The notes under the pieces: generated by a model
The model's database searches: none
Told to the model about the DNA's origin: nothing
Seen by the model: only the letters and a program-made list of their open reading frames with translations
Virus record (IMG/VR): IMGVR_UViG_3300047160_005605
Location: 1-64,000 of that record
Length of the DNA stretch: 64,000 bases
From: a virus
Lineage: Duplodnaviria; Caudoviricetes
Reading direction: 5' to 3' (one strand)
Shown: positions 1 through 64,000 of the stretch, piece by piece
Position numbering within the stretch: the first letter of the stretch is position 1
Layout of the letters: each line of letters begins with the position of its first letter
Position numbers and translations under genes: made by a program

Positions 1-576
1 GCGGCGCTCATTAAGATGCACAGTCGCAACTTCTTCAGCACTGTTGAAAAGAGACAGCGCTCAACTCTGACGCACACGATTACGTGTGCTGTGCTCGCAG
101 CGTAGCGAACGCAATTGACAAATCGACTCAAGACTCAACTTTGAGCGCCCAGACGCGCCACAAGCGATTTGTGAACGTCTAACAAGTGCTCAAAGCGAAT
201 AGCTCTAGACGTGCTTTCGTTGTGTCTGCTCTCTGCTCGACATGTAATCACTCGCACTGTGCTCTGTGTGCTGTGCGAACTATTCACAGTGCTCTTGTGA
301 GCGACAGCAAGCTTTCAATCACTGCGTTAATCTTTCGACTGAGAGAGCAACAGATAAAAGCGACAGCGCCTGAGAGCATATCTCTGTGAGTCAAGCGAGC
401 ACAGCAACAGCGCGGCGCTATCGAGCGCCAATTGCGCCAAGCGACTTACACAAGCTGAGCGTCACTCAAGAGCGAGTGACGTGCACTTGTCTAAGCTGTG
501 TTCGTCATGAGTGACACAAGCAAGTCACTTTTCAGTGACAGTCGCAAGCTTCAATTGACTTGAGACACAAGCGCTC

Positions 577-645
577 AGCGAGCACAGCATCAAGCTGTGC
601 TCGCTGTCGCTTAGACGCTTGCTCTGTGTGCGAGCGTCTAAGCGA
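577..645. repeat. Two adjacent perfect inverted repeats
   Basis: agcgagcacagc(577-588)/gctgtgctcgct(594-605) and tcgcttagacgct(607-619)/agcgtctaagcga(633-645). Confidence 0.85.
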
Positions 646-703
646 GCGCTGTCTTGTGACAGCGTATTGTCAACGTGTCTCAAATTGAAAGAGAGCTAGA
701 CAA

Positions 704-1291
704 ATGCAAGTTGTTTTCACTGAGCGACAGCGCCAGCTATTGGCGCTTGCTGAGCGCTGGCGCAAGAGTCAGCGCGAGCAGCGCAAGCAGAGCGAGCAAG
801 AGCAGCGCGAAGCGAAAGCGAGCGTCAGCAAACGCTTGACGCGAAGCGAGCAAGAGCAGCTAGCAAGCGCCCGCATTGCACAGCGCAAGCGAGCGCAAGA
901 GCAGCAAGAGCAAGAGCAGCGCGCCAAGCGCTCTGCTCTCTTGTGCGAACTAGCTGCGAAGCGCGTCAGCTTTCAAGCTGTGTGCAAAAAAGCTTATATA
1001 AGCAAGCTTGAATACGACAGCGCCAAGCAAAAGCACGTCAAGCGCACAATCGTCATTCGCTGTCGCACGTTGTACATAAGCGCTGACGCGCTCAACACTG
1101 TGCGAAAGCTGTTCTTGAGCACACGTAACAAAGAAGTCAGATATGTGCTGAGCGAAGCGAAAGCGCCCGATGATACAGACTATCGGCGCGTAGCGTCACT
1201 CACACACAATGAGGCGCTTGATTATCTGACGCGCTTGCTGACAAAAGATCGAGCATACACTGCAATGCATGAGCTACTGAATTGTAATTGA
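704..1291 (+). CDS. Hypothetical early protein with Q/E/R-rich coiled-coil N-terminus; contains no Gly
   Basis: 195-aa ORF preceded by the leader box GTGTCTCAA...AAAGAGAGCTA; followed by a terminator-like hairpin. Confidence 0.75.
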   Translation: MQVVFTERQRQLLALAERWRKSQREQRKQSEQEQREAKASVSKRLTRSEQEQLASARIAQRKRAQEQQEQEQRAKRSALLCELAAKRVSFQAVCKKAYISKLEYDSAKQKHVKRTIVIRCRTLYISADALNTVRKLFLSTRNKEVRYVLSEAKAPDDTDYRRVASLTHNEALDYLTRLLTKDRAYTAMHELLNCN

Positions 1292-1299
1292 GTCAAGCG

Positions 1300-1343
1300 A
1301 AGCTGAGTGAGTGACAAGCAATTGTCACTCACTCAGCTTTTGC
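1300..1343 (+). terminator. 18-bp perfect hairpin followed by a T-run, likely intrinsic terminator
   Basis: aagctgagtgagtgacaa-gcaa-ttgtcactcactcagctt then ttgc, just after the 704-1291 stop. Confidence 0.6.
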
Positions 1344-1348
1344 AGCTT

Positions 1349-1388
1349 TTGCGAAAGCATTGACAAGCGTATGTCAATGCTTTCGCAA
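1349..1388. repeat. 17-bp perfect inverted repeat containing TTGACA on both strands
   Basis: ttgcgaaagcattgaca-agcgta-tgtcaatgctttcgcaa. Confidence 0.8.
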
Positions 1389-1469
1389 GTGCTGTTAGCT
1401 GTGCACACACTTGAGCAGAGCGAGCACTTTGCTTGCTCTTGCTACTTCAGCACAGCGAGAGAGCTAGAC

Positions 1470-2021
1470 ATGTCACAAGTCAATTTTGCAGACGTTGTAA
1501 ACTGCGGCGCGCTGAGTGACAATGCTATGTCACAAGCGCTCAAGTCGCTCGCGATGCGAAGCGCTGCTCGCAGCACAGCGAGCAAGAGCGACAGCAAGAG
1601 CGACAAGCGCAAGCGCAAGAGCGCCAAGAGCGCGAAAGCGAGCGTCAGCGCCCAGACGTACGTGCAGACGAGAGCACAGCACAGAGAACAGTATTACAGC
1701 AAGCGCAAGATCGCTCATCATGCGAACACTGCTCAATTCAGTGTCAAGCGCCCCGGCGTAATCGCAACGATTATTGACGTGTTGCGAGCAGCGAGCGAGC
1801 AGCGCCCAGTGACGAAAGAGCAAGTGCTCGACAAGCTGTGCAAGCGCTTCACTGAGCGCCCGCGCGAGCACATGAAAGCGACTGTTAGTATGCAAGTCAA
1901 AAGCGGTTTGCGAATCGAAAAGCAGCTTGAGGTCAGCGAAAACGAAAAAGGTTTTTGGCTGACGCAAGAAGCTATCGACAAGAGCAAAGCGAGCGTCAGC
2001 ACAGCACCCAGCACGAACTAA
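1470..2021 (+). CDS. Basic protein with C-terminal winged-helix-like domain (paralog 1 of 3)
   Basis: ATG at 1470 after GAGAGAGCTAGAC; C-terminal GVIATIIDVL...PVTKEQVLDKL...GFWL aligns with 8550-9701 and 18364-18891. Confidence 0.8.
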   Translation: MSQVNFADVVNCGALSDNAMSQALKSLAMRSAARSTASKSDSKSDKRKRKSAKSAKASVSAQTYVQTRAQHREQYYSKRKIAHHANTAQFSVKRPGVIATIIDVLRAASEQRPVTKEQVLDKLCKRFTERPREHMKATVSMQVKSGLRIEKQLEVSENEKGFWLTQEAIDKSKASVSTAPSTN

Positions 2022-2028
2022 GTCGATT

Positions 2029-2100
2029 GAAGCGAGCACAGCACACATGCTGTGCTCGCTTCGCTTGCGCTGTCGCTCTGACAGCGCAAGCGAAGCGAGC
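2029..2100. repeat. Two overlapping, mutually exclusive perfect hairpins (15 bp and 21 bp)
   Basis: 2029-2043/2048-2062 and 2054-2074/2080-2100 share 2054-2062. Confidence 0.85.
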
Positions 2101-2169
2101 AAGCGCCTAGCTGCTCGCGCCCAGCGCCCCAAGCGCTGAGCGACGAGAGGAAAGGTTGCGCTCGCTGTA

Positions 2170-2229
2170 AAGGGTTACGCGCGTAAGGGTTACGCTGCGT
2201 AAGAGGTAAGGTGTCTCAAGCGTAAGAGG
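2170..2229. repeat. Short direct repeats and palindromes at the edge of the GG-free leader
   Basis: AAGGGTTACGC at 2170 and 2185; GCGTAAG(A)GG at 2181, 2197 and 2220; palindromes TTACGCGCGTAA and TTACGCTGCGTAA. Confidence 0.75.
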
Positions 2230-2260
2230 AGCTATCTGCGGAAGTTCCTGAACTCTGCTC

Positions 2261-2464
2261 TTGCAAGAGGCAGCGCAAGCTGCGAACGAAGAGGATCCGA
2301 AGTGCAAGGGAGTCTGCAATGAACGGAGCCCCGAGCGACGTTCCCCGCCGAAGAAGAGAAGAGAATGGGATTGTGAGAGGTGCGGTCGGGGTTGGATTGA
2401 AGTTCCTGCCTGGGTCCGAACCGTCAGCGAAGCGCACGCATCGGCGGAAGAGGACCTGAAGTGA
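2261..2464 (+). CDS. Small hypothetical protein with CxxC motifs
   Basis: CKGVC and CERC motifs; stop codon embedded in repeat element copy 1; TTG start uncertain. Confidence 0.5.
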   Translation: MQEAAQAANEEDPKCKGVCNERSPERRSPPKKRREWDCERCGRGWIEVPAWVRTVSEAHASAEEDLK

Positions 2465-2552
2465 CTCCCTCTACCATGCTCTCGCAAGAGAGCATGGACT
2501 AGGTAGCCATTTCGGTTATCTGTGTCTCAACTCAAGTCAAAGGAGCTAAGTT
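2462..2552 (+). promoter_or_regulatory. Intergenic structured repeat, copy 1 of 7, plus leader box and RBS
   Basis: TGACT-C-CCT-CTA-CC[atgctctc GCAA gagagcat]GG-ACT-AGG-T-AGCCA, then TGTGTCTCAACTCAAGTCAAAGGAGCTA. Confidence 0.8.
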
Positions 2553-2900
2553 ATGAAAGGTACGGTGTTATGCGCCGTCTTGGTTGGCTTGTGCATAGGC
2601 TGCGAACTACCTAAGAGCGAACCAAGCGCTCAAGAGGCTATCGCAGCGGCCAAACTCATGATTGGAAGGGAACTCGCTGCGCTCCACGTTGATTCCATTT
2701 ACTTCCCCGATGATTCCGGGGAATACTGGGTCACATGGCAGAGCGACGAAAAAGGGGTCATGCACGCTATCGTGCGCGGAGTTGCTAACCTGCGCACTTC
2801 GGAAGAGGACCTCAGACTGCAATCGTGGAAGCTGGACCTGACTTACGACAAGGAAAAGCAAGTCTGGCAATCGCACGGTATGAATTGGTCTCGACAATGA
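2553..2900 (+). CDS. Putative lipoprotein
   Basis: Hydrophobic N-terminus ending in lipobox-like LCIGC; AAAGGAG RBS. Confidence 0.7.
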   Translation: MKGTVLCAVLVGLCIGCELPKSEPSAQEAIAAAKLMIGRELAALHVDSIYFPDDSGEYWVTWQSDEKGVMHAIVRGVANLRTSEEDLRLQSWKLDLTYDKEKQVWQSHGMNWSRQ

Positions 2901-2981
2901 CGGTCCCCATTACCGCGCTTGCGAGAGCGAGCGCGGACCTGGTGATCGTTTGGTGTCTCAATTCAAGTCAAAGGAGCTAAC
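2898..2981 (+). promoter_or_regulatory. Intergenic structured repeat, copy 2 of 7
   Basis: ACGGTC-C-CCA-TTA-CC[gcgcttgc GAGA gcgagcgc]GG-ACC-TGG-T-GATCGT, then GTGTCTCAATTCAAGTCAAAGGAGCTA. Confidence 0.85.
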
Positions 2982-3497
2982 ATGGGTAAGAAGATCGTCA
3001 AGAGCATTGCGGAATTGTGTGAGGATAAGGATGCCTACTGCCAAAGCGGTTACATCCGAATGAAGGACCTCATGAACCGATCAGGTCCCATGACCGATGA
3101 GACGTTCATGGATACGCAAGAAGGCGAGAAAGGGTGGCTGGAAAAACTCGGCATCAAAGAGGATGACGTGGTCTTCGTTTCCTTCTACAACGTCGCCGCT
3201 GATGATTACTGTCTCAAGCTGGAAGGGTACGAACTCTTCGCGGAAATGGACGATTATACCGTAATCGTCTATAAGGACGGGAAGCTGATCGGCGGGTACT
3301 ACTGCTCGACAAGAGGTTGCGCCTATCATGCGAATTGCTGGATCGGCAATACTGACCCCGAGCAATTCCTCGGTGCGGTCAGTTGGGATGACGAGAAGGA
3401 AGGAGTCAAAGCGCATACCTGGTTCAAGACCACCAGCGATATCGCAAAGGACCTTGCAATCGACCATCAGAACCGCGTCGTCAACCCCCTGCGATGA
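2982..3497 (+). CDS. Hypothetical early protein
   Basis: 171-aa ORF flanked by repeat elements, strong RBS. Confidence 0.8.
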   Translation: MGKKIVKSIAELCEDKDAYCQSGYIRMKDLMNRSGPMTDETFMDTQEGEKGWLEKLGIKEDDVVFVSFYNVAADDYCLKLEGYELFAEMDDYTVIVYKDGKLIGGYYCSTRGCAYHANCWIGNTDPEQFLGAVSWDDEKEGVKAHTWFKTTSDIAKDLAIDHQNRVVNPLR

Positions 3498-3567
3498 CTC
3501 CCATTACCGCGCTCGTCAGAGCGCGGACCTGGTAGCCATTCCAAACTCAAGTCAAAAAGGAGCTAAG
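3494..3567 (+). promoter_or_regulatory. Intergenic structured repeat, copy 3 of 7
   Basis: ATGACT-C-CCA-TTA-CC[gcgctc gtca gagcgc]GG-ACC-TGG-T-AGCCAT, then CTCAAGTCAAAAAGGAGCTA. Confidence 0.85.
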
Positions 3568-4329
3568 ATGGGAAAGAAGCGCAAGCGTGTTTCCGCTGAA
3601 AGGCGGCTCCGCGAGCGCGATGAGCAGGAATCCAAACCAACTCTGTGTTGGCACGGACCTGATGAGCGTGAGGATGACTTGACTTCGGATCACATTTGGG
3701 AAACTGAGTGTGGATCTTACCGAATCATACGTTCGGTGAGCAAGTTGGGTCAAACGAACCGCTTCATCGCGCTCGTGAAGGAGCAGTATCACAATGGTCC
3801 TAGCTGGGACTTCGTTGACCGCCGCCCCGAAGGGAACTATCCGAGAGAGCATCGCACTTTACCGGATGCTTTTCAGGCAGTGAATATGCACTGTCTGGAA
3901 CGGCGAAAAGTTGTCCCCACTAGCAATGAGGAAGAGGTGTTGGTTAGCGCTGAAAAGCAGAAACTAACACTTCTCCCCTATGCTGTCCCCGCAAGTCGCC
4001 TAATAGCCAGCAATGCATTGCCTTCGCCCTCTCCGCGAGCACCTAGCAAAGCTAGCTCTCCAAAAGCTAGCTCAAGCTCAACGGTGAGGAGAAACGGCGT
4101 GCTGGTATTCGGGCGCTATCCGTTGTCGAGAGTAGGCAACTGGATGGGACTGAAAGGTGGATGGGACCTTGCTCGCGCCAAGCGAGCGCTTGAGAAGGTC
4201 GGTGTAGACCTTGCGAGCGTGAAGGATTCGACGCTCAAGACCGCCTTGACAGACGGAAGGAACCCCAAGTATTCTAAACCGGCTGACTTGATGGATTCGG
4301 AAATCAAGCAGCTGGAAGGAGTGAAGTAA
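3568..4329 (+). CDS. Hypothetical early protein with N-terminal VSAERRL motif
   Basis: ATG 3568 follows AAGGAGCTAAG; the longer ORF in the track runs through the repeat element. Confidence 0.8.
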   Translation: MGKKRKRVSAERRLRERDEQESKPTLCWHGPDEREDDLTSDHIWETECGSYRIIRSVSKLGQTNRFIALVKEQYHNGPSWDFVDRRPEGNYPREHRTLPDAFQAVNMHCLERRKVVPTSNEEEVLVSAEKQKLTLLPYAVPASRLIASNALPSPSPRAPSKASSPKASSSSTVRRNGVLVFGRYPLSRVGNWMGLKGGWDLARAKRALEKVGVDLASVKDSTLKTALTDGRNPKYSKPADLMDSEIKQLEGVK

Positions 4330-4355
4330 GGTGAAACTGTCGAAGAAACACGCGA

Positions 4356-4733
4356 TTGGACCAGATCCTCAAGAACAGCACGTACCTTCCCGAAGCGGGT
4401 TTGGTAGTGCAGCTTCGCAAGGCGCTGGAAAAGCTGGGCGAGGTAGCGCTCGGTCAGCTAAACGTCATCATCATGTGCAAGGAATCGGATGCACGGATGA
4501 CGTTTGTGATGGAAATTGCCAATCGGGAAGTCCCGGAAAGGAAACCGCCCTGGGTGGTGCACTTCCGTCGTAATGATGGAACGGATGAGATTTTTGGTTC
4601 ATTCGAGGACGAAAAGGCAGCCGACGAGTGGACCGAGATGTTTATCGCTCAGTGCGAGAAGGAGGACGGAAAGTTCGATGGCGTCTGCGCTCCTCAAGAG
4701 CTGTCCGACCCGAAGTTTTCCGATCCCGCGTAA
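4356..4733 (+). CDS. Hypothetical early protein
   Basis: 125-aa ORF whose TAA forms the start of repeat copy 4. Confidence 0.7.
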   Translation: MDQILKNSTYLPEAGLVVQLRKALEKLGEVALGQLNVIIMCKESDARMTFVMEIANREVPERKPPWVVHFRRNDGTDEIFGSFEDEKAADEWTEMFIAQCEKEDGKFDGVCAPQELSDPKFSDPA

Positions 4734-4811
4734 CGATCCCCATTACCACCCTCTCGCGTGAGAGGGTGGACCTGGTGACCGTTCTGTGTCTCAAGTGAAA
4801 GGAGCTAGGTT
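4731..4811 (+). promoter_or_regulatory. Intergenic structured repeat, copy 4 of 7
   Basis: AACGATC-C-CCA-TTA-CC[accctctc gcgt gagagggt]GG-ACC-TGG-T-GACCGTT, then TGTGTCTCAAGTGAAAGGAGCTA. Confidence 0.85.
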
Positions 4812-5432
4812 ATGCTGTGGAAAGCCAGCAGTGTGTACGATGCAGGAACCATTTCCTTCGACATGGCCGACACTTTCCAGGCCGCTTGGGAGTATCTTTG
4901 GGATAAAAACCAAAAGCTCCTCAAGAAATGGGACCGCTCGTACTACCACTACGTCTCGGCGACGGATCTGGTGCGGCGCTTCCGCGCTTCGCTGGTCGAG
5001 CGCATTGACAAGCGACCGTATGGGTCGCTCGATTGCGACGGCTACGGTGTGCGCGTGCATCTCAACGGCAAGGGCATGACCCTGCTTGGATGGGCACGCG
5101 ACTGGTTGTATTGTCAGGTCCGAGCAGGGAAGCTCGAGGCGTACAACCCGAAAGGTTCGACCTGCAGCGGTTTGCGCTTCCGACCTGTAGGGGCTTCCTA
5201 CTCGGCAGCGGAGATCGAGCTGCGCAGCCTCAGCAAGGAGGAGAGGTCGCGCCGCTATCGCATTTACCACGCAAAGGACGTGGAAGGCGGTGCTCTGTGT
5301 GGTGTCAAGAACCGAAGCATGGGCGGTCGGCATCCGTTCCGAAAGCGCATCGCTATCGTCGGTGAGGATGGCAAGGTGACGTGCAAGCGCTGTCTCCGCG
5401 CGATGGAGATGCGGAAGTTCCTAAACTCCTGA
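4812..5432 (+). CDS. Hypothetical early protein with C-terminal Cys/His motif (YH...LCG...VTCKRC)
   Basis: 206-aa ORF, strong RBS. Confidence 0.8.
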   Translation: MLWKASSVYDAGTISFDMADTFQAAWEYLWDKNQKLLKKWDRSYYHYVSATDLVRRFRASLVERIDKRPYGSLDCDGYGVRVHLNGKGMTLLGWARDWLYCQVRAGKLEAYNPKGSTCSGLRFRPVGASYSAAEIELRSLSKEERSRRYRIYHAKDVEGGALCGVKNRSMGGRHPFRKRIAIVGEDGKVTCKRCLRAMEMRKFLNS

Positions 5433-5437
5433 GGAAT

Positions 5438-5530
5438 TGACGATCCCCATTACCACCCTCCTGTGAGGAAGGAGGGTGGACCTGGTGACCGTTATGTGTT
5501 TCAAGTTCAAGTCGAAAGGAGCTAGGTACT
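5438..5530 (+). promoter_or_regulatory. Intergenic structured repeat, copy 5 of 7
   Basis: GACGATCCCCATTACC[accctcct gtgagga aggagggt]GGACCTGGTGACCGTT, then TGTGTTTCAAGTTCAAGTCGAAAGGAGCTA. Confidence 0.85.
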
Positions 5531-5845
5531 ATGTACAACATGCGGAAAGCTGTGGATGCAGGGTTGCGCCAGCAGGACCATTTGGATCCGAACTGGTTCA
5601 ACAAGATTTACCGCACCAAGCTGCACATGGGAAGCTGCAAGGACTGTATGCTCGGTCAGCAGTACGGCGACTTTGAGGAAGGAGTCAAAGCGCTCGGACT
5701 GGATGACGAATCGGCGGTGAACTTGGGGTATTCGATTCCGCGCTTCATGATCTACGATGGGTGCGATTTGGTTGACCGGTTCTGGAAAGCGCTGAATCGC
5801 ATGTGGAAGGAAGCGATCATGGATCGGGAATGCTGGACCAGCTGA
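5531..5845 (+). CDS. Hypothetical early protein
   Basis: 104-aa ORF between repeat copies 5 and 6; CxxC (CKDC). Confidence 0.8.
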   Translation: MYNMRKAVDAGLRQQDHLDPNWFNKIYRTKLHMGSCKDCMLGQQYGDFEEGVKALGLDDESAVNLGYSIPRFMIYDGCDLVDRFWKALNRMWKEAIMDRECWTS

Positions 5846-5927
5846 CGATCCCCATTACCGCCCTGGCAACAGGGCGGACCTGGTGACCGTTGGTTACCAT
5901 TCAAGTCAATTGGAAAGGAGCTATGCT
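5843..5927 (+). promoter_or_regulatory. Intergenic structured repeat, copy 6 of 7
   Basis: GACGATCCCCATTACC[gccctg GCAA cagggc]GGACCTGGTGACCGTT, then TCAAGTCAATTGGAAAGGAGCTA. Confidence 0.85.
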
Positions 5928-7052
5928 ATGGTTAAGACAGCAGAAAGGCGATTGTCCAGGGTGGATGTTATCCGGAGCAAGTTCGGACAACTCCGAAAAG
6001 ACCTGAACTACTTCCTGATCGAGAGGCAAATCGAGATTGACTTGGTCCTTGCTGCTATGGTCTGTGCAGAGCATTGCCTGCTAGTAGGCGAGCCGGGAAC
6101 GGCGAAAAGCTTGCTGGTTAGCAATGTGCGCAAGGCTATAGAAGGAGCCAAGAAACCCTTCACCGTGCACTGCTGCAAAGACACTACAAGAGGGGCGGTT
6201 TTCGGACCGACCAAGCTGAGTGCTTTGAAGGATGATCGCACGGATCGGGCACTGGCCGGTGGCGCTGCCGATACGCACTTCCTCATCCTAGAGGAAGTGT
6301 TCAAAGCAGGTCCCGCCGTTCTCGATATGTTCCTCATGCTGATTAACGAGAGGGTGTATGAGGAGGGCTTGGTTTCTGCCGAGGCTCCTCTGCGCTTCTG
6401 TCTCGCGGTCAGCAATGAGTGGAAGCCTGAAGGTTGCGAGGCAGCGCTCGCAGCTTTCTTCGATCGGTTCTTGTTCAGGAAGGAGGTCAAGCGCGTCAGC
6501 ATGAGGTCCTTGGATCGGTTGCTGTTCAGTGATATCCGCTTCGATCCGAAGGACAAGATCACGCTCGAGGAGCTTGATACGGCCACGAAGGTCGTGGAAG
6601 GGTACGAGATGACGAAGGAGGCAAGGGAAAGCTTCCGAACGATCATCGAGAACTTGCACGCGGAAGGTATCTTCCCTGGTGATCGCCGAATGCGCAAGGC
6701 GGTGAAGGCCGCTAAGGCATACGCTTTCATCTGTCAGGACGTGGAAGTGGAGACCAAGCATCTGGATATCCTAGCCCATGTGCTTTGGAATGACCCAGAG
6801 GAGCAACCGAAAAAGGCTGCTCGCATCATCGGAGTCATTGCCAATCCGACGGGGACGAAGATTACCCAGTTGCAGGAGGAGATGGAGGATGTGGTGGCCA
6901 AGAACACTCCTCAGGAGGCCGTTCCGAAGCTGAAGCACATCCAAGCTCAACTCGCCGACCTTCCAATGAATCCCCGCAAGGCGGACGCATTGGAGTATGT
7001 CGCGGACATGATTAAGGACCGCTATGACGCCGTGATAGGAAGGAGGTCGTGA
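5928..7052 (+). CDS. MoxR/RavA-family AAA+ ATPase
   Basis: Walker A GEPGTAKS, Walker B LILEE, SNE sensor, FFDRF arginine finger, DRR lid motif. Confidence 0.9.
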   Translation: MVKTAERRLSRVDVIRSKFGQLRKDLNYFLIERQIEIDLVLAAMVCAEHCLLVGEPGTAKSLLVSNVRKAIEGAKKPFTVHCCKDTTRGAVFGPTKLSALKDDRTDRALAGGAADTHFLILEEVFKAGPAVLDMFLMLINERVYEEGLVSAEAPLRFCLAVSNEWKPEGCEAALAAFFDRFLFRKEVKRVSMRSLDRLLFSDIRFDPKDKITLEELDTATKVVEGYEMTKEARESFRTIIENLHAEGIFPGDRRMRKAVKAAKAYAFICQDVEVETKHLDILAHVLWNDPEEQPKKAARIIGVIANPTGTKITQLQEEMEDVVAKNTPQEAVPKLKHIQAQLADLPMNPRKADALEYVADMIKDRYDAVIGRRS

Positions 7053-8452
7053 TGCCTAGCAAAGAGGAATTGCTGAAAATGTTCAACCTTGACAAGGGGT
7101 TGAGCAAGTCAGCGCCTGCACCGTCAAAGCCTGTCGTGCGCAAGGAAGCGCCGCAGGTCGTCAGGGATAGGGATAACTGCCTTATCCTTGACGAATGGGA
7201 TCAGGATCGCGGGATGGTGATGGCTCGCAAATTGGGCAATCCAGAGAGCGACCATCTATCCCAGTCAGCGCTCGCTGACTTGCATGGAGTGTGCTTCAAA
7301 CCTGATCCACAATTCGCTGAGGGCTGCAAGGACGAGAATCGAGAAAGGTTCATCAAGACCCTTCTTGAGTCCTCGGAATTTGCAGGTCTCAAGGCGAGCA
7401 CCACGCTAGTCGTTACCGCCAGTGAGCGTGCTGCCTACAATCTCGCCGAAGAGCTGGGCAAGGTGTGCGAAGCTGAAAAGCATCGCAAACCGAAACCTGA
7501 CTCCGCAAAGGAGGAGAGAGCGAAGGCAGGAGCGTTCATCCGAGCGGTAGCGAAGGGTGTGGACAAGACCGAAAAGGAGGTCGAAGAGATGGATGGCATC
7601 TGCCATGCGATGGGCATGGGTGAAGGCATGAGAGGTCACAATCTTGCTCCGGAACAACTCGCTGAGTTGTTCAACAAGGTTAGAAATAACCCTGTCGTGA
7701 GAAGGATCTGTGAGCTAGCGGGTCGTTACCGTCTCAGCGCTCAGAGCAAGCAGAGGAACAAGGTCGTTCACGGTTACGATGATATGGTGGGTCTGTGTCT
7801 GGACGATACGCTCGGTCTCCTGCTCCCAGAAGAGTTAATGCTTTTGGGAGAGGATGACGAGCTAGGTCTGGACGCGGCGCGCCGTCTCATGGAACGGGAA
7901 ACACTCGCCTTCGACTATCGCAGCATCGAGAAGGTAGCGAAAGGTTCCATTCTCATCACAACCGATGAGAGTGGTTCGATGCACGGCGAGCCTAATGCCA
8001 ACGCAAAAGCCTTCGCATTGGCGATGGCATGGATCGCACGCAAGCAGAATCGCTGGTGTGGTTTAGTTGGCTACAGTGGAGGCGATCCCGGTTTGCTGCT
8101 GACGCTACCTCCCCACAAGTGGGATGAGCTAGCCGTTCTTGAATGGATGGCTCACTTCTACGGTCGGGGGAGCGATCGTGACGTTCCGGTAGTCGAATTG
8201 CCAGACTTCTACCGGCAGATGAAAGCGCCGAAAGGCAAGACGGATCTGGTGATGATTACCGACGCGATCTGTCATCTGGATGCTGGCGAGATTGCAAGGT
8301 TCAACGATTGGAGAAAGGAGGAGAAGGTTCACTCAATCGCTCTTATCATCGGCAGGGAAGCGGGTGATCTGAAGCAGGTATGTGATGAGGTCTACTACCA
8401 AGCGCAGCTTGGAGTAGAGAACGAAGGTGTGGAAAAGTGTCTCTCTATTTGA
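7049..8452 (+). CDS. von Willebrand factor A domain protein (ViaA-like partner of MoxR)
   Basis: MIDAS DESGSM, distal ITDA; directly follows the MoxR ATPase. Confidence 0.85.
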   Translation: MMPSKEELLKMFNLDKGLSKSAPAPSKPVVRKEAPQVVRDRDNCLILDEWDQDRGMVMARKLGNPESDHLSQSALADLHGVCFKPDPQFAEGCKDENRERFIKTLLESSEFAGLKASTTLVVTASERAAYNLAEELGKVCEAEKHRKPKPDSAKEERAKAGAFIRAVAKGVDKTEKEVEEMDGICHAMGMGEGMRGHNLAPEQLAELFNKVRNNPVVRRICELAGRYRLSAQSKQRNKVVHGYDDMVGLCLDDTLGLLLPEELMLLGEDDELGLDAARRLMERETLAFDYRSIEKVAKGSILITTDESGSMHGEPNANAKAFALAMAWIARKQNRWCGLVGYSGGDPGLLLTLPPHKWDELAVLEWMAHFYGRGSDRDVPVVELPDFYRQMKAPKGKTDLVMITDAICHLDAGEIARFNDWRKEEKVHSIALIIGREAGDLKQVCDEVYYQAQLGVENEGVEKCLSI

Positions 8453-8461
8453 AAGGGAGGC

Positions 8462-8549
8462 TGACGATCCCCATTACCGGGCCTGTCGTGCCGCAGGCCC
8501 GGACCTGGTGACCGTTTGTCTATTGTGTCTCAACGAAAGGAGCTATGTT
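8462..8549 (+). promoter_or_regulatory. Intergenic structured repeat, copy 7 of 7
   Basis: GACGATCCCCATTACC[gggcctg tcgtgccg caggccc]GGACCTGGTGACCGTT, then TGTGTCTCAACGAAAGGAGCTA. Confidence 0.85.
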
Positions 8550-9701
8550 ATGACCGCCTCTATTCAGACCAACGAGAAGGGCTCGAGGAAAGGTCGGCGA
8601 GCCGCCGCCATCAAGGAGTTGTCGGAAGGCAAGTCGCGCTTCCTCGGAGAGTTAGTCATACTCTCCACGGGGACGGGTAAAAAGCACAAGCTGAAGGAGA
8701 TTATCTCCGCGCTTGAGTCCTGCGACCTCAACAAAGAGGTTGCCAAGGAGCTTTCCCCGCGGGCTGCCTTCACCCGTGCCGCACGCGAACTGGCAGACGA
8801 GAGGGTTATCGACATCCTTCGGGATGAAACGGACCACATCACCTTCCAGTTCACGGCGAAGGCGATGAAGGACTCCGAGTGGAAGTATTCCAAAGAGACC
8901 AACGTCGTTCTGGACAAGATCAGCGGCAAGGTGCGCTGCCCCTCTTCAAATATCGAAGAATTGGCGCAGAAGGCACTGGACCGCGCTCTTGAGGAGCGGG
9001 GCACGTCGGATATCACCGAGATGGTGAAGCGTTTGTTCAGCGAGAACGGTGATATCATCTCGGCTCGGGATGAGGGTGGAGTGTACTTTGTGCCGGAGCC
9101 CTATCGGGCATTCTCCGACAAGGTGCAGGACTTCCTCAAGCTGCTCGGACGGCGTATCAATCGCTGGCCAATCCCGGCTGGTGAGGATCGCGCGGACGAG
9201 TCCGTGCAGGACGTGTGCACTTCCTACATCCAGAGGCTGTGCGAGCAGCTGGACGTTGCCATCAGCGGGTTCGGTACGAGCACCCGGGCGACGACCATCG
9301 AAGCGACTGCCGCTCATATCAATGAGTTGATGGTAAAGGTTGAGGCCTTTGCCAGCTACTTCGGCGATATGAAGGAGAGCAGTCTGGCGTTGGTCGCTTC
9401 CAAGCAGAGGATGCTGGCAGAGCAGGTCGATAAGATCGCCGACCTGAAAGCGTCAGCACCTCCGGGCACGAACGGGAGCGGCAAGAAGGTGGGTATCATC
9501 GCCGCAATCATCGAGGTACTGGAAAGCGCCAGTGCCAAGAAGCCGGTGACGCGCGATGAGATCCATGCCAAGTTGGTCGAGAAGTTCCCCGAGCGCGACC
9601 CGAAGGGTATGCGCAATACCGTCATGTCTCAGGTTCCCGGTTGCCTTCTCAAGGAGAAGGGCATCACCGTGAACCGCAATGATCGTGGTTACTGGCTGTA
9701 A
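8550..9701 (+). CDS. DUF6744-like protein fused to C-terminal winged-helix-like domain (paralog 2 of 3)
   Basis: N-terminal LGELV...SPRAAFTRA resembles DUF6744 from memory; C-terminal GIIAAIIEVL...PVTRDEI...GYWL. Confidence 0.65.
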   Translation: MTASIQTNEKGSRKGRRAAAIKELSEGKSRFLGELVILSTGTGKKHKLKEIISALESCDLNKEVAKELSPRAAFTRAARELADERVIDILRDETDHITFQFTAKAMKDSEWKYSKETNVVLDKISGKVRCPSSNIEELAQKALDRALEERGTSDITEMVKRLFSENGDIISARDEGGVYFVPEPYRAFSDKVQDFLKLLGRRINRWPIPAGEDRADESVQDVCTSYIQRLCEQLDVAISGFGTSTRATTIEATAAHINELMVKVEAFASYFGDMKESSLALVASKQRMLAEQVDKIADLKASAPPGTNGSGKKVGIIAAIIEVLESASAKKPVTRDEIHAKLVEKFPERDPKGMRNTVMSQVPGCLLKEKGITVNRNDRGYWL

Positions 9702-9759
9702 AAGGATTGCACTCCGGCCAAGGAAGGCCTTCTCTTGTCTCAAGTGAAAGGAGCTAACT

Positions 9760-9867
9760 GTGGCTGAACCATTGCGGACTCCGAGGGAACGGCGGGAATA
9801 TAACTCCAAGCTGACGGTTACCCTCAACGGCACTAGGGAAAATCCGTACCACAAGTGGGGATTCTAA
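9760..9867 (+). CDS. Small hypothetical protein (35 aa)
   Basis: GTG after the leader box TGTCTCAAGTGAAAGGAGCTA; translated manually. Confidence 0.5.
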   Translation: MAEPLRTPRERREYNSKLTVTLNGTRENPYHKWGF

Positions 9868-9868
9868 C

Positions 9869-10036
9869 ATGAAACTCAACCTGTTAGCAGCAGATCCCAT
9901 CCCCGATACGGATTACATTCGTAAGACCCTTGCCGGTCTCTTCTCGGAGGAGTTCATCGACCTCTGCTGCAAGAAGTTCGTGCCCGGAAGGGTTATCAAG
10001 TTCGACGTTTACTTCAACGATGAAGGAAAGGAGTAA
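9869..10036 (+). CDS. Small hypothetical protein (55 aa)
   Basis: MKLNLLAADP...DEGKE; TAATG coupling to the next ORF. Confidence 0.55.
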   Translation: MKLNLLAADPIPDTDYIRKTLAGLFSEEFIDLCCKKFVPGRVIKFDVYFNDEGKE

Positions 10037-10281
10037 TGGACAAGTTCATGCTTCGCTTCACCTATAAGGTTCACGGTGAGGACTGCACCGGCGGACCTTA
10101 TAGGGTCTCTGCAACATCATTGCAAGATGCCGTAGCGAAACTCCATACCGCGCTGCTTATGGTAGCGCGATGGAGCGACAACTATTGGCACGGCTGTTAT
10201 GCCTTTGCCAACTACCAAGTCTCAAAGGCACTGGATGACAGCGAGTACACGGAAGATGAGTTGGACAAGTATCTCAAGTAA
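10036..10281 (+). CDS. Hypothetical protein
   Basis: AAGGAG RBS, 81 aa. Confidence 0.7.
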   Translation: MDKFMLRFTYKVHGEDCTGGPYRVSATSLQDAVAKLHTALLMVARWSDNYWHGCYAFANYQVSKALDDSEYTEDELDKYLK

Positions 10282-10435
10282 AGGAAAGGAACCTGGAGCT
10301 ACGTGGAACAACTTCCTACCACCGTTATGGCTAGAGAGCCTGAAGATCGCCGCCTTAGTGATGGTGGGTTTTGAATTGTTGGTCATGGTGGGGACGACGG
10401 TCTGGATCTATCTGTCCCCAGTGTAAGCCGTTCGG

Positions 10436-10469
10436 GCAATAGGGGGAGGATTCTCGCTTCCCCTATTGC
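10436..10469 (+). terminator. Probable intrinsic terminator at the end of the early region
   Basis: gcaatagggggag / cttcccctattgc hairpin followed by attggtttcgtt. Confidence 0.55.
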
Positions 10470-10510
10470 ATTGGTTTCGTTAGCTTGCTAAGCTATGTTA
10501 GAAAGGAGCT

Positions 10511-11452
10511 TTGCCGATGCGAATCAATGACGTGGCACCGAAGTTCTTTACGGATGAACTTTTACGGTGCGCCAAACTTGACCGCAACTGGATAGAGGTC
10601 ATCTCGGGTTTCCCGATGACTCTCCATGCAAATTACCAGGCGCGAGTCAAGCCGGGTATCAAGACATGGGTAGAGAAGGCGTGGGAGCAAGGATCTGACG
10701 CGCTGTCTATGAAGGCGTTGTCTTGGTGGCTGCTAGATGGCCCAAAGGTCTTTGTACCGACCAAGATACAATGCCAGGCGATGGAGCACATAGAGATTAA
10801 CCTGCCCGTCGCGGATTACAGCCAGCCCTATCCCGCCATCATGATTGACCTGCGGAGCATGGGCTATTGTCCATTCGAGAGCGTCCTAGCGTGCCATGAC
10901 TTCTCCGGAGCGCATTGTGTCATCACCTGTTGCATCAATTCGCATGACCACCTCAATGATATTGCCACTACGGTTGGCAGGACCGACTGCATGATTGAGG
11001 AATCCGTGCGGAAGTTCGACGCTAACATAACAGAGGACGAGAGCAGCTTGGCATGCAAAGTGCTGCGGATAGCGCTCAATAGCTGTCTGGCACTGAGCCA
11101 CTATGGCAATCACATCGAGTACCTCTACCCCAAGGAAGTGGACAGCGACCGCAGACTTGCCAGAGAGTACAGCGAGCGTGGCAAGAAGGCACGCCAGCGC
11201 CTGTCCCTTGCCGTGCAAAAGATCAGCTTCGATCAGGAGGTTAGGCTGCACCGTGTAGTCCACAAGCGAGTGGAGCCCGGCGAGCCGACGGGCCGCGAGA
11301 TGCCCCCGCACTGGCGGTCTGGGCATTGGGCGATGCAACCCTATGGGCCTACACAGTCGCTCCGCAAGCGAATCCTACGTCCGGGAGTAATGGTTCGCCG
11401 GGATCTGTTTCTCGGTGACGATTCTGATAGTTCAGCAACCTACCGAGGGTAG
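10511..11452 (+). CDS. Conserved-type phage hypothetical protein with C-terminal PHWRSGHW motif
   Basis: 313-aa ORF; PHWRxGHW...YGP tail recognised as recurrent in phage proteins of unknown function. Confidence 0.75.
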   Translation: MPMRINDVAPKFFTDELLRCAKLDRNWIEVISGFPMTLHANYQARVKPGIKTWVEKAWEQGSDALSMKALSWWLLDGPKVFVPTKIQCQAMEHIEINLPVADYSQPYPAIMIDLRSMGYCPFESVLACHDFSGAHCVITCCINSHDHLNDIATTVGRTDCMIEESVRKFDANITEDESSLACKVLRIALNSCLALSHYGNHIEYLYPKEVDSDRRLAREYSERGKKARQRLSLAVQKISFDQEVRLHRVVHKRVEPGEPTGREMPPHWRSGHWAMQPYGPTQSLRKRILRPGVMVRRDLFLGDDSDSSATYRG

Positions 11453-11530
11453 GGAAAGGAGTTAGTGTGAGACCGACGAATGACGTGGCGTTACCCAGTG
11501 TCCTTGTCGATGATGTAAGGAGGACTGCTC

Positions 11531-11695
11531 ATGACCCCGCGTGAATGGGAGACTTTCTTCGCACTGCTGGAGAAGATCGTCAACGCTCCCGAAGGCACCT
11601 ATAAAGAGAAGGCTGCTTCCGTGATGCTTCAAGCCAAGAATCAAGGCTCGGAAACGGAACTCAATGAGTTCGCTTCTTGGTTCCAGGAGGGCTAA
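11531..11695 (+). CDS. Small hypothetical protein (54 aa)
   Basis: AAGGAGG RBS; TAATG coupling. Confidence 0.6.
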   Translation: MTPREWETFFALLEKIVNAPEGTYKEKAASVMLQAKNQGSETELNEFASWFQEG

Positions 11696-11889
11696 TGGAC
11701 GAACTACTCAAGCAAGTGGAGCGAGTCTGGAAAGCCCTCCTCGAGTATGGGCCGCTTGACGATGGCACTCCTCAAGGAAAGGAGCTAGAAGATGCCATCA
11801 TCGATCTGAGGAAGGCTTCTATCCCTTTCAAATTGCGAAGGAGTAAGCGTGTTAAGAAACGCCATAACCGAAACCTACGGAGAGGTTGA
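11695..11889 (+). CDS. Small hypothetical protein
   Basis: AGGAGG RBS; basic C-terminal tail. Confidence 0.55.
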   Translation: MDELLKQVERVWKALLEYGPLDDGTPQGKELEDAIIDLRKASIPFKLRRSKRVKKRHNRNLRRG

Positions 11890-12343
11890 TAAGCTCTTGC
11901 ACTTCACGGTGCACAAGTTTATCCGTAAGTATGGCGGGGATTATGATACGCTGAGAGCCGATGCCAACTGGCATTTTCTCTCAGCGTATCTATCCTTCAA
12001 GCCATCGAAGTCAAAGTTTTCCACTTGGGTGAGCTATAGAGTCCACATGGGACTGTTGGCGAGCAAGCGCGACGATAAGAAGCGCGCCCACTATCTCAAG
12101 CCGCTACCAACTAAGCTGTACGCTCGCACGGAGAGCACTGCAAGGCAGCTTGCGCGGGACTTGTCAGATGATGCCGGCGCGATCATACGCTTGGTGTTGA
12201 ATATTATCCCTGCCAGCTTCTTTCGACGGCGGCATAACAAGCGCCAAGCGCTAGTTGAATACCTAACTGGCTTGGGTTGGTCTGAGGCTAAGATCGAGCG
12301 TAGCTTCGCCGAGCTAAGAGAGGAGCTATGTACTCAAACCTAA
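11849..12343 (+). CDS. Sigma-70 region 2-like (ECF-type) phage sigma factor
   Basis: LLHFTVHKF...DYDTLRADA...FKPSKSKFSTWV resembles region 2; helical HTH-like C-terminus. Confidence 0.6.
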   Translation: MLRNAITETYGEVDKLLHFTVHKFIRKYGGDYDTLRADANWHFLSAYLSFKPSKSKFSTWVSYRVHMGLLASKRDDKKRAHYLKPLPTKLYARTESTARQLARDLSDDAGAIIRLVLNIIPASFFRRRHNKRQALVEYLTGLGWSEAKIERSFAELREELCTQT

Positions 12344-13767
12344 TGCGCAGAGCGAGAGGTCTTGGCAATGGTGTCATGCAGTTGGTGAGGTGGACCGATC
12401 CTATCACCAACAAGACTATTACCAAGCCGCATGAGTTTCAAGCATGGGCAGTCCGCAAGCTGCACAGGTGGGGCGGGCGGGGATTGCTTGCCGATGACAT
12501 GGGTTTGGGCAAGACGGTCGAAGCGCTTATCTATGCCCATGAGGTTCCAAAAGCAAGACCCGCTCTAGTTATTTGCCCTGCCTTTCTCAAGTTCAATTGG
12601 GAGCGCGAAGCAGCACGCCATGTAGGTATGCGAGCGGAGATACTCGACGGGACGAGAGTGCCGAGGAGAGGGATACTCCCCCCAGCACCTTTGTCTATTA
12701 TCAACTACGAAATACTAGGACCATGGATGGAATGGCTGATGGCGATGAAATTCAAGCTTATCATCCTAGACGAGTGCCAGTACGTCAAGAGCCGCAAAGC
12801 TAAGAGGACTAGGTATTGCCGACAGCTTTGCTGGAATGCGCCAAGGGTAATCGCTCTGAGTGGTACGCCGCTCACCAACCGACCCGAAGAGTTGTGGTCG
12901 ATCCTGAATATGATACGGCCAGACCTCTACTCAGAGTTTATGCCGTTCGCGTTCAAATACTGCAAGCCGCAGCATTCGCCGCATGGATGGTTGTTTCCGG
13001 GCGCTGACAACCTTGACCACTTGCATCACAAGCTGAAAAAGCAGCTTATGATACGCCGGAAGAAAAGCGCCGTCATGCCTTTCTTGCCGAAGAAAGTGCA
13101 CTCGGTCATACCTGTCAAGATCACCAACCTCAAAGAGTATGTCCATGCCAAAGAGGACTTCTTGGGTTGGCTGTACTCTGTGAGTCCCGAGCGTGCACGT
13201 ACGGCAGCTAGAGCCGAAGGGCTAGCGCGCTTGGGATACTTGCTCAGGCTCATTGGAGAAGGCAAGCGTCAAGCTGTCTCCAAGTGGATTGAGGACTTCT
13301 TAGGCGCAACCGACGATAAGCTCTTAGTCTTTGGTCGGCATGTTAGCGTAGTCACTGGCCTCCACAATGATTTTCCCAAAGAATCTGTGGTCATCTATGG
13401 CGCTGTCTCTAAGAGTGAGCGTAACAAGCGCGAGCATGAGTTCCAGAACAACCCCAAGATAAGAGTCCTCATAGGCAACATACAAGCTGCTGGCGTAGGT
13501 CTAAACCTCACAGCCGCAAGCTATGTAGGCTTCGCTGAGTATCCCTGGACTCCGGCCGAGCTTAACCAAGCGATAGACAGAACGCACCGAATAGGCCAGA
13601 CCAAGCAAGTTAGCGTTTACTATCTTACTGCCATCAACACCATAGAAGAAAGGATGGTGAAGCTGCTACAAAAGAAGCAAGGGATCTTGAGTTCCATTCT
13701 CGACGGGAGAAGGGATCGTTCCGATGTTAGTGTGTATGACCAACTCATAAAGGAGATGCGAAAGTGA
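12328..13767 (+). CDS. SNF2/SWI2-family helicase (HARP-like)
   Basis: LADDMGLGKT, ILDECQ, LSGTP, AAGVGLNLT, QAIDRTHRIGQ. Confidence 0.95.
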   Translation: MYSNLMRRARGLGNGVMQLVRWTDPITNKTITKPHEFQAWAVRKLHRWGGRGLLADDMGLGKTVEALIYAHEVPKARPALVICPAFLKFNWEREAARHVGMRAEILDGTRVPRRGILPPAPLSIINYEILGPWMEWLMAMKFKLIILDECQYVKSRKAKRTRYCRQLCWNAPRVIALSGTPLTNRPEELWSILNMIRPDLYSEFMPFAFKYCKPQHSPHGWLFPGADNLDHLHHKLKKQLMIRRKKSAVMPFLPKKVHSVIPVKITNLKEYVHAKEDFLGWLYSVSPERARTAARAEGLARLGYLLRLIGEGKRQAVSKWIEDFLGATDDKLLVFGRHVSVVTGLHNDFPKESVVIYGAVSKSERNKREHEFQNNPKIRVLIGNIQAAGVGLNLTAASYVGFAEYPWTPAELNQAIDRTHRIGQTKQVSVYYLTAINTIEERMVKLLQKKQGILSSILDGRRDRSDVSVYDQLIKEMRK

Positions 13768-13985
13768 TTAACCACAAGAAGTCTTTCCCAGTGAAAGGCA
13801 AGAAGAAAGGAGAAGGCATCCTGTTCATCAGGAACCTCCCAGAAGAGGACCACCGCCTGTTCAAGGCGTGGTGTGTGCGACGCGGCTGGACGATGACGGC
13901 AGCGATCCGTCACTTCATCCGCGAGTGTGTTCGTGGTTCCGAGCAAACCCACAACCCAGGAAAGGGAAAGCGAAATGACGTGTAA
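13764..13985 (+). CDS. Ribbon-helix-helix (Arc-like) DNA-binding protein
   Basis: LFIRNLPEEDHRLFKAWCVRRGWTMTAAIRHFI. Confidence 0.7.
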   Translation: MINHKKSFPVKGKKKGEGILFIRNLPEEDHRLFKAWCVRRGWTMTAAIRHFIRECVRGSEQTHNPGKGKRNDV

Positions 13986-14226
13986 GGAATTCCGGAAGGT
14001 AGTCGATGGCAGCTTCCTCGAGACCACAAGAGCCGAGCGCTGCGCCATCGTCGAGCACCGAAAGGTGTGCAGGACTTGCGATGAATATCTCACTAATATT
14101 AGTCTGGAAAGCATCAAGGGATTGAAGGAGAGGCTTCCTTCGCCCCTCTATGAGTTGGCGGTGCTAGCCCTATGGGGCGCTGCCAGTACGATCCGCAAGC
14201 AAGACGTGGAGGACCCCGAGACATGA
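13975..14226 (+). CDS. zf-HC2/ZAS anti-sigma-like zinc-finger protein
   Basis: MTCKEF...VEHRKVCRTC (C-x(n)-HxxxCxxC). Confidence 0.6.
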   Translation: MTCKEFRKVVDGSFLETTRAERCAIVEHRKVCRTCDEYLTNISLESIKGLKERLPSPLYELAVLALWGAASTIRKQDVEDPET

Positions 14227-15098
14227 CCTTTGCAGAGATTCTCGACCATTATGGTGTGCACTACGAAACCGAGGGCAAGCACACCCGGCGAGGCTGGGTA
14301 CAACTCGATTGCCCTTGGTGCAGCGGCGAGCTTTACTTGGGTTACAACATCGCCGGCAATTATTGCAATTGCTGGCGCTGTGGTAGCCACAGCACGCTGG
14401 ACGTGCTAGTATCAGTGACCCGAGCGAACTACCCCGCAGTGATCGGGCTTTACAAGCAATTAGACAGAGCAGACTATGAGAAGCCTCACACCGTAGTCTG
14501 CGGCAAGCTGCTAGTGCCTCAAGCTTCATTCCTGGAGAAAGCGCATGTCAAGTATCTCCATGAAGTGCGCGGCTTTCGGCATAGCGAGATTAACGAATTG
14601 GTTAAGTTATGGAAGATCAGAGGCATTGGTCCCTTCGCTCCGAAGCTGACTTGGCGCATTTTAATCCCCATAGAGTATAGGAGCGAAGTGGTCAGCTGGA
14701 CCACGCGCAGCATCGGCGAGTTTACGAGCGTGCGCTATGTGTCGGCGTCTCCTTCCGAAGAGAGGATGCACCACAAGCACTTGCTCTATGGTGAGGACTA
14801 TGCCAGAGCGTCTATCATCGTCTGCGAAGGCCCTATAGACGTGTGGAAGATCGGGCCCGGCGCTGTTGCTACGCTTGGCGTAGGCTATACGGGGGAGCAG
14901 CTTTTGCGCATGAGCCGCTACCCTCACCGTGCGATCTGGTTCGACAATGAGCCTGACGCTCGCCAGCGCGCTCGACGGCTTAGAGATGATTTAACTGCAT
15001 TCCCTGGGACAACCTATGTCATCATGAGCGATGCGAAGGATGCGGGATCCGCCAAACGCTCAGAGATAGCAGAGGTCAGAAGGAGATTCTTGTTATGA
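14223..15098 (+). CDS. DNA primase (zinc finger plus TOPRIM)
   Basis: CPWC...CWRC zinc finger; VCEGPID, ATLG, FDNE TOPRIM motifs. Confidence 0.9.
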   Translation: MTFAEILDHYGVHYETEGKHTRRGWVQLDCPWCSGELYLGYNIAGNYCNCWRCGSHSTLDVLVSVTRANYPAVIGLYKQLDRADYEKPHTVVCGKLLVPQASFLEKAHVKYLHEVRGFRHSEINELVKLWKIRGIGPFAPKLTWRILIPIEYRSEVVSWTTRSIGEFTSVRYVSASPSEERMHHKHLLYGEDYARASIIVCEGPIDVWKIGPGAVATLGVGYTGEQLLRMSRYPHRAIWFDNEPDARQRARRLRDDLTAFPGTTYVIMSDAKDAGSAKRSEIAEVRRRFLL

Positions 15099-15382
15099 CA
15101 GAAACGGCGTGGCGATGGCATATTATGGACCTAGAGATTGGCAGTGAAGAGACTTTTCGCTGCCAAGGGTGGGAGTTGCGAGTGAAGCGAGTTCGCCAGG
15201 AGCTACATACGCTTTGGTTGAGCCGGCCTAATATCCTCCGAACACGGTATTTCACGCATCGCGCAAACCTCCTGAATTTCGGTAGAAAAATGTTTTTCAA
15301 AGAATTTGTAGCGTTGAACCAAAGTTCGCGCAATAATAAAGTGAGAGACAAAGCACGGCAATATTGGGAGATACCAACATGA
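15095..15382 (+). CDS. Hypothetical protein
   Basis: ATGA overlap with the primase stop. Confidence 0.6.
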   Translation: MTETAWRWHIMDLEIGSEETFRCQGWELRVKRVRQELHTLWLSRPNILRTRYFTHRANLLNFGRKMFFKEFVALNQSSRNNKVRDKARQYWEIPT

Positions 15383-15420
15383 ATGCAGGCAAGCTGCTCA
15401 GCAGACGGACGAGCTGGCGA

Positions 15421-15954
15421 GCCTGCGCCTCCCAATTTGGGGTAGGATGTATAGGAGAGCCGAACGGGATTCGGTTGCCGCAGGCGGCAGACAACTCTCT
15501 GAAGGAGGTCCGAAGATCGTCCCTGCTGACTCATGTTCCCGGCATGTGCATTTCGACTGCACTGCGTGGCGGTGACCTCACCGCTGACAATGGGGCTGGG
15601 GGATACGAAGTATCCCCGAGCACTGGGCATTCTGAGCTGGGTCGCCAAGCCCATTGTACCGGCCGCACTCCGGGCAAGCACCACAACGTCCGTGATGGGG
15701 TGAACCAGATACCAACGCAACTGGAGGGTCATACAAGCGGCTCCTCCGAGCGTGCGCTAGCTCCGCTATCTGGGTGCCGCAAGCACTTATGCGGGGGGCC
15801 TGGACTTCTCGTCACAAGGGCAGGGACTATCACTCTAAAGGTTGCCATTCGACACATCAACACTGCCTTGTCACCACGATGTACTACTACCCTATGGATG
15901 GTCCTGGGTAGCAAGTACATCTACCGTGCTCGATGAGTATTGCTAGCGCAATAC
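15421..15954 (+). ncRNA. Candidate large structured non-coding RNA (or structured origin); strand inferred from flanking genes
   Basis: More than 10 nested helices identified by eye, including an 8-bp pairing 15519-15526/15820-15827; overlapping ORFs on both strands have atypical composition. Confidence 0.45.
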
Positions 15955-16072
15955 CCATCTCACAGTAAGTGGTGGTTAAGGAGAAGCCGGAGGCTGCAGG
16001 AAGTTCCTAGATGATCCTTTTGTCTCATTTTCGGGAGGAAACCATGGGCAAGGCAGAACAAACTCTCCAGGC

Positions 16073-16603
16073 ATGGAGGCATCTTATATGACCCCGTTTA
16101 TGCCGTGGCAGGAACTGCGTCAGGACAAGTCCAAGCGTAAGCTTGATCCGCAGGTCAAGGATGTGCTCGATAGCGTCTTGCAGCTTGACTGGCCCGCGGG
16201 CAGCGACCAGCAAGTGTTGCCTGTGCTCACTAAGAGCTTGCGAGCGTACAAGAGCTTTCGGGAGCAATTCGCAGCGATGGACAAGCGCTTGCGCGAGCGA
16301 GCGCTGGCACTCCGGGCAGAAGCGAAGCAAGCAGATTTGCCAGAACGCAAGACCAAAGAGTTGCACTTGCTCTATCGGCACATACGCCTGATCGAGCACC
16401 TCCGCAACTACTTTGCACCAAGCCATATGTTTATGAAAATCTGGATGACGCACGTACAGAGAGAAGCCAAGTACAGGGGAAATAACTTACGCAAGCTTGC
16501 CTTCTCTACAAAGTCGCCACTTTTCACAAAGCTAGGGCGACAATGGACTTACGAGTATTGCCATCAGTCTTATTGGTTTGACCAACTTCTCGAAGAACTT
16601 TAG
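16073..16603 (+). CDS. Hypothetical protein
   Basis: 176-aa ORF in the replication cluster. Confidence 0.7.
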   Translation: MEASYMTPFMPWQELRQDKSKRKLDPQVKDVLDSVLQLDWPAGSDQQVLPVLTKSLRAYKSFREQFAAMDKRLRERALALRAEAKQADLPERKTKELHLLYRHIRLIEHLRNYFAPSHMFMKIWMTHVQREAKYRGNNLRKLAFSTKSPLFTKLGRQWTYEYCHQSYWFDQLLEEL

Positions 16604-16611
16604 GAGGGGCT

Positions 16612-16887
16612 ATGACCTGTAATGAGTTTCAGATTACCTTTGGGCAGGTTCATCCCCTGCAAGCAACATCCCCAATGATCCTTGCGATGGCCATTCACAT
16701 GAAGGAATGCCCATCGTGCAAGAAATGGATGCGTCAGGGAGAGGATCCAGACGAAAAACAGCATCCACTTATGACGTTTGCCTTGCAGAGAAAGGCCCGC
16801 ATGGCATTGAACGATTGCCAGACTGATCCCGAATTGCGCCAGCAGATGGAGGCATACGATGCGCTCAAGCGTAAGGAACGAAAGTAA
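16612..16887 (+). CDS. Second zf-HC2/ZAS anti-sigma-like protein
   Basis: MTCNEF...IHMKECPSC; AGGAGG RBS. Confidence 0.6.
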   Translation: MTCNEFQITFGQVHPLQATSPMILAMAIHMKECPSCKKWMRQGEDPDEKQHPLMTFALQRKARMALNDCQTDPELRQQMEAYDALKRKERK

Positions 16888-18256
16888 GACGGAGAGGCGA
16901 GTCCTCACCGGCATGATTACGGATAAAGATGTCCTTGCGCGCATCGCTCCGAAGTGGGACAAGGACCTCTTTCGGTCGAAGTTCTCGAACATCGTCGGTG
17001 GCTGGTGCGTATCTTACTTCAACAAATATGGCAAAGCGCCCGAGAGACACATAGAAGGGTTGTTTGAGACTTGGGCGACAGCGAGCAAGGACAAAGCCAC
17101 AGTCGAGACCATAGATGAGTTTTTAAGTGGTTTGTCCGATGAGTATGCGAGTCTCCGCAAAGCCAAGAACAGCGAGTATGTCCTAGACCTAGCTTCTACA
17201 CACTTCAACGAAGTGAAGGCGTCTAGGCACGCCGAGCAAGTGCAGGGCTTTGTAGACAGTGGCAACCTTGACCAAGCGAAGAAAGCCATCAATACCTATA
17301 GCGATATCCAAATCGCATCGGGAGATGGCATAGACGTTCTCACGGACCATGCCGCTATCCAAAAGGCGTTTGAGGACAAGAAGGAGCCGCTAATCTCCTA
17401 TCCCGGTGCTCTTGGCAGCTTCTTCGGTGATGTATTAGAACGCGATGGACTGGTTGCCTTCATGGGTCCTGAGAAGCGAGGTAAGACGTGGATGCTCATA
17501 GACGTAGCTTGGGTGGGAATGCTGCAACGTCGTAAGGTTGCCTTCTTTGAGGTTGGTGATATGAGCCAGAGTCAAATCCTGCGGCGCTTTATGACCAGAG
17601 CGAGCAAGCGACCACTTACCGCGAGAAGTGTACTCTATCCACGCTCGTTGACGCACGACCTAGACGAGCCATTCGCTGAGGTGGTCCAAGAAGAGAGGGA
17701 GTTCACTAAGCCGTTGCACTGGAAGACGGCCTGGAAAGCTTGCCAGAAGATCCTGAAGGTGGACCTACGGAGCAAGCATTCTTACCTCAAGCTGTTTTGC
17801 TATCCTAACTCTTCTATTAACATCTTAGGTATTAGAGATGTGCTGCACCAATTAGAAAGGCTAGACTGGACTCCTGATATAGTGGTGCTCGACTACCCGG
17901 ACATACTCGCACCTTATCCGGGCTACATGGAGAGCAGAGACCAGATCAATGCGACGTGGAAAGCCATGCGGGCTATAAGTCAATCCTACCACTGCCTCTT
18001 CGTCACGGCGACGCAGAGCGACGCAGCATCCTATGAAGTGATGACACTACACCGAAAGCACTTCGCCGATGATAAGAGAAAGTACGCGCAAGTTACCGAT
18101 ATGATTGGCTTGTCGCAGACCGAAGATGAGAAGAAGCGGGGTATCTTACGTCTCAATCATCTGGCTTTGCGCGAAGGAGCCTATAGCGAGAGCCATTGCG
18201 TGCACGTCGCGGGTTGCTTGGCGATAGCGAATCCCTGCATACTTAGCACGTTCTAG
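16859..18256 (+). CDS. Replicative DNA helicase (DnaB-like)
   Basis: Walker A GPEKRGKT, Walker B VVLDY, TATQS, LALREG. Confidence 0.85.
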   Translation: MRSSVRNESKTERRVLTGMITDKDVLARIAPKWDKDLFRSKFSNIVGGWCVSYFNKYGKAPERHIEGLFETWATASKDKATVETIDEFLSGLSDEYASLRKAKNSEYVLDLASTHFNEVKASRHAEQVQGFVDSGNLDQAKKAINTYSDIQIASGDGIDVLTDHAAIQKAFEDKKEPLISYPGALGSFFGDVLERDGLVAFMGPEKRGKTWMLIDVAWVGMLQRRKVAFFEVGDMSQSQILRRFMTRASKRPLTARSVLYPRSLTHDLDEPFAEVVQEEREFTKPLHWKTAWKACQKILKVDLRSKHSYLKLFCYPNSSINILGIRDVLHQLERLDWTPDIVVLDYPDILAPYPGYMESRDQINATWKAMRAISQSYHCLFVTATQSDAASYEVMTLHRKHFADDKRKYAQVTDMIGLSQTEDEKKRGILRLNHLALREGAYSESHCVHVAGCLAIANPCILSTF

Positions 18257-18289
18257 GCAGGAATGACAAGGAGTTTAATCCAGGCATAC

Positions 18290-18319
18290 TTGACATGCCG
18301 CATGCCGCAATACTAAGAT
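18290..18319 (+). promoter_or_regulatory. Sigma70-like promoter
   Basis: TTGACA (18290-18295), 18-bp spacer, TAAGAT (18314-18319) in an intergenic gap. Confidence 0.55.
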
Positions 18320-18363
18320 AGTAGAACAAAGCGAGTCACACAACCTTGAAAGGAGGTTCGTTC

Positions 18364-18891
18364 GTGAAGATCAGGCAAGTCGCTCTAGTGTCGTTGTTCC
18401 AAGAGTTAGGTTTCGCCAACGCCGAGAGTTGGGAAGTCTCGAAGCTCCAGAGCCGAGCCCAGAAAATCCAATCTCTGCTCGATGACGAAACGGGTCCCAA
18501 GACTGCCAAAGGCCGCAAGCTCTGTGAGGAGCTGGTCAAGGCCGTCGAAGCTGAGGAGGAAATCGAAGTTATGGCAAGTGCTGCGTCTACCAAAACCGCC
18601 CCCGCGAAGGGGAGTAAGAAAGGCTCGAAAAAGGCCCCGAAGGCCGCCGCGAAGCCTAGCAGCAACGGGCCGCGCAAGGTCGGTGTCATTGACACCATCA
18701 TTGAATGCCTCAAGAAGGGCAGTGCCAAGAGCCCTGTCACGAAAGAGGACATCCTCAAGGCTCTCGTCAAGAAGTTCCCCGACCGCCGGCCGGAGGCAAT
18801 GAAGAACACGGTCTCCGCCCAGGTGCCCACGCATCTCCGTATCGAGAAGAACATTACGGTCAAGAGCAACGACAACGGCTACTGGCTGTAA
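18364..18891 (+). CDS. Lys/Ala-rich histone-like protein with C-terminal winged-helix-like domain (paralog 3 of 3)
   Basis: AGGAGG RBS; KGSKKGSKKAPKAAAK linker; GVIDTIIECL...PVTKEDIL...GYWL. Confidence 0.8.
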   Translation: MKIRQVALVSLFQELGFANAESWEVSKLQSRAQKIQSLLDDETGPKTAKGRKLCEELVKAVEAEEEIEVMASAASTKTAPAKGSKKGSKKAPKAAAKPSSNGPRKVGVIDTIIECLKKGSAKSPVTKEDILKALVKKFPDRRPEAMKNTVSAQVPTHLRIEKNITVKSNDNGYWL

Positions 18892-18918
18892 TCGCCCTTT
18901 CCACGCTGCCACAGCGCT

Positions 18919-18998
18919 GAGAGGAGCACGCTCTTATGTCCCCTTGTTAGGCTGCCAGTTCAGGACATAGGAAAACGGCTCCTCTCTCCTTTTTGGAG
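18919..18998 (+). promoter_or_regulatory. Structured leader or terminator upstream of queD
   Basis: gagaggagc/gctcctctc outer stem, tatgtcc/ggacata inner stem, U-tract, then GGAG RBS. Confidence 0.5.
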
Positions 18999-19003
18999 AC
19001 GCC

Positions 19004-19453
19004 ATGATTATCACTCGCCGTTTTGAGTTTGACGCTGGGCACAGAGTCTTGGGTCATACTGGCAAGTGCCGGCATCTGCATGGCCATCGCTATGCCGCTG
19101 AAGTTACCGTCCAAGCAAATGAGGTCAACGAGCTAGGCATGGTGATGGACTTCTCGGATATCAAGGTCCTAGTGGGCAATTGGATCGACAGCAATTGGGA
19201 TCATAATATGATCCTCAACAGCGATGATCCGGTGCTACTCTACCTCTGCAAGGACGAAGCGAACGAGCGCAAGCCCTACATCCTCACCAAAACCAATCCA
19301 ACCGCAGAGAACATGGCAGAGCACTTGTGGGAAGCTGTCCACATGCTGCTCAAGGGCTATAACAAAAAGAATCCGGGCCATTATGTGGGGGTGGTGAGAG
19401 TACGTCTCTATGAGACGCCGAATAGCTGGGCAGACGCGGACCATCGGCACTAA
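19004..19453 (+). CDS. queD: 6-carboxy-5,6,7,8-tetrahydropterin synthase
   Basis: FDAGHRV...CRHLHGH, MDF, WDH, PTAEN, VRLYETP. Confidence 0.95.
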   Translation: MIITRRFEFDAGHRVLGHTGKCRHLHGHRYAAEVTVQANEVNELGMVMDFSDIKVLVGNWIDSNWDHNMILNSDDPVLLYLCKDEANERKPYILTKTNPTAENMAEHLWEAVHMLLKGYNKKNPGHYVGVVRVRLYETPNSWADADHRH

Positions 19454-19494
19454 GCGCTCGCAGTGCCCAATACTAATAAGAGAGGAGCTATTGC

Positions 19495-20217
19495 ATGGTG
19501 AAAAAGCGTATTGCTCTGAACGTGCAACCCGTGGAACCTCCACGCGCCCAGAATGACCCGCTGGAGGTCATCAAGATATGGACTACCATTCAGGGCGAAG
19601 GCCCGCTTGTAGGCATGCCTGCTGTCTTTGTGCGGATGGCAGGCTGCAATCTCAAATGTCCGCAGTGTGACACCGACTACACTTCTAACCGTCAATACTT
19701 TGATGCAAACGGACTTATCAAGGCGGTTCAAGCCGAGATTCGCAGGAACCTATTCTCACAGCGCCACCTTGTTGTCTTTACGGGTGGGGAGCCGTTCAGG
19801 CAATACTTAACCCCCGTCGCATTCGATTTAACTGCTCTTGGGATCCATGTGCAGATCGAGACGAATGGTACCTTCTTTCTGCAAGACTTCCCCTACCAAG
19901 AAGCCACTATCGTCTGCTCGCCCAAGACTGCCAAGATCCATCCGTCTTTGTTTCACTTCACCGACGCATGGAAGTACATCATCGAAGAAGGTGGAGTGGA
20001 TCCTGATGATGGGTTGCCGACGCGCGTTCTCGGAGCTAACGTCCGCGTAGCGCGTCCTCCCGAAGTTACTCACAAGACGCGCATTTACGTCCAGCCGATG
20101 GATGACCGCAAAGACCCCAAGCGGAACAAAGCACACATGGATACCGCCGTGAAGGTGGCTGTGAAGTACGGCTATATCCTGAGTCTGCAAACTCACAAAT
20201 ACATGGGATTGGAGTAA
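19495..20217 (+). CDS. queE: 7-carboxy-7-deazaguanine synthase (radical SAM)
   Basis: TIQGEG, GCNLKCPQCDT, TGGEP, IETNG, SLQTHK. Confidence 0.95.
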   Translation: MVKKRIALNVQPVEPPRAQNDPLEVIKIWTTIQGEGPLVGMPAVFVRMAGCNLKCPQCDTDYTSNRQYFDANGLIKAVQAEIRRNLFSQRHLVVFTGGEPFRQYLTPVAFDLTALGIHVQIETNGTFFLQDFPYQEATIVCSPKTAKIHPSLFHFTDAWKYIIEEGGVDPDDGLPTRVLGANVRVARPPEVTHKTRIYVQPMDDRKDPKRNKAHMDTAVKVAVKYGYILSLQTHKYMGLE

Positions 20218-20220
20218 CCA

Positions 20221-20904
20221 ATGAAGAAACGGATTGTACTCGCGCTCAGCGGGGGGATGGATTCATCTTCGCTGCTTGGTACCATGCTCGGGAATGGCAA
20301 CGAAGTGACCTGCGTCAGCTTCCGCTATAGCTCAAAGCATAATCCCTATGAGCTACGCGCAGCGAGAGGGATCGCCGATCACTATCGCGTGCCGCTCGTT
20401 GAGATCAACCTCACCGGAGCGTTCAACAGCTTTGAATCTGCTTTGCTGACGCAATCTCACAAGAGGATTCCTGAAGGTCACTATCAAGCCGAAACGATGA
20501 AGCTAACCGTAGTGCCTTGCCGCAATGTTATCTTTATCGCAACGCTCACGGGCTTCGCCGAGTCTATCAAGGCGAGCGTAGTAGCGATCGGCGTCCACGC
20601 TGGGGATCACGCGATCTATCCAGATTGCCGGCCACCTTTCATTTTCGCTATGCGCGACGTAGTGGATAAGGCGACCGAGGGGCGTGTTGAGCTAGCTGCG
20701 CCTTTCCTTTATCGTACCAAAGCGCAGATTCTCGAAGGTGGTTTGCAGAGAAAAGTCCCCTACCAGCTAACGCGCACTTGCTACCAGAATCAAGAAGTCG
20801 CGTGCGGTCGCTGCGGGGCATGCCAAGAGCGCTTAGAAGCCTTTGAGCTAAGCAAGACAATGGACCCATTGGATTATGTGTCGCGCGAGATTATGCCGAA
20901 GTGA
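20221..20904 (+). CDS. queC: 7-cyano-7-deazaguanine synthase
   Basis: SGGMDS, VPCRN, YPDCR, TRTCY, CGRCGAC. Confidence 0.95.
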   Translation: MKKRIVLALSGGMDSSSLLGTMLGNGNEVTCVSFRYSSKHNPYELRAARGIADHYRVPLVEINLTGAFNSFESALLTQSHKRIPEGHYQAETMKLTVVPCRNVIFIATLTGFAESIKASVVAIGVHAGDHAIYPDCRPPFIFAMRDVVDKATEGRVELAAPFLYRTKAQILEGGLQRKVPYQLTRTCYQNQEVACGRCGACQERLEAFELSKTMDPLDYVSREIMPK

Positions 20905-20907
20905 ACT

Positions 20908-20990
20908 AGCGGGGGTGGCAAGCCTCACTGCTCTAGCTCCCAGTGATGGTTAGGTAGGTGCGAGTTACACCTGCCTACGCCACCCCCGCT
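20908..20990 (+). promoter_or_regulatory. Three-way-junction RNA-like structure between queC and folE
   Basis: 12-bp outer stem agcgggggtggc/gccacccccgct enclosing tcactg/cagtga and taggtaggtg/cacctgccta hairpins. Confidence 0.55.
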
Positions 20991-21005
20991 CTTTTGAGGT
21001 TTGCA

Positions 21006-21560
21006 ATGGATATCATTCAGTCTTTGAATGCCATTAAACTGGTGATTCGCTCGATGGGAGACGACCCCAACCGAGAGGGTTTAGCGGATACTCCCAGCAG
21101 AGTCCTCGCCAGCTACCAAGAGCTATTCTCGGGGTATGAGGATGATCCTGTATCCGTAATGCGCATCTTTGAGGATGGAGCGTGCGACGAAATGGTAGTC
21201 CTCAAGGGTGCTGAGATATACTCCACATGCGAGCATCACCTGTTACCATTCTTTGGTATTGCTCATATCGCCTATCTGCCCAAGGGCAGAGTCATCGGCA
21301 TATCGAAGCTTGCTCGCCTCCTAGAGATATACGCGCGTAGGCTGCAAATCCAAGAGCGTCTGACGCAACAAATCACAGCAGCATTAGACGAGCACTTGCA
21401 GCCTCTAGGCAGCGCTTGCGTGATTGAAGCGAAGCACTTGTGCATGATCGCCAGAGGGGTGCAGAAACAACACTCCACTATGATTACATCAAGCCTCACG
21501 GGCGAGTTCCGCGACGACAAAGCCGTACGGCAAGAGTTTTTCAACCTCATAAGGAGTTAG
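21006..21560 (+). CDS. folE: GTP cyclohydrolase I
   Basis: REGLADTPSRV, STCEHHLLPF, GISKLAR, QIQERLT, HLCMIARG. Confidence 0.97.
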   Translation: MDIIQSLNAIKLVIRSMGDDPNREGLADTPSRVLASYQELFSGYEDDPVSVMRIFEDGACDEMVVLKGAEIYSTCEHHLLPFFGIAHIAYLPKGRVIGISKLARLLEIYARRLQIQERLTQQITAALDEHLQPLGSACVIEAKHLCMIARGVQKQHSTMITSSLTGEFRDDKAVRQEFFNLIRS

Positions 21561-21562
21561 CA

Positions 21563-22264
21563 ATGACCAGTGCCATAGAAGATACCATCAATGCTGCGGC
21601 CACCAACGACGAACCAAACCCGCCAGAGTTTTTTGAGAACTGGTTGGGTTTGAAGCTTGAGGGCATGGACGAGCAAAAGCGCGGGATGCTCCTCAGCTTC
21701 GCATGGGACCGCTACAAGCAGAACCGAGTTAGGCCGACCATTCAACAGCTTCGGGTGGACTTCAAGCGCATGGTCGCTCATAACGTCAGCCAGGAAGAGC
21801 AAAGGAAAGCCTTCGAGAAAGCGAACCGCGAGCAGGGAGGGACGAAGCTAGGCATTACCAAGTTGGGCGAGCGCGTGCCATATCAGCTTCACTCGCCAAA
21901 CGTCGCCATGCTTGAGACGTTTCCTAACCCCGCGAAGAATCCCTATCTCGTTGAACACACTTCGGCTGAGTTTACTTCACTTTGTCCCAAGACAGGTCAA
22001 CCTGATTTTGGTACAATTCTCATTCAGTTTGAGCCGCATTTGCGCTGTGTGGAGAGCAAGAGCCTCAAGCTCTACCTCTTCGCCTACCGCAATACGGGAG
22101 CGTTCATGGAACAGATTGTCAACCAGATCCGAGATGATCTGGTAGAAGCGATGGAGCCGCTATCGCTCATAGTGCGTGGAGAGTTCAAACCCCGTGGCGG
22201 GATCCTAACTGTCGTGACTGCCAAGTACGCAAAGGAGCAAGATGAAACGGTTACTGATGCTTGA
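21563..22264 (+). CDS. queF: preQ0 reductase (unimodular QueF) with an extra ~90-aa N-terminal domain
   Basis: EFTSLCPKTGQPDF (catalytic Cys/Asp), QueF motif ESKSLKLY, PRGG. Confidence 0.9.
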   Translation: MTSAIEDTINAAATNDEPNPPEFFENWLGLKLEGMDEQKRGMLLSFAWDRYKQNRVRPTIQQLRVDFKRMVAHNVSQEEQRKAFEKANREQGGTKLGITKLGERVPYQLHSPNVAMLETFPNPAKNPYLVEHTSAEFTSLCPKTGQPDFGTILIQFEPHLRCVESKSLKLYLFAYRNTGAFMEQIVNQIRDDLVEAMEPLSLIVRGEFKPRGGILTVVTAKYAKEQDETVTDA

Positions 22265-22313
22265 CTCCGGCACTTTTCCTGCAAAGGACATAACAAGATG
22301 CAAAGAAGGCTAA
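22242..22313 (+). pseudogene. Relic 5' end of a second dpdA-like gene (MKRLLMLDSGTF...)
   Basis: Own AAGGAG RBS; first 12 aa mirror the DpdA start MQRRLILDSGAY; stops after 23 aa. Confidence 0.55.
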
Positions 22314-23341
22314 TACTAGACTCTGGAGCATATTCTGTTTGGGCACAGGGACAGACTGTGGACCTGGACGAGTACATAGACTTTTGCGCAGCGTACCCTG
22401 CCATCGACTACTACGTGGCGTTAGACGTGATACCGGGCCAACCAAACGTCAAGCGCTCGCTGCGTAATGCCGAAGAGTCATGCCAAGCGAGCTGGCTCAA
22501 CTATAAGGAGATGATCGCCTATCTGCCGATGGAAAAGGTCATCCCCGTCTTCCATCAGCATGATTCTTTCCGGTGGCTGGAGCGCTATATCAAATCTGGA
22601 GCGCAATACATAGGCATCAGCCCAGCCAACGACCGCACCACCACGCAGAAGCTAGCTTGGCTCCGTCAAGTGCGTCCCCATGTCTTTTTCCCGAGCGGAG
22701 AAGCGCGAGTCAAGACGCATGGCTTTGCCGTCACTTCCTTTGACCTCATGCGCTACTGGGACTGGTACTCTGTTGACAGTGCGAGCTGGAAAGTCGCGGC
22801 GGGCTGGGGCGTGATCTATGTACCAAGACAGACGAGAGGTAAATGGGATTACTCACGCTCTCCCTATGCGCTCACCGTCTCGCCGCGCACAACCCATAAA
22901 AAGCAACGCCAGACCAGCTATGAGGCGCTCTCACCTCATGTCAAGGAGATAGTAGATCGCTACCTTGCCGAGAGTGAGATGCCGCTAGGGAAATGGGCAG
23001 TAGGTAAGCGCAGTGGGGACCGTGTAGACGGCAGAGAGATCCTCTGGTTCGACCGCAAGAAAGACACCGTGATCCGAGTGGAAGAAGAAGGCGTGGCTAC
23101 CATGCACGTCCACCGCTATATTGCCAATGTCCGCTTCATGCAGCAAGCCGAGAAAGTGCTGCCGCTCAAGCATTTGTATCTAGCTGGCGCTCCTCTACCT
23201 CCCGTGCATCGAGAGGTCGAGCTGCGCTTTGGCAAGCGACTGCTTTCGTATCTGGTCGTCGGGACAGGCAAACGACCACCATTAGCGTTCAGGGACCACT
23301 ATCATGAAAGGGAGCTAGTCTGTGAACAAAGTAAACCGTGA
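22298..23341 (+). CDS. dpdA: DNA-guanine transglycosylase (TGT-like), inserts 7-deazaguanine bases into DNA
   Basis: ILDSGAYS, ALDVIP, PVFHQ, YIGIS, KTHGFAVT, SVDSASW; lies in the que cluster. Confidence 0.85.
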   Translation: MQRRLILDSGAYSVWAQGQTVDLDEYIDFCAAYPAIDYYVALDVIPGQPNVKRSLRNAEESCQASWLNYKEMIAYLPMEKVIPVFHQHDSFRWLERYIKSGAQYIGISPANDRTTTQKLAWLRQVRPHVFFPSGEARVKTHGFAVTSFDLMRYWDWYSVDSASWKVAAGWGVIYVPRQTRGKWDYSRSPYALTVSPRTTHKKQRQTSYEALSPHVKEIVDRYLAESEMPLGKWAVGKRSGDRVDGREILWFDRKKDTVIRVEEEGVATMHVHRYIANVRFMQQAEKVLPLKHLYLAGAPLPPVHREVELRFGKRLLSYLVVGTGKRPPLAFRDHYHERELVCEQSKP

Positions 23342-24344
23342 ATCATTGTTGCAAGTGCTAGAGCTAGTCCGGCCTGGTCTGTCTGCAAAAGAGATTGAGG
23401 AGCAATCATCGTGCTTTGTCTTTAAGGATGGGCGAGTGGTTACCTTCAATGATGAAATCTCTTGCTCGCACAAGAGCCCGATGAACTTCGAGGGAGCGGT
23501 GCCGGCGAAGTGCTTTCTTGAGTATCTCCAGAAGTCGCCAGACGTAGACCTAGATGTGGAAGAGGATGACGACGAACTTATCCTTGTCGGCAAGAAGCGC
23601 CGCACCGGCTTCACGATGGAGCGCGAGATTATGCTGCGGGTAGACCTTGTCGAAGAGCCTGGGGAATGGAAGCCGCTCAAGCCAGACTTCCGCGAAGCGA
23701 TAAGCATAGTGGAGCAGTGCGCCGGCAAAGATGAATCCAAATTCAAGCTGACTTGCGTGCACATTACCTCCAAGTACATCGAAGCATTTGACAATTACCA
23801 GATGGCACGCTATCTCATCAAGGTGCCAGTGACCGATGAGTTTCTCGTTCGCAGGGATGCAATCAAACATATTATCGCCTTGGACATGGTGGAACTCAGC
23901 GAGACAGCGAGTTGGATACACTTTCGCAACAGTGCTGGCCTCATCATCTCCTGCCGCCGCTACGATGAGAAATACCCCGCTATTGGGAAGTATCTTGACG
24001 TTAATGGGCGGCCCGCAGTGCTACCCAAAGGACTTACTGAGGTCTTAGAGCGTGCCGGGATCTTCTCAGAGGAGAAAAAAGACGCCGACGTTATCCGTGT
24101 CGAGATGCAAAAGGGCAAGGTCCGCATACGCGGGCAGGGTAGCATCGGCTGGCACAGCGAAGTCCGCAAGATCAAGTATGAGGGACCGCCTCTGACCTTC
24201 TATATCGCTCCCAAACTTCTGGCAGACATTACCACGAAGTATAACCAATGTGAGATAACCTCAGAATACCTGAAGGTTAGCAATGGCAAGTTTACCTATA
24301 TCAGCACATTGAGCGAAAGTGAGGATAACCATGCTGCTGAGTGA
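23322..24344 (+). CDS. Sliding clamp (DNA polymerase III beta-like)
   Basis: 340 aa; VNRESLLQVLELV N-terminus, EKYPAI hinge, LTEVLERAGIFS repeated domain pattern. Confidence 0.65.
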   Translation: MNKVNRESLLQVLELVRPGLSAKEIEEQSSCFVFKDGRVVTFNDEISCSHKSPMNFEGAVPAKCFLEYLQKSPDVDLDVEEDDDELILVGKKRRTGFTMEREIMLRVDLVEEPGEWKPLKPDFREAISIVEQCAGKDESKFKLTCVHITSKYIEAFDNYQMARYLIKVPVTDEFLVRRDAIKHIIALDMVELSETASWIHFRNSAGLIISCRRYDEKYPAIGKYLDVNGRPAVLPKGLTEVLERAGIFSEEKKDADVIRVEMQKGKVRIRGQGSIGWHSEVRKIKYEGPPLTFYIAPKLLADITTKYNQCEITSEYLKVSNGKFTYISTLSESEDNHAAE

Positions 24345-24591
24345 AGCAGGTATAGATATCCTGTTGTTGGTCATCCAACACGATGAGGAAGGGAGGTATC
24401 CTATCGCCGAACGAATTGTGCGATACCTAATAGGTAAACAAGAGTGGAGCTATCCATGCCAGTCTAAGAGCCGGGCAATGAGCCGCTTCCGGCGTATCAA
24501 TGATTGGTCAGGTCTACTGCGAACACTTTATGATCTTCGCAGTGGCTCTGGAATGAGATGGTCGAGCGATCACGAACGATTCTGGCATTAA
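24331..24591 (+). CDS. Hypothetical protein
   Basis: GAGGA RBS, overlaps the clamp stop. Confidence 0.55.
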   Translation: MLLSEAGIDILLLVIQHDEEGRYPIAERIVRYLIGKQEWSYPCQSKSRAMSRFRRINDWSGLLRTLYDLRSGSGMRWSSDHERFWH

Positions 24592-24604
24592 AAGGAGGAC
24601 AATC

Positions 24605-24799
24605 ATGCCACTGAATGATCTTCTGCCCACCGCTATTGGCACCAAAGGTATTCATGTATCAGCGGAGTTGCGCGTCAGTGCCATGCACCTTCAAGACATC
24701 GGCTGGGTAGCTCAGTTGATGGAGCGAGCCGCGACGCACATCGACGCCCTAGAGAATCTGGTCAGTGAACTCAAAGCGAAAGAGAAGATAGCATCTTGA
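24605..24799 (+). CDS. Hypothetical protein
   Basis: AGGAGG RBS. Confidence 0.6.
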   Translation: MPLNDLLPTAIGTKGIHVSAELRVSAMHLQDIGWVAQLMERAATHIDALENLVSELKAKEKIAS

Positions 24800-24840
24800 G
24801 ATCCCGGTCCCTTACCCCTTTAGAATAAGGAGGACGTACC

Positions 24841-25065
24841 TTGTTACCATCGAAAGAAAATGCCTTGCAAGCGAATGGCGCTTTGCAGAGGATCACCGAT
24901 GACCACGTGTCGCGGGACTTTACCTTTGTCCGTGACTTTCTGGAGGCCGCCGAGCGCAAGCTGCCCTATGAGAAGTCCTTCGCCAAGAAGGCGGCCAAGA
25001 AGGCGGCCAAGAAGGCGGTCAAGCAGGCTGCCGAGAAGGGCTTCGGTCTGAGCGAGAAAAAGTGA
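24841..25065 (+). CDS. Small protein with AKKA tandem repeats
   Basis: gccaagaaggcg x3 at ~24982-25017; AAGGAGG RBS. Confidence 0.6.
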   Translation: MLPSKENALQANGALQRITDDHVSRDFTFVRDFLEAAERKLPYEKSFAKKAAKKAAKKAVKQAAEKGFGLSEKK

Positions 25066-26261
25066 TGAAAGGTTTCTTCCAACCTTCGCAGTTAATCTCT
25101 AAGCCCCCTGCCTCCTTGGTTCCGAAGTGTGGTGCGTGTGGGCTGTTTAAGACGTGCCATTCTCCCAAGATGGAACCGAGCGGCAGGGGGATTAAGAAGA
25201 TCCTAGTGGTCGGGGAAGCGCCGGGTGCCACCGAAGATGAAGAGGGGTTGCAATTCGTCGGTGAAGCGGGAGAGACATTAGATAAATACTTCCGCAAATG
25301 CGGCATAGACATGCGCAAGGATTGCCTGATAACCAATGCCCTCATCTGTCGTCCGCCAGCGAACAAAACACCAACCGACAAGCAGATCGACTACTGCCGG
25401 CCCAACCTCCTAAAGACCATGAAGCAATATGATCCGAACATCATCATCTTGCTTGGAGGCGTTGCCACTGAGAGCTTCATAGGTTATTACTGGAAGCAGC
25501 ATAGCGGGGGGATAGGCCGATGGGCTGGCTTTATCATACCTTCGTATCATCCTAACGCTTGGGTCTGCCCAACCTATCATCCGTCTTACCTGAACCGCAT
25601 CAACAACCCCGTGGCAGACTTGCTCTTTGAGCGACACCTAAGGGCGGCGCTCGCGTGCAAGGGCAAGCCGTGGGATACGATCCCGATGGCGGAAGTCAAT
25701 CGCATCTATGACGATAGCGAAGCCGCAGCCGCTATACGCTCATTCTGCAAAGGCCGCTACGCTGCATTTGACTATGAGACGAATATGTTAAAGGCAGACA
25801 GCGAGCAAGCGCGCATAGTCTGCGCGTCTATATCAGATGGTAAGCGCACGATAGCATTCCCATTCGATGGCAAAGTCATCCCAGCAATGAGTGAGTTTGT
25901 CATCTCCGATTGCTTGAAGATAGCCGCTAATCTAAAGTTCGAGACCAGATGGAGTATCGCCAAGCTTGGAATCAGCCCAAGAAATTGGTGGCACGATACG
26001 ATGTTAGCGGCGCATTGGCTAGACTGCCGACCAGACATAACCGGATTGAAATTCCAAGCGTATACTCGCCTGGGGGTACTATCCTATGACGATCATATCC
26101 GCCCCTTTCTGAGAGAGAGTGAAGGCAACAAAGTCAATCGCATTAAGGATATAGCGATGAAAGACTTACTCCTCTACTGCGGAACCGATAGTCTTCTTGA
26201 GTACAGGTTGGCATTCAAGCAGAGGGAACAACTTGAAACCAGCGACGATGGAAGCGTATAA
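25062..26261 (+). CDS. Family-4 uracil-DNA glycosylase domain plus 3'-5' exonuclease domain (N-terminal part of a SPO1-like DNA polymerase)
   Basis: CGAC..C, VGEAPG, FVG, NALICRP, TYHPS; ExoI FDYET, ExoII NLKFE, ExoIII YCGTD. Confidence 0.9.
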   Translation: MMKGFFQPSQLISKPPASLVPKCGACGLFKTCHSPKMEPSGRGIKKILVVGEAPGATEDEEGLQFVGEAGETLDKYFRKCGIDMRKDCLITNALICRPPANKTPTDKQIDYCRPNLLKTMKQYDPNIIILLGGVATESFIGYYWKQHSGGIGRWAGFIIPSYHPNAWVCPTYHPSYLNRINNPVADLLFERHLRAALACKGKPWDTIPMAEVNRIYDDSEAAAAIRSFCKGRYAAFDYETNMLKADSEQARIVCASISDGKRTIAFPFDGKVIPAMSEFVISDCLKIAANLKFETRWSIAKLGISPRNWWHDTMLAAHWLDCRPDITGLKFQAYTRLGVLSYDDHIRPFLRESEGNKVNRIKDIAMKDLLLYCGTDSLLEYRLAFKQREQLETSDDGSV

Positions 26262-27621
26262 GCTGCTGCACGATGGGTCGATAGCGCTCGCCAGAGTGGA
26301 AGCCAATGGCATGCGCATCGACATGCGACACCTAGAGAACACAGCAAGGCGAGCGACGTTCCGTGCCAAGTTCCTCACTGAGCTATTAGAGAAGGACCCT
26401 ATCTATGGTAAGTGGCGTGCGCGCTTTGGTCGCAGTGCGAGCCTCACCAAGCGCCAGCAATTCGCCTATGTGCTGTTTGATATCCTCAAGTATGAGTGCC
26501 GAGCGAGAACAGCACCGACGGCAGCGTATCCTTTGGGCCAACCCAAGACCGATAAGAAAAGCCTAGCCCACATAGACTCGGAGTTCGTGCAAGACTACTT
26601 TCGCCTGATGAAATACCTTAGGATTAAGAGCACCTTCTTAGAGGGGATAAAGAGAGAAGTGGTCAATGGCTTCTTGCATCCCATCCAGAATCTTAACATA
26701 GCGCGCACTTACAGGGGATCGAGCGATCACCCCAACGGACAAAACTTCCCCGTGCGCGATCCTGAAATGGGCAAGATGATCCGTCAGTGCATCATCCCGC
26801 GCAATAAGAACTACGTCGGCGTGGAGTTTGACTTCAAAGGTATAGAGGTCGCGGTCGCTGCTTGCTACTGCAAGGATCCCAATCTCATATCCTATGTGAG
26901 CGATCCGTCAAAGGATATGCACCGAGATATGGCGGCGCAATGCTATATGTTGCCGCCAGACAAGGTGAGCAAGTACCTAAGATACTGTGCCAAAAATCAA
27001 TTCGTCTTTCCGCAATTCTATGGCGACTTCTATCCTCACTGCGCCAGAGCGCTTTGGGAATCTCTAGACCGCGAGCCAGAAGTCAAGGGTTATCTTGCGA
27101 GCAAAGGCATCCGCAAGCTTGGCAAATGTGATCCTCAAATAGACCCCGTGAAGGGAACCTTTGAATATCATATCAAAGAGGTAGAAGCAGACTTTTGGGG
27201 TCGCAGGTTTGAGAAGTACGCTCAGTGGAAGAAGCGACAGTGGGAGCAATACCAAGAAGAAGGTGGGTTTAACTTCTTCACGGGCTTTGCCGAGACGGGC
27301 ATATTCTCGCGCAATGACGTTACCAATCATCGGATTCAAGGTAGCGCTTTTCATATCCTCTTGTGGACTCTGATACAGACCGACAAGTGGCTGCGGCAAC
27401 GGAGAATGCGCAGCAAGATCATCAACCAGATCCATGACAGTATGATGATGGACGTGCATAGGAGCGAGTACCAAGAAGTGCTTGCCAAAGTGATCCGCAT
27501 AGCTACTATCGAAGTGCGCGAGCATTGGCCTTGGATTATCGTGCCTCTAACCATTGAGGTCGAGAAGTACAAGACCAATTGGCATAACAAGAGACCCGTT
27601 AAACTGGAGGCTGTAGCATGA
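26248..27621 (+). CDS. Family A DNA polymerase catalytic part
   Basis: VEANGMRID, TYRGSSDHPNGQN, motif A FDFKGIE, motif B RYCAKNQFVFPQFYG, motif C QIHDSM. Confidence 0.92.
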   Translation: MEAYKLLHDGSIALARVEANGMRIDMRHLENTARRATFRAKFLTELLEKDPIYGKWRARFGRSASLTKRQQFAYVLFDILKYECRARTAPTAAYPLGQPKTDKKSLAHIDSEFVQDYFRLMKYLRIKSTFLEGIKREVVNGFLHPIQNLNIARTYRGSSDHPNGQNFPVRDPEMGKMIRQCIIPRNKNYVGVEFDFKGIEVAVAACYCKDPNLISYVSDPSKDMHRDMAAQCYMLPPDKVSKYLRYCAKNQFVFPQFYGDFYPHCARALWESLDREPEVKGYLASKGIRKLGKCDPQIDPVKGTFEYHIKEVEADFWGRRFEKYAQWKKRQWEQYQEEGGFNFFTGFAETGIFSRNDVTNHRIQGSAFHILLWTLIQTDKWLRQRRMRSKIINQIHDSMMMDVHRSEYQEVLAKVIRIATIEVREHWPWIIVPLTIEVEKYKTNWHNKRPVKLEAVA

Positions 27622-27986
27622 GAATTGCATCCGCACTTCTGCTTATCGTGGTGGTTGGCCAAGTTAAGGCTGGGCAAGACGCGCTAGATGAAGTGAATGC
27701 CGCGAGAGCGAGACGTGGCCTGCTTCCTTACGTCCGTGATGCCGGGTTGACAGCAGGAGCAATCTGCGTGGCAGACTTCCGGGCACAGCGCTTAATCTCC
27801 GGCCATACCGGGAATGACTTTAGAGGACTGCCTCCAGGCGTCAATGCCAGAGTGTCAGGTTGCGCCGCCTGGGAGCCGCACATGGGATGGGGAGCCTGCT
27901 GCACGTTTGAGCGCTGGCATTACGCTGGCGCTGCATGGTCAATGGGTCGGGATGGGCGAAGATACATGCAGCTATTCTGCCGGTGA
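27618..27986 (+). CDS. Secreted CAP/SCP-like domain protein
   Basis: Signal peptide; ALDEVNAARARRGLLP...GH. Confidence 0.65.
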   Translation: MRIASALLLIVVVGQVKAGQDALDEVNAARARRGLLPYVRDAGLTAGAICVADFRAQRLISGHTGNDFRGLPPGVNARVSGCAAWEPHMGWGACCTFERWHYAGAAWSMGRDGRRYMQLFCR

Positions 27987-27989
27987 AAT

Positions 27990-28337
27990 ATGTGGCTGTG
28001 CAACAAATGTAACAAGGTCAACAATCAGAAAGGACATCCGGGCATCTGCTCTGTCTGCAAATGCCCAGAACATCGGCACGTAGAAAGGAGTTACGTATCC
28101 GCACAACGGAGATTGACAGAGCGCGAAGAGAAACCGAAAATCAAACGTAAAGGATTTATGGATGAGCGAACTTTATCGGAAGTATCGGCCAAAAGAGTTC
28201 GGTGGCGTCCTCGGACAGGACACAGCGGTGAGGATTGTTACGTCGGCGTTGAAACAGAGGAGGGTCCCGCATTCGATTTTGTTCACTGGTCCTCCTGGTA
28301 CGGGGAAGACCACTATGGCCCGTATTTTGACAGCTAA
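27990..28337 (+). CDS. Small zinc-finger protein carrying VSAQRRL
   Basis: CNKC...CSVC; 3' part overlaps the clamp-loader gene, so the true extent is uncertain. Confidence 0.45.
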   Translation: MWLCNKCNKVNNQKGHPGICSVCKCPEHRHVERSYVSAQRRLTEREEKPKIKRKGFMDERTLSEVSAKRVRWRPRTGHSGEDCYVGVETEEGPAFDFVHWSSWYGEDHYGPYFDS

Positions 28338-29079
28338 GCTGGAATGCTCTAGCCATGACTATTACGAGAAAAACTCGGCGGACTTTCGCGGCATCGACAC
28401 GGTTAGAGATATGCGCAAGCTGCTCTATCTGTCTCGCCGCGGAGGCAAGAATCGTGTCTTTGTACTCGATGAAGTGCACAAGATGACCAACGACGCGCAG
28501 ACGGCGCTGCTCAAGATGCTAGAAGATACGCCGCCACACGTCTATTTCATGCTTTGCACTACCGAACCAACCAAAGTCATAAGTGCCATACACTCGCGCT
28601 GCACGGAGATAAAGCTTAGTCCCGTAGCCGACAGCGTGCTCGGGAAGTTAGTGCGCACTATCGCTGCCAAAGTAGGCTGCAAGCACACCGACAAAGTATA
28701 TGATCGCATAGTCGAAGTCGCCGAAGGTTCAGCGCGCAAGGCATTAGTGCTTCTGCAAGCCACCCTAGACTTTGAGGATGAAGAGGAATGCCTCAACTCG
28801 ATACGCTCTACCCAAGCGAAGCAAGATGCCATTGAAATAGCCAGAGCGCTTATCCGTGGCGCATATTGGAAGGACCTGGCGAAGATCCTCAAAGAGGTTG
28901 ATGAGGAGCCAGAGACGATTCGCCATCTAGTGCTTGCCTATGCCACCACTGTGCTGCTCAATGGAGGGGGAGCAGCGCCTAGGGCATTCTTCGTTGTCAA
29001 CGCATTCCGAGACAACTTCTTTGACAGTAAGAAAGCTGGCTTAGTGGCAGCTTGTTGGGAGGTATGTGGTCGTAAATGA
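28162..29079 (+). CDS. Clamp loader AAA+ subunit (DnaX/RFC-like)
   Basis: LYRKYRP, GPPGTGKT, VLDEVH, AQTALLKMLE, IHSRC. Confidence 0.92.
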   Translation: MSELYRKYRPKEFGGVLGQDTAVRIVTSALKQRRVPHSILFTGPPGTGKTTMARILTAKLECSSHDYYEKNSADFRGIDTVRDMRKLLYLSRRGGKNRVFVLDEVHKMTNDAQTALLKMLEDTPPHVYFMLCTTEPTKVISAIHSRCTEIKLSPVADSVLGKLVRTIAAKVGCKHTDKVYDRIVEVAEGSARKALVLLQATLDFEDEEECLNSIRSTQAKQDAIEIARALIRGAYWKDLAKILKEVDEEPETIRHLVLAYATTVLLNGGGAAPRAFFVVNAFRDNFFDSKKAGLVAACWEVCGRK

Positions 29080-29215
29080 GCGCATGCCACAATAATAATA
29101 GTGAGGGATGCTATGTTGCGCTTCGATCAATGGCTTTTGATTGTGGTGGTGGTTCTGTTCATGTATTTCTTGGCTAGGATCCTGTTCTTTATAAGTAGGG
29201 CAAAGGAGACCGATC

Positions 29216-29707
29216 GTGAAGAAGAAAAAGAATCAGAACAGCCAGACGGGTTTGGAAGGTATTTTCAATCTGAAGAGGACAACTCTTGACGAAGAGTGGA
29301 TCCGTCAACCGGCGCTCTTTCACAAGCACGCCATGAAGCTCGTGGATGCTCGGGAAGAGCTAGAGCGCGCCAAAGCCGACCTGCTGCTTATCGAAGCAGA
29401 GATGGATCAGAACATCCGTCTCAAGCCGGATAACTTCGGCATCGACAAGGTGACCGAAGGCGCGATCAAGAATGCCATTCTCGTTCAACCTGAGTACCGA
29501 GATGGAGCCGAGCGCATCATCAAGGCCAAGCGCCGCGTCGGTGAAGAGGAAGCCATGTGCGACGCGCTCGACCATCGCAAGAGAGCGTTAGAGAATCTCG
29601 TTATGTTGGAAGCCAGAGATTACTTCGCAGTCCCTAGAGTTAAGGAGGATGCCGCGCGTGAGCATGTCCACAAGATGGAGCAGGGATCCGCCCGCACTGC
29701 CTTATGA
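29216..29707 (+). CDS. UvsY-like recombination mediator
   Basis: Helical protein with VTEGAIKNAIL..PEY and ALDHRKRALENL; next to SSB and RecA. Confidence 0.55.
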   Translation: MKKKKNQNSQTGLEGIFNLKRTTLDEEWIRQPALFHKHAMKLVDAREELERAKADLLLIEAEMDQNIRLKPDNFGIDKVTEGAIKNAILVQPEYRDGAERIIKAKRRVGEEEAMCDALDHRKRALENLVMLEARDYFAVPRVKEDAAREHVHKMEQGSARTAL

Positions 29708-29719
29708 GAGGAGGCCACA

Positions 29720-29911
29720 ATGAGAGAGTGGGTTGCTGCCTTTGGCATCACCATTGCGCTGTTACCCATTGTTGTCTACTTCTGTGTGAAATTGGGTACC
29801 TACGCATTTTTACGTGCAAGGTATTTGTTCGAGCAAAATCATCCCAAAAGGAGAGAGACCCATGACGGTACGTTCTCGGAAGAAACAGGAAGAGAGGAAA
29901 GTGTCGGCTGA
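29720..29911 (+). CDS. Small membrane protein
   Basis: Hydrophobic N-terminal helix; GGAGG RBS. Confidence 0.5.
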   Translation: MREWVAAFGITIALLPIVVYFCVKLGTYAFLRARYLFEQNHPKRRETHDGTFSEETGREESVG

Positions 29912-31208
29912 GCGGCGCTTGAAGGAGCATCGCAGCGGCTTTAGTGCCACGTCGCTCAAGATTCCCGATGGCACCAACATCCTTTCGGTGAAGAAAGAGG
30001 GCAACATTAGCATGGATGTTATCCCCTACACAGTGGGCAAAGGCAACCCCTACGCCGACGAAGGCGAGTTATACTACGAGCGCACTTACTGGTGCCATCG
30101 CGGCGTTGGTCCGAACAAGGACAGCTACATCTGCATGGCAAAGACCTTCGGGAAAAAGTGCTTCATCTGCGATTACCGCAGCAAGCTGGCCGCCGACCCC
30201 GAGTCCGACGAAAAGCTGGTGCGTTCGCTCGCTCCCAGCGAGCGCCAGCTTTGGAACGTGCGCCTGACCAAAGAGCCTGAGAAGATTTACCTTTTCGATT
30301 ACTCGTGGTGGCTCTTCGGCAAACATCTCGACAACAAGATCAATAACGCTGAGGACAAGGACAAGGATCGCTACAAGCTGTTCGCCGATCCCGAGGTCGG
30401 GCGCACGCTCAAGATCGGCATCACCAAAGACGAAGGCGGCGGCATGACCTCCTACACCATGTCCGATATCGAGTTGCGCAAGCGTGAGGAAGCGCTCCCC
30501 AAGGACATTCTCGAATCTGCGCTCTGCCTTGACGACCTGCTGCGCGAAGTCACTTACTCTGACCTCAAGCAAGCATTCTTGCAAGCCGAGGATGCCGACG
30601 AGCGCGACGGGGATGGCGAGGAAGAAGAGGACGAGGATGAAGAAACTTCAGAAGAGGAGGACGAGGATGAAGATGAGGAGAAGGACGAAGATGATGACGT
30701 GGAAGAGGAGGATGAAGAGACTGGAGAGGGAGGCAACGAAGAAGGCGAGGAAGAAGAAGAGGACGACGACAACCGAGACGAGCCCGAAGAATCCAAAGCC
30801 TCCGACTTCGATATCGAAGAAGGCTCACTTGTAAAGCATCCTAAATTCGGTACGTGCGAAGTCTTTAAGGTCAGCCGCGATGGGACCTCCCTCACCCTAG
30901 AGGACAAGAAAGGCAAGATGCACACAGCGGTCGCTCCGGATGAGGTGAAGCTCGTCAAGGCCGATGAGCCGAAGAAGCCCACCTCCAAGAAGCCGTCAAC
31001 TTCCACCAAAGACACTCCATTCGATGAGGAGGACGAAGATGAGAGCGGCGAAGAGGATGTGGAAGACAGCGATGGCGAAGAAGAAGAGGTGGAAGAAGAG
31101 GAAGGCGATGACGATGGAGAAGGCGAGGAAGATGAGGGAGACGAGGAAGAAGTGAAGCCCAAGCCGAAGCCCAAGTCCAACAAGAACGTCCGCAGGGGCA
31201 AGAAGTAG
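29862..31208 (+). CDS. gp32-like single-stranded DNA-binding protein with very long acidic tail and an internal Tudor/KOW-like domain
   Basis: H/C zinc ligands (CHRG...YICM..TFGKKCFIC), OB-like core, D/E-rich C-terminal half. Confidence 0.7.
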   Translation: MTVRSRKKQEERKVSAERRLKEHRSGFSATSLKIPDGTNILSVKKEGNISMDVIPYTVGKGNPYADEGELYYERTYWCHRGVGPNKDSYICMAKTFGKKCFICDYRSKLAADPESDEKLVRSLAPSERQLWNVRLTKEPEKIYLFDYSWWLFGKHLDNKINNAEDKDKDRYKLFADPEVGRTLKIGITKDEGGGMTSYTMSDIELRKREEALPKDILESALCLDDLLREVTYSDLKQAFLQAEDADERDGDGEEEEDEDEETSEEEDEDEDEEKDEDDDVEEEDEETGEGGNEEGEEEEEDDDNRDEPEESKASDFDIEEGSLVKHPKFGTCEVFKVSRDGTSLTLEDKKGKMHTAVAPDEVKLVKADEPKKPTSKKPSTSTKDTPFDEEDEDESGEEDVEDSDGEEEEVEEEEGDDDGEGEEDEGDEEEVKPKPKPKSNKNVRRGKK

Positions 31209-31221
31209 CCACCTTCCCTAG

Positions 31222-31254
31222 CAGAGGTCAGGGATGACCTCTGCCCTTCTTTCT
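31222..31254 (+). terminator. Probable intrinsic terminator
   Basis: cagaggtca-ggga-tgacctctg hairpin then cccttctttct. Confidence 0.55.
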
Positions 31255-31264
31255 GGAGTGACCC

Positions 31265-32311
31265 ATGACAAGCGACTTGGCTAAGGCTCTGAAGAATGAC
31301 AAAGCATCGCCGAATAGCCTGCTCTCTTCTGGCTCCTCTCTTCTCAATCTATGCTGCTCGGGTAGAGTCAACGGCGCTATCCCCAAGGGCGCTTACGTGC
31401 TGTTTGCAGGTCGTACAGACAGCGGGAAAACGTGGCTAGCTCTGCAAGTGCTCGCTGAGGCCTGTGCGAGCAAGCAATTCGCCGATTATGAGATACACTT
31501 CGATAATGCCGAGAATGGCGCGCTGATGGACATCGCTCACTACTTCGGCAAGAAGCTAGACGAGCGCATGAAGATTGACCACAAGTCGGTTTACCTTGAG
31601 GAGTTTTACGACCACCTTGACGATATCATCAAGCGTAAGGTGCCGTTTGTATATGTCTTGGACTCTATGGATGCGCTGGTCTCCAAAGCAGCCCAAAAGC
31701 AATATGACAAGGAGAAAGCTGCACGCAAGAGCGGAGACAAAGTGAGTGGAGATTATGGTACAGCGAAGGCTAAGATCAACTCAACTTCGCTGCCGCGTAT
31801 CAATGCGGCATTGCAACGCTCTGGCTCAATCCTTATAATCATCTCTCAGGCGCGAGACAACATAGGTATTGGAGCACAATTCAATCCTGATACGCGGGCT
31901 GGAGGACGCGCATTGTCTTTCTACGCTCAGATGGAGCTATGGTTCAAGCCTATCGGCGAGCTAAAGCGAACCGTGCGCAAGAAGGCTCGCCAAGTGGGCA
32001 ACATCTCCCGCATAAAGGTCAAGAGGACGCGCGTCACCGGCCGTCGCCGGCAAATTGATCTTCCCATTTACCACTCTTTTGGTGTCGATGACGTGGGTAG
32101 TTGTATTGACTTTTTGACAGAGGAGTGTCACTGGACTGAGCGTGATGGGAAGGTCGATGCTAAGGACTTCAACTTTACCGGACCGAAGGAGAAGCTGATC
32201 CAGAAGATAGAGGCAGAAGGATTAGAAAAGGAGCTTCGCACGCTGGTAGCTAGTCTCTGGAACGAGATTGAACAAGCTTGCCAGATCAAACGTAAAAGGA
32301 GGTACACGTAA
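31265..32311 (+). CDS. RecA/UvsX-like recombinase
   Basis: SSGSSLLN, GRTDSGKT, DNAE, VLDSMDAL, ISQARDNIG, GGRALSFYA. Confidence 0.92.
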   Translation: MTSDLAKALKNDKASPNSLLSSGSSLLNLCCSGRVNGAIPKGAYVLFAGRTDSGKTWLALQVLAEACASKQFADYEIHFDNAENGALMDIAHYFGKKLDERMKIDHKSVYLEEFYDHLDDIIKRKVPFVYVLDSMDALVSKAAQKQYDKEKAARKSGDKVSGDYGTAKAKINSTSLPRINAALQRSGSILIIISQARDNIGIGAQFNPDTRAGGRALSFYAQMELWFKPIGELKRTVRKKARQVGNISRIKVKRTRVTGRRRQIDLPIYHSFGVDDVGSCIDFLTEECHWTERDGKVDAKDFNFTGPKEKLIQKIEAEGLEKELRTLVASLWNEIEQACQIKRKRRYT

Positions 32312-32496
32312 TGTTAGTATTGACTCGGCACGAAAAGGAAAGTATCAAGATCGGCGATAACGTGATCGTGAATGTTGTCAAGATCACTAGAGGCAAGGTG
32401 ACGCTAGGCATAGAAGCGCCAAAGAACATCACCGTACTCCGCAGTGAGATTGCCCACAAGTATGAGACACCAAATTTTCCAAGCCTGGAGCAATGA
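32311..32496 (+). CDS. csrA: Carbon storage regulator
   Basis: MLVLTR..KESIKIGD...VTLGIEAPK...LRSEI. Confidence 0.95.
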   Translation: MLVLTRHEKESIKIGDNVIVNVVKITRGKVTLGIEAPKNITVLRSEIAHKYETPNFPSLEQ

Positions 32497-33332
32497 TGCA
32501 CAAGACTTGGTTGATTATAGATGGCGACAATTGCGCTTGGCGCAACTTCTACGCGATGGGAGGATTGTCCTATGGCGGCGAGCCGACTGGAGCGATATTT
32601 GGCTTCTTCCGGGATATACTTGACCTCCAAGATACATTCTGCACACCTAACATTGCTTTCTGTTTTGATTCGGGTCCGAGCCTGCGCACGCAGCTTCTAC
32701 CTGACTATAAATCATCTCGCCGAACAAGGGAGAGAATACTCCCGAGAGAGCAGAAGCGCGCTCTTAAAGGCCTGCGCTCGCAGCTTGACAAGCTGTGCTG
32801 GGAGCACTTGCCAGCCATTGGTTTCAAGAACGTCTTTTGCGAGAAAGGGTACGAAGCGGACGATTTGATCGCTTCGCTCGTCCGAGACATAGAGGATTAT
32901 ATCATCATTGTTAGTACCGACCATGACCTCTACCAGCTTCTCGATGATAGGGTGATTGTCTATGACCAGCGCAAGAAAAAAGCCATTTCCCGAAAATCCT
33001 TTATCGAGCATTACGGAGTGGATCCCTATACATGGGATCTGGTCAAGGCAATCACAGGCGATACGACAGATGATATTCCGGGTATCCGGGGCATCGGCGT
33101 CAAGACGGCGTGCAAGTATGTCGCAGGTAAATTGCCCGAAAAGGATAAAAGGTTCGCTATAATCGAAAAGGATTTGAATGCGATCAAGCAGCGGACCATC
33201 CTCACTCGGATACCTTTCAGAGGAACTCCTTCCTTTCGTTTAGAGAAGGATAATGTATCATGTGAGAAGTGGCGTAAGGTACTCGGGAAACTAGGAATGG
33301 ACAGTTTACTTCGGAGAGTACCTCCATCATAA
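32493..33332 (+). CDS. 5'-3' exonuclease / flap endonuclease
   Basis: IIDGD, YKSSR, GYEADD, STDHDLYQL, GDTTDDIPGIRGIGVKTA. Confidence 0.93.
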   Translation: MMHKTWLIIDGDNCAWRNFYAMGGLSYGGEPTGAIFGFFRDILDLQDTFCTPNIAFCFDSGPSLRTQLLPDYKSSRRTRERILPREQKRALKGLRSQLDKLCWEHLPAIGFKNVFCEKGYEADDLIASLVRDIEDYIIIVSTDHDLYQLLDDRVIVYDQRKKKAISRKSFIEHYGVDPYTWDLVKAITGDTTDDIPGIRGIGVKTACKYVAGKLPEKDKRFAIIEKDLNAIKQRTILTRIPFRGTPSFRLEKDNVSCEKWRKVLGKLGMDSLLRRVPPS

Positions 33333-33344
33333 AGGAGATTGCTC

Positions 33345-34301
33345 ATGCCGCTGTCAACTGGAAAGAACCTCACTCTCATTCCTGCTGCCGGTTCTGACTG
33401 GCTGCATTTGTTCGAGGATCCGGATACTTGGCCGAATTGTCGCTCACAACTCGGCATGATTCAAATCTCTTATCAATCCCTCTGGAACCAGAAGTCGATG
33501 CCTTGGTTCGGTCCGAACGTCTGGCCGAACATCGAAGCAGAAGGTGTGGTCGAGAAGTGTCAATCTTGGAATATCGACCTATCATTCTTCACGGGGATCT
33601 GGAAACCGCAATACTTGCAAGATCCCAAGATTGCCATTCGAGACGCCAAGCAATGCTGCGATAACCTCTTCAGCGCCGGAGCGTTCTCAGTCATCGCCGA
33701 TATTGACGAAGGCTTTTACGGCGCTAAGCAATTAGGTGTCATGGATCTCGCAACGCAAGCGGGCAGGATTGCCGACTTCTACAAGTCGCTCAAGACCTTC
33801 TATGGAGACACCTTTGGTCTGGCGATTACTGAACCGTATCCCCCGCCCGGCCTCTCTCTAGAGGAGATCATCGCCGCCCTCACACAACTCCAAGAGCTAG
33901 AAGTGTCCATAGAGTGGTTTGATATTGATATCAATCACCGATGGATTTACCATTTCAATAACCCGCCGGCTCTGATAAGGCAACGACAATTCCACGAAGA
34001 TATGCCGAAGCTAGCGGCGTGGTGCAAGGCAGCGAATATCCCGTTTGGCGTGATCTTCTGGCCGGGATGGGACAACCAGACAACCAATCAGATGTATTGC
34101 GAGAACACGCTTGGATTTGTCGATGATTGGCTCGCCCTGGGGATGGAGACGCCCTCCCGCCTAGTGAGCGAATGCTGGGTATTCAGCGACGAAGCACATA
34201 CGCAGAAGCTAGTGCCGTCCAATCCGCCCGAAGATGAAACCTTTACCCATACGTGGTTGATCCGTGAAATCGCTTCCCGCTTCGGCTGGGGAGCAGTATA
34301 A
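33345..34301 (+). CDS. Stand-alone putative glycoside-hydrolase-like domain, paralog of an insert in the 1077-aa virion protein
   Basis: Shared WKPQY, IDEGFYGA, EPYP, IPFGxIFWP and WVFSD motifs. Confidence 0.7.
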   Translation: MPLSTGKNLTLIPAAGSDWLHLFEDPDTWPNCRSQLGMIQISYQSLWNQKSMPWFGPNVWPNIEAEGVVEKCQSWNIDLSFFTGIWKPQYLQDPKIAIRDAKQCCDNLFSAGAFSVIADIDEGFYGAKQLGVMDLATQAGRIADFYKSLKTFYGDTFGLAITEPYPPPGLSLEEIIAALTQLQELEVSIEWFDIDINHRWIYHFNNPPALIRQRQFHEDMPKLAAWCKAANIPFGVIFWPGWDNQTTNQMYCENTLGFVDDWLALGMETPSRLVSECWVFSDEAHTQKLVPSNPPEDETFTHTWLIREIASRFGWGAV

Positions 34302-34311
34302 GGAGATTGCC

Positions 34312-34518
34312 GTGACAGTGAAAGACCTCAAGCAAGTACCACCGAAACCAGAAACAACCGCCAGCGCTTGGCATCCAGGTGATACATCATGTGGTATCTG
34401 CATTTACTTCGATACTGGCGGAACTTGTCGATACGATCCTCCCGATGTAACGGGGAACTGGCCTCCCGTTGGGACAGATGATTGGTGTGGTAAGTGCATC
34501 AGGAAATCAGGAGAATGA
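34312..34518 (+). CDS. Small Cys-rich protein
   Basis: CGICIYF...GTCRYDPP...WPPV...DWCG; AAGGAG RBS. Confidence 0.65.
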   Translation: MTVKDLKQVPPKPETTASAWHPGDTSCGICIYFDTGGTCRYDPPDVTGNWPPVGTDDWCGKCIRKSGE

Positions 34519-34630
34519 AACCCTTTCTGAGGTTCCTTGATACGCTTCTCTGGGCATTGTTCAGCAGCGTGGTTTTGCTGCTGGGTGTTTCGGTACTCTG
34601 GATCATTCTTTCCTCCCTGGGGATCGTCCG

Positions 34631-35413
34631 ATGAGAACGCTATTGGGGTTCGAGCGATTGGAAGACCGGCTGACTCCCTCAACAGTTGTCGTGGACCAAT
34701 TGCTCGGCCCCAATTTCACGATCCAGGCCGGCATCGACCAAGCGCATCCGGGCGATATCGTCCGTGTCGATGCCGGCCTCTATGGCGGCGCTGTCGTCAA
34801 TAAAGCCCTTACTCTGGAAGGATTACCAGGAGCCGTCATCCAGAGTCCTTTGTTGATGGGCGGCGTCGCCATAGGTTTGTTGGTGTCTGGGCAGGGCACC
34901 ACTGTCAGCAGCCTGGCTATTCAGGGAATCCACGGCGCACTCGGTTCCATCGGCGTGTGCTGCTACCCGGGTAGCCAGGCTGTTCTTGCTGGTCTTACTA
35001 TCAGCGATGTTAGCGGAGGCTACGCTTATGGCGTGTGGGTACACGAAAGCACTGCTACGCTCGCGGGCTGCAAGATAGAAGGTGTGATTGGTGCCGCTGT
35101 CAAAATCGGTGGAGTTGCTGTCACCTACGCCACTATCGACGGTTGCGACCTGTCAGGAACAATGGCTGTGCAAGTCAGTGGCTATTCCCAAGTCTCTGGC
35201 AAGGGAAACATACTCAGGGGCAATTTTGGTGTCTTTGTCGATGAATACTTTATAGGTGCTTTGAGTGTCTGGGAATCGGACTTTGCGCGAGCCACAGCGC
35301 CAGCCGTCAATCAAGCAGACAGAGGCATTATCCTAGAGTACGACTGGTGGGGAGGACCTCCTCCTGTGCTCGCGCAGATCGACAATATGAACCCTCTTGC
35401 GGAGGCTCCATGA
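34631..35413 (+). CDS. Right-handed beta-helix (pectin-lyase-like) protein with Planctomycete extracellular N-terminal motif
   Basis: FERLEDRLTPS; TIQAGIDQA.PGD.V.V..G.Y beta-helix cap. Confidence 0.75.
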   Translation: MRTLLGFERLEDRLTPSTVVVDQLLGPNFTIQAGIDQAHPGDIVRVDAGLYGGAVVNKALTLEGLPGAVIQSPLLMGGVAIGLLVSGQGTTVSSLAIQGIHGALGSIGVCCYPGSQAVLAGLTISDVSGGYAYGVWVHESTATLAGCKIEGVIGAAVKIGGVAVTYATIDGCDLSGTMAVQVSGYSQVSGKGNILRGNFGVFVDEYFIGALSVWESDFARATAPAVNQADRGIILEYDWWGGPPPVLAQIDNMNPLAEAP

Positions 35414-35769
35414 AGCGCAGCAGCATCTCCGCCACACAGCGCACGCTTAAGGAAATGAGACGTTTGGGATACCGCACGGCGATAGTCGAGAAGTGGAATC
35501 CTCATGCCTTTGTCCGACAAGACTTGTACGGCATTATTGACGTGCTGGGAATAAAGGCGAGAAAGATCCTCGGCATCCAGTCTACTACCCGAGCGAATAC
35601 AGGGGCGCACGTCCACAAGCTGCTAGAAGATAATAGGCAGGCGCTCTCTGACTGGCTAGACGCAGGAGGTTTATTTGAGCTATGGTCATGGGCGAAGGTG
35701 GGCGCAAAGGGCAAGCGCAAGCATTGGGAAGTAGCCAGACGGACTTTTACAATGGATGACTTGTGCTAG
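35410..35769 (+). CDS. PD-(D/E)XK nuclease (resolvase/VRR-NUC-like)
   Basis: TQRTLKEMRRLGY..AIVEKW...DLYGIIDVL...IQST. Confidence 0.65.
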   Translation: MKRSSISATQRTLKEMRRLGYRTAIVEKWNPHAFVRQDLYGIIDVLGIKARKILGIQSTTRANTGAHVHKLLEDNRQALSDWLDAGGLFELWSWAKVGAKGKRKHWEVARRTFTMDDLC

Positions 35770-36671
35770 AAAAACTCACCATCCGCAACTTCCAGAAGCA
35801 TAGAAAGCTAGAGGTAGACTTTGACCGATTCATCACAACTCTCGTCGGAGCAAACGACGCAGGAAAATCAGCCGTCATTCGAGCGTTACGATATCTCGCG
35901 CTTAATCGAAGCCCTAAAGGTCATTTCGTACATAGTGGCACTGAACAGGTTTCAGTATCTCTACTTCTGGACGAAGGATCATCCGTTCAGAGGAAGCATG
36001 GGAAGGGACGGAACCTATATAAACTGGACGGACGAGTATTTTCAGCGACCAGTAATAAGGTTCCCGAAGCGGTAGCCAAGCTGCTCAACGTCGGAGACGT
36101 GAACTTTCAAGGGCAGCATAACTTACCCTTCTGGTTCAGCGAGACGCCAGGTCAGGTCGGCAAGAACCTCAACGCCATTATCAACCTGGATGTCATCGAC
36201 AAGACTCTTGCCTCTATCAACTCTATCGAGCGCAAGGCAAAAGCGAAGGTTGAACTAACGCAAGACCGGCTTAAAGAAGCTCAAGCCCGGCGACGGAAGT
36301 ACGGTCCAGTTCGCCTTATTGCAGACTCTTTGGCAGACTTAGAGAGGCAATCTAGCCAATTAGAGCTATTGCGAAAAAGGCGTCTTAGGTTAAGCGAGTT
36401 GGTGAAAGAGATACAGGCCCTAAGAAAGACTCTCAAACAAGCTGCCTGGGGCGATCTTGCTAAAGCAATCGCACGTCTAGAGAAGCAGGCGACGGCGCTA
36501 AAGCAGCTTAGCGAGCAGCGAGACGCACTAAACATAATTACACTACGCTTGGCAACACTGAGGAGAACAAAATGCCAGAGTCAAGAGTCAGCCATCGCAG
36601 CCGAAAAGAAACTTCACCAGTTGTGCAAAGGGAGGTGCCCGGTGTGCGGTTCAGAGGTCAAGAAGTTCTGA
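35763..36671 (+). CDS. SbcC/Rad50-like ATPase, N-terminal half ending at the zinc hook
   Basis: IRNFQKH, Walker A GANDAGKS, Q-loop FQGQH, coiled coil, CPVC. Confidence 0.85.
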   Translation: MLEKLTIRNFQKHRKLEVDFDRFITTLVGANDAGKSAVIRALRYLALNRSPKGHFVHSGTEQVSVSLLLDEGSSVQRKHGKGRNLYKLDGRVFSATSNKVPEAVAKLLNVGDVNFQGQHNLPFWFSETPGQVGKNLNAIINLDVIDKTLASINSIERKAKAKVELTQDRLKEAQARRRKYGPVRLIADSLADLERQSSQLELLRKRRLRLSELVKEIQALRKTLKQAAWGDLAKAIARLEKQATALKQLSEQRDALNIITLRLATLRRTKCQSQESAIAAEKKLHQLCKGRCPVCGSEVKKF

Positions 36672-37570
36672 GCATCCACGTCTCGGATTTACACTTATCG
36701 CATATCCCTCCCATCGCTCGTTCGGCAGAGATGAATTGGTACCGGACGCAAGCGGATTACCTCCACCAACTTAGGGCAATGCAGGATTTGTATTCGGCCC
36801 CTATCATCGTCGCGGGAGACATATTCAATTCCTATAAGGAACCCGCCGAGTTGGTCAATTATCTCATTGACGTTATGCCTATCGTCCATGCGATTCCCGG
36901 CCAGCATGATTTGCCCTTTCACCGTCTAGAGGATATCCACAAGAGCGTCTATTGGACGCTAGTTAAGGCAGGAAAGATCAAGAACCTCTCTGCGGTTCCC
37001 ATGAGGGTGTCCGATAGACTCTGGGCTATGGGATTCCCTTATGGAGTGAAAGTACATCCCCTAGAAGGTTATGGGCAACCGTGTGTGGCAGTTATCCATT
37101 CTTACGTCTGGATCAAGGGCAAATGCTATCCCGGCGCACCAAAAGAGCGCAGACTCGCTCGCTGGGAGGAATGCCTCAGGGGTTACTTCGCCGCAGCGTT
37201 CGGCGACAATCATCAAGGATTCATCTCGCACATAGGTAAGACCTCCGTCATCAATTGTGGTACATTCATGCGGAGAAGGATAGATGAGATAGACTACAAA
37301 CCGCAAGTGGGGTTATTGCTTAGCTCGGGCAAGTTCGTCTGGACACCTTTGCAAGTCAAATATGACAAGTTCATTGATAACGTCATACTTACCAACCTCC
37401 TGCGTCACCATGAGAATGATCCCAAGCAGATTCAAGACCTAGTGAAGGAACTTAAAGAAGCGGGCGATAGCGCTGAGGACTTTATCTCCTTTGTGAGGAG
37501 GTGGCTTGAGCGAAAGAAGATACCGCGCGACGTGAAGAATACCATCCTACTAGCTATGGAGGCAACATGA
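36644..37570 (+). CDS. SbcD/Mre11-like metallophosphoesterase nuclease
   Basis: SDLH, AGDIF, PGQHD, GDNH; start chosen at GTG 8 nt after GGAGG. Confidence 0.88.
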   Translation: MRFRGQEVLSIHVSDLHLSHIPPIARSAEMNWYRTQADYLHQLRAMQDLYSAPIIVAGDIFNSYKEPAELVNYLIDVMPIVHAIPGQHDLPFHRLEDIHKSVYWTLVKAGKIKNLSAVPMRVSDRLWAMGFPYGVKVHPLEGYGQPCVAVIHSYVWIKGKCYPGAPKERRLARWEECLRGYFAAAFGDNHQGFISHIGKTSVINCGTFMRRRIDEIDYKPQVGLLLSSGKFVWTPLQVKYDKFIDNVILTNLLRHHENDPKQIQDLVKELKEAGDSAEDFISFVRRWLERKKIPRDVKNTILLAMEAT

Positions 37571-37818
37571 CCACGCTCGAAAGACTTGCTGCCCTAAAGA
37601 ACGACATTGGAAAGTACAAAGCGCAGGCTGACCGCGCCATGGGTGCGATCAATCAGTTAGAGCAACAATTAGACAAAGAGTTTGGTTGTTCTGTGCGTGA
37701 AGCGGCGAAACGCTTGAAGGTTATGGAAGGCCAGATCAGGGAATTAGACGAAGAGATGAACGAAGGTCTGAACAGCCTGTATGAGGAATGGACTAGATTC
37801 AAAGGAGGGATTACATGA
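37567..37818 (+). CDS. Coiled-coil protein, possibly a third SbcC fragment
   Basis: Heptad-rich 83-aa ORF. Confidence 0.65.
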   Translation: MTTLERLAALKNDIGKYKAQADRAMGAINQLEQQLDKEFGCSVREAAKRLKVMEGQIRELDEEMNEGLNSLYEEWTRFKGGIT

Positions 37819-38219
37819 AAACGTCCCCAGCCAAGCATGGCGACAAATGGACTCTGCATGACCTCAATATCCTTTGGGCTATTCGTATGCGCTCGCATAA
37901 CCCAGACGGAGATTGGGGAGCAATGCGAGCGGCGACGGGACATGGCATCAAGGCGTGCTATAACGCTCTCTACCGCTGCTATCGCTGCGACAGCGGTACA
38001 GGTAAAGTCTACTGGGACAGCCCGCCTTTCAGTGACGTGGTCTATATTCATTATGCCGAGAAAAACTTTAGTGCCTTTGAGGATAAGGTCCTGAAAGAGC
38101 ATGATTGCCCAGAGATAAGGCTAATCTACCTCCTTAACAGACCGCTAGAGGAAATCCAGAAGCGCAAGAAGTTCCTCAAGAGCTATGGCCGCAAACCCTT
38201 CTTCCCAGAACTTGAATAG
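37815..38219 (+). CDS. Hypothetical protein
   Basis: GGAGG RBS; ATGA overlap. Confidence 0.65.
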   Translation: MKTSPAKHGDKWTLHDLNILWAIRMRSHNPDGDWGAMRAATGHGIKACYNALYRCYRCDSGTGKVYWDSPPFSDVVYIHYAEKNFSAFEDKVLKEHDCPEIRLIYLLNRPLEEIQKRKKFLKSYGRKPFFPELE

Positions 38220-38778
38220 CCTCCGCAAGGAGGTGGACAAGCTGTTCGCCGAATACTTGCTAGCTCGCCAGCAGGTCCGAGACGAAAAAACGGCTCTAGA
38301 AGTCGCTCAGCGCGAGCACAAAGCAGCACAAGAGGGGCGTCTAATCTTGCAGGAAGCAGCGCAGGCTATGCAGCAGCGAGCACACAAGCGCATTGCGGAG
38401 ATAGTCTCGAAATGCTTGGAAACCGTCTTTGCACAACCCTATGAGCTAAGAATCGCCTTTGAGCGCAAGCGAGGCAAGACCGAAGCTAGACTATCTTTCT
38501 GGCGAGATGATTTAGAAGTAGACCCCCTAGAAGGAGCGGGCGGCGGCATTGTTGACGTGGCAGCCTTTGCTTTGCGCTTGGCTTGCCTAGTGCTAAGCAA
38601 ACCATCAAAGCGCATGGTGCTTATCTTAGACGAACCATTCAAGGGCGTAGACGTAGTGAATCGCAAGAAGGTCCGCGAGATGATGAATCAGCTAGCTCGC
38701 CAGATGCACATCCAATTCATAATGGTAACGCAGATCGCTGACATGGGTCTTGGCAAAGTGATCGAATTACCATCCTAG
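38185..38778 (+). CDS. SbcC/Rad50-like ATPase, C-terminal half
   Basis: Signature-like GAGGG, Walker B/D-loop LILDEPF, IMVTQ. Confidence 0.85.
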   Translation: MAANPSSQNLNSLRKEVDKLFAEYLLARQQVRDEKTALEVAQREHKAAQEGRLILQEAAQAMQQRAHKRIAEIVSKCLETVFAQPYELRIAFERKRGKTEARLSFWRDDLEVDPLEGAGGGIVDVAAFALRLACLVLSKPSKRMVLILDEPFKGVDVVNRKKVREMMNQLARQMHIQFIMVTQIADMGLGKVIELPS

Positions 38779-41700
38779 CTCATGTCCACCATGAACGCTG
38801 CCCGGCTGTGCTGGTACAGGAGGCACAATCACTTGCACAGTCACGCCTGGAGATAGTGTACCGTCTGCCGTGCGATAAAGAGCTACCAAGACGTTATAAA
38901 TGCCGGGCGTATAACCATTGAGCACAGTCGCTAAATGCGGACCTTTGACGTTGACGATAGCCTGAGGAACAGTGGTTGTGTCGGGTAGCGCAGGATCGAG
39001 CGTTGTCCAAACCCTCCACTTATCAGCGGGATAGGGGTCTGTTTTGACAGTGGGATAAATCGCCGTGACGCGAATCTGTCCTTCTCCCAGATAGAATACC
39101 TTAACCTCAGTAGGAGCAGCCATGGGCGGCAGGACCACGCTGCCGGTAGGATCAACCGTGATCGTTGTGGCCTGCTGGTTCTGGGAAACCAGACCATAAC
39201 TATCTTGCTTCCTGATAACGAAATAGAAGGTTGTACTGGATCGCGCCCCCACACCACGGCGCACGATGCCTGTCATCGAAGTTACATCCGTATCAGGTAG
39301 GTTGGTTGGGATACCCTTCTGAGTCAGAGCCACGTCGCTGAACACCCAACTCATATAAATGCTATCCGGCAACATGCCAATGTTGTTCCCCACCTGATTC
39401 AGGAACTGGAAGGTTCGATCATAGTAAATTTGATTGGTCGGGCAGGGTTCTATATCCGGCCAGAAGATGATGCCGAAGGGAATGGATAGACCGGCGAAGT
39501 AGGCTTTCAGAGTCAGCATATCCGCATAGAAAGCAGCCTTGCCAGCATCTGTCTGGTTAATCAATTCCCAATTCGCATCTATGTGGACAAAGGCTGGAGC
39601 CGTCGTCAAGGCACCGACCGCAGCCTCTATCTGGGCCACCGAGAGTGACGGATAAGGCTCGATCAGTCCGACCTTGACGGCTCCGGCCGTGTAGGGCGAG
39701 GTGATGCCGGAGACGAATTGATTCATCCTTGTGGCTTGCGTGGTAAGGCTCGTAATGCCGCAAGACGCATTGGCTCCATAGAACCCTTCATCAATGGCTA
39801 TAAGCACTTGCGTCAAACCGGCTCCGAACACATTGTCTACGGCCTGCTTGGCATCGGATACAGCCTGCACGGCTCCCGTATCGCTGCAATACTGCGGTTT
39901 CCAAACCCCCGAATAGAAGCACAGCTTGATACCCCAAGTATTCAGCTTGCTAATCATGCCGGCAGTGTTGAGCGTTGTCCACGTGTTGTTGCCGGGACCG
40001 GGAGGGGGTGCTCCATTCCATAGACTCAGGTAACTCAATTCCAGAACATCCAGAGAATCTCTAGCTGTTGCCCACTGCGCAGGATTGGTAAACAAGTTGG
40101 GCAAATCTGTAGAACCAGGAGCCGGAGCCATGAAAATTCTCGTTCCCTTGGGTGGTAGCGAAGGAATAGGGAATGAGAAAGGCAGCGTCGGACTCGATAA
40201 GTATGGTACGACAGACAAATCAGGAGGCGCATTTTCCCCCATGTAGATCAAATACAAATCCTGCGTAGGATCCTGAATCCTGTATTTACCTTTCTGTTCT
40301 AGTGTAAAAACAAGCGCCGGGATCCCATGCAAGAAAGCCGTGCGCAGATACCATATCGGATTGTGCCATACTTCAGGCAGCGGGAAGAAGGGAATATCCG
40401 GTCGCCTGAGAGCAACATCGGGGGCTATGGTGGGGATCTGCACCCTCACCTTCTTGAGATAGTCGTAGGCGAGTGTCGAAGGAGGTTCGTCGTAATATCT
40501 GGCAATGTTGAAGTTGGGCCTGGCCGTGGGCTTATCGGGAAACAGCAGCTTGTATATCCGCTGATAGTTCTGCGCCGCCCAGGGAGGTTCCGGAGGCACA
40601 AAGGTTATGGCCTGCCGAGTAGGCGGAGGCTGCTGACCAGGAATGGTATGGACACCACCCGGTGTGGGTATTCGACTTGGAGGCCGCAGCCACCATGATT
40701 CAAACTCAGGCAATGGATAAAACCATTGTTCCTTTTCCCTTGTGTGAGTAGGCGGAGGTTGTTGAGCGGGCATGATCGCCGTAGACAACCCATATTCCCA
40801 TCTCGGGAAAGTCCAGTACCAAGAGTCATACTCAGGCAATGGAATCCATGCTGCTATCTGCTCTTTCTCGCGGGTATGCGTGGGAGGAGGATCTTGCCCT
40901 GGCATGTTGGTCGGTCCCATGCCCTCCCATCTTGGAAACGTGTAATAGTAGGAATCATATTCAGGCAAGGGATAAAATATCTGCTCTTTCTCTCTGGTGT
41001 GCAAAGGAGGCACGTCCAGAGAAGCGAGCATCGCTGCCGACATGCCTTCCCATCTTGGGATGACGTAGTAATAGCTTTCTAACTCTGGCAAAGGATAGAA
41101 TGTCTGCTCGCGTTCGCGCGTATGCAGCGGTGGTGTATCGGGGGGCGGGGGCGGGAAGTAATAAACCACCTTGCGATTGGGAGCCGTCCATAGATCGTAA
41201 GGTTTCACAAAGTCCGCCATCACTTCGGATGGAGTGACGGCGCGATTGTAAACCCTTACATCGTTGATGTTGCCGTCAAACCATTCGGAATTAGCCCCGT
41301 CGCCAATCTCTACCGGATCACCCGTCTGCGTATTGCTTACCGGCACCATCGTACCGGAGAAGCTAGCTACCGGGACTCCATTGAGGTACAGGAACACTTG
41401 CCCCAAGTTACTATCCGAAGTGACGAATACTCGATACCAAGTGCCTACAGAAATACCGCCAGCGCTGAGGTTGGTGGCGGCACCCGCGTCGTCATTACGC
41501 CATCTGAAGGTTATGGAATTGACGAGCCCTCCATAATTCGCATTGTTGTTCGATAGGAGTATTCTTGCACGGACTGCAAAGGTCGCATTCTTGGATTCCC
41601 AATAGATCGACCTGGCACCTGTGTTCTGGTTCGTATCACCAGAGACAGGTAGAGAGGCTGCTTGAAAGCTGGCGGCAAGCGAGTAAGCAGTCAATCCTCT

Positions 41701-42000
41701 GATGGAAGCAGCATTGGCTCCTGCCCCGCAATTCACCATCGACTTGCCGGTAACCTGAGTGAAGTTGACCGCCTTCCCCTTCAGACCGGTAGTCCAGGTA
41801 GGCAGAACTCCGCCTGTATCGAAGTTGAAAGCGGCGTTGAACTTCTGCCCGGCTATACCGTAGCACTTGCAAGGTGTCCCCATGCCCTCATTCAAGGGCC
41901 AGTAATACAGCAACCCCATCGCCAAAGGATGAGCGTAATTGATCTGCGCTCCGGGAGGAGGTTGAGTGCGTCCCCAGGGAGGATTGAGAATACCTAGCAT
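38767..42000 (-). CDS. Large modular tail fibre/adhesin: LamG domain, four ~42-aa repeats, inserted hydrolase-like domain, Ig/FN3-like C-terminus
   Basis: YWPLNEG...FDGNINDVRVYNRA (LamG); PPxHTREKEQ repeats; insert paralogous to 33345-34301. Confidence 0.7.
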   Translation of the reverse strand: MLGILNPPWGRTQPPPGAQINYAHPLAMGLLYYWPLNEGMGTPCKCYGIAGQKFNAAFNFDTGGVLPTWTTGLKGKAVNFTQVTGKSMVNCGAGANAASIRGLTAYSLAASFQAASLPVSGDTNQNTGARSIYWESKNATFAVRARILLSNNNANYGGLVNSITFRWRNDDAGAATNLSAGGISVGTWYRVFVTSDSNLGQVFLYLNGVPVASFSGTMVPVSNTQTGDPVEIGDGANSEWFDGNINDVRVYNRAVTPSEVMADFVKPYDLWTAPNRKVVYYFPPPPPDTPPLHTREREQTFYPLPELESYYYVIPRWEGMSAAMLASLDVPPLHTREKEQIFYPLPEYDSYYYTFPRWEGMGPTNMPGQDPPPTHTREKEQIAAWIPLPEYDSWYWTFPRWEYGLSTAIMPAQQPPPTHTREKEQWFYPLPEFESWWLRPPSRIPTPGGVHTIPGQQPPPTRQAITFVPPEPPWAAQNYQRIYKLLFPDKPTARPNFNIARYYDEPPSTLAYDYLKKVRVQIPTIAPDVALRRPDIPFFPLPEVWHNPIWYLRTAFLHGIPALVFTLEQKGKYRIQDPTQDLYLIYMGENAPPDLSVVPYLSSPTLPFSFPIPSLPPKGTRIFMAPAPGSTDLPNLFTNPAQWATARDSLDVLELSYLSLWNGAPPPGPGNNTWTTLNTAGMISKLNTWGIKLCFYSGVWKPQYCSDTGAVQAVSDAKQAVDNVFGAGLTQVLIAIDEGFYGANASCGITSLTTQATRMNQFVSGITSPYTAGAVKVGLIEPYPSLSVAQIEAAVGALTTAPAFVHIDANWELINQTDAGKAAFYADMLTLKAYFAGLSIPFGIIFWPDIEPCPTNQIYYDRTFQFLNQVGNNIGMLPDSIYMSWVFSDVALTQKGIPTNLPDTDVTSMTGIVRRGVGARSSTTFYFVIRKQDSYGLVSQNQQATTITVDPTGSVVLPPMAAPTEVKVFYLGEGQIRVTAIYPTVKTDPYPADKWRVWTTLDPALPDTTTVPQAIVNVKGPHLATVLNGYTPGIYNVLVALYRTADGTLSPGVTVQVIVPPVPAQPGSVHGGHELGW
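40600..41145 (-). repeat. Four tandem ~42-aa repeats (PPxHTREKEQxFYPLPEYDSYYYxxPRWEG)
   Basis: Read from the translation of 38767-42000; nucleotide copies imperfect. Confidence 0.85.
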
Positions 42001-42488
42001 TAGGCTGCCTGAGTCTGGATGCCCTGATAGGTAACCGAGTGATTAGCTGGTGTAGTGTCTAGCACGCTACCGCTCTTGTTCTCGATGACGATGCCCCACT
42101 TGGCAGGTAGAATTCCACCAAATCCCAAAGCCACCGAGAAGGGACCACCTATATCAGAGGCGGCAGTAGCATTGAGGTTGATAACCCCTATGAGTCTCAG
42201 GTTATTCGGAGTGACTGCGGGGCTAAGAGTGCCGTCGCTGCCAGTGCAGTTAGCGGTATAGGTAGTACCTCCATCGACGGTACCGTAGGCATAGACGTTG
42301 ATCGTGCCTGTGGCGCTGACACCCGAAGCTCCTGCCTTGATCTTGACAGAAACCAGAGCATCCAGAAAGAGATTGGTAGTGTTGTCAACGGCAGTGCTCT
42401 GCTGCAATACGGCATTGCCTAAGGATGCTAAGGTAATGGTGATAACTTGACCTGATGCACCGTAAAGGGCTTTATTTGTAGTAGCCAC
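42000..42488 (-). CDS. Putative virion protein
   Basis: Thr/Gly/Ala-rich beta-sandwich-like ORF in the tail module. Confidence 0.6.
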   Translation of the reverse strand: MATTNKALYGASGQVITITLASLGNAVLQQSTAVDNTTNLFLDALVSVKIKAGASGVSATGTINVYAYGTVDGGTTYTANCTGSDGTLSPAVTPNNLRLIGVINLNATAASDIGGPFSVALGFGGILPAKWGIVIENKSGSVLDTTPANHSVTYQGIQTQAA

Positions 42489-42489
42489 A

Positions 42490-43074
42490 TTATCCTCTTA
42501 GGTTAAAGAGTTTACGTGGACTCCCGAGATTGTAAGGAACCGTACGGCCGTCTTTGTAGGTCAAGAGGACGTGCTTGTTCACAAAGAAGTCATAATCCTG
42601 TGCCTTGATTTTGATCGCTGCGGCGACGATCTTGGCGGTTTGGCAAGTCATCTTGATGCGGTCGGTCCAGTCGAAGAAGAGATAGACTAATCCTTTGCTA
42701 CCTTGCTTGCCAATATCACTGCCCAAATGGAACTTCGATTGCTCTAGCTCTATGCCGGCAGGATCAATGACCATGGGCTGTTTCGAGAGAGGGATACTCC
42801 GTGCTGCTTCATCTAGAGTTTCGCCAAAGATATAGGCTTCCTGCCAAACCATAGGAAAGGTATCCATCTTGCGCGGGAAAATGAGCAGAACCTTTGCCTC
42901 ATCGTCAAATACCTCTATGCGGATATTATCCTTCTCAGGAGGAAGCGTATTGGCGAAAGGGATGCTGGGAGCGAGACCGAAAGCGCTGGGCTTGGCGACT
43001 TCAGGATGCTCGCGCTGCCTCTGCTTCTGATCCCATAGTTGCCGCATCCTTCGAGCACGGTTTGCACCGTTCAT
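42490..43074 (-). CDS. Hypothetical protein
   Basis: 194-aa ORF with two internally similar halves. Confidence 0.65.
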   Translation of the reverse strand: MNGANRARRMRQLWDQKQRQREHPEVAKPSAFGLAPSIPFANTLPPEKDNIRIEVFDDEAKVLLIFPRKMDTFPMVWQEAYIFGETLDEAARSIPLSKQPMVIDPAGIELEQSKFHLGSDIGKQGSKGLVYLFFDWTDRIKMTCQTAKIVAAAIKIKAQDYDFFVNKHVLLTYKDGRTVPYNLGSPRKLFNLRG

Positions 43075-43551
43075 CTATGCCAACTCCTCAAACACGCAAT
43101 CAGAGGTAATGGTGATCGACGCGCCGGGAGCGACCGGGAATTTGACGCCGACAATGCTCGCCGCGTCAATGTACTTGTACTCCTTCGGAGATGGGACGTA
43201 CTGCCAACCGTTGAGGTAGTTCCACACGTCTTGCCCGATGATGTTGGAGTCAGTGCCTTCGGCGGTCGCATTCGTGCCAGTCGCTGTCGTCCCTCCCGCA
43301 GCGCTCGCCGCAGGATCCGTAGCAGGACCCGTGGTAATGGGCGTGAAGGACGTTACTGTGGCGGCACCAGACTTGCGGCAGATTTGTACGGATAGCTGGG
43401 TCGAGGTTGTGGAGCTACTCTGAGCGACTACGCAGCGAACGATCTGGAGTGGTACAGTCGCACCTGCCTTGATCTGGATGATCGTGATGGCGGCAGTTAC
43501 CGCCACGCGGGTCATGGATACGACATACACACGGCTCGCGGCTGCTGCCAT
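43075..43551 (-). CDS. Putative virion protein
   Basis: Ala/Thr-rich; AGGAG RBS. Confidence 0.65.
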   Translation of the reverse strand: MAAAASRVYVVSMTRVAVTAAITIIQIKAGATVPLQIVRCVVAQSSSTTSTQLSVQICRKSGAATVTSFTPITTGPATDPAASAAGGTTATGTNATAEGTDSNIIGQDVWNYLNGWQYVPSPKEYKYIDAASIVGVKFPVAPGASITITSDCVFEELA

Positions 43552-43575
43552 AATTCGTCTCCTTTGTTAAGGACC

Positions 43576-43911
43576 TTACTTGTGGTATTCCAATTCGTGA
43601 TCCTCTTCCAGCCGTTTTGCTAGATCCTTCATCTTCTCCTCAATCGCCATCTCGGCGATATGGCGCGACGTTCCGGCAGGAACCGAAACGGCGTCATGGA
43701 TCGTGTCCACTTTGTCGGTAACCTTCTTCTCGTACTTGATATCCGGAGGATGTGTCGTGGGCAGGATCATGTGATGGACGATCTTGCAATTCTTGAGGTG
43801 AACCGTGATGTCATAGTAATCTACCCCAAGTTCATCACCCTCCACCTTGCGCGGACCCTTCACTTCATGCGTGAATTGAATCTTGGATGGAGGCGCTTCT
43901 TTCTTAGCCAC
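43576..43911 (-). CDS. Hypothetical protein
   Basis: AAGGAG RBS, 111 aa. Confidence 0.65.
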   Translation of the reverse strand: MAKKEAPPSKIQFTHEVKGPRKVEGDELGVDYYDITVHLKNCKIVHHMILPTTHPPDIKYEKKVTDKVDTIHDAVSVPAGTSRHIAEMAIEEKMKDLAKRLEEDHELEYHK

Positions 43912-43924
43912 GAGAATCTCCTTT

Positions 43925-44965
43925 CTAGGCCGCAGCCGATGTACGAAGCCAATTGATGTTAGATGGAATACAAACCGCCCCAGCAGGAACTTGTCGCATC
44001 ATCCAAATGCCTATCTGCTGGTTAGGATACAGTGTCCCTATGATTGCTCCCGTGGGTCCCGTGATCCCAGCAAACCACGTGACACCAGCGGGAGCGGTTG
44101 TATCGTTGGGGATCGTCGCAATGGGCGAACCCGATGCTTGAATACCATTCACGTCTAGTCCTATCGCAATACCCGGCACAGCATTGATGATGTCCGTAAA
44201 TGCGCCAGCGCTCGCTGTAGTGCCTAGTAATCCTCTGCCTGCCGCTGGCACGGACAGCGAAGTGTCAGTCCGAATCGAGTAATAGACTATCTCGCGCAGA
44301 GTGCCGCCAGAGGTCTGAATATTGCAATATCCTCTAGACGGCCAGCTAGCGAAGGAGCCTGTGGTGATGATGGTCCCTGTTCCCGATGCAGGCAAGAACC
44401 CACCGAAAGAAGCCTGCTGCACACCGAGCGTATGCAGGAAGCGCTGGATGTTATAGACGTTTCCCACTGCTTCATTGCGCAGGATCGACGCACGGTAATT
44501 GGTCTGACCTGTCTCTACGCCGTCCCCAAAACCAAAGTAATTGTTAAAGACTGGATGCAAAGTGACCGTCGCAGCGCCCAAGGCATTGCCACTGGTGATA
44601 TTCGCTGTCGATGTTCGCCGCACGCGCAAATACGATGCTGGTCTGCCTTTGGTCTCTACTATACCGGTAGAACCTTTATTAGGTAAGTTGCAAACCTCAC
44701 CCGGTACGCCTCCCGAGTCATTCCATTGCAGATTGTTGAATCTATCGCAACTCAGCGCGCCGTTACCTTCGAGACAGCCTCCCGAAGCGAAGTCGATCAC
44801 CACGCCGAAAAGCATGTTCTCAAGGTAGATACCATAAGTGAATGCCTCTTGACTAGAACGATAACCCCCGAGGCAAAGGGTAGGGACAATCTGCGTTCCA
44901 CCATCGCTGCTAGCGCCAGTGAAATACTCTCTCAGTGAATCAGCCCTTGTCTGCACGGCTGGCAT
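43925..44965 (-). CDS. Putative tail protein
   Basis: EYFTGASSDGG.Q..P..CLGGYRSS start; tail-module context. Confidence 0.6.
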   Translation of the reverse strand: MPAVQTRADSLREYFTGASSDGGTQIVPTLCLGGYRSSQEAFTYGIYLENMLFGVVIDFASGGCLEGNGALSCDRFNNLQWNDSGGVPGEVCNLPNKGSTGIVETKGRPASYLRVRRTSTANITSGNALGAATVTLHPVFNNYFGFGDGVETGQTNYRASILRNEAVGNVYNIQRFLHTLGVQQASFGGFLPASGTGTIITTGSFASWPSRGYCNIQTSGGTLREIVYYSIRTDTSLSVPAAGRGLLGTTASAGAFTDIINAVPGIAIGLDVNGIQASGSPIATIPNDTTAPAGVTWFAGITGPTGAIIGTLYPNQQIGIWMMRQVPAGAVCIPSNINWLRTSAAA

Positions 44966-45501
44966 TACGCGGCGCTCACAGTCACCATATGGGTCGTTGG
45001 ATTATACGTCACTGCAACATCACCTGCCTTGAGCAGCGGCGGCGTTACTACAAATTCGTCAAACTCCATCGGTGTCGAAGGTTCCATTGCTTTGCTCAGC
45101 GCCATCACCTGAAACCTATACGAAGTCTCATCCGCTAAAAGCGGGGTGATGTAAGTATACACGGGAAGGGTGCCCGTCTCAACTATACTTGTGATCTTCA
45201 CCCAATTGCCTGACTTGCGTTCATCGACTTCATACATGAAACAACCGACAACATCGTACCATTGCATAGTGAGATAGGGCGGGTATAGCTCGGATAGTGC
45301 CAGCGTACTCCCCTCGGCAATTTCTAGAGAAGGAGGGAATTTCTCGTAATGCGGCAGGTTGAAATTATAGGTTGGACTCGTTAGCTGACCACTAATCTGC
45401 TTGCCGTAAAGGATAACGCGATAGTAAGGCGCTGCCGTGGGAGTCCACGTGAATTGCCAGCTACCATTGCTTTGCTGCACGATACTGGTGAAGTAGATCA
45501 C
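44965..45501 (-). CDS. Putative tail protein (FN3-like)
   Basis: LTMQWYDV...YRFQVMALS pattern. Confidence 0.55.
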   Translation of the reverse strand: MIYFTSIVQQSNGSWQFTWTPTAAPYYRVILYGKQISGQLTSPTYNFNLPHYEKFPPSLEIAEGSTLALSELYPPYLTMQWYDVVGCFMYEVDERKSGNWVKITSIVETGTLPVYTYITPLLADETSYRFQVMALSKAMEPSTPMEFDEFVVTPPLLKAGDVAVTYNPTTHMVTVSAA

Positions 45502-45866
45502 TTCTTTGCCTCAAAAGACGGACAACCGTGACAGCAAGCGAGCCCAGCTTCCATAAGCAGTGTGCACCTCTCGTACACTTCGCACGCAAATACTTTGAGC
45601 CTTACTCCTTGGCATGTCAAGCAATCTCTTAACTCACCCGTCGGCTCGCCCAGATGTACGCAGACAGGCAACGTCTTGCCCGTCCTCTTGTCAAAGATCA
45701 AGCGGGGCGGGGGTCTGTCCGAATAGGGACAATGCTTGCAATTTGACCATGTTACTCCTCTCAGATCACTATTGATGAGCTTCGTGGAATAGCAGGGATA
45801 GCGCTGATGCTCGTTGAGCCGACCACGATCTTTACAGGGGGGTAAAACTAATTCCAGAGCGATCAT
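45498..45866 (-). CDS. Cys-rich hypothetical protein
   Basis: Multiple CxxC; ATGA overlap with the upstream stop. Confidence 0.6.
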   Translation of the reverse strand: MIALELVLPPCKDRGRLNEHQRYPCYSTKLINSDLRGVTWSNCKHCPYSDRPPPRLIFDKRTGKTLPVCVHLGEPTGELRDCLTCQGVRLKVFACEVYERCTLLMEAGLACCHGCPSFEAKK

Positions 45867-46735
45867 ACCGGTTCCACAAGCAATGTAGGACTTGAGAAAG
45901 CACACAAAGGCGATCCAGGTACAGGTTGAGTATACAATTCCATGTTAAAGAAATTAGGACCAGTGCAATTGAACTCCGATGCGGGGATATGGTCACTAAG
46001 GGCATAAGTCTGCGACCAGAAAGGGTTGCCTCCACCACCTACAAGATTTATATCCCATGAAGGACCTCCCGCGAAGTTCCTATCATAGTTGAGTTGATAA
46101 TAGGCGAAGGCACCTGTCGCAACATCCGTTACGACCGTTTCAGACCGCCAACCGCACTGAACAGGATTGATGAATAGACTACCATCTCCTTGTAAAATCG
46201 CATTGAGGGTAAAGGTATGGTTCAAGTTCACACATTGGTTATAAAGACTATTGCCCCATCCCATCCCCGCTGACAGTGCTTTCCAAACCAGAGTCACTTG
46301 CTCGCAGCAACAATTCCAATTCTGTGCAAAGCAATCGGGAGGAGGACAAATATCGGTGATCGTAATGGAGATAGTATCCGAGCAACAACTGGTCAGAGCA
46401 ATGCCAGTAAAATCCAATCTGAATGGCTGGCATGTGCACGAAGTGGGATATACTACAACCGTATCGCTGCCGCAGGAGACGATCAGCTTGTAATTCAGGC
46501 AACCAGGAGGGGTTTTGGTTGTATCGCATAACAGGATCAATGTAAGGTTGCCGCAACTCAGTATGGCCGAGCCACTCCACTGCCCACCCGCAGGAGGCAT
46601 GTGAATAACCTGCTTGTCCATGCATACACCACAACCCCCTGGAGCGGAGACATAACCACACAACTCTCCAGCTGGAGGAGGTTGACAACATTGGTTCGGA
46701 CCACAGCATTCACAATCGACCGCATAATCAGGCAC
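45863..46735 (-). CDS. Cys-rich tail-associated protein
   Basis: CECCGPNQCC and similar; tail-module position. Confidence 0.6.
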   Translation of the reverse strand: MPDYAVDCECCGPNQCCQPPPAGELCGYVSAPGGCGVCMDKQVIHMPPAGGQWSGSAILSCGNLTLILLCDTTKTPPGCLNYKLIVSCGSDTVVVYPTSCTCQPFRLDFTGIALTSCCSDTISITITDICPPPDCFAQNWNCCCEQVTLVWKALSAGMGWGNSLYNQCVNLNHTFTLNAILQGDGSLFINPVQCGWRSETVVTDVATGAFAYYQLNYDRNFAGGPSWDINLVGGGGNPFWSQTYALSDHIPASEFNCTGPNFFNMELYTQPVPGSPLCAFSSPTLLVEPV

Positions 46736-48236
46736 CGATCACTCCATTGGTGCATTGTTTCGTACTGTAACTGATTTTCCCATTCACACAGGTAATGGGA
46801 TGAATAGGAATCGCCCCGCTGTACCCTATCGTATCGACCAGCACCTCTCCTCCACCAAGATCCGTGACCTGAAAGCGCACATTCCTGAAGGAAATCTTCT
46901 TGACCCCGCTGATCCAAGGGCCGCCTTCTATGCCTACAGATAGAAGCTTGTTACTATTAAAAGTGACCTTTGCTATGTCAGGACTACTGCCAGGAGCGAC
47001 AGTAAACTCTGGTCCACTGAACTCCAGCGCTGTCGAATCTACTGACCCACCACCATCATCGGACACCGTATAGAAAAAGCGGACTAGCGCTTCATTGATT
47101 CCTCCCTGATCGACTATGAAATTATCGCCATTGAAGGTAATGGTTTGGGTTGGCACAACCGTCGTCATGTCATCTTGCACAGTCAATTGCCACACCATGT
47201 CAGGCGTGGGAGTGAACTTGACGTGAGCCGTGAAGCCCGTCGCCGTCACCGAGAATTGCGGGGAGTCAAAGACGAGCGCCGTTGAACTTACCGACCCTCC
47301 AGCACTGTCCGAAACCGGGTAGAAGAAGTGGACCCCAGCACATTGATTGGCCAATTCCTCAACCCAAAAATTCTTGGGGCTGAAGCACATACTTATGGAG
47401 TTTACAGTGGTGAAAGTATCCGAGACAGGATAGTAAAAACCGATATGGGCTCCTATGAGTAAACCAGTAACATCCAAGATAGAGGTCACTATGAAGTTCG
47501 ACCCGGCAAACTTCATGAATTGTGAATCCACTTCAGGACAATCGCAATCATCCGAGACGGGGTAAAAGAAGTCCACTACCGCCTTATGCTCTCTACCTGG
47601 AACTGGATCACGGATAACGATGAAATTACAATCGCAGAAACCCAATTCGTTGACATTGACAACAATTATCGGCTCGGGAGAAAGATCCTCTTTCTTCACA
47701 CGTTCGACAGTAAGATTACCTGTTCCCGATCCTCCTCCTCCATCATTGGGGAGTTCCATCCAGACGATAGGCTGTCCATCAGGATCCTTATAGCCTGTTG
47801 GACAGCGCCTGGCGACGATGATATCCCCAGCTTGTAACGCCTTGATGTTAGAAACGGGTGGATTGTCTGCCTGCTTCCAAACGTCAGGTTGATTATGGTA
47901 AGCTCGCGCTACAAAGAACTTTTGGTTATCCGGTATCTTCTTAACACGGTTAGCATCAAAGATAAGCGGACTCCCGGGAGGATACGTCCAGTTCGCACAT
48001 TGGACGATATTGTAATAGTCCTGAATGACTAGGCAATCCTTCAGGACGAGCGAGCTAAACATCGGTATGATATTCTGCGAGACGATGAAGCGGTTGCCGA
48101 ACTTCTGGAGGTTAGTACCCCCACCATCACCAGTGACTTGACGAATCAGCGCATCCTGCAAATTCTGCATTTGGGTAGCGCTGAGTTGTGTATCGCCTTT
48201 GCGGGGAGCACGGTAAGATTCGCGTAGGTCCGGCAT
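46728..48236 (-). CDS. Tail protein with repeated F(F/Y)YPVSD modules
   Basis: FFYPVSD, FYYPVSD, FFYPVSD and FFYTVSD in ~35-aa repeats. Confidence 0.65.
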   Translation of the reverse strand: MPDLRESYRAPRKGDTQLSATQMQNLQDALIRQVTGDGGGTNLQKFGNRFIVSQNIIPMFSSLVLKDCLVIQDYYNIVQCANWTYPPGSPLIFDANRVKKIPDNQKFFVARAYHNQPDVWKQADNPPVSNIKALQAGDIIVARRCPTGYKDPDGQPIVWMELPNDGGGGSGTGNLTVERVKKEDLSPEPIIVVNVNELGFCDCNFIVIRDPVPGREHKAVVDFFYPVSDDCDCPEVDSQFMKFAGSNFIVTSILDVTGLLIGAHIGFYYPVSDTFTTVNSISMCFSPKNFWVEELANQCAGVHFFYPVSDSAGGSVSSTALVFDSPQFSVTATGFTAHVKFTPTPDMVWQLTVQDDMTTVVPTQTITFNGDNFIVDQGGINEALVRFFYTVSDDGGGSVDSTALEFSGPEFTVAPGSSPDIAKVTFNSNKLLSVGIEGGPWISGVKKISFRNVRFQVTDLGGGEVLVDTIGYSGAIPIHPITCVNGKISYSTKQCTNGVIGA

Positions 48237-48245
48237 GAGCCACCT

Positions 48246-49166
48246 CTAGAAGTCGAATACGGCTTCAAAAAAGTCGTCGTAATCTACATCATCCAAATAC
48301 TTAATCAGCTTATACCCTTTATTCTCGATAAGAGCGGGCGGGGGACGGCCATAGCGCTGGTCGATAAAGACTGCGTAGGTATCCCAACCGAAGGGATTAT
48401 TCTGGAACTCATAGTGGTACTTGTAACGGTTTTCCTTGACGACCTCCCATTGTACTTCGGTACAAAGCCACGTGCGATCAGGCTGCCCGCGCCATTCTCC
48501 TTTGTTGAGTTTGGCAATAATCGCTGATTCATACTGCGATGGAAAATCCGTGTCGATGTAACCTTCCAGGATGAGCGAGCGCATCGGCACCGTCGCTTGA
48601 ATCTCGCCTCCTTGCGTGATGGTCTCTCCCGAATAATCCTTATCTGCAGGACGAATCACACCATTCTCATCAAGGTATTCATTCGTCCCATCTGGGAAGG
48701 TGTGTTCGACAGTGATTGGCTTTTGGACAGGAGGATCTTGTGAATAATCCAGATAGAAGTTGACTGGAAATTGCTGAATAGAACAGCGCGATTTGGTATA
48801 AAGGACACCCGGAATAATGGCCCGGGGATCGGGTAGCTCTTGTGTGCCTTCAAGAACGTGGCGATAGGTGCACGTTACGTCAAAGCAGCTAGGATCACCC
48901 TCTACAATCTTGACACTGCGCTCATCGAGCATCAATGGTTCAAAACCATCGCCTGTAACCGTATCTGGGATGGTAGGGACACCCGCTGTCTCTAGAGCAA
49001 TCTTTAGGTTCTGGTATGCCGTGAAGGGGTCGGCATCTGTAGGCTGGTATACATTCACCACGCGAAACAAGCGCGTCAGCGAGCGTAGCGCACCACCTCT
49101 CTCTTCAGCAGCAACGGTATCAACATGGTCTATAAAGGCAACTGAATCCGTCAAATCGGCTGACAT
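48246..49166 (-). CDS. Tail-tip protein following the tape measure
   Basis: Position; 306 aa, beta-rich. Confidence 0.55.
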   Translation of the reverse strand: MSADLTDSVAFIDHVDTVAAEERGGALRSLTRLFRVVNVYQPTDADPFTAYQNLKIALETAGVPTIPDTVTGDGFEPLMLDERSVKIVEGDPSCFDVTCTYRHVLEGTQELPDPRAIIPGVLYTKSRCSIQQFPVNFYLDYSQDPPVQKPITVEHTFPDGTNEYLDENGVIRPADKDYSGETITQGGEIQATVPMRSLILEGYIDTDFPSQYESAIIAKLNKGEWRGQPDRTWLCTEVQWEVVKENRYKYHYEFQNNPFGWDTYAVFIDQRYGRPPPALIENKGYKLIKYLDDVDYDDFFEAVFDF

Positions 49167-49174
49167 GGTATCTC

Positions 49175-52006
49175 CTAATGAGTCACCACAGACTTATCCT
49201 GGCCTGTGAACACGCCATAAATCTTCTCAAGCCAATCATGCGTCTCTGGATCCGATGTATTCTGCTTGCGCTCGATATCAAAGCCACGCGACAACCCACC
49301 TGGACCTTCTAGGATAAATTGCTTGAGGTTGATGGCGCGAAAATCAGTGCCTACCGCCGTGCGCATCAGTGGGCTCTTTGTCAGATCCTCCATGCCCTTG
49401 ATAGCTCCCATAAGCGTGCCCTTGAAGGTGCCACGCTCTAGCACTTTCTCCATTTCAGAGGCCTTAGGAGCGAGTGCAGCTTGTATCAATCCTCCTGGTC
49501 CTGGCATTCCCATTCCTTGTATTGCTCCTCCCAGCGCCATCATGGCTCTACCCGCTCGGGGATCGAAAGGCAATGTCAAGTTGAGAGTAGGGAAAGGCGC
49601 TCGTAATCCCATCCCTGTCGTTATTGGAACCAATTCCTTTCGGCGCTGCTCGATAATCTCATTGAACTTGTCAATGTCTATCCTCTCGAATGGTCTCATG
49701 GGAAAGCGCTTCTCAAACTCCGTTTCAGCTTTCTTTTCCGCAAAGCGAAGATCGCCTAATTCAATGTCCCTATAAACCTTGTATAATCCTCTCAAACCCC
49801 TGGGATCAAAAGGATTCTTCATAAAGGCATCGAGAGCCGATTGCAAGGCTGTAAATTCAGCACCGATCCTCCTGAAGATCGAATCAAATGCAGCATGGAA
49901 AACTGCCGTGAGCAAATCCGTTATGGGACCCCAGTTGATCTTGATCCATTCCTTAATCAGATCAAAGGTCGTCATAAAACCAACCATGAGATTCTTGGTG
50001 AGGTTCTTGATGAATGTCCAGGAATTGGTCCCCATGTCCTCTAGCAGAACATCCCAATGATCGCCAATCCATGTCATCAGCTTTGCCCAATTCTCACGGA
50101 AGTTGTAGAAGAAACCGAATGCTGCGGTTACGAGATCCTTGAATCCTTTCCACATGGCTGCGAAGTCGATTTTACCCATTAGCAGAAATAAACCAACAAG
50201 TCCCCCGACCACGAAAACTAACGGAGCAATTGCTATTAAGGTGCTCGCTAAGGACATGAGACCACTTAATAGCGAAGGAATCAAACCAATAAGGCCTGTG
50301 AACAGTGAAGTAAGCGCTGTGAGAGGTGCGGTCACAAGCCCAACAATAACCGAAGCAAGCGAAGTGAAGGCCCCAGCAATTCCTGTTATCAATGACCACA
50401 GCATTTTGAAAGGAGCTATGACCACCGAAAGGAGTGACGTGCCAATCCCTAGCATAAATTTGGTGAAGCCAACAATACCAGAAAAAACGGCTCCAAGTAC
50501 GTTAAAAACCAATGTGATCGGAGAAACCATAAAATTAAAGAATGCCGTAACAATTCGCATAGCCCCGCCAAGTAGTGCAAGCGAAGCAATCAATCCTATG
50601 ACTGACATGGTCATCACTTTGATGGTCGGGTCCATGACATCGAACCAAGTGATTCCTATCTTGATGTAGTCGATGAGCGCATTCAAGGCGGGCAAGAGTA
50701 GCGTCACCAGCGAGTAGCCAACCGCATTGATATTGTTCAGGAGGATGCGCATACGAGCACCAAGACCCTCAACACTGCGAGCGGCCATGTCTTGCATCCC
50801 CGTGAACATTTTCAATTCATCCTCTATCTCCTTTAGTTCTTTCGAGTAACCAATGAGAGGCAGCAAGACGCGCTGGATGCGCATATCGAAGCCGGCCATC
50901 AACTCATTGAGTTTGTTTTGCCTGTCTGACCCAGTCCCTATTACCTTCTCGATGTTCCCGACGATCACTGAGAAAGGAAGTAGCTTTCCCGTCGCAGTGT
51001 CATACATCTGGAGTCCAAGTTCATCCCAAGCATTGCGATACTGGTTGACGGCTTTCGTACCCGCTATCGCTCCTCCCGTAACATGGGTATGGATCCCTTG
51101 ACCCATAGAGGAATGGATCTTCATCTGCCCCACCATCTTCTGACCCGTCTGCTGGATTCCCATCCCCAAGGCTTTCCATCTCGAATCGCTCTTTTCGGCA
51201 GCGGTACCGAGAGCATCAACGGCATAGCGCAATCTATCTCCGGCGGCAACCCCTGTAATCCCTTGCTTTGAGTAAACGGCGAGAATAGACGCACTTTCTT
51301 CCAAGGACATATTCACCTTGCGTATGAGGGGTGCGGCCCTCACGAGGCCCTCTACAAGCGTCTCCGTGTTCGCTGCTGCTCCCCCTAGCACCCCCGCACC
51401 CGTCATAACTTGAGCTATTCGCCCCAGGCTTTCGATATTCTTACCCGCGTCAGCAGATCGCATACCCAGGGCTGCCTGCGCTTCTGAGAGCGATTTTACA
51501 GCTTGCTGGAGATCGAGCGTATTGGCGAGAGCGAATGTCTCAACTGTCCGTAAAGCGCCGAATGCGGAAGCAGCATCATAGCCCGTTCTGCCGAGCGTGC
51601 CCAGAGCTATTGCTAGCTCGTTTGCCGTGAAGGTGCTGCGCTTGGATATGTCGATGAGGCGCTCCTCTATCTCCGCACGCGCTCGGCTGCGATAGTCCGT
51701 GAACCCACCTGGTTGCGTGAAGGCGGCTCCTTCTGACACTTTGCGAAACTGCGCGAATTGGTTCATGCTGTGTGCTACGGCATCGTCTAGCTTGGCAAAG
51801 TTGCGTGTCCACAAGCCAGCCATAAGCGTGAGAGGGATTGCAAAGGAAGAAGTTACCGCTCGTCCATAAAGGAAGGTTTTCTTAGCGAGCCAATTCATGC
51901 GTGCGTCGGCATTGGCCGTCATTTTCATAAAGCTGGAATCATCGCCGATCAGCCTCACGACTAGGTTTTGCAACGTCAGGGTTGGTGCCATGCCGACGCC
52001 AGCCAT
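49175..52006 (-). CDS. Tail tape measure protein
   Basis: LVVRLIGDDSSF start, TP901-like core (ANELAIAL..LGRTG), amphipathic/hydrophobic repeats; follows the chaperones. Confidence 0.9.
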   Translation of the reverse strand: MAGVGMAPTLTLQNLVVRLIGDDSSFMKMTANADARMNWLAKKTFLYGRAVTSSFAIPLTLMAGLWTRNFAKLDDAVAHSMNQFAQFRKVSEGAAFTQPGGFTDYRSRARAEIEERLIDISKRSTFTANELAIALGTLGRTGYDAASAFGALRTVETFALANTLDLQQAVKSLSEAQAALGMRSADAGKNIESLGRIAQVMTGAGVLGGAAANTETLVEGLVRAAPLIRKVNMSLEESASILAVYSKQGITGVAAGDRLRYAVDALGTAAEKSDSRWKALGMGIQQTGQKMVGQMKIHSSMGQGIHTHVTGGAIAGTKAVNQYRNAWDELGLQMYDTATGKLLPFSVIVGNIEKVIGTGSDRQNKLNELMAGFDMRIQRVLLPLIGYSKELKEIEDELKMFTGMQDMAARSVEGLGARMRILLNNINAVGYSLVTLLLPALNALIDYIKIGITWFDVMDPTIKVMTMSVIGLIASLALLGGAMRIVTAFFNFMVSPITLVFNVLGAVFSGIVGFTKFMLGIGTSLLSVVIAPFKMLWSLITGIAGAFTSLASVIVGLVTAPLTALTSLFTGLIGLIPSLLSGLMSLASTLIAIAPLVFVVGGLVGLFLLMGKIDFAAMWKGFKDLVTAAFGFFYNFRENWAKLMTWIGDHWDVLLEDMGTNSWTFIKNLTKNLMVGFMTTFDLIKEWIKINWGPITDLLTAVFHAAFDSIFRRIGAEFTALQSALDAFMKNPFDPRGLRGLYKVYRDIELGDLRFAEKKAETEFEKRFPMRPFERIDIDKFNEIIEQRRKELVPITTGMGLRAPFPTLNLTLPFDPRAGRAMMALGGAIQGMGMPGPGGLIQAALAPKASEMEKVLERGTFKGTLMGAIKGMEDLTKSPLMRTAVGTDFRAINLKQFILEGPGGLSRGFDIERKQNTSDPETHDWLEKIYGVFTGQDKSVVTH

Positions 52007-52398
52007 TATTTCTTATCCTTTCTCATTCTCTCTTGTGCGGCGCGCTTTCGGAGCACTCCCGGATTTATTGGTTTCCTTCCCTTCCCTACAAACTTACCTT
52101 CTGCGTCCAGACCCGCAGCAGGGAACCAGGCAGCTTTCGATTGCTCGGCTCGTCTCTTGCGTTCTTCTGGGGTAATAGGACCAGGCTTTTGAGGTTTCTT
52201 TGCCTCAAATTTCAAGATGAAGTCTTTGGCTGTTTTCTTGCTGGAGAGCATAGCAGCGATTTGGGCAAGGTAGTAATCAATGCGATGGAAGTGGTTTACC
52301 TCCTCAGCGAGAAATACCCTCCATAACATAAATTCCCTAGGGGAAACCTTCTGTTTCGCTTCCCTTAGGGACCATCCCTGCCGGAGACACAGAGTCAT
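52006..52398 (-). CDS. Tail assembly chaperone, frameshift extension (GT-like)
   Basis: The -1 frame from the slippery site is open: KKRLYEGDTLEWMTLCLRQGW... Confidence 0.8.
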   Translation of the reverse strand: MTLCLRQGWSLREAKQKVSPREFMLWRVFLAEEVNHFHRIDYYLAQIAAMLSSKKTAKDFILKFEAKKPQKPGPITPEERKRRAEQSKAAWFPAAGLDAEGKFVGKGRKPINPGVLRKRAAQERMRKDKK

Positions 52399-52403
52399 CC
52401 ACT

Positions 52404-52814
52404 CTAGTGTGTCTCCTTCGTAGAGTCTTTTTTTGCGGCTTCCTCCGCCACCTCGTCAAGCGCTGCCATCTTCTGACAACGCTTGAACAGAACATCCTGC
52501 ACGCGCGGAGGCCACGTCTGCACTTCTTTCGGATCAACGTGCTTCCCCGTCTCCTTGTCGAAAAGGCACTTGCTGATGAGGAACGAGAAAAGACCGTCGA
52601 TGTTTTTCATGCCGATGGGGCGGCCTTGCATGTCCACCTTCTGCCGTGCTGCAAGCTGATTGAGAAAGGCGTCCCGGTCCGTACTCTCGGGCTCGCGGAG
52701 AATGTAATCCTTTGCAATCCCCTTGCGCTTGACGCGGATCGGGAATTCGGCAAGATCCGCGTCAAACTCTTCCACTTGGGGTTCACCGTTGTCGCGCTCG
52801 CTGTCCATCTGCAT
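52404..52814 (-). CDS. Tail assembly chaperone (G-like)
   Basis: Between tail tube and tape measure; slippery site near the 3' end. Confidence 0.85.
   Translation of the reverse strand: MQMDSERDNGEPQVEEFDADLAEFPIRVKRKGIAKDYILREPESTDRDAFLNQLAARQKVDMQGRPIGMKNIDGLFSFLISKCLFDKETGKHVDPKEVQTWPPRVQDVLFKRCQKMAALDEVAEEAAKKDSTKETH
52428..52434 (-). promoter_or_regulatory. -1 programmed ribosomal frameshift heptamer A_AAA_AAA
   Basis: GCA AAA AAA GAC near the end of the chaperone ORF; downstream hairpin ggagacaca/tgtgtctcc. Confidence 0.8.
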
Positions 52815-52819
52815 TCTCC

Positions 52820-53347
52820 TTAGGGGAAGGTGTAATTGGTATCATCGTACACAGGAGGAGTAATCTCGAAGTGGTCGGGAACAAGGGACGTTCCCGCAAT
52901 CACTTCCAGGTTGGAAATGTGGAGCGTTAATTCAGCCATCGGCTGCTCGCCTTCCTTGAACTCGCGCGGCTTGAAATCTTCGATCCATCCCATGACCTCA
53001 AGCGTCGTGAAGTCGGGGAAATTGATGGTGATCCTCTGATTCACACCGATCATCCCCATGACACCCGCGTAGGTTACATCCGGCGTTGTAGTAGCAACAC
53101 TATCGTCATAGGATGAGGTAGCGAAGGCTCCGTTCATCGTGATGGCTTGCGCTGTCTGGAGCGACTTCGGCCACGCCGTACGCCAGGTGTCGTTGTACAT
53201 CGTGGTGGTGTTGATAGGTCCTTCACCTGTGACTCCGGGGGGAGTGACTTCCTTTTCAAAAAAGGAAATGTCGGGACCTAGCTCGAACGTGACAACGGTA
53301 CTAAACCCGTCGGTCAAATAGTCCAATAGCACTGGTGATACCGGCAT
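52820..53347 (-). CDS. Major tail tube protein
   Basis: Position; EKEVTPPGVTGEGPINTTTM motif. Confidence 0.75.
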   Translation of the reverse strand: MPVSPVLLDYLTDGFSTVVTFELGPDISFFEKEVTPPGVTGEGPINTTTMYNDTWRTAWPKSLQTAQAITMNGAFATSSYDDSVATTTPDVTYAGVMGMIGVNQRITINFPDFTTLEVMGWIEDFKPREFKEGEQPMAELTLHISNLEVIAGTSLVPDHFEITPPVYDDTNYTFP

Positions 53348-53362
53348 TGCTTCTCCTTTCTG

Positions 53363-53818
53363 TTAATTCAGTTTGCGATACATGGTCAGGTAGTAATTCA
53401 TCACGTAACTTACACGTCGTTCCTGTACCTCCTCTCCCATCGGTAGAATACCCGTCCTTCGACAGGCGCTACGGATAATATACTTGTTAGTTCCATCCAT
53501 GTCCACCACTGCCAAGTAAAGCTTCTCCATGAACCCAAGGTTATTAGGTTCGCCAACTAGATCAACCAGCTTGTCATAGGCAGTCTTGGGATCCGTCGCA
53601 CGCAGGTGCATATGGATCCCCTGATGCTCGATCACAGCGCCGTTCTTTTGGATTCTCCCTTGCAGATAGGAGCTGGCACTGTAGATCACCAGAATGTTGT
53701 CAGGATCCGTAGGCAGAGCAGACACATAAGCAGGCCATGCCTCATTCGCTGATGGCATTGTGAATAAGCCACCATCGACAAGGCATTTTCTCAGAACGTC
53801 TGGTGCCCCGTAGTTCAT
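53363..53818 (-). CDS. Tail terminator / minor capsid-type protein
   Basis: Position; ALP.DPD...IY...G...Q...R...AY pattern. Confidence 0.65.
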   Translation of the reverse strand: MNYGAPDVLRKCLVDGGLFTMPSANEAWPAYVSALPTDPDNILVIYSASSYLQGRIQKNGAVIEHQGIHMHLRATDPKTAYDKLVDLVGEPNNLGFMEKLYLAVVDMDGTNKYIIRSACRRTGILPMGEEVQERRVSYVMNYYLTMYRKLN

Positions 53819-54300
53819 GGGTTCTTGCGCGATGAGGTCAAATCCCTCACCATATTAAGGTAAATGAACATAGCAAGCGAGCCATCAGCAACTATGCGAT
53901 TCACCGGATCCTCAAGATACTTGTATTTCTCGCCCGGTCTCCTCATGTGATCTTTGCCTGCTGCGATTCGCGCAGCGTATTTGACGTTATAGGCTTCTCC
54001 GTGTGCTATGCCAAACATCTCATGGACATAGACGGCATATTCTTGAGCGGGAGAATTAGGGTTGCCATACCCCGCTGTCACCACTGTTTTGAATCCCTGC
54101 CCCGTGCGCAACACTCGACGGCTGCGCCATAGCTCCCCTGTATCAATGGGAACCTCTTTATCACTCTCCCGTAGGATGAAGAATCCCGCTTGCCGTAGCA
54201 CGACATAGAACCGATATTGATAGCGATTGTATCCTTGATTGATGGACTGGATCACCTTGTCCATCCCTTGAATATCAATGTAGAGCACTTCCCCAGCCAT
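53815..54300 (-). CDS. Neck protein (HK97 gp10-like)
   Basis: VPIDTGELWRS, YAVYVHE, KYLEDP. Confidence 0.75.
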   Translation of the reverse strand: MAGEVLYIDIQGMDKVIQSINQGYNRYQYRFYVVLRQAGFFILRESDKEVPIDTGELWRSRRVLRTGQGFKTVVTAGYGNPNSPAQEYAVYVHEMFGIAHGEAYNVKYAARIAAGKDHMRRPGEKYKYLEDPVNRIVADGSLAMFIYLNMVRDLTSSRKNP

Positions 54301-54653
54301 CAGACTATCGCCGCTTTGAGGAACTTTTGGGCATTGTCTATCTCGGGAATCCTTTCGTACTTCTTGACCTCCCACGTATTCGGGTTCGCAAAAGGATTGA
54401 TCGGGTCGCTAAGCTGGCTGACAGGACCGAGCGACAATACGCCCATCGGCGCAACATCGGTGTCCACATAAACGATTGCCCTTGAGACAAACTCACGACC
54501 TTTGGCATCGACATAGAGGGTGGCTTTATCCTCCCATCGACAATTGATCTGCACGACGGTTCCCCAGGTAGGTCTGCCGTAATCATCGTTCCCGGTCGGT
54601 GCCCAATAGGCAGCGACTTGATGAAGCTCCACATAGTCGGGTATGCTGCTCAT
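54300..54653 (-). CDS. Head closure/stopper protein
   Basis: YWAPTGNDDYGRP....INCRWE. Confidence 0.7.
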   Translation of the reverse strand: MSSIPDYVELHQVAAYWAPTGNDDYGRPTWGTVVQINCRWEDKATLYVDAKGREFVSRAIVYVDTDVAPMGVLSLGPVSQLSDPINPFANPNTWEVKKYERIPEIDNAQKFLKAAIV

Positions 54654-55099
54654 TCGGTAAACAACCACCACCAAGGGAAAACGTACATGAAATTGCTCGG
54701 GATTGGACCGTTGTAGTACGTCATGGAAAACATCTCGATCTTCTTCCAGATAGCTCCCTTCTTGGCAGAAGCATCGAGACGCGCCAGCCCGCCGGCCGTA
54801 TCGAGACGCATGGCAGTCTGACCGTAGAAATTCGCACCAAAACCTTGATCGGACTTATTCATCCCTTCATAAGTTCCTGAGGAGGCTCCTGTGCGCTTGG
54901 AGATAAAGCGCGGCTTATAAACGTGATAAAAGAATGCCGCGAGCCACCTCTCGATCAATTCAAGGTCTGCGGTCACGTAATCAGGGTCGGTGCAGACCCT
55001 AATCACCAGATTGTCGGCAGTATCAATGAATGGGGTAAGATCCGTCGTCTGATCCCATTGAATGATGCTCTGCACCAATTCCGGCGTTGTCAGAGGCAT
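54650..55099 (-). CDS. Head-tail adaptor protein
   Basis: LIERWLAAFF...YGQTAMRLD. Confidence 0.7.
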   Translation of the reverse strand: MPLTTPELVQSIIQWDQTTDLTPFIDTADNLVIRVCTDPDYVTADLELIERWLAAFFYHVYKPRFISKRTGASSGTYEGMNKSDQGFGANFYGQTAMRLDTAGGLARLDASAKKGAIWKKIEMFSMTYYNGPIPSNFMYVFPWWWLFTE

Positions 55100-55561
55100 T
55101 TAACGCCTCTTCTTCCTGTGAGCTAACTCAGCGAGAAAAGGATCGACACTCGCCCGCTTGAGAGGTTCCTCATTGAGAGGAACATCTCGCTTACCTTTTG
55201 GAAAGACGTAGAAGCCCTTGGATCCTTTGTATATCTGCACCCCCAGGGTGCGACAACGGGGGAAAAGGTCGCTAACTTCCGTGACCTTTTCCCTCTCCTC
55301 TTTTGGGTGGGCTTTCTCCTCAGCCATGTGCCTCTGATCGTCCAGATCATGCACGCCGACGGGAGCGGGAACGTCAGGAGTTGCATCCGTGTCCTCATCC
55401 TCCTGCTTGTCAGACCAGATGCGCTTGAACTTGTTGACGAAGCGCGTCAGGTCGTCCTTCGATTCGACAATATCTCCTTTCGTATAGATTTTGCCGCCTT
55501 GGATATGCGTGCCGTTGAGGAGGCGGAACCTCATCACGTCAGATTCTTTTTCTTTCGCCAT
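55100..55561 (-). CDS. Hypothetical protein downstream of the capsid gene
   Basis: GGGAG RBS, 153 aa. Confidence 0.65.
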   Translation of the reverse strand: MAKEKESDVMRFRLLNGTHIQGGKIYTKGDIVESKDDLTRFVNKFKRIWSDKQEDEDTDATPDVPAPVGVHDLDDQRHMAEEKAHPKEEREKVTEVSDLFPRCRTLGVQIYKGSKGFYVFPKGKRDVPLNEEPLKRASVDPFLAELAHRKKRR

Positions 55562-55579
55562 GACAATTCTCCCAGAGGT

Positions 55580-56746
55580 TTAGCTGAAGTGGATGATTCC
55601 GCTGTTGCTGTTGATATCGCTGCGCAGCTGGGGAACGAGAATGCACAGGACCTTGAAGTGAAGATCCATGCCGCCTTCCGTCTCCCACTGGATCGTCGTG
55701 ATATCCATCCCGACGACAAGGCGAACCACATCCGAAGTCTGCTGGACGAGCACCAAATCGAAAGCGGGATTCGCAGCCGTGCCCTGCGGGAAATAGTCAA
55801 GAGTGCGCACGTCAATGAGGTTGTCGATGCGACGGAGACGATCGCGCAAGGTCATTGCCGTCCCGGTCGATACGTTCGTGCCGCCAACGCCCTGAATGTT
55901 GATGTAATCAGCATCCATGTACTGATCCCACGCGAGACCGCAGTAGAGGATCCAGGGGCCGTAGTGCAGCGCCGTCTGCTGGCTCTGCGTTTTCATGGCG
56001 AGGACATCATTCAGCGTGACAAGCGGATTCCAGGCAGTATTCGCAGCGCTCGCCACAAACGGCTTTTGCGTCAGGTTGCCCGTGATGCGGTCGGGGAAGT
56101 TCGTCAGACCAAAGACAGAACCACCACCGAAGTTGTAAGCGGTAGTAGTGCCCAAATAGAGTTGCTCGATCACTTCCGCCACGCGACGGCCGGCGAGTTC
56201 TGCTGTGGTGGTATCTAACGGCGAGCCACCCGTGCGCGATGCCATTAGCTGCCGCAGATCATAGGAGAAATCTTTGTGAGCGATGGGGAGCGGCAGATTG
56301 TTGAGGTCGAACATCGGGCGGTCTTCTTCGGACTTGCGCAGCCCGCTCATACTCAGAGTAGCGGGCGTGATATCCGACTGACGTTCGTGCTGCAGGATGA
56401 CCTTCGCCATGCCGTCGGGGATAGTGTATTCCAACCCAGCACTGCGAAGATCCGCGACAGCCCGGAGACGCGGCTTGGCCGCCTTGAGCACCGCCATGTC
56501 GATGGTCAGCCAATCATTCTTGCGCAGCAAGCCCTGGGCGATAGGTGCATTCTGCACGATGGCTTGCGGCACGCGCTCGCCGTTGTCATTGACGGTATAG
56601 CGAGTGATGTAGGTCCGCCCGTCCTTACCCAAATAAGGACGCCGAACCGCTAAATCGAAATTGCTGGCCATGAGGTCAGCAGCGACGTTGCCGGTGATTT
56701 GACCGTTGAAAACAAAGTCAAACCCCACGTCAGATGGCGCATACAT
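55580..56746 (-). CDS. Major capsid protein (HK97 fold, Linocin-M18/encapsulin-like)
   Basis: LPIAHKDFSYDLRQLMASR..GSPLDTTTAELAGRRVAE; follows protease and decoration genes. Confidence 0.8.
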   Translation of the reverse strand: MYAPSDVGFDFVFNGQITGNVAADLMASNFDLAVRRPYLGKDGRTYITRYTVNDNGERVPQAIVQNAPIAQGLLRKNDWLTIDMAVLKAAKPRLRAVADLRSAGLEYTIPDGMAKVILQHERQSDITPATLSMSGLRKSEEDRPMFDLNNLPLPIAHKDFSYDLRQLMASRTGGSPLDTTTAELAGRRVAEVIEQLYLGTTTAYNFGGGSVFGLTNFPDRITGNLTQKPFVASAANTAWNPLVTLNDVLAMKTQSQQTALHYGPWILYCGLAWDQYMDADYINIQGVGGTNVSTGTAMTLRDRLRRIDNLIDVRTLDYFPQGTAANPAFDLVLVQQTSDVVRLVVGMDITTIQWETEGGMDLHFKVLCILVPQLRSDINSNSGIIHFS

Positions 56747-56786
56747 TCAAGTTACCTCCTTAGGGCAAGAGAGAGTTTCCAACGGT

Positions 56787-57269
56787 TTAGTAAACGTGCA
56801 CGCGAAGCCAAGTCTTGTCGGCACCAGCGGTATTGTTCTTTGCCTCGAGAGCGTGCCCGACGAGAGCCGGAGCCGTACCGCTAGAGGCAATGAGAGTTCC
56901 GTCGCCATTCGACATGAGGGTTGCCATAAAGGCGATATTGCCCGGCGAGCCATTGGGGATCATAAAGTAGAGTTCGTCCCCCGGCAAGTAGAGCATAACG
57001 GGATTGCCCGCGCTGCCAACGACGGCCGGCGTGGCAATCGTCTGCCCCAAGTTCTGCCCGTAGGGCTGTTCGAGAGCGATGGTGCGCTCAAAGGCTCCGC
57101 CTGACGTGGAATGGGGACGGAAGTTGAGGACGCCCGAATTGCTGTAATGCTCGACAAGCATTCCAGGATAGAAAGCGACTCCGCAGATACCCTCATCGTA
57201 CCGCCCCTTGCTCTTGAGGGCGATACGGTTGGGGCCAGCAAACGGAGGACCCGCAAGCGTAACAGTCAT
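56787..57269 (-). CDS. Capsid decoration protein
   Basis: FYPGMLVE...LMSNGDGTL...VGHALEA; position. Confidence 0.65.
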   Translation of the reverse strand: MTVTLAGPPFAGPNRIALKSKGRYDEGICGVAFYPGMLVEHYSNSGVLNFRPHSTSGGAFERTIALEQPYGQNLGQTIATPAVVGSAGNPVMLYLPGDELYFMIPNGSPGNIAFMATLMSNGDGTLIASSGTAPALVGHALEAKNNTAGADKTWLRVHVY

Positions 57270-57296
57270 TGAAAAATCTCCTTTGTCAAGAGTAGG

Positions 57297-59258
57297 TTAC
57301 TTCTTGGCGAAGTTCATGGTCGGCATCGGTAGTGGCTCTTCGACAGCGGTATTGGTCTCAACCCGACCCGCACCCTGACCCGCGTAGTTCGGGCGGCTGC
57401 GCTGGGGTTGAGCGAGAGCGGCCATCGCCCGCAGATCCTTGATGGGGAAGGCGTCGTCAAGGAGGCGATCTTCGGGGTAGGTCTCAGCATCATAGCCCTT
57501 GCTGTTCTTGATGAGTTCCACCAAGCGCAGCTTCTCCTGATCGAGCGCTTCCATGCTGTTGACGATGACCTCCCGAATGCGCGGCGGAGCATTGCGGATA
57601 TAGTCGTCCACCGAGAGCACCTGATTCTTGGCCATCCTTTGCTTGTCTTTCTTCTCCTCCTCTTCCTCCTCCGTGTCGTCCTTGCCGTTGCCGTTCTTGG
57701 CATTCTTCGTCGCCTTCTTGCGCTCTTCCATATCCTGATCGGTCTCGGTCTCTTCCTCCGTGTCCCAGCGCTTCCTCTTCGCGCCCTTGGTAGCGGGGCC
57801 CTTGATGTTCGTACCCTTCCCTCCCATTTCAGAGAGTTGCTGGATTCTCGATTCATCGAGACTCTCCAGCCATTCTCGGTCTTCCTCTCCAAACGCCGAG
57901 TTGGCGAGTAGAGCATCGACCATTTCGTTCTTGGTCATGAAATCCTCCTTCTGGTTATAGGTAGCATGACCCACATAGGAACCATCGCTCACTCGGCGAT
58001 ATTCTGAATGTCTGTCAACCGATTCGCGCTTGCCCGTGTGCTTGACGTTGCCCCCGTCCATCTTGTAGGGCTGCTTGTGCATCTTGCCAGTTCTACCATC
58101 CCGAGCCACGTAGAAGTCATCATAGACATCCATTACCGAACTAGGATAGTAGTAACTCTCGTTGCTATCCGCTCCCGCCTTCGCGTCATCGGCAAGTTTT
58201 TGATTGATCTTGTTTCGGATCTTCTCATGCGACATTTTGCTACTGGCGTTGTCAATGGGGTAAACGGGGTCCTCCATCTCGTTCTTCGTCGTGCGCCAGC
58301 TATCAGGAAGTGTGAGGCCTTTGCGCTTGGCGATGGCAACCACCTTGCGGCGCACAGCTTCGGGATTGTCTGCATGGTGCAGCAGGCTCGCCGCAGATTG
58401 CACGTCCTTCTGACTCTCGATGGGGAACGATTGGTGCGGCCCGGCGAAGCTGCCTTTGTCTAGCTTGTCGCGGCGAGACTTCGGCCAGCGGTCGGATAAT
58501 TCTTGCAACTCATTCCAGAAAGCCTCTTCGTCCTCTTCGTTAGCGAGCAGCCCGGCCCCGTCCTTGATAGAGCAAGCGCCCACCTTATCGGGAAGCACTG
58601 CGAGATGATCGGGACCGTGATCGCGGGCGATAGCCTTGTAAGATTCATCATTCCAGGTACCTTCGGTCTGCTCATTCTCGGTAAACAGTCCCGTAGATAC
58701 TTCCATCTTTTCGTTCTTCTCGATGGCATCGCGGACGCGGGGATCGACCTTGTCCATACGGTCTACGTCGCACCACGCTTCGGCGATGAGTTTGCCTCTT
58801 CCCTTCTCCTCCTTGTATTGCGTGTTGAGGATAATGCCGATCTTGCGGACGGCGAGCACTTCGGGAGTGCACGCAGACGTGCCCTTGCCATTCTCTTCGG
58901 GATGGTAAACGACAACGGGCTTGTGGTTCCAAAGCATAGGCCGACGACTCAACTCTTCTTTCGGATAGTAGAGCGGGCCTTTCGAGCCTTGATGCACGCC
59001 TTCCGTAAGCATCACCATAGGCGCGACTAAATAGCGTCGCCCCTCCAAAGTCTCATAGCGAGCACGGCCAGCAAGGTTGACGGTCAGCCGTTCAAGCGTG
59101 CGGTCCATGTTTTGGGTTCCCTTTTTCTTGTCTTGGGATTTGAAGTATTCAACCTCTGCCAATCGCTTGTGCGCTTCGTGTTTGCTTTTGTAGGGACCTC
59201 CGAGATGCTTACCTCCCTCACTCTTCACCGACCAACCACCTTTTTCCCTGACGATCAT
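57297..59258 (-). CDS. Prohead protease/scaffold fusion (DUF2213-like)
   Basis: WNHKPVVVYHP, EVSTG, DHLAVLPDKVGACS; acidic/charged scaffold C-terminus. Confidence 0.8.
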   Translation of the reverse strand: MIVREKGGWSVKSEGGKHLGGPYKSKHEAHKRLAEVEYFKSQDKKKGTQNMDRTLERLTVNLAGRARYETLEGRRYLVAPMVMLTEGVHQGSKGPLYYPKEELSRRPMLWNHKPVVVYHPEENGKGTSACTPEVLAVRKIGIILNTQYKEEKGRGKLIAEAWCDVDRMDKVDPRVRDAIEKNEKMEVSTGLFTENEQTEGTWNDESYKAIARDHGPDHLAVLPDKVGACSIKDGAGLLANEEDEEAFWNELQELSDRWPKSRRDKLDKGSFAGPHQSFPIESQKDVQSAASLLHHADNPEAVRRKVVAIAKRKGLTLPDSWRTTKNEMEDPVYPIDNASSKMSHEKIRNKINQKLADDAKAGADSNESYYYPSSVMDVYDDFYVARDGRTGKMHKQPYKMDGGNVKHTGKRESVDRHSEYRRVSDGSYVGHATYNQKEDFMTKNEMVDALLANSAFGEEDREWLESLDESRIQQLSEMGGKGTNIKGPATKGAKRKRWDTEEETETDQDMEERKKATKNAKNGNGKDDTEEEEEEKKDKQRMAKNQVLSVDDYIRNAPPRIREVIVNSMEALDQEKLRLVELIKNSKGYDAETYPEDRLLDDAFPIKDLRAMAALAQPQRSRPNYAGQGAGRVETNTAVEEPLPMPTMNFAKK

Positions 59259-59290
59259 ATCTCACCTGAAGGAGAGGGTCAAGAGAAAAT

Positions 59291-59321
59291 GGAGAGAGGG
59301 GTGGACAAGGCCCCTCTCTCC
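59291..59321. terminator. Hairpin between the secreted-protein cluster and the protease gene
   Basis: ggagagagggg / cccctctctcc. Confidence 0.45.
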
Positions 59322-59351
59322 TCTCCGACAGGGCCGGGCTGCACCCCAGCC

Positions 59352-59948
59352 CTAACGCCAGTAGTAGGGATTCTTCGTATAGGTTGTATATCCACTGCGG
59401 AAGTTGCCGCCGAATCCGAAACTACCCGACACGGGCAGGGGCGCGACGATAGGCTGCACAGGCGCGATCGGCTGGACCGGCACGCCGCCGCCCCAAATCG
59501 GCTGCGTCGGTAGCACAGGCGGACTAAAGATCGGCTGCGTCGGAATGCCTGGACTCCAGATTGGCTGCGTCGGTACACCCGGTCCCCACGCTGGCAACTG
59601 TCCGGGCAGTCCCGGCTGATTGAATATAGGCTGGTCGATTCCCGGGCCGCCACCTGGACCCGGATTGACGATGGGGTTATTGATGATCGGGTTAGCAGGA
59701 GCAGGAGGCGGCGTCGGCTGCGGACCCCAGCCGGGACCGAAACCTCCGCCAGCATTCAGTCGTTCAAGGAGTAACCGCAGACGCAGGCACTCACCTTCAC
59801 GTCCACCATCACCCCCACCTTCCCGCAAGCTGCGGAGCAGGCCGAGGCAGGTCGGATTGTAAGTGTAGTAAGGTCGATAGCTGTAGTATTGTGCCTGACT
59901 TTGTACCGCCAAGGCACCGAGGATCACAAGTGAGAGAATTGCTTTCAT
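59352..59948 (-). CDS. Secreted Pro/Gly-rich protein with QPI(F/W) repeats
   Basis: Signal peptide ending SQA-Q; PTQPIW/PTQPIF repeats. Confidence 0.7.
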   Translation of the reverse strand: MKAILSLVILGALAVQSQAQYYSYRPYYTYNPTCLGLLRSLREGGGDGGREGECLRLRLLLERLNAGGGFGPGWGPQPTPPPAPANPIINNPIVNPGPGGGPGIDQPIFNQPGLPGQLPAWGPGVPTQPIWSPGIPTQPIFSPPVLPTQPIWGGGVPVQPIAPVQPIVAPLPVSGSFGFGGNFRSGYTTYTKNPYYWR

Positions 59949-59958
59949 GATTCATCTC

Positions 59959-60642
59959 CTAGCGGCAGAGGCCGCAAACCTTGGCTGGAGTGTAGGGAAC
60001 CGGGGGAATGGGATTAGTCGTCGGCCAGCGGACAGGAGGATTGACGAGCATCTGCTGAATGCCAATGTCGCCGCGTATTCCTCCGAACCCTCCGCTGCCG
60101 ATACTGAGACTGCCTTGACCACCGAAGCCGCCAATGCTCAGACTGCCGCCAACTGACATGGGCACCGGAGCAGGACCGCCAATCGGCAATTGAATGGGTA
60201 TTTCAGGAGGAGGACCGCCAACAATCGGGAAAGACGGAAAGCCGCCTCCTGGAAACACTGGCAATTGAATCGGTAGGTTGCCGCCCCCGCCAAGACGCGG
60301 AGGAACAATCACAATCGTCATCGGTAACTGATCGACCGGGACCACTGTCACGTTGCCGCTACCGCCGCCTCCGCCCGGAAACACCGGCAGCTGGCCAGAC
60401 AGCAGACCATTCCAGCCGATGTTGGGATTGGGATTCAGGTTGATGTTCGGATTGAAGCCGAGGCCGCCCCCCAGCTGGAGTTGACCTTGCCCCGGCCATG
60501 AGGAGGGCGTGCGATACTCGCTGACCATCGGCCTCTGGTAGTAAGGACCGGCCATTTGCGTCAGGGAGTAAGTCTTGACATACTGTGCCTGGGCAGCGGA
60601 TGCGAGCAGCAGAATCAATGGTGCGAACAGAAGTCGGTTCAT
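59959..60642 (-). CDS. Secreted Pro/Gly-rich protein
   Basis: MNRLLF...AAQA-Q signal peptide; QLPVFPGGG repeats; AAGGAG RBS. Confidence 0.7.
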   Translation of the reverse strand: MNRLLFAPLILLLASAAQAQYVKTYSLTQMAGPYYQRPMVSEYRTPSSWPGQGQLQLGGGLGFNPNINLNPNPNIGWNGLLSGQLPVFPGGGGGSGNVTVVPVDQLPMTIVIVPPRLGGGGNLPIQLPVFPGGGFPSFPIVGGPPPEIPIQLPIGGPAPVPMSVGGSLSIGGFGGQGSLSIGSGGFGGIRGDIGIQQMLVNPPVRWPTTNPIPPVPYTPAKVCGLCR

Positions 60643-60652
60643 GATGATCTCC

Positions 60653-61345
60653 TTAGTAACCGTATAGGTTGTATCTGGCACTATGCCATCCCATTCGTTG
60701 CAAGAAGGCTCCGATAGCCTCATGGCTGGTGTAAACACCCGGACCACCTCTTGGATCTCCCTGGACAGCGAAGCGGCCTGGACCCTGATAACCGCCGCAG
60801 ACACCAACAAGCAGGCCGGTTCTAGGGTCAATCAAGGCCCCTCCGCTGCGTCCATGCCACGGAGGCTCTTGCGTCATCGTCACCCACAGCGAGTCCGAAC
60901 GCTGAAGTACATGGGCAGGACGAACCACGGCGGGGAACTTCATTTCGTCATATCCGACGGACCAGTAGTTGCCGGGTTGTGTGTGGCCGAAGGAGGCTCC
61001 GGCAACTGGACAGACGAAAGGCCGTGGTCCGTCCCTGATCTCGATGAGCGATAAGTCATGTCGTGGATCTCGGCCCCATATTATTTGCTGGCAACCGGGG
61101 CGGAACGGGCTCCATCCTGGAGCAGATGGCATATCAAAAGTCATCCTTTTGTGGAGCATATCCTGCCCGTTCTCCGGATCAAACATATGGGAGCAACCGA
61201 GAAGAAAAGTCCGCCCTTGCTCGGTATGGATGACCGTCGCAGAGACGCCATGCGACGGGATACGCACTACGGCATCCATAGGCCCAGCCAGGGCGGATTG
61301 CGGGAGCAGGAACAGGAACGTAAGGAGCAAGCGTCTCATGGTCAA
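60653..61345 (-). CDS. Secreted trypsin-like serine protease
   Basis: Signal peptide; triad CSH, DLSL, GRSGG. Confidence 0.85.
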   Translation of the reverse strand: MTMRRLLLTFLFLLPQSALAGPMDAVVRIPSHGVSATVIHTEQGRTFLLGCSHMFDPENGQDMLHKRMTFDMPSAPGWSPFRPGCQQIIWGRDPRHDLSLIEIRDGPRPFVCPVAGASFGHTQPGNYWSVGYDEMKFPAVVRPAHVLQRSDSLWVTMTQEPPWHGRSGGALIDPRTGLLVGVCGGYQGPGRFAVQGDPRGGPGVYTSHEAIGAFLQRMGWHSARYNLYGY

Positions 61346-61539
61346 CTCTTTAGTTTGAGGCCCATCACCTGTGCGGCCAATCGTGTGCAGCGCTCAAGCA
61401 TGTCGAAACCTCTGGCGAAGTGCTGCGAGGCAGCGTCGATCTTGCTCGGAGGAGTGGAGGTGAATATGTCGAAAAGCTCACCGACTCCATAAGCATAAGC
61501 CTGGATCAGAGCGTGGCGTTTGACATCCGTGTAGCTCAT
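61342..61539 (-). CDS. Small hypothetical protein
   Basis: GAGGAGG RBS before ATG 61539. Confidence 0.55.
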   Translation of the reverse strand: MSYTDVKRHALIQAYAYGVGELFDIFTSTPPSKIDAASQHFARGFDMLERCTRLAAQVMGLKLKS

Positions 61540-61601
61540 GTCCTCCTCACTCTTGGGCGGGGCTTCACCACCATCATCAGGGCATGGCTCGCAGTCGGCC
61601 A

Positions 61602-61994
61602 CTACCGAATCCTCCCCACCAGGATCGTCCCGGTCCACGGCGGGGCCATCTTGGCCGACCAGCGACCGTTGACACGGAGATGATATTGGTTGGTATCCTG
61701 GTTCCAGATCGCCAGGACATCGTTCCCGTCCTTGTCGTACCACCAGCCATTGTTGCCTTTCTCCCAGCGCTTAACCTGCGTCGGCATGGTCTGCTGCGGC
61801 TGCGGCACATACTGCGGTCGATAGATGGGCTGAACGCCCAGACCTCCGAGGAACGGTTGCTGCATCATCATCGGAGCCATACTGGCTCCCCCGCTGTAGA
61901 AGCCTCCTCCACCACCAGAGAAGCCTCCACCGCAGGAGCCGCCTCGTCACTGACCAATACTCAAGGCACCGATCAGCATTAGTGTGTGGATCAT
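61602..61994 (-). pseudogene. Secreted Gly-rich protein interrupted by an in-frame TGA at codon 16
   Basis: MIHTLMLIGALSIGQ*RGGSCGGGF...; TGA at 61949-61947; ATGA coupling to the upstream stop. Confidence 0.6.
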
Positions 61995-62185
61995 TGTTTC
62001 AGTTTCTCCCGCCGCATCTTGGCCTTTTCTTCAATCGTGAGACCAAAGACTTGATCCTCCCAACTCTCATACCGCCACATATCGTAGAATAGGATCTTGC
62101 CCGCCAGTCCGCAGATGAAGCCGAAACACCAAGAAGCGGCTAACAACACGAAGATACACCACGTCGGCACTCCATCCTCGTTCAT
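61991..62185 (-). CDS. Small membrane protein
   Basis: One transmembrane helix; ATGA overlaps at both ends. Confidence 0.6.
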   Translation of the reverse strand: MNEDGVPTWCIFVLLAASWCFGFICGLAGKILFYDMWRYESWEDQVFGLTIEEKAKMRREKLKQ

Positions 62186-62508
62186 GGTCGAATCGGCCTC
62201 CCCGGTGGTTTGAGATCCGGCCGGTCCGGAGGTTTCACCTCGGGCGGCTTTACTGGAGGAGTCCCCACACTCGGCGGGGTCGCTGGGCAACTGCATGTAG
62301 GACACACACACACGCCGCAGGGACAGCATGGCCGGACGGAGTAGTAGCAGCAACCTCCGTTATAGCAACCTCCGCAACCATTGCCACAGCAATCGCCGCA
62401 GCCACCTCCTCTACAGCGCCCGCCACCACGACGACCAAACGCTTCGGTAGGAGAGACCAATACAAGTAACCAGAGGGCGATGGCAACGAGCATCAAGATC
62501 CGTTTCAT
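62182..62508 (-). CDS. Secreted Cys/Gly-rich protein
   Basis: MKRILM...TEA signal peptide; GGCGDCCG repeats; Pro-rich tail. Confidence 0.7.
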   Translation of the reverse strand: MKRILMLVAIALWLLVLVSPTEAFGRRGGGRCRGGGCGDCCGNGCGGCYNGGCCYYSVRPCCPCGVCVCPTCSCPATPPSVGTPPVKPPEVKPPDRPDLKPPGRPIRP

Positions 62509-62519
62509 TGCAAACCTCC

Positions 62520-62852
62520 TTAGTCGGCACGGAAATAACCCCATCGTGGGGGAACATTGATATTGGCGAACGGAGCCTGCACCGAGACACCCGGACGGAA
62601 ACCGTATCCCCAAGGTCTATTCCAACCCCAAGGTCGGCCATATCCCCACCAGGGGTTGGGTTGAAAGGCCCATGGATTAGATTGCAGCGCCCATGGATTG
62701 CAAGTGGGCGAGCAACCGAAGGGTCCGCAACAGCCGTTGGGACCGCAGGATGTGCCGGGGGCACAACCGTTAGGACCACATTGAGCTTTGCTTGGGAGGG
62801 CGAAGGTAATAAAGATGATGGTCGTTAAGCCACATAGGCTGAGAAATTTCAT
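62520..62852 (-). CDS. Secreted protein with CGPNGC and (N/R)PW repeats
   Basis: Signal peptide ending SKA-Q. Confidence 0.7.
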   Translation of the reverse strand: MKFLSLCGLTTIIFITFALPSKAQCGPNGCAPGTSCGPNGCCGPFGCSPTCNPWALQSNPWAFQPNPWWGYGRPWGWNRPWGYGFRPGVSVQAPFANINVPPRWGYFRAD

Positions 62853-62998
62853 GCCTTCTCCTTTAGCAGTAGAGTATGTTTCTTCTGGCGGGATGATCCT
62901 TTTTGCCGCTGCACGGGTTCTTCCTTCTTTTCCTTCTTTTCCTTCTTCGTCGTGTGAGCATGGGAGGTATGTCCGTGCCCATGTGTCTCCTCAGTCAT
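62849..62998 (-). CDS. Small His/Lys-rich protein
   Basis: GGAGG RBS; THGHGHTSHAH. Confidence 0.5.
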   Translation of the reverse strand: MTEETHGHGHTSHAHTTKKEKKEKKEEPVQRQKGSSRQKKHTLLLKEKA

Positions 62999-63086
62999 AA
63001 TGACCTCCTTTCGGAAGAGAGTTAATGGGTCGTGGTGGTGTAGCGAGAGGTGATTGTCTGTGTTGTAACGAATGCGCAAATGTTTG

Positions 63087-63518
63087 TCAAGGAGGCGATG
63101 GCTCGATGGAATCATAGCGACACACATAGTTGGGTTGTTTCATTAGCTCTTTCTCCTCATCGTAGGCGTCGAGAATGACTTGCCGTAGGATATTGCGACA
63201 CTCTTTGGTGATGGGGTGAGCGATATCGGCATAGAGCTTGATCTGCCCGTCGCGTGTGAGTTGATGCTCGGCTCGGTTCGGGTCTAGTCGGCGGCCACAA
63301 TCATTACAGAAGCGTGCTCGGAGATGGTTCTTGTGGCTGCAATAAGGACAATGGTCTATCCGCTTGCGCGAAGGCATCGACACGAATAGACCATTGTTGC
63401 CATTGATGATCTTGATATCCCTTACCACAAACTCATCAGCAAGGGTTATCGAGCAGAAGGCAAGGAGACGTTCGTTATCCTCTTGCATGACTTTTACTCG
63501 GACGTCCGTAATCTCCAC
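63087..63518 (-). CDS. spoVG: SpoVG with zinc-ribbon insertion
   Basis: MEITDVRV...GLFVSMPSRK..CPYC..FCNDCG..YADIAHPI. Confidence 0.92.
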   Translation of the reverse strand: MEITDVRVKVMQEDNERLLAFCSITLADEFVVRDIKIINGNNGLFVSMPSRKRIDHCPYCSHKNHLRARFCNDCGRRLDPNRAEHQLTRDGQIKLYADIAHPITKECRNILRQVILDAYDEEKELMKQPNYVCRYDSIEPSPP

Positions 63519-63527
63519 AATAGCCTC

Positions 63528-64000
63528 CTAGGAAGCAAGCACCCAGCTACATCGACACTGAGGATGTAGCGGTATGACGCCCCGGGCTTCTTCGATGGGG
63601 AATACCTCACCTGCCATTGCTGCGCACTTTGGGCAGGGATCTTCCATTGTCTTCCATTCCACGTCAAGCCGTAGTCTGTCTGCTCCTAGGTTCTCGAATC
63701 CATCCAGTTCGCCGTCTGCATGAAAACGGACGACTTCTGCATGGGAGAGTGGAATGCCTCTCTTCTTTAGGCTCCTTTCTAGATTGGCAGCGAGCGTTCT
63801 AGCGAGCGTCCGCGGCGCTACGTTACGGTGAAGCGCGTCTATGACAATGCGACCGCTCTGTGAGGACAGAGAGGACGCGATATCCGCAAAGTTATGTTCT
63901 ATCCCTTCGCGCAGCATCTCGAGGCGGCGGAGGATCTTGCGCTGCTTTAGCAGTGCATCAGCATAACTAGCCGGACCGTGAAGGGAGAAAGGAAAAGACA
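63528..64000 (-). CDS. Head morphogenesis protein (SPP1 gp7/Mu gpF-like), 5' truncated by the window edge
   Basis: CPKCAAMAG...IPLHPQCRCSW; frame open to position 64000. Confidence 0.8.
   Translation of the reverse strand, partial: SFPFSLHGPASYADALLKQRKILRRLEMLREGIEHNFADIASSLSSQSGRIVIDALHRNVAPRTLARTLAANLERSLKKRGIPLSHAEVVRFHADGELDGFENLGADRLRLDVEWKTMEDPCPKCAAMAGEVFPIEEARGVIPLHPQCRCSWVLAS

Follow-up and report, generated by a model that had tools for sequence, protein, structure and literature searches.

A 3-kb phage island nearly purged of GG and CC outside GCGCC, possibly an early control unit concealed from a DNA reader

Results

The DNA analysed here (the window, 64,000 nucleotides, positions 1-64,000 of IMG/VR record IMGVR_UViG_3300047160_005605) comes from an uncultured soil phage, and its positions 1-2148 are the right-hand two thirds of a 3,001-bp island in which the dinucleotides GG and CC are nearly erased from both strands except inside GCGCC/GGCGC. 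Our best explanation, which we put forward tentatively, is that the island may be an immediate-early control unit recoded so as to be hidden from a factor that reads GG:CC steps in duplex DNA.

The depletion, which was reported in an initial annotation of this sequence, holds in a formal count. The GG odds ratios are 0.06 for positions 1-1000 and 0.11 for 1001-2000, and those of CC are 0.14 and 0.20, whereas both lie at about 0.7-1.2 in every 1-kb window beyond these, in agreement with the earlier statement that GG is used freely in the remaining window. The island contains 58 GG/CC dinucleotides per 3,001 bp, as against 399 +/- 16 in its own mononucleotide shuffles and a minimum of 319 (median 378, maximum 544) in 66,311 other windows of the same length. 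Its longest GG/CC-free gaps are 295, 292 and 210 bp; elsewhere the maximum is 62 bp.

The GCGCC/GGCGC context is fully exempt from this ban. It holds 30 of the island's 44 GG/CC runs, compared with 1.9% of runs in the remaining genome, and the approximately 19 runs previously noted in positions 1-1750 are exactly 19, each in GGCGC or GCGCC. Within the island, C never follows AGC (0/298) or TC (0/383), and it follows GCGC in 23% of cases, compared with 16% in the rest of the genome, where GCGCC is the second most under-represented 5-mer (observed/expected 0.63). The rule is looser to the right of about position 1,900 and over the leftmost 650 bp of the island, and two GG-creating alleles occur in the population, at 72,124 and 934.

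The ban is equal on both strands and applies to non-coding DNA as well as to steps inside codons and at the junctions between them; it also overrides Shine-Dalgarno boxes and residues conserved among paralogs. These observations support selection on the island DNA itself, and the near-absence of GG/CC outside GCGCC would imply that something reads this two-letter step there. The island is built from a small word vocabulary, with a GC content kept at about 51% and GC steps doubled, which indicates selection rather than deamination decay; deamination-type hypermutation was rejected on these grounds. The AA, AG, GA and TC steps are normal (GA odds 1.02), and Z-DNA or a general ban on purine-purine steps was likewise rejected, given the normal AA, AG and GA steps.

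The initial annotation was right about a depleted feature at 1-2148 and wrong about its start, since the island continues at contig positions 71,460-72,228, followed by an 84-bp junction that has no counterpart in this contig and was supplied by six other assemblies. Its description as a leader at a genome terminus could not be upheld: position 1 is an arbitrary start of the contig and not an end of the genome, six independent contigs run across it with the island internal, and the assemblies are circular across the region. Identical sequence in more than 10 assemblies ruled out an assembly artefact.

The island separates the late gene arm (- strand) from the early one (+ strand). Both edges are sharp and match unit boundaries: the left edge follows the region in which the late operon starts, and the right edge falls about 50 bp beyond a 22-bp hairpin. 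Segment 1-575 has no convincing ORF and carries GG/CC only as GCGCC/GGCGC; at 2149-2552, GG/CC returns abruptly to normal in non-coding DNA with GCGTAAGGGTTACGC repeats, and the first ordinary early gene lies at 2553. Six of the seven TGACA-N6-TGTCA palindromes of the genome are inside the island, among them the operator-like TGACAGCGTATTGTCA at 657-672 and one within gene 2 at 1517-1532, and so are all five of the genome's longest hairpins. One hairpin pair (576-645) has a 13-bp perfect stem (576-606) and a 16-bp stem (607-645); another (1300-1394) has perfect stems of 18 and 17 bp, with TGACA-N6-TGTCA at each tip (1312 and 1361). At the right edge of the island, two overlapping and mutually exclusive hairpins (2029-2101) have perfect stems of 15 bp (2029-2062) and 22 bp (2053-2101), and the hairpin arm GCGAGCACAGC occurs at 576 and 2029, flanking the two-gene unit. 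This anatomy fits a control unit. A scan of the island for sigma-70 promoters and terminators gave no excess over shuffles, and Rfam and tRNA searches gave no match.

Gene 1 (704-1291, + strand) encodes 195 amino acids with no Gly, one Pro and one Trp, as had been reported. It is an ORFan: among 1.84 billion representatives it matches only itself, only a long N-terminal helix is confidently predicted in its structure model, the C-terminal part being uncertain, and 4% of dinucleotide-shuffled versions of the island contain an ORF as long as this one. Gene 2 (1470-2021, + strand; 183 amino acids) combines a basic, low-complexity N-terminal part with a C-terminal winged-helix domain and uses Pro solely after CGC/GCG codons. 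A homolog search returned only gene 2 itself; within this genome, however, its C-terminal 70 amino acids share 52% identity with the ORF end at 18682-18888 and 43% with that at 9477-9698. Comparison with these two paralogs confirmed the replacements of FP(D/E)R by FTER and of QVP by QVK that had been described earlier. The domain model (pLDDT 78.6, H-H-H-E-E) predicts the three helices and beta-hairpin wing of a winged helix, and the top Foldseek matches are all winged-helix domains, although weak (E 0.06-0.3). For assignment to HARE-HTH (PF05066), the sole lead is a language-model score of 0.80, and no Pfam match was obtained even at E<=10.

The ribosome-binding boxes of both genes are GG-free. 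Upstream of gene 1, the early-gene leader GTGTCTCAA is followed by the box AAAGAGAGCTA (675-698, + strand), and the gene 2 box is GAGAGAGCTA (1457-1466, + strand). The GG-free form AGAGAGCTA was found at 690 and 1458 only, which substantiates the altered Shine-Dalgarno sequences proposed previously, whereas the normal form AAGGAGCTA occurs 10 times elsewhere. The leader box GTGTCTCAA is common to the island and the next early genes, indicating that the island is native early DNA.

No comparable island was found in related phages. GG/CC scans covered 47 related loci (826 kb) and 80 genome-contig loci (1.3 Mb), that is, 127 loci of relatives and about 2.1 Mb, as well as four whole related records, three of which carry DpdA. 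Phage CAjan has no motif-poor island and SSU5 no strong one. DNA searches of the phage collection with the island and with 20 kb of this genome gave no matches, nor did single-protein pattern scans of IMG/VR, and no integrase, ParA or sigma-70 region 2 was found. The absence of the island from the 127 related loci is easier to reconcile with a changeable, host-specific pressure than with a conserved function.

Ordinary restriction-site avoidance does not account for the island. Outside it, 6-bp palindromes number 497 against 1,090 expected, 15 of them are absent altogether, and those that contain GG are avoided as strongly as those that do not (0.44 versus 0.46). The island holds five copies of GG-free palindromes that are found seven times in the other 69 kb, compared with 0.3 expected at the rest-of-genome rate, and it keeps AGCGCT, CAATTG and AAGCTT together with palindromes banned elsewhere. 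Since it tolerates what the remaining genome bans, the suggestion that the leader avoids restriction sites was not sustained. Searches with PF00145, PF01555 and PF02086 found no phage DNA methyltransferase able to mask GCGC.

Discussion

We suggest that the early (+ strand) arm would have the island as its first unit, a self-contained control module that comprises some 1.5 kb of non-coding DNA, six operator-like TGACA-N6-TGTCA palindromes, four long-hairpin pairs and two small genes for proteins of DNA-binding type. Purifying selection would have recoded the whole unit, from promoter-leader boxes and Shine-Dalgarno sequences to hairpins and the encoded proteins, until no duplex GG:CC step was left except inside GCGCC. 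The likeliest reason would be that the unit is concealed in this way from a factor scanning duplex DNA for the 2-bp step GG/CC yet blind to GCGCC. Candidates would be a PAM-type reader in CRISPR interference or adaptation, a short-motif nuclease or a base-modifying enzyme. There are precedents for readers specific for 2-3 bp, namely the CC PAM of type I-F CRISPR (PMC12174588), NGG/GGNG (PMC4246573) and DpdA with GA/GGC (PMC7544227). Avoidance of a reader belonging to the host is possible. The host itself probably belongs to the Planctomycetota. A search of 201 Gemmataceae-family genomes yielded no spacer-like matches to window positions 1-20000, a result that counts against concealment. It is also conceivable, though we would not count on it, that the island points to an undescribed GG:CC-specific, GCGCC-blind reader of duplex DNA, either a Planctomycetota immune function or a new DpdA specificity.

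Because the rest of the genome is full of GG/CC, concealment needs an argument from locality. It would matter on entry, when the unit presumably must work ahead of other phage functions, and first-injected DNA ends are described as the preferred source of spacers in a statement for which PMC6546361 cites its ref. 53. Several observations weigh against concealment. The island is not stealthier in general, as it carries five near-banned GG-free palindromes; the GG-creating alleles at 72,124 and 934 exist in the population; and gene 1 is an ORFan of a length that shuffling can produce. We also know of no CC or NGG PAM reader that spares GCGCC, which counts against this explanation.

The strongest alternative, although an unlikely one in our view, is that the phage's own DpdA would insert dPreQ1 at GG in most contexts, though not in GGCGC, and that selection would keep substrate sites out of the island, leaving the operators, hairpins and early genes there unmodified. 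The initial annotation had raised this idea, and its genetic premise stands. A 7-deazaguanine module on the + strand (19495-23341) encodes QueE (19495-20217), QueC (20221-20904), FolE (20958-21560), a QueF-like protein (21440-22264) and a DpdA homolog (22298-23341), so that DpdA occurs in this phage together with preQ0/preQ1 synthesis genes and the full preQ1 pathway. The DpdA call comes from tblastn matches with 27-34% identity to annotated phage DpdAs; the PF01702 profile gave no match for it. Enzymes of this family read 2-3-bp motifs, those mapped being GA/GGC in CAjan (PMC7544227) and GA in iggy (PMC10484667), and DpdA is the sole such reader known in this system. There is also a weak mirror pattern, GCGCC being allowed in the island but under-represented elsewhere, and 39 of 42 related records show neither DpdA nor an island near the ATPase. 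Avoidance itself, however, gained no positive support. GA is not depleted, the GG retained in the island lies only within GGC, a known DpdA motif also contained in GGCGC, CAjan has no GA- or GG-poor island, and in the three relatives that carry DpdA no dinucleotide forms an island. A general block to transcription is unlikely because the replication genes, which are full of GG, need to be transcribed from modified parental DNA, and protection of operators would not need the recoding of whole genes. The equal avoidance of palindromes with and without GG further argues that GG is not generally shielded.

With still lower probability, the island might be a cassette with its own history that evolves under a different regime, either because it came from another phage or because something such as a bound protein shields it physically. 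Such an origin would account for the two-way difference between the island and the remaining genome, with palindromes tolerated that are otherwise banned, and would agree with two genes that have no outside homologs, with the absence of the island from relatives and with the hairpin arm that brackets the two-gene unit. Against this, the GTGTCTCAA leader and the ...GAGCTA box are common to the island and neighbouring early genes, and the island carries a paralog of two resident genes. Foreign origin alone also leaves the GG/CC ban unexplained, and we know of no genome with such a composition.

We regard it as improbable that the depletion is a by-product of positive selection for dense oriented words, AGCGAG and similar AGCG-type words, possibly a Chi-like or translocation-polar signal, which together with palindromes would crowd out GG/CC. 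AGCGAG is indeed polar: in the island its ratio of + to - strand copies is 22:2, at about 20 times the frequency expected from composition, and across the genome it is 79:19, the sign being the same in either gene arm. The small vocabulary of the island agrees with crowding. Given the island's own 5-mer content, however, AGCGAG is not over-represented (22 observed versus 20.3 expected), and crowding cannot yield a C that never follows AGC and yet often follows GCGC, nor does it account for the changes to Shine-Dalgarno boxes and to Pro/Gly codons. An RNA-level reader, for which both strands would be transcribed and a GG- or CC-needing binding or cleaving factor avoided (a GGA-binding regulator, for instance, or an RNA-modifying toxin that reads dinucleotides), is very improbable: the altered Shine-Dalgarno sequences and the switch-like, mutually exclusive hairpins at 2029-2101 would suit it, but GG and CC are equally depleted on the message strand, the depletion runs through 1.5 kb without genes, and antisense transcription has no support. 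Rho and CsrA-type RNA readers were rejected, as TC is normal and the depletion symmetric.

Phages are known to avoid restriction sites of 4-8 bp and to show a weak depletion of PAMs over the whole genome. In this phage, one 3-kb functional unit has lost nearly all copies of a dinucleotide, at a cost in Gly, Pro, Trp and Shine-Dalgarno sequences and with a clean five-letter exemption. The pattern is thus a precise fingerprint of a DNA reader that would act or bind at GG:CC and not at GCGCC, a specification that can be used to seek a defence system or to assay the DpdA of this phage. If concealment is the true cause, the pressure was strong enough to make a phage rewrite a whole control unit, its proteins and ribosome-binding sites included.

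The island resembles several known systems in part. Like other DpdA phages, this one encodes DpdA and a preQ pathway, in a family that reads 2-3-bp G contexts; unlike it, CAjan and the DpdA-carrying relatives have no motif-free island. Palindrome avoidance of the restriction-site type is strong in the rest of this genome, whereas the island follows another rule, so that two different sequence regimes can coexist within one phage genome. To our knowledge, the first-step-transfer segment of T5 has no EcoRI sites. This pre-early T5 DNA and the leading end of T7-like phages are small first-acting segments that carry small genes of their own, have repeats and inverted repeats at their borders and are adapted in sequence to survive before other phage functions, and we propose that the island may be similar. 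Its terminal position and stepwise entry are conjectural, whereas T5 DNA transfer is two-step (bioRxiv 10.64898/2026.04.02.716235); its ban concerns a dinucleotide rather than a 6-bp site, and it is less free of palindromic sites than the remaining genome, whereas a T5-type segment would be poorer in them. As in CRISPR PAM depletion (PMC4246573; PMC12174588), a 2-bp GG/CC motif is selected against on either strand of the phage DNA. The GCGCC exemption, however, is predicted by no known PAM rule, and published depletion is genome-wide and small (8.27% versus 8.74% CC; PMC12174588), whereas the drop in the island is about 7-fold, is confined to 3 kb and rewrites proteins.

Extent of the GG/CC-poor island

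In 1-kb windows, the odds ratios of GG and CC were 0.06-0.20 in positions 1-2000 of the window compared with ~0.7-1.2 elsewhere, and the GC step was doubled to 1.98 in the depleted stretch. The depletion carried on at the opposite end of the 72,228-bp IMG/VR contig, whose positions 1-64,000 make up the window, from ~71,460 to 72,228. Six independent JGI soil-metagenome contigs (L007-L012) joined the contig end to its start via one identical 84-bp stretch, GG/CC-free except for one GCGCC, and the gene tables of several ENA contigs had the same order. The genome assembles as a 72,312-bp circle. Because these contigs bridge the end and the start, the island is a single 3,001-bp stretch in this circle and position 1 of the contig is arbitrary; reading the leader of the initial annotation as terminal is not supported. 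The assemblies diverge by only 0.1-0.2%, and an assembly artefact is rejected because more than ten of them have this sequence. The island is placed between the early arm (+ strand) and the start of the late arm (- strand); the start of the first late gene is at 71,208, and the terminase gene lies beyond it. Bordering the island on its left, and upstream of that first late gene, are three tandem copies of the 26-bp unit TTTCTAGGAGGTTTAACCGGAAAAAA (contig 71,353-71,440; L001 7353-7440), where several assemblies break.

The island contains 58 GG/CC dinucleotides, whereas the other 3,001-bp windows (n=66,311) contain 319-544 (median 378) and mononucleotide shuffles 399 +/- 16, and the longest GG/CC-free gap is 295 bp compared with at most 62 bp elsewhere; the depletion is confirmed in this formal count. 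The earlier manual figure of 19 GG/CC runs in 1-1750, all in GGCGC or GCGCC, was exact on a full run listing. Relative to the rate in the rest of the genome on both strands, GGA/TCC was observed once (expected 100), GGT/ACC twice (81), AGG/CCT four times (93) and GGC/GCC 32 times (93). From ~1,900 onward, four GGT/GGC codons lie in the conserved part of gene 2, and normal GG/CC usage returns abruptly at 2,149.

Among the 44 runs of the island, 30 are in GCGCC/GGCGC and two more are GGCG, compared with 1.9% of GG/CC runs in the GCGCC/GGCGC context in the rest of the genome. C is the next base after GCGC in 23% of cases in the island versus 16% elsewhere in the genome, but in the island it follows AGC in 0/298, TC in 0/383 and TGC in 2% of cases; thus, GCGCC is completely exempt from the ban. 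The exemption does not extend to GGC before A, T or C, and 86% of island GGC has G next. The island proteins make use of the exemption, in that every proline encoded there comes after a CGC or GCG codon. Population variants put GG outside the exempt context at two sites, 934 and 72,124 (one contig has TCGGCT, and three of the six have GCGGCT), where the ban is not absolute.

Different sequence rules outside the island

Outside the island (window 2200-64000 and the contig to 71,400), 6-bp palindromes were observed 497 times against 1,090 expected, and 15 were absent, including GGCGCC, GAGCTC, GTCGAC, TGATCA and AGATCT; AGCGCT, TGCGCA, TTGCAA and GATATC were over-represented. This avoidance was equal for GG-containing and GG-free palindromes. 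The island is exempt from it: AACGTT, ACATGT (twice), TCGCGA and TATATA make five copies in 3 kb, compared with seven occurrences in the other 69 kb, a rate at which ~0.3 would be expected in the island. The most under-represented 5-mer outside the island was CCTCG/CGAGG (0.33), followed by GCGCC (0.63), which is the sole GG/CC word tolerated in the island and part of whose deficit comes from GGCGCC being wholly absent. Thus, given palindrome tolerance inside and the GCGCC deficit elsewhere, the island and the remaining genome are under different, partly mirror-image rules.

AGCGAG, the top hexamer of the genome for same-sign strand bias, is polar genome-wide (79 on the + strand and 19 on the - strand), with the same sign in the + gene arm (34:9), the - gene arm (23:7) and the island (22:2). 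Relatives do not share this polarity. The hexamer may mark a process running one way along the genome, as a Chi-like or translocation-polar signal.

Anatomy and genes of the island

On the left of the island, sequence richer in AT carries repeats that contain CAATTG (71,515-71,690); ~1.5 kb without convincing open reading frames (ORFs) comes next, then gene 1 (704-1291) and gene 2 (1470-2021). Six of the genome's seven TGACA-N6-TGTCA palindromes are inside the island (71,598, 71,960, 657, 1312, 1361 and 1517), as are its five longest perfect hairpins (stems of 13-22 bp), arranged in pairs that precede gene 1 and follow each of the two genes. In the pair behind gene 2 (2029-2062, 15 bp; 2053-2101, 22-bp stem, the longest in the genome), the hairpins overlap by 10 nt and are mutually exclusive, resembling a terminator/antiterminator pair at the island exit.

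The early-gene leader GTGTCTCAA is present at gene 1. At both genes the GAGCTA box is written AGAGAGCTA in place of AAGGAGCTA; the normal box occurs ten times elsewhere, and the GG-free form at these two genes only. A homolog search with gene 1 returned only the gene itself among 1.84 billion representatives, making it an ORFan, and its structural model has a long N-terminal helix with the C-terminal part unmodelled. As ORFs of at least 195 codons arose in 4% of dinucleotide shuffles, owing to the island's TA-poor composition, length gives no support to gene 1; the leader box and a strong A>T skew suggest that it is real. The C-terminal ~70-aa domain of gene 2 has paralogs at the ends of two further ORFs (52% and 43% identity) and carries the substitutions described in the initial annotation (RFTER for KFP(E/D)R, QVK for QVP). 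Its predicted structure is a winged helix (pLDDT 78.6), its fold matches were winged-helix proteins only, all weak, and a Pfam search with gene 2 gave no match.

Genome context, host and relatives

The phage encodes QueE, QueC, FolE, a QueF-like protein and, as previously noted, a homolog of the 7-deazaguanine DNA-insertion enzyme DpdA; judging from this gene content, a preQ1-type 7-deazaguanine is very probably present in its DNA. Searches of the phage for DNA methyltransferases, an integrase, ParA, tRNAs and Rfam families were all negative. In the early arm (window 5883-9701), a conserved trio comprises a MoxR-like ATPase (bpMoxR), a VWA-like protein and a DUF6744 protein that ends in a winged helix. 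Hundreds of homologs of the ATPase occur in phage-like contigs 50-110 kb long, and its best relatives in genome contigs are nearly all in Gemmataceae and other Planctomycetota MAG contigs, making a planctomycete host likely. Window 19,061-19,245, probably queD of the deazaguanine module, is 69-81% identical at the DNA level to many Gemmataceae-family genomes, a match that supports such a host.

No GG/CC-poor window was found in contigs with 51-55% ATPase identity, early/late divergence region included, in 44 IMG/VR loci or in 80 genome-contig loci; the lowest 500-bp odds ratio in relatives (~2.1 Mb) was not below 0.27, compared with 0.13 over 3 kb in the island. Of 42 related IMG/VR records, only 3 had a DpdA homolog, and the whole records of these three and of one complete DpdA-less relative had no island poor in any dinucleotide. 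The DpdA motifs mapped in other phages are GA and GGC for CAjan (PMC7544227) and GA only for iggy (PMC10484667), and CAjan has no GA-poor or GG-poor island. In SSU5, too, no strong GG/CC-poor island was seen. The island is lineage-specific, and neither a family trait nor a general trait of DpdA phages.

A possible reader of GG:CC

Symmetry between both strands, indifference to coding, edges that are sharp and fall on unit boundaries, and the sacrifice of the Shine-Dalgarno sequence and conserved residues, which the initial annotation had recognized, together indicate that an entire functional unit is under strong DNA-level selection against GG:CC steps in the duplex. This pattern bears the hallmark of a 2-bp-specific reader. 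We tentatively favour a host reader acting while the early control unit must work unprotected, a reading that we consider possible rather than probable. Such a reader would penalize hits anywhere in the unit, and whole-unit recoding is the expected product of that penalty; the feature is also lineage-specific. DNA ends injected first are reported to be the favoured source of spacers (PMC6546361), which would explain the locality of the ban if the island is first to enter; by analogy only, its position beside the late, terminase-side operon makes such entry plausible. However, this reading has serious weaknesses: the GCGCC exemption is predicted by no known PAM, palindromic sites are not scarce in the island, GG-creating alleles occur in the population (72,124 and 934), and no spacer-like matches to window 1-20000 were found in 201 Gemmataceae-family genomes.

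Avoidance of the phage's own DpdA, as initially suggested, is the sole reading under which the weak mirror pattern of GCGCC would be expected, but it gives no reason for genes to be recoded and is a poor match to the known DpdA motifs; CAjan has no corresponding island, and we regard this reading as unlikely. A general composition shift and mutational decay are both ruled out, because the other purine-purine steps are normal in the island (AA 1.01, GA 1.02, AG 1.35) and its GC content is unchanged relative to the rest of the genome. Known readers of such short specificity are DpdA and CRISPR PAM recognition, the PAM being CC in type I-F (PMC12174588) and NGG/GGNG in type II systems (PMC4246573).

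Follow-up and report, generated by a model that had tools for sequence, protein, structure and literature searches.

The window analysed here (64,000 nt of the virus record IMGVR_UViG_3300047160_005605) encodes three proteins, P0001, P0002 and P0003, that end in the same domain. It also encodes a complete phage 7-deazaguanine cluster, with FolE, QueD, QueE and QueC plus a DpdA-type transglycosylase. The source virus is probably a planctomycete phage. The relevant genes and elements, with their positions in the window, are the following.

1470..2021, + strand: P0001, 183 aa; low-complexity Ser/Ala/Lys-rich N-terminal part, winged-helix domain (1746-1961) and a 19-aa tail
5883..7052, + strand: MoxR-class AAA+ ATPase (bpMoxR/AAA_5, RavA-like), which opens a conserved trio ending in P0002
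7049..8452, + strand: 467-aa partner with a ViaA-like (vWA) match below threshold; second gene of the trio
8550..9701, + strand: P0002, 383 aa; DUF6744-like N-terminal part (sub-threshold) and C-terminal winged-helix domain (9483-9698); third gene of the RavA-like/ViaA-like module
16859..18256, + strand: DnaB-like replicative helicase, a conserved neighbour upstream of the P0003-type gene
18290..18319, + strand: sigma-70-like promoter match before P0003 (TTGACA-18-TAAGAT; consensus match only)
18364..18891, + strand: P0003, 175 aa; helical conserved N-domain of ~67 aa (about 18370-18570), linker (18571-18672) and winged-helix domain (18673-18888)
18892..19003, + strand: structured P0003-queD intergenic region (-44 kcal/mol, z -3.46), with a stem plus U-run at its end, terminator- or attenuator-like
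19004..22264, + strand: queD, queE, queC, folE and queF (preQ1 synthesis; Pfam matches)
22298..23341, + strand: DpdA-like DNA transglycosylase (phrog_887, queuine tRNA-ribosyltransferase, E 1e-44)

The N-terminal half of P0001 is encoded within a leader (positions 1-1750) in which GG/CC dinucleotides are depleted tenfold, with 23 observed against 242 expected; an earlier reading of the sequence alone had placed one copy in a GG-free leader. The RavA-like/ViaA-like/P0002-type trio is seen again in three other loci (L029, L032 and L033). P0002 matched the DUF6744 model (PF20529) with 21.4 bits (E 1.3e-4), below the gathering threshold of 27 bits; its homologue P0126 reached 19.7 bits over profile positions 39-300 of 314, and the same model gave no match with P0041 and P0100. 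As judged from these profile scores, a distant relation between the N-terminal part of P0002 and DUF6744 is plausible.

P0003 starts at a GTG codon, directly preceded by the strong Shine-Dalgarno sequence AAGGAGG. Its linker consists of an acidic tract of only ~8 residues followed by a Lys/Ala/Pro-rich stretch. No histone family matched P0003; the search of the ESM Atlas with its N-domain returned no usable match; and the single-sequence AlphaFold2 model of the full-length protein was unusable (pLDDT 48). Of the N-terminal types named in the sequence-only reading, low-complexity describes P0001 well, DUF6744-like applies to P0002 below threshold only, and histone-like fits P0003 by linker composition only.

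PTPS/QueD, radical-SAM QueE, QueC, GTP cyclohydrolase I and QueF all exceed their Pfam cut-offs. P0003 stops 113 nt before queD, in agreement with the claim that one copy directly precedes the que cluster, and the genes of P0001 and P0002 do not adjoin que genes. No Rfam family matched anywhere in the window, and a preQ1 riboswitch upstream of queD was not found.

The shared domain and its family

The three open reading frames are translated free of stops, and their C-terminal ~72 residues are common to all three proteins and align without internal gaps. Pairwise identity among the copies ranges from 43% to 57%, with 25 invariant columns. Searched in all six frames, the phage's own 72-kb record has the domain at these three places only (E 6e-46, 1e-22 and 4e-18), and an HMM of 196 sequences recovered the same three only from all six-frame ORFs of the window (E 3e-35 to 5e-32), the next match being at E 1.5. 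The ~70-aa domain proposed at the end of three ORFs is thus a domain of 72 aa that occurs exactly three times in the window, and the proposed consensus, G(V/I)I..II..L...PVT...L...F..R....M..TV..QV...L..EK...V..N..G(Y/F)WL, agrees with the alignment. The N-terminal parts are mutually unrelated, as expected for a domain grafted onto different proteins. In a tree of the 72 residues, which has low resolution (it does not group the DUF6744-type copies as one clade, support 0.46), the three copies are not mutual nearest neighbours and so are not recent duplicates.

Among 1.84 billion representatives searched, the domain is carried by 1364 protein clusters at E<=1e-3 and by 620 at E<=1e-10, mostly from phages and mobile elements linked to Planctomycetota. 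No model of Pfam, NCBIfam or the annotated PHROGs covers it. The domain is an unannotated winged-helix family, and since more than 1300 clusters carry it, defining it would annotate many proteins now called hypothetical in planctomycete phages and mobile elements. The P0003-type N-domain was present in 96 of the first 154 family matches and a DUF6744-like part in 4, and many domain proteins consist of a basic tail and the domain only. Two Ser/Thr-kinase fusions were found, one with two copies of the domain; the kinases of such fusions resemble, below threshold, defence kinases such as MADS6 and BREX PglW. Relatives of P0003 have Asp/Glu tracts from tens to more than 100 residues. Conservation across the 196 domain sequences is highest at G4 (100%), T46 (99%), F35 and Q50 (98% each), P21 (97%) and R38 (96%); the net charge is positive in 98% of them, with a median of +6.

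GenBank phage records gave no match to 20 kb of the sequence by megablast or to P0003 by tblastn, and a word-indexed homologue search with the domain region as query returned its own cluster only. The homologue search with alignment A3 gave 64 hypothetical proteins and one kinase fusion, with no informative names and no Pfam domains among them.

Fold and comparison with known winged helices

The domain was modelled in AlphaFold2 with 65 homologues (pLDDT 95, pTM 0.81). The model presents the topology H1(5-15)-b-H2(24-34)-H3(40-59)-hairpin, with strands at 22, 64-65 and 70-71, and the nearly invariant T46 and Q50 sit on helix 3. As modelled, the shared 72-residue domain is a canonical winged helix, which bears out the fold predicted in the sequence-only reading. 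In two VIA-align searches, almost all of the top 50 chains were winged-helix domains (Z 5.7-7.8, 54-68 of 72 residues aligned). The leading matches were linker histone H5/H1, E2F-DP, PafBC, BirA, PerR and forkhead (Z 7.0-7.8 for the best, 58-68 of 72 residues aligned), no winged-helix subfamily being prominent. The best Foldseek matches were forkhead domains (probability 0.9, E 0.04). Sub-threshold Pfam matches also point to winged-helix families (Cac1_C, DsrD and DEK_C); the BFVD viral fold search gave generic winged-helix matches only (E>=0.09), and the PDB sequence search with the domain profile a single chance-level match (E 1.4). Cullin WHB, RAP74 and ScpB were also among the structural matches, and winged-helix domains can bind proteins or RNA as well as DNA.

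Linker histone H1/H5, forkhead and E2F-DP winged helices share the topology H1-b1-H2-H3-b2-b3, and the whole 72-residue domain superposes on them, as in 1hst_A (Z 7.4, 67 residues aligned, rmsd 2.8), 7kbf_K (Z 7.0), 1cf7_B (Z 7.2) and forkhead domains (Z 6.0-6.5). These values are no higher than those of many bacterial repressor winged helices, and the identity of the domain to the structures just named is 9-15%. The linker-histone model PF00538 and all other Pfam models gave no match to the domain above threshold. As in H1, a Lys/Ala/Pro-rich stretch adjoins the domain of P0003, but on the N-terminal side and in a phage.

The more specific assignment of the sequence-only reading, to the HARE-HTH/RNAP-delta type (PF05066; RNAP delta subunit, ASXL and restriction-enzyme fusions), was not supported. 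There are points of likeness, since both are small portable winged-helix-type modules in DNA-modification contexts. In addition, hhalign registers helix 1 to helix 3 of the two (…kP.T..EI… and T..AQ(I/V)), and HARE-HTH clusters of Planctomycetota gave ESM Atlas feature scores of 0.80-0.81, a lead only. On the other hand, PF05066 (gathering threshold 25.9 bits) matched none of the three proteins at E<=1, none of 65 members at E<=0.01, and nothing at E<=10 in the six-frame translation of the phage's own record, whereas it did find matches in the control genomes, B. subtilis and L. lactis. Against 15 archaeal HARE-HTH domains, all of which exceed the Pfam cut-off, hhalign gave probabilities of 11.8% (alignment A2) and 7.2% (196 sequences), with scores of 18.6-19.7 against 13.9 for the reversed control. 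With an HMM from the same 15 domains, 72 of the 196 family domains exceeded 5 bits; in reversed controls the number was 19-21. HARE-HTH has been described with an extra helix in the HTH (PMC11037411), but the AlphaFold2 model has three helices only, with a 5-residue H2-H3 turn (FPDRR) and no such helix. Finally, the delta subunit (RpoE) has its winged helix at the N-terminus and a polyanionic tail at the C-terminus, while here the charged linker precedes a C-terminal winged helix.

The frequency of repressors among the structural neighbours (PerR/Fur, BirA, NiaR, MecI and PadR) raises the alternative that the domain belongs to sequence-specific transcription factors. P0003 would then be an ordinary phage regulator that controls the middle operon (replication/que), and the two remaining copies would be regulators with additional domains. 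The promoter-like site and strong Shine-Dalgarno sequence upstream of P0003, and the terminator-like structure before queD, would be in keeping with such a role. Nevertheless, we consider it distinctly unlikely: operator-specific regulators seldom have a recognition helix as near to invariant as this one is among widely differing phages and elements; simple repressors do not typically have long linkers, acidic and Lys/Ala/Pro-rich, or fusions to kinases or a DUF6744-like part; and the forms with only a basic tail show no evident dimerisation element.

Linkage to the que genes

In published accounts, phage 7-deazaguanine DNA modification is the work of enzymes, namely FolE, QueD, QueE, QueC, QueF/Gat-QueC or relatives, and DpdA (Hutinet 2019, PMC6884629; 2023, PMC10516641). 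The window resembles these clusters in its full preQ1 set and DpdA-like gene, and the P0003-type gene lies inside such a cluster or at its edge. In the fetched loci, 42 distinct copies of the domain were compared: a que gene was present in the locus of 33, within 1.5 kb of 31 and within 300 nt of 20. The orders observed were DnaB-[wH]-queD-E-C-folE, queD-queE-[wH]-queC-folE, [wH]-queC-D-E-folE and [wH]-queD-E-folE-queC, where wH is the winged-helix gene. The P0003-type protein therefore stays with the que genes as their order changes between loci; the domain gene of a temperate ERF/SSB phage is 7 kb from them.

The linked loci share much of a single replication backbone (SNF2, DnaB, DpdA and clamp), so a good part of this adjacency may be inherited synteny, and the independent arrangements number only about four or five. 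When viral loci were anchored on queC, the domain was present in 12 of 80, always within 1.5 kb of a que gene; the que pathway does not need the domain, since the other 68 lack it. Conversely, three loci (L030, L034 and L035) have the domain and no que genes within 10 kb, and such settings include planctomycete islands and a Prim-Pol element. Loci L055 and L009 have the same gene backbone and keep the winged-helix gene after DnaB, with the whole que/dpdA block absent from the fetched region.

The retention of the gene in these two que-less relatives would suit a protein that takes over the host or coats DNA, in the manner of SPO1 Gp44, RNAP delta or linker histones. In such a protein the winged helix would anchor to any DNA, the charged linker would displace or trap host DNA-binding proteins or compact DNA, and the adjacency to que genes would be incidental, a matter of early/middle gene order. 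The fold, in which 66-68 residues resemble the globular domains of linker histones (Z 6.4-7.4), the Lys/Ala/Pro-rich stretch before the domain of P0003 and the very long Asp/Glu tracts of its relatives point in the same direction. Gp44, an RNAP inhibitor in which a DNA-binding motif is joined to an acidic DNA mimic (PMC8208478), is similar in having small folded parts, a strongly charged flexible linker and one DNA-anchoring part. The likeness is one of layout; P0003 itself has a very short acidic tract, and Gp44 has no que linkage. This explanation is highly unlikely in our view, because no linker-histone or delta family model matched, and because in many loci the P0003-type gene is inside the cluster, between queE and queC, an order that incidental adjacency does not explain.

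Proposed role of the domain and of P0003

The best explanation of the whole, which we hold to be probable with some reserve, is that the domain is a portable C-terminal putative DNA anchor and that P0003 is a non-enzymatic accessory of the 7-deazaguanine DNA-modification block. We infer that the basic domain most likely uses helix 3 to bind double-stranded DNA, and that it would anchor varied N-terminal parts to DNA in planctomycete phages and mobile elements. P0001 would then be an early low-complexity basic protein tethered to DNA; P0002, the DNA-tethered third member of a RavA/ViaA-like module (AAA+/vWA); and P0003, a small helical domain with a charged linker held on DNA. As one domain occurs on three proteins of one phage, a single binding result would inform all three.

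Because the P0003-type gene mostly adjoins que genes in related phages, its product is probably a non-enzymatic, putatively DNA-binding helper of the pathway. It may act in or around the modification step, where it could recruit DpdA or the replisome. Alternatively, P0003 could stay functional on deazaguanine DNA without reliance on guanine N7. Hutinet et al. (2019) noted that 7-deazaguanines might block DNA-binding proteins needing guanine N7 (PMC6884629), and such a block would give a rationale for a binder of the phage's own. A term search of PMC6884629 and PMC10516641 turned up no accessory protein of a winged-helix or DNA-binding kind. DpdB, a helper of the bacterial 7-deazaguanine system, is described (PMC10164549) as an ATPase and not, like P0003, as a winged-helix protein. 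If the accessory role is true, the pathway would have an unrecognised component, a conserved DNA-binding partner without enzymatic function that accompanies the que genes through rearrangements, and the question would arise of how DNA-binding proteins function on DNA whose guanines have lost N7.

A further alternative is that the domain is a modification reader, which recognises DNA with 7-deazaguanine (dPreQ1/dPreQ0), or its absence, and directs its partners to phage rather than host DNA. One protein type tightly linked to que genes in several gene orders, three paralogues in one phage with a full preQ1/DpdA pathway and the kinase fusions with their below-threshold likeness to defence kinases are consistent with a reader. 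Invariant polar residues on the recognition helix across hundreds of clusters also fit one common DNA feature better than many operators. However, Thr and Gln, the invariant residues concerned, would be expected at contacts with A/T or the backbone more than with guanine. Moreover, the domain occurs in the que-free islands, Prim-Pol element and relatives cited above, and the HARE-HTH link behind the idea was not confirmed, so that a reader seems rather unlikely to us. A precedent for winged-helix modification sensors is given by DpnI and related enzymes, whose winged helices read N6-methyladenine in duplex DNA without base flipping and are reused in many fusions (PMC11037411). Those sensors are fused to nucleases, unlike the family matches inspected here, which included no nuclease fusion.

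The anchor and accessory reading has a stronger form, which we regard as doubtful. In this form the domain would be a dedicated binder of deazaguanine DNA, either a reader of the modification or tolerant of the loss of N7, steering the early protein, the RavA/ViaA-like module and the DpdA helper to the phage genome, while the kinases of host elements would sense such DNA. If true, this would make the domain the first to act as a reader or adaptor for 7-deazaguanine in DNA.

In addition to the phage loci, a pattern scan of genome contigs found one locus with the domain, on a contig of a 'Pacearchaeota' MAG, and the gene content of this contig (que genes, a DpdA-like gene and a clamp) is like that of the phage loci.

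The shared C-terminal domain and its fold

The proteins P0001 (183 aa, ORF 1470-2021), P0002 (383 aa, ORF 8550-9701) and P0003 (175 aa, ORF 18364-18891) have clean translations and end in 72 residues that are alike, which bears out the common C-terminal domain claimed by the sequence-only reading. The copies are located as follows:

1746-1961, +, winged-helix domain of P0001
9483-9698, +, winged-helix domain of P0002
18673-18888, +, winged-helix domain of P0003

The three copies align without internal gaps, with pairwise identity of 43-57% and 25 invariant columns. When the 72-kb IMG/VR record of the phage, about 89% complete, was searched in six frames, these three sites alone were returned (E 6e-46, 1e-22 and 4e-18). 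An HMM of 196 members recovered the same three copies only among all window ORFs, the next match being at E 1.5. All three proteins are present in a public protein library with the starts and lengths assigned earlier, and the GTG start of P0003 has AAGGAGG 7 nt upstream.

The N-terminal parts are mutually unrelated, and their earlier labels held to differing degrees. That of P0001 is indeed low-complexity, rich in Ser/Ala/Lys. The DUF6744-like label of P0002 stays sub-threshold (21.4 bits, below the cut-off of 27), while one P0002 homologue scores 19.7 bits over nearly the full profile length. P0003 presents a conserved helical N-domain of ~67 aa (residues 3-69), followed by a short acidic patch and then by a stretch rich in Lys, Ala and Pro; "histone-like" describes the composition of this last stretch only.

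The domain was modelled from an alignment of 65 homologues (pLDDT 95, pTM 0.81). The model contains a helix at 5-15, a strand at 22, a helix at 24-34, a long helix at 40-59 and a C-terminal hairpin, a predicted order that is that of a canonical winged helix. Foldseek against the PDB placed forkhead domains on top (E 0.04, probability about 0.9), and in two VIA-align searches winged-helix domains made up nearly all of the top 50 chains. The matches included a Retron-Eco1 chain (Z 7.8), the PafBC winged helix (7.5), PerR (7.4), E2F-DP (7.2) and BirA (7.0), as well as histone H5/H1 globular domains (Z 7.0-7.4, 66-68 residues aligned). Since element order, Foldseek and VIA-align agree, the fold is taken as a winged helix, and the earlier guess is confirmed on the predicted structure. 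No winged-helix subfamily stands out, because all Z values are below 8.

The assignment to HARE-HTH/RNAP-delta was not supported. The profile PF05066, which gives matches with both positive controls (B. subtilis and L. lactis), found no match in P0001, P0002 or P0003 at E<=1, in the 65 family members at E<=0.01, or in the six-frame translation of the phage record at E<=10. Profile-profile comparison with 15 bona fide HARE-HTH domains from archaeal genomes, all above the Pfam cut-off, gave a probability of 11.8% for the three-copy alignment and 7.2% for the 196 sequences (scores of 18.6-19.7; reversed control 13.9). HARE-HTH domains are described as carrying an extra helix within the HTH (PMC11037411), whereas the phage domain model has a 5-residue turn at that place. 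The domain is therefore not placed in HARE-HTH. An HMM built from the 15 domains scored 72 of the 196 family domains above 5 bits (reversed controls 19-21), and ESM Atlas features leaned weakly toward Planctomycetota HARE-HTH clusters (0.80-0.81, where chance matches are not yet rare). A distant kinship inside the winged-helix superfamily is possible.

Distribution and architectures of the family

HMMER searches over 1.84 billion representative proteins returned 1364 clusters at E<=1e-3, 620 of them at E<=1e-10. No inspected member bears a name other than "hypothetical", and in no case does a Pfam domain cover the winged-helix stretch. The sequence family is absent from Pfam, NCBIfam and annotated PHROGs; the fold itself is known.

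Among the first 154 matches listed, no more than 15 residues follow the domain in 130; the P0003-type N-domain occurs in 96 and the DUF6744-like part of P0002 in four. Many P0003-type relatives present long Asp/Glu and Lys/Ala/Pro tracts in the linker preceding the winged helix. Many other family proteins have about 100-120 aa, with a basic tail as the sole addition to the domain; these include Rhodopirellula WP_286764260 and one protein on a 7.8-Mb contig, both adjoined by serine recombinases. Two Ser/Thr-kinase fusions were found (P0004 at L030:602-2392, and P0158), one with two domain copies.

The kinase fused to the winged helix has sub-threshold matches to the defence kinases MADS6 and BREX PglW, and one kinase-fusion element also carries an XRE-type HTH gene and a Prim-Pol/D5-type primase-helicase. 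The Rhodopirellula protein and the one on the 7.8-Mb contig (about 110 aa each, basic tail plus winged helix) are encoded in planctomycete genomic DNA (L034:10001-10330 and L035:10001-10342), and in both a gene for a small serine resolvase comes immediately after; the conserved block ends in a large serine recombinase and looks like an integrative element.

In 196 domains, G4, P21, F35, R38, T46 and Q50 are the most conserved positions (96-100%); net charge is positive in 98%, with a median of +6. That polar helix-3 residues stay invariant in contexts so diverse would point to a single shared ligand feature, not to many different operators. The best-supported reading is that the domain is a putative portable basic winged-helix DNA anchor, which in the phage would tether three differing N-terminal parts to DNA. 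As a less likely rival reading, P0003 may be of Gp44/delta/H1-like type, acting in host takeover or DNA coating (PMC8208478).

Linkage to the que genes

The window covers the early/replication arm of the phage and a portion of its late arm. As stated in the sequence-only reading, the P0003 copy lies directly before the que cluster (preQ1 synthesis):

16859-18256, DnaB-like helicase, upstream neighbour of P0003
19004-22264, queD-queE-queC-folE-queF, downstream of P0003

A DpdA-like transglycosylase (22298-23341) and then a sliding clamp (23322-24344) follow queF. Loci were collected by the domain and by QueC, and the domain and marker genes were mapped in every one. Of 42 distinct domain copies, 33 share their locus with a que gene, at a distance of up to 1.5 kb for 31 and up to 300 nt for 20. 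Tandem domain copies stand ahead of queD in three loci (L018, L036 and L102).

Gene orders around the winged-helix gene (wH)
DnaB-wH-queD-queE-queC-folE: the window
queD-queE-wH-queC-folE: e.g. L015-L017, L058, L062, L081
wH-queC-queD-queE-folE: L086
wH-queD-queE-folE-queC: L127
wH 7 kb upstream of the que cluster: L057, temperate phage with integrase, ERF and SSB

The phage of locus L058 (5299-9896) is more distant and encodes a PolIII-alpha polymerase; a Hydrolase_2 gene lies there between wH and queC, and a Vut_1 gene (YhhQ-type queuosine-precursor transporter) after folE.

This linkage is good guilt-by-association support for the P0003-type protein, but it is clearly limited. One replication backbone is common to most linked loci, which leaves perhaps four or five independent arrangements. 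In 80 QueC-anchored viral loci the domain occurs in 12, in each case no more than 1.5 kb from a que gene (12/12); the other 68 lack it, and the pathway therefore does not need the domain. Two loci with the same SNF2-DnaB-wH-clamp backbone (L055:8493-13755 and L009:4157-9282) retain the wH gene after DnaB and have no que/dpdA block between wH and clamp. From this gap, the modification cassette appears to come and go as one unit, the wH gene remaining.

That the domain discriminates modified phage DNA from host DNA, as first proposed, is unlikely; winged-helix domains that sense N6-methyladenine are a precedent for it (PMC11037411), and the que-less contexts weaken it. No que gene lies within 10 kb of the kinase fusion or the planctomycete island proteins (L030, L034, L035). 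As a DNA anchor, the P0003 type would be an accessory, non-enzymatic part of the 7-deazaguanine block, whose N-domain might recruit DpdA or the replisome to DNA. Alternatively, P0003 may be a DNA binder suited to DNA with guanines without N7; Hutinet et al. (PMC6884629) suggest that deazaguanine DNA might block binders requiring guanine N7. In the main papers on phage deazaguanine clusters, a term search turned up no winged-helix or DNA-binding accessory protein. Less probably, P0003 could be an ordinary operon regulator, given a promoter-like site (sequence match) ahead of its gene and, between it and queD, a terminator-like structured element (z -3.46).

Other features of the surrounding genes

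The predicted fold of the P0003-queD intergenic region (18892-19003) is very stable (-44 kcal/mol), with an outer stem of 9 bp, then CCUUUUUGG, and has a terminator- or attenuator-like look. A search of the whole window against Rfam returned no family, and hence no preQ1 riboswitch was found.

The placement of P0001 in a GG/CC-poor leader proved correct. Its gene is within the first 2 kb, and positions 1-1750 hold 23 GG/CC dinucleotides against 242 expected from base composition, an about tenfold depletion. The N-terminal half of P0001 falls within these positions, and half depletion (0.38) is seen over its winged-helix part; from 2149 onward the observed/expected ratio is about 0.9.

P0002 is a member of a separate conserved trio. 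Its gene comes third; the first encodes a RavA-like MoxR ATPase and the second a 467-aa protein whose ViaA-like match stays below threshold. The trio recurs in L029, L032 and L033. In the window it occupies 5883-9701 and comprises the AAA+ ATPase, the ~470-aa ViaA-like (vWA) partner and the DUF6744-like protein with its terminal winged helix.

The longest queF ORF (21440-22264, 274 aa) shares about 120 nt with folE (region 20958-22264), and the QueF domain match is confined to residues 188-267. QueF proteins of relatives have 140-155 aa, so the actual queF start is probably downstream of the longest-ORF start.

Follow-up and report, generated by a model that had tools for sequence, protein, structure and literature searches.

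Seven covarying hairpins in the early intercistronic spacers of a phage that probably infects Planctomycetota

Hairpins and leaders of the early genes

The window analysed here is a 64-kb stretch of the 72-kb genome of an uncultured phage. Between 2.0 and 8.6 kb, every spacer of at least 70 nt (7/7) carries one copy of an irregular hairpin. The genes on either side are ORFans with no relationship to each other, together with a MoxR-vWA pair that no hairpin divides. A covariance model and a pattern scan of the 72-kb genome gave seven copies, all on the + strand and all oriented as the early genes that they separate; each of the seven hairpins listed in the first-pass annotation was present where it had been placed. 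Six of the seven are exact matches to CCCATTACC-N(16-23)-GGACCTGGT, a pattern with no matches in shuffled sequence, and copy 1 is divergent in sequence with its pairing retained. The covariance model built from the seven copies recovered precisely those seven on the + strand, at 66.7-76.7 bits, and found no further copies in the 64-kb window or in the genome's last 8 kb. Copies 2-7 were described from the pattern match, RNA folding, a pair-by-pair covariation table and the covariance-model score.

Copy 1, 2460..2511, + strand: divergent subfamily GACTCCCTCTACC / GGACTAGGTAGCC; apex ATGCTCTC-GCAA-GAGAGCAT; 66.7 bits; compensatory pairs
Copy 2, 2899..2950, + strand: G.U in place of A.C; U.G in the apex; GAGA loop; TGA ends gene 2553-2900
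Copy 3, 3493..3540, + strand: subfamily of copy 1; 6-bp apex; GUCA loop; TGA ends gene 2982-3497
Copy 4, 4732..4783, + strand: TAA ends gene 4356-4733; apex ACCCTCTC-GCGT-GAGAGGGT; top model score, 76.7 bits
Copy 5, 5439..5493, + strand: stop of gene 4812-5432 lies 8 nt upstream; TGAC kept; 7-nt loop
Copy 6, 5844..5891, + strand: TGA ends gene 5531-5845; GCAA loop; next gene downstream encodes the MoxR ATPase
Copy 7, 8463..8516, + strand: stop of the vWA-partner gene 7052-8452 lies 10 nt upstream; upstream of gene 8550-9701

The upstream stop codon had been placed within the 5' arm of five copies. This was so for copies 2, 3, 4 and 6 and is doubtful for copy 1, making four firm cases and one doubtful one; the ORF upstream of copy 1 (2261-2464) is not called as a gene in a near-identical ENA contig. 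Copies 5 and 7 retain TGAC though the actual stop lies 8-10 nt upstream. The conserved unit spans exactly the interval from stop codon to start codon, and it supplies a TGAC/TAAC stop even where that stop is unused. As had also been proposed, every copy is followed by the ribosome-binding leader of the downstream gene. Leaders of the same type occur without a hairpin as well.

Leader after copy 1, 2512..2552, + strand: a U/G-rich stretch, GTGTCTCAA, (N)TCAA repeats and AAAGGAGCTA, then ATG at 2553 (from the alignment and motif positions)
Like leaders after copies 2-7, 2951-2981, 3541-3567, 4784-4811, 5494-5530, 5892-5927 and 8517-8549, + strand (alignment and motif positions)
Hairpin-free leader GTGTCTCAA...GAGCTA, 675..703, + strand: precedes gene 704-1291 (motif positions); recurs at 2211-2234 and 9735-9759

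The genes that flank the hairpins are not paralogues of one another, and therefore the repeats are no by-product of gene duplication. None of the early proteins showed an RNA-binding or nuclease domain. Judged only from binned MAG contigs, the phage probably infects Planctomycetota; RNase III is encoded in all four candidate-host genomes tested, which are Planctomycetota genomes with relatives of the phage MoxR gene, and no RNase III gene was found in the phage.

A search of the whole 64-kb window against Rfam gave zero matches at the gathering score, and a relaxed search (E <= 5) of 2200-9900 gave a single noise match. The description of the element as an undescribed structured motif is upheld by this lack of an Rfam family match, by the covarying pairs and by the fixed orientation. 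A homologous element was found nowhere beyond the phage and its strains, the relatives searched included. The strains are 99.9-100% identical where compared, and the next relatives after them are only 55% identical in MoxR. Relatives have GC-rich hairpins in comparable spacers, among them those ahead of the MoxR gene and of a DUF6744-like gene; most of these hairpins lack T-runs and some have them. In one near-identical strain contig, L167, 9 nt of copy 6 (5873-5881) are deleted; that copy may be dispensable, or the contig may be misassembled.

Fold and covariation

Each copy folds into 22-24 stacked positions. From the base upward, a lower stem whose sequence and two mismatches are fixed leads to a 3x3 internal loop, then to CC/GG, and finally to a perfect upper stem of variable sequence. 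This agrees with the anatomy first proposed, namely a basal stem, A.C (G.U in copy 2), 2 bp, C.U, 3 bp, the 3x3 loop, CC/GG and an apical stem of 6-8 bp. For copy 1, the RNA fold has an energy of -22.4 kcal/mol (z -5.4).

The compensatory changes noted in the first-pass annotation are real. In the seven-copy alignment, double-sided changes occur in 10 of 18 pairs, and 98.4% of the cells are paired; none of 500 shuffles reached the observed values, and slid controls were 29-41% paired. Six of the nine upper-stem pairs are changed on both sides. Copies 1 and 3 have the compensatory changes CG>UA, UA>CG and CG>UA, and copy 1 has an additional AU>UA; the set consists of seven paralogues from one genome, and with copies 1 and 3 sharing changes it holds few independent events. 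On this covariation, pairing in the hairpin family is evidently under selection.

The apical loops are 4-8 nt long and not conserved in sequence. The GNRA loops had been read correctly (GCAA in copies 1 and 6, GAGA in copy 2), but they are a weak pointer to RNA of the + strand: in six of seven copies the - strand folds as well as or slightly better than the + strand, because the A.C mismatch becomes U.G there. Folding, GNRA loops and wobbles therefore leave the strand unassigned. When the copies were folded in a context of about 200 nt, the upper stem was present in the minimum-energy fold of all copies and the lower stem in that of only four of the seven; in the other three it competes with other pairings.

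Likeness to the T7 early region and a putative processing signal

The comparison with the RNase III sites of T7 that was first suggested holds up, for the two systems share a plan of fixed flanks around a variable apex, and the helix has the two turns that RNase III requires. The five T7 early spacers folded and aligned here, which we take to be the mapped cleavage sites (Dunn and Studier 1983), have ACTCAAGGT...GTGGCCTTTATGATT around the variable apex, two of them with GCAA loops. Like the T7 signals, which lie between genes 0.3 and 1.3, the hairpins are paralogous copies set in gene direction in the intercistronic spacers of an early block that is presumably host-transcribed here as well, and in both phages an irregular hairpin of about two helical turns is followed by the ribosome-binding site of the next gene. 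Unlike T7, this phage has a symmetric 3x3 internal loop with two further fixed mismatches and a helix that incorporates the stop codon, and it probably infects a planctomycete and not E. coli. The sequences are not similar to those of T7, and the hairpin covariance model gave noise only on T7 bases 1-8000. The hairpins are thus analogues, not homologues, of the T7 sites. In T7, the early precursor of about 7000 nt contains five RNase III signals; the idealised substrate of RNase III measures 22 bp, and where a target contains loops or mismatches a single strand is cut, so that stabilising 3' hairpins are left (PMC3867540).

Our best reading, to which we give about an even chance, is that the hairpins are intercistronic signals that direct mRNA processing or stabilise 3' ends, with host RNase III as the probable nuclease. 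Host RNA polymerase would produce a rightward early polycistronic mRNA with seven intercistronic structures, in which every spacer would form, beginning at the stop codon, an irregular helix roughly two A-form turns long. Host RNase III would bind this helix, and the internal loop and mismatches would restrict the cut to one strand. The upstream cistron would be left with a protective 3' hairpin, and the downstream one would open with a CA-rich leader, short and unstructured, and with a strong Shine-Dalgarno sequence. Cutting would in this way split the transcript into separately stable units, with the MoxR-vWA pair staying on one piece. In a weaker variant of the same explanation, the hairpin would act as a barrier to exonucleases without being cleaved.

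The RNase III reading is favoured because all seven large early spacers carry copies in gene direction and none lies elsewhere in the 72 kb, because the selected pairing, the T7-like plan and a helix of 22-24 positions stand beside an idealised substrate of 22 bp, because thresholds for terminators and promoters are not reached and the flanking genes are not paralogues, and because the candidate hosts encode RNase III, the phage does not, and the same spacers in relatives hold GC-rich hairpins. It is weakened by the better folding of the - strand in six of seven copies, by the lack of a homologous element in the relatives, by the deletion in copy 6 of L167, by lower-stem competition in three of the seven copies, and by the small number of independent covariation events.

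If the RNase III reading is right, a probable Planctomycetota phage lineage divides its early message as T7 does, with an independently evolved hairpin family. We know of no gene-expression work on phages of Planctomycetota. At about 52 nt, the element would be a compact, well-defined substrate with which to study recognition by planctomycete RNase III, and possibly an insulator part for synthetic operons. We give these points moderate weight, since the element belongs to a single lineage and we infer that it is active as RNA, that it is cut, and by which enzyme.

Other readings of the element

The strict conservation of the unpaired loop and mismatch bases (UUA/ACC, A.C and C.U are fixed in 6-7 of 7 copies, against a drifting paired apex) exceeds the known needs of RNase III, and could reflect a sequence-specific protein instead. 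The hairpins would then be operators for an RNA-binding protein of phage or host that coordinates translation, decay or elongation of the early genes. On this reading, which we hold to be unlikely, the lower stem, mismatches and 3x3 loop would be the address of a dedicated phage protein, perhaps an early ORFan, that binds at all seven copies and switches the whole early set on or off, or cuts it. The element is private to one phage lineage, as expected of a co-evolving protein-RNA pair, and the early genes are ORFans of unknown function; the absence of detected RNA-binding or nuclease domains from the early proteins counts against the proposal. So does copy 1, which differs at two loop bases and four stem positions and keeps the fold, and recent spread or gene conversion could account for the conserved flanks just as well. 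If true, the proposal would make the array a private RNA operator regulon in a planctomycete phage and not a generic RNase III substrate.

If the elements were terminators or attenuators lacking a U-tract, expression would drop in a graded, polar way from gene to gene of the early array, an effect possibly overcome later in infection. Strong GC-rich upper stems lie directly after the stop codons, the tails 3' of the lower stem are moderately U/G-rich in five copies, and some of the relatives' spacer hairpins have T-runs. However, none of the seven units passes a terminator consensus of stem plus T-run, whereas a hairpin with a T-rich tail elsewhere in the same phage (10436-10469) does. What follows the strong upper stem is GGACCUGG in place of U residues, the sequence 3' of the lower stem opens with GUU/AUU, and a plain terminator could do without the conserved lower stem and mismatches. 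A canonical intrinsic terminator was rejected on the ground that in no copy is the GC-rich stem directly followed by a U-tract, and attenuation of the looser kind is, in our view, quite unlikely. Nothing points to antitermination, which had also been raised: the loops are not conserved, and a set of seven copies is not what nut or put sites show.

The first-pass annotation had further suggested exchangeable cassettes of the PeSL type. On such a reading the stop-to-start unit of about 100 bp would serve mainly as homology for the shuffling or excision of early cassettes. The exact unit, its spare stop codon and the ORFan flanks do give a layout that resembles PeSLs (PMC2839356, PMC4122927). The PeSLs of T4-type phages combine a strong sigma-70 promoter with a stem-loop that works as a terminator (PMC2839356, PMC4122927). 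Here, none of the seven units has a + strand sigma-70-like promoter, by a consensus that may not be the host's, and the terminator-like stem plus T-run is likewise missing. PeSLs mark indels between close relatives, and none were seen among the strain contigs of this phage: gene order is identical in all of its contigs, and in a distant relative, L081, the order of the homologues of genes 3568 and 4812 is preserved. In most copy pairs the variable apex limits uninterrupted identity to the flanks of about 15 nt and short leader stretches, a limit that disfavours recombination, and a lower stem formed by the pairing of two conserved flanks is a feature of these units and not of PeSLs. A dedicated recombination module is improbable; recombination could be a side effect of any function.

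Hairpins acting as DNA on the - strand, either as an attC-like single-strand recombination site or as a hairpin promoter like those of phage N4, are very unlikely. As at integron attC sites, each cassette ORF is followed by an imperfect palindrome whose ends are fixed, whose centre is unpaired and whose terminal structure varies, and the strand opposite the coding strand folds better. The differences are that there is no integrase, no R''/R' consensus and no extrahelical bases, the irregularities being symmetric mismatches, and that each unit here includes a ribosome-binding leader. The ends, ACGATCC/GACCGT, do not fit RYYYAAC/GTTRRRY, and attC was rejected. Searches of the 72-kb record, whose longest ORF is of 1077 aa, turned up no tyrosine recombinase, no Y1 transposase and no single-subunit RNA polymerase; for the polymerase, the PF00940 search was a weak one that also matched none of 14 control genomes. 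N4-type promoters were set aside on loop size as well, the loops here being of 4-8 nt and not 3 nt.

Equally remote is the idea that a palindromic repeat, selfish or neutral, has colonised the early spacers and does nothing for the phage: a single-lineage distribution and one strain with a deletion in copy 6 would suit it, but there are compensatory changes in both stems, a fixed orientation, an exact stop-to-leader placement and a copy in every large early spacer, no transposase was found, and a spreading element would keep its centre, not its flanks alone. REP elements with a RAYT transposase were rejected in particular, there being no Y1_Tnp match and no conserved apex.

The start-associated sites (SAS/ESAS) of Cluster K mycobacteriophages are similar in having a conserved start-codon leader with a ribosome-binding site in one orientation, preceded at some sites by imperfect inverted repeats around a variable spacer (PMC3203893). 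The ESAS repeats are 17 bp with a spacer of 4-13 bp, and little support for an mRNA hairpin was reported (PMC3203893). In contrast to ESAS, the repeats described here covary, their spacer of 16-23 nt forms a perfect hairpin of its own, and the sequences are unrelated.

A repeated hairpin in the early intergenic spacers

The first-pass annotation had described seven copies of a hairpin element among the early genes, and all seven were confirmed where it had placed them:

2460, + strand, copy 1
2899, + strand, copy 2
3493, + strand, copy 3
4732, + strand, copy 4
5439, + strand, copy 5
5844, + strand, copy 6
8463, + strand, copy 7

Six of the seven match CCCATTACC-N-GGACCTGGT exactly, against an expectation of 0, copy 1 being the divergent seventh. 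Model R1, a covariance model trained on all seven, was run with filters off. It retrieved exactly these copies, on the + strand at 66.7–76.7 bits, and no others, either elsewhere in the window or in the 8 kb of genome that lie beyond it. All spacers of ≥70 nt between 2.0 and 8.6 kb contain one copy. The claimed anatomy was borne out: each copy folds with four basal pairs, an A.C mismatch, two pairs, a C.U mismatch, three pairs, a 3x3 internal loop, CC/GG and, beyond it, a perfect apical stem of 6–8 pairs. Fold z-scores ran from -4.4 to -6.3 over the seven copies, the stacked positions number 22–24 (about two A-form helix turns), and the apex between the flanks is 16–23 nt long. When ~200 nt of context was folded, the upper stem was predicted in all seven copies and the lower stem in the best fold of four. 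A near-identical strain contig of the same phage from a soil metagenome (L167; JGI 3300032001) is without the 9 nt GGCGGACCT (window 5873–5881; contig position 5243), which in copy 6 lie in the 3' arm and are bordered by a GG dinucleotide on each side. Across 8.6 kb there is no other indel >1 nt, and the deletion may be natural variation or an assembly error that the hairpin induced.

The hairpin lies in a stop-to-start unit of conserved order: T(G/A)AC, hairpin, U/G-rich stretch, GTGTCTCAA, one to three (N)TCAA repeats, AAAGGAGCTA and start codon. As the annotation had noted, the copies lead into the next ribosome-binding site, which follows with the conserved leader. Its further claim, that the upstream stop codon lies in the 5' arm of five copies, stands for copies 2, 3, 4 and 6 and is doubtful for copy 1, where the upstream ORF is uncalled in a near-identical contig; copies 5 and 7 keep the stop triplet unused. 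The spacing from hairpin to leader is variable. Because the leader also occurs without a hairpin at 675, 2211 and 9735, hairpin and leader are separable modules. A promoter role for GTGTCTCAA was considered and not adopted; the sequences upstream of all eight GTGTCTCAA sites have no -35-like box at a fixed spacing in common, and the distance from hairpin to GTGTCTCAA varies.

Since the genes between the copies are mutually unrelated, most of them belonging to no family, the repeats are not a residue of gene duplication. The overlapping genes for a MoxR-type ATPase and its partner (7052–8452) are flanked by two copies with none between them, and genes 3568 and 4356 likewise lie between two copies with none separating them.

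Pairing, strand and distribution

The compensatory changes claimed earlier were upheld by alignment counts, with double changes in both stems. Standard pairs fill 98.4% of alignment cells, 10 of the 18 pairs show changes on both sides, and pair-breaking changes among the seven copies number zero. The observed pairing values were reached by none of 500 shuffles, and sliding the partner by 1–3 columns dropped pairing to 29–41%. Copies 1 and 3 have three double changes of the lower stem in common (CG>UA, UA>CG, CG>UA), copy 1 has an additional AU>UA there, and copy 2 has G.U in place of A.C; double changes affect 6 of the 9 upper-stem pairs. With variants common to copies 1 and 3, independent covariation events are few, and the four strain contigs with DNA add none since they are 99.9–100% identical. 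The unpaired bases (UUA/ACC, A.C and C.U) hardly vary, whereas the sequence of the paired apex has drifted; therefore the flanks are constrained in sequence or homogenised, and the apex is constrained for pairing only. An operator for a sequence-specific protein, a reading that fits near-invariant unpaired bases beside a drifting apex, is the leading but improbable alternative to the processing signal proposed below.

GNRA loops had been taken to point to action as + strand RNA. That argument, like one from wobble pairs, is not decisive, as the - strand RNA is more stable in six of the seven copies because A.C turns into U.G. The context favours the + strand: the copies follow the direction of the genes, start at a stop codon, and lead into the conserved leader and ribosome-binding site.

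A model search of Rfam and phage metagenomes had also been suggested. No Rfam family matches the element, and the metagenomes, scanned with the exact-flank pattern, gave single matches only, 65 in IMG/VR (never more than one copy per contig) and 4 in JGI metagenomes (at most one copy per contig). By a rough estimate the number of matches is about that expected by chance. All four JGI matches were inspected and rejected; they look like coding sequence and are without the hairpin. Model R1 found nothing in the early regions of six relatives, nothing in 47 Planctomycetota MAG loci and, in 151 genomes of the order Gemmatales, nothing apart from one 28.6-bit match, which on reading of the sequence appears inside a protein-coding region and was rejected as chance. 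In sum, the structure is real, under selection and specific in orientation, and it is private to one phage lineage.

Function and known analogues

The element is best read, with moderate confidence, as a signal for intercistronic processing or 3' stability of the early mRNA, for which host RNase III is the likely enzyme. RNase III, a tyrosine recombinase/integrase and a Y1 transposase were sought in the phage and not found; RNase III is encoded in all four candidate-host genomes tested. We folded and aligned T7's five early intergenic spacers, reportedly the mapped RNase III cleavage sites (Dunn and Studier 1983). Like this element, they are fixed in their flanks (ACTCAAGGT ... GTGGCCTTTATGATT) and variable in the apex between, and two of the five have GCAA loops. 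There is no homology between the two families, and the T7 signals are thus an analogue of the element, no homologue. T7's early precursor of ~7000 nt contains five RNase III signals; an idealised substrate has 22 bp, or two helical turns, and loops or mismatches lead to cutting of one strand only, so that 3' hairpins which stabilise the RNA are left behind (PMC3867540).

An attenuator would have to act without a U-tract and is improbable; the terminator consensus, like a sigma-70-like promoter, is absent from all seven units, and the same terminator scan does detect an ordinary hairpin at 10436, where a T-rich tail follows. A recombination cassette is equally improbable. The annotation had likened the units to PeSL cassettes, which run from stop to start as well and are also associated with ORFans (PMC2839356, PMC4122927), but the promoter and terminator of PeSLs are missing here. 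The gene order of the window is kept in the four strain contigs and in the gene calls of contigs without DNA; apart from the deletion in copy 6, these near-identical contigs carry no evolutionary information. The ESAS of Cluster K mycobacteriophages likewise combine a leader with inverted repeats, and their authors saw little evidence that the RNA forms a hairpin (PMC3203893). Fixed ends and a variable top recall attC sites, but the attC consensus, extrahelical bases and integrase are all missing, and a hairpin acting at the DNA level is very improbable. A neutral repeat is just as improbable.

Other candidates were rejected. SECIS-type or other stop-codon read-through fails, as copy 4 has TAA, copies 5 and 7 have TGA outside the reading frame, and none of the frames runs on. 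A coding origin of the flanks fails because apex lengths of 16–23 nt do not preserve a reading frame, a MITE-type mobile element because it is the centre that varies, and CRISPR-repeat mimicry because the stems differ between copies.

The phage, its probable host and its relatives

The full virus record is 72,228 nt, of which the window covers the first 64 kb, with genes directed rightward up to ~38.7 kb and leftward beyond. The replication block encodes the MoxR-type AAA ATPase, its partner (homologues of which have a weak vWA match), an SNF2 helicase, a primase-like protein and a DNA polymerase with a UDG domain. A T7-type RNA polymerase was not found in the phage by a search that was also silent in all control genomes; the longest ORF is ≤1077 aa. 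A small sigma-like gene lies at 11849–12343, and a relative's homologue bears Sigma70_r2. MoxR is only 32% identical to that of the nearest cultured phage. The host is probably a planctomycete, as judged from MAG binning, because MoxR's closest genomic relatives lie overwhelmingly in MAGs of Gemmataceae, Gemmatales and other Planctomycetota.

The leftmost block (1–2150) has an odd composition, with many AGCG/CAAG words and GG/CC nearly absent, and its 2.1 kb encode two low-complexity Ser/Ala/Gln/Lys-rich proteins (704–1291 and 1470–2021). GG/CC abounds in the flanks of the hairpin family, which begins only past this block. The C-terminal 74 residues of protein 1470–2021 (window 1740–1961) and the C-terminus of protein 8550–9701 (9477–9701) share 43% identity (E 6e-17); two early proteins that are otherwise unrelated have this domain in common. 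TGTGTCTCAA occurs once on the - strand (558–566), facing left with no downstream ribosome-binding site, ~110 nt from a + strand copy (675–683) before gene 704; no common -35-like box was found for the motif, and the divergent pair hints that it may be a transcription signal, beyond a translation leader. After gene 1470–2021 come two strong back-to-back hairpins (2029–2095 and 2167–2195) and, 3' of them and just upstream of the hairpin-less GTGTCTCAA leader at 2211, the direct repeat GTAA(A)GGGTTACGC, present twice; together these may mark where the leader transcription unit ends and the seven-element unit begins. ORF 10511–11452 had no Pfam match of its own at E ≤ 0.01, and a near-identical ENA-contig gene has a precomputed match to PF26125 (AcrVA2-like, an anti-CRISPR family).

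The next relatives, ~55% identical in MoxR, have GC-rich hairpins with unrelated flanks in their early spacers, including before MoxR and DUF6744-like genes. A distant relative, the Planctomycetaceae MAG contig L099 (37% identical in MoxR), possesses a five-copy cassette of its own between early genes, at 532–5990, which reads GGCTGGAG-N7-CGATAGT, variable hairpin, CACCACAACAACAC (a CA-rich leader), GGAG and start, with the upstream stop inside the conserved box in at least two copies. An 82.5-kb relative (L074, 618–972 and 3772–3811) has four 55-nt repeat units, three in tandem, each ending in CATCCGCATTCTC ahead of early genes; the same box stands directly before a ribosome-binding site further on, and may be an early promoter or leader signal of that phage. 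In a third relative (L081, 8984–11134) the MoxR gene looks interrupted, with residues 31–57 at 8984–9064, the remainder at 10160–11128, and an opposite-strand HNH endonuclease gene between the two parts, which may reflect an intron or other insertion with a homing endonuclease.

Follow-up and report, generated by a model that had tools for sequence, protein, structure and literature searches.

In the phage genome analyzed here, a replication initiator that related phages usually encode as one protein is reduced to its C-terminal module, and its N-terminal and middle modules are missing. In their place, between the genes for a DNA primase and a DnaB-like replicative helicase, lies a segment of about 1 kb (15099-16087) containing an AT trough and long dyads, without iterons and, over its GC-rich two-thirds, without a protein-coding signature. 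We tentatively favor the view that, in this lineage, the half of the initiator that binds the origin was replaced by the segment, which may be origin DNA or DNA that controls initiation and across which two orphan open reading frames (ORFs) run. The DNA is the first 64 kb (the window) of a 72,228-bp IMG/VR virus record from an uncultured phage.

Location and Limits of the Segment

The local gene order is primase, the orphan ORF o95, the stretch flagged in the original prediction, the gene o176, a 91-codon ORF and the helicase, which places the flagged stretch within the replication module. The features on which the analysis draws are as follows.

14172-15098, plus strand: DNA primase gene, left anchor of the array (PHROG 47 DNA primase, E = 2e-24; weak Toprim_2 match)
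15095-15382, plus strand: o95, orphan 95-codon ORF with an ATGA overlap with the primase stop and an AAGGAG Shine-Dalgarno sequence 8 nt upstream
15138-15193, no strand: 29-bp hyphenated dyad (TTGGCAGTGAAGAG / CTTTTCGCTGCCAA), with the half-site present a third time, in direct orientation, at 15176-15187
15272-15351, no strand: AT-rich trough, GC 0.32, with A5/T5 tracts
15379-15936, plus strand: P0001, 185-codon ORF, ATGA-coupled to o95, with GGGAG 8 nt upstream of its ATG
15383-16072, no strand: flagged stretch, 690 nt of high-complexity, GC-rich DNA without a coding signature in six frames, holding the helices of the original prediction (15421-15954)
15593-15623, no strand: strongest local hairpin/dyad, arms of 12-14 nt, GAA loop
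15932-15959, no strand: hairpin/dyad, 12-nt arms (11 of 12 paired), TAGC loop, spanning the stop codon of P0001
16088-16603, plus strand: o176, 171 amino acids from the ATG at 16088, GGAGG 8 nt upstream; C-terminal module of the initiator family alone
16859-18256, plus strand: DnaB-like replicative helicase gene, right anchor of the array (PHROG 19, E = 1.6e-22)

The flagged stretch makes up the GC-rich two-thirds of the segment, with a GC content of 0.57 as compared with a genome mean of 0.53. GC content peaks at 0.62 over 15504-15803, directly after the AT trough and among the most GC-rich 300-nt stretches (top 0.6%), and the strong hairpins are located within this GC-rich DNA. The segment is identical on 15-17 assembled contigs from a near-clonal population, the exact P0001 protein being found on 15 contigs and the exact o95 protein on 17.

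Only the C-terminal Module of the Initiator Is Retained

The array SNF2 helicase, small ORF, primase, X and DnaB-like helicase is common to 37 related loci, with the primase at 33-54% identity in related loci and the helicase at 34-56% across the 37. The position X is usually taken, in about 20 related loci, by one ORF of 300-420 amino acids that encodes a replication initiator of O-like/DnaD-like type, its N terminus formed by an HTH_36 winged helix. Within the window the profile of this family matches o176 only, over positions 250-378 of 381 (E = 7e-19), a result with which a second alignment (A2) agrees; searched with A2, the full record returned o176 at E = 1.8e-40 and no second match in 72 kb. 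The 72-kb record has no HTH_36 or DnaD-like module in any of its six frames, the interval 15039-16918 included, and no recognizable origin-binding protein was found in it. The segment occupies the place of the N-terminal two-thirds of the initiator and adjoins the surviving module. Among the relatives, the initiators of three loci (L003, L011 and L012) lack the HTH and keep the middle domain.

Most gene callers start o176 at 16088, after a 151-nt untranslated gap and a fresh Shine-Dalgarno sequence. A mini-ORF of 15 codons with a strong GGGAGG site (16044-16091) ends there, its TGA overlapping the o176 ATG (ATGA), and it may serve translational coupling to o176 after the untranslated gap. At the other end of the segment, o95 is a candidate for a cognate initiator with an origin-binding domain.

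Dyads and an AT Trough at the Position of the Iteron Origin of Relatives

Four relatives carry direct repeats at 21-23-nt spacing some 300-450 nt into the initiator gene (L017, 3697-3768; L002, 5164-5205; L020, 7281-7345; L033, 3156-3195), and the L017 iterons can be read in the protein as a repeated peptide, ARTAQSI. The L003 initiator has no HTH; in this locus an array of three 34-nt units and further repeats fill the non-coding gap that follows the primase gene (4609-4836), with a short initiator after it. In L003, L017 and L020 the AT minimum of the interval falls on these repeats or directly beside them.

The original prediction had offered a structured replication origin as one reading of the flagged stretch. 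This suggestion agrees with the position of the segment, which is that of the iteron origin in the relatives, and with the AT trough and the long dyads that it contains; it does not agree with the absence of iterons. Three or more direct repeats at a spacing of about two helical turns were not found in 15099-16087, no word of 7 or 8 nt recurs as often as three times in 15099-16090, and TRF reports nothing in the segment. A supposed leader box (TGTGTCTCAA) near 16019 was discarded as a two-mismatch match at chance level (53 found as against 54 expected).

Both the dyad boxes and the trough lie inside o95. Three of the 11 matches to the half-site in the window (at most two mismatches) fall at 15138-15193, and the 15138-15166 dyad is one of only three of such strength outside the first 2.1 kb. 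A dyad with 14-nt arms, of which 12 of 14 positions pair, lies inside the primase gene at 14348-14380 and is likewise one of only three of its strength outside the leader. The interval 15138-15193 is a candidate protein-binding site. The trough, a candidate unwinding element or promoter region, is the lowest-GC stretch of 60 and of 80 nt in the 64-kb window and belongs to the least stable 0.2% of 80-nt windows across the 72-kb record, in which 71.3-71.7 kb is more AT-rich; the idea that 15273 marks the AT-richest spot of the genome was dropped, as it holds for the window and not for the full record. The DNA at 71.3-71.7 kb (L055, 7430-7850), beyond the window and near the right end of the record, is the most AT-rich and least stable of the record and is itself a candidate alternative origin, terminus or promoter region.

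Long local dyads are the one feature by which the segment exceeds background. When arms of 12 nt with no more than one mismatch and a loop of up to 6 nt are required, a threshold picked after the data had been seen, there are 10 in the 64 kb: six in the first 2.5 kb, two in the segment (15595-15621 and 15932-15959) and two in the other 60.5 kb. On this post hoc threshold the enrichment in the segment has a Poisson P of 5e-4. With 15138-15166 as the third, the 1 kb holds three long dyads as against three or four in the other 60 kb outside the leader. The 15932-15959 hairpin is not followed by a T-run and was not scored as a terminator, and scans for sigma-70 promoters and for terminators gave nothing relevant at the stretch, the sigma-70 consensus possibly not being that of the host.

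In the reading that we tentatively favor, an unrelated segment of about 1 kb would have replaced the origin-binding winged-helix and DnaD-like middle domains, together with an iteron origin inside or just before the gene, and the C-terminal module of the initiator would have persisted as a separate gene, o176. The resulting origin would consist of the dyad-box cluster (15138-15193), to which a protein may bind, then the easily melted AT trough (15272-15351) and then GC-rich DNA (15383-15960) that could form hairpins when unwound. The two ORFs o95 and P0001 would probably be translated across it, as the lambda O gene is across ori-lambda, with constraints at the level of the DNA, and not protein function, setting the sequence.

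Several findings speak against an origin here. There are no iterons or other repeated motif and no recognizable origin-binding protein, and GC skew, which runs from +0.03 to -0.06 over 15450-15900, has no inflection at the segment. The dyad enrichment was obtained on post hoc thresholds, and no homolog of the segment was found in the collections searched. The DNA at 71.3-71.7 kb is more AT-rich, and the repeat-rich leader (1-2.5 kb) could be the origin instead. Finally, relatives have plain insertions (homing endonuclease genes) at the same junction, so passenger DNA is another possible identity for the segment. Should the origin lie in the segment, the O-like/DnaD-like initiator family can lose its DNA-binding half and the iterons while keeping the helicase-side module; that would raise the question of what marks the origin, with this phage as one natural test case.

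An Open Frame without a Coding Signature

The observation in the original prediction that the overlapping ORFs look unlike proteins was borne out by codon scores, periodicity and predicted folds. P0001 occupies a stop-free run of 183 codons, a length reached in 1.3% of 2000 dinucleotide shuffles (p = 0.013), and its ATG is close to the start of that run. Its GC content by codon position is 0.59/0.57/0.59, as compared with 0.56/0.42/0.60 in genes, and its codon score of -0.047 lies 3 S.D. below that of genes (0.249 ± 0.095); its synonymous-codon score equals the off-frame mean. Three-base periodicity is absent (chi2 = 6.2, p = 0.4) and falls below that of all 94 of 94 gene windows. Because the periodicity test is independent of frame and strand, it excludes as well a gene that was captured recently or has been frameshifted. 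No run of low coding score in the window is longer than 15091-16200.

The protein itself offers as little. P0001 is predicted to have almost no secondary structure (AF2 pLDDT 31; ESM Atlas pLDDT 0.26, i.e. 26), and by our estimate its amino acid composition is about that of a random translation of its GC-rich base composition. Searches of Pfam, PHROGs, 5.8 billion clusters (at near and shorter lengths) and, with phmmer, 1.84 billion representatives found no family and no homolog but P0001 itself; one apparent homolog, P0006, is a repeat protein and its match spurious. As to o95, there is no Pfam or PHROG match and the coding signature is weak (codon score 0.04; periodicity chi2 = 7.4, p = 0.28), and the ESM Atlas pLDDT of 0.57 points to a moderately confident predicted fold.

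An open, Shine-Dalgarno-led and ATGA-coupled frame thus stands alongside an absent coding signature, and for this reason we think that the stretch is probably translated now, or was until recently, yet has a sequence unshaped by selection at the protein level. Constraint at the level of the DNA, as in the proposed replacement of the origin module, would explain such a frame.

The same frame can be taken at face value. Orphan genes are common in phages, and o95 and P0001 may be real lineage-specific proteins, P0001 being basic and disordered, with no further role for the DNA and with the helices incidental to its GC-rich sequence. The length of the open run, the GGGAG site and the overlap with o95 all argue for this, as do the AAGGAG site and predicted fold of o95 itself, and weak periodicity or high GC at the second codon position is also met in some accepted genes of this phage. 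What keeps us doubtful about this alternative, serious as it is, is P0001: a periodicity below every gene window, a codon score far under that of genes, very low pLDDT from both predictors, a random-like composition and no homolog in collections of that size.

Two other places in the window touch on ORF content. At 18336-18912 three long ORFs overlap on both strands (GC 0.59, AT skew 0.38); the plus-strand ORF 18346-18891 scores strongly as coding (0.39) and has counterparts in relatives, and we therefore take the other two to be its shadows. Another interval of about 700 nt that lacks a long ORF lies at 24345-25061 and ends in 4.8 tandem copies of a 12-nt unit (GCCAAGAAGGCG, 24982-25039).

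The Primase-Initiator Junction Is Variable among Relatives

What follows the primase gene differs in nearly every relative: endonuclease genes, unrelated orphan ORFs, repeat arrays or nothing. A free-standing HNH endonuclease gene (NUMOD4 and HNH_3) directly follows it in L013 (3172-3882), and a free-standing GIY-YIG endonuclease gene does so in L022 (3460-3720). The primase-initiator junction is thus a hotspot of swaps and insertions in this phage group. In several relatives inserts of 0.9-1.2 kb split the DnaB-like helicase gene itself (L017, 4627-6981; L016, 363-2981; L018, 669-2984; L050/L051, 2183-4777), the breaks falling at residue ~209/210 in L017, L050 and L051, at ~295/210 with overlap in L016 and at ~340 in L018; these inserts look like inteins or introns.

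No DNA homolog of the segment was found with blastn or nhmmer in phage GenBank records, the 52 related loci and metagenome and genome collections, or in IMG/VR with three exact patterns. A decayed initiator N terminus or a decayed copy of a homing endonuclease was also considered and set aside; the six frames hold no trace of either, and residual periodicity is absent.

That hypervariability, together with the lack of any homolog and with folding at the genome background, is what would be expected if illegitimate recombination or a decayed mobile insertion had removed the N-terminal half of the initiator and left functionless passenger or filler DNA, with ORFs that are accidental or only recently open. 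We consider this unlikely. The segment is identical on 15-17 assembled contigs, no frame retains remnant gene periodicity, and two coupled, Shine-Dalgarno-led ORFs are improbable by chance. The AT trough, GC peak and long dyads are compositional extremes, and 1 kb of DNA without use is seldom retained in a phage genome.

Folding of the Stretch Is at the Genomic Background

The original prediction rested on ten helices seen in the sequence. All are present, nine of the 10 as perfect Watson-Crick pairings and one (15587-97/15648-57) with a bulge. By our estimate, 690 nt of DNA at 57% GC should contain about 17 perfect 7-bp and about four perfect 8-bp complementary pairs by chance, and the 8-bp pairing across ~300 nt for this reason carries no weight.

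The minimum free energy (MFE) of the 690-nt stretch is -276.1 kcal/mol on the plus strand (z = -2.5) and -276.4 kcal/mol on the minus strand (z = -3.85; 20 shuffles each), without a strand preference. For the core 15421-15954 the corresponding z values are -1.97 and -2.13; in ensemble diversity and in base-pair confidence the core stays within ~1.3 S.D. of shuffles, so that its fold is no better defined than theirs. Measured against 690-nt windows of the genome, with MFE regressed on GC, the stretch has a z of -0.69 and ranks 26 of 109. Thirteen coding controls of 690 nt from the same genome gave shuffle z values from +0.9 to -5.9, three of them lower than that of the flagged stretch, and 300-nt windows within the stretch gave z values of -0.1 to -0.8 on the plus strand and a single minus-strand window at -2.3. 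The description "highly structured" is therefore not borne out above background, and an unremarkable folding z-score is among the outcomes that the prediction had itself named as refuting it. The strongest folding outliers are in the leader (window 1-2500), where, on both strands, 300-nt windows reach z values of -4 to -5 and where short tandem repeats, several in number, are also present.

The stretch can serve as a calibration case: helices picked by eye in DNA of 57-62% GC, even 8 bp across 300 nt, are expected by chance, and ordinary genes of this genome reach a shuffle z of about -2.5 as well.

Searches with covariance models and for known RNAs gave a similar picture. Rfam at gathering thresholds had no match in the 64-kb window, and at E values up to 10 it returned two chance-level matches in 15000-16400 (20 and 15 bits, against thresholds of 73 and 35). 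Neither a tRNA nor a tmRNA was returned by ARAGORN. The unremarkable folding, the Rfam result and the lack of a homolog leave a new large RNA class without support.

We regard as quite improbable a lineage-specific large structured RNA on the plus strand, be it a free non-coding RNA, a structured leader or a primer, perhaps reaching from the AT-rich stretch to the 15932-15959 hairpin. Such an RNA would fit the non-coding composition and raised GC content of the stretch, its two very stable hairpins and the untranslated gap and fresh Shine-Dalgarno sequence ahead of o176, and the MFE z values of -2 to -3.9 against shuffles are in a range in which known structured RNAs also fall. Against it, no Rfam model matches up to E = 10, the folding is ordinary beside GC-matched windows and coding controls, the ensemble is like that of shuffles, strand preference is lacking, and hairpin loops, read by eye, have no GNRA or UNCG bias. 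Neither a promoter nor a terminator is predicted, and an open Shine-Dalgarno-led frame crosses the stretch.

We give little credence to a more specific form of this idea, in which a lineage-specific RNA of ~550-650 nt functionally replaces the lost origin-binding half, for example as a primer or R-loop transcript, like ColE1 RNA II, that marks the origin. The C-terminal initiator module and the DnaB-like helicase would then load without an iteron-binding protein.

A self-splicing group I or II intron lying between o95 and o176 and splitting the initiator gene is scarcely credible: the two ORFs are in the same frame (16073 - 15095 = 978, a multiple of 3) and mobile elements do occur in this phage group (the split helicase gene of L016-L018; endonuclease genes at the junction), but no group I or II intron model matches at E = 10, and the idea was rejected on finding no match between o95 and any part of the initiator profile, which means that joining o95 to o176 would not restore the family architecture.

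Comparison with Known Systems

The large RNAs GOLLD, ROOL, HEARO, OLE and raiA resemble the stretch in size class (500-700 nt), location in phage and non-coding composition; the stretch differs from them in having no covariance-model match, no homologs, no multi-copy or conserved context and only background folding. ColE1 RNA II is a structured primer transcript of ~550 nt, and its synthesis across the origin supplies the primer for replication, with no need of an initiator that binds iterons; to our knowledge this is the only way in which an RNA could replace a missing origin-binding domain. The stretch, taken as an RNA, has a similar length, and differs in that no promoter, no pair of G-run and C-run that could give a persistent hybrid and no positive GC skew were seen.

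For the replacement of an origin module that we favor, the parallels are DNA origins. The oriV of the IncQ plasmid RSF1010 has ssiA and ssiB hairpins that are read by the plasmid's own primase, in addition to iterons and the binding protein RepC, and the phages G4 and M13 use hairpin origins for complementary-strand synthesis. In these origins stable hairpins form on unwound single strands, AT-rich and GC-rich blocks adjoin, and the priming signals serve an element-encoded or host primase. The window, unlike RSF1010, has no iterons, and no likeness in sequence or in the paired, opposite-strand ssi layout was seen; the likeness is one in principle only, in that a phage primase gene lies immediately upstream and strong hairpins lie near the AT trough.

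In phage lambda, the N-terminal part of the O initiator binds the iterons and the C-terminal part contacts the P helicase loader. The origin, ori-lambda, has four iterons and a 39-bp high-AT region inside gene O (PMC6022878). The window differs from it in having no iteron array, no winged-helix origin-binding domain and only the C-terminal module of the initiator, and in the ~600 nt of GC-rich, non-repetitive DNA that follow the AT stretch. The related phages resemble it closely, with an origin in or next to the initiator gene that is translated through, iterons ~300-450 nt in and an adjoining AT-rich patch, and the window shares with it dyad symmetry followed by an AT-rich stretch.
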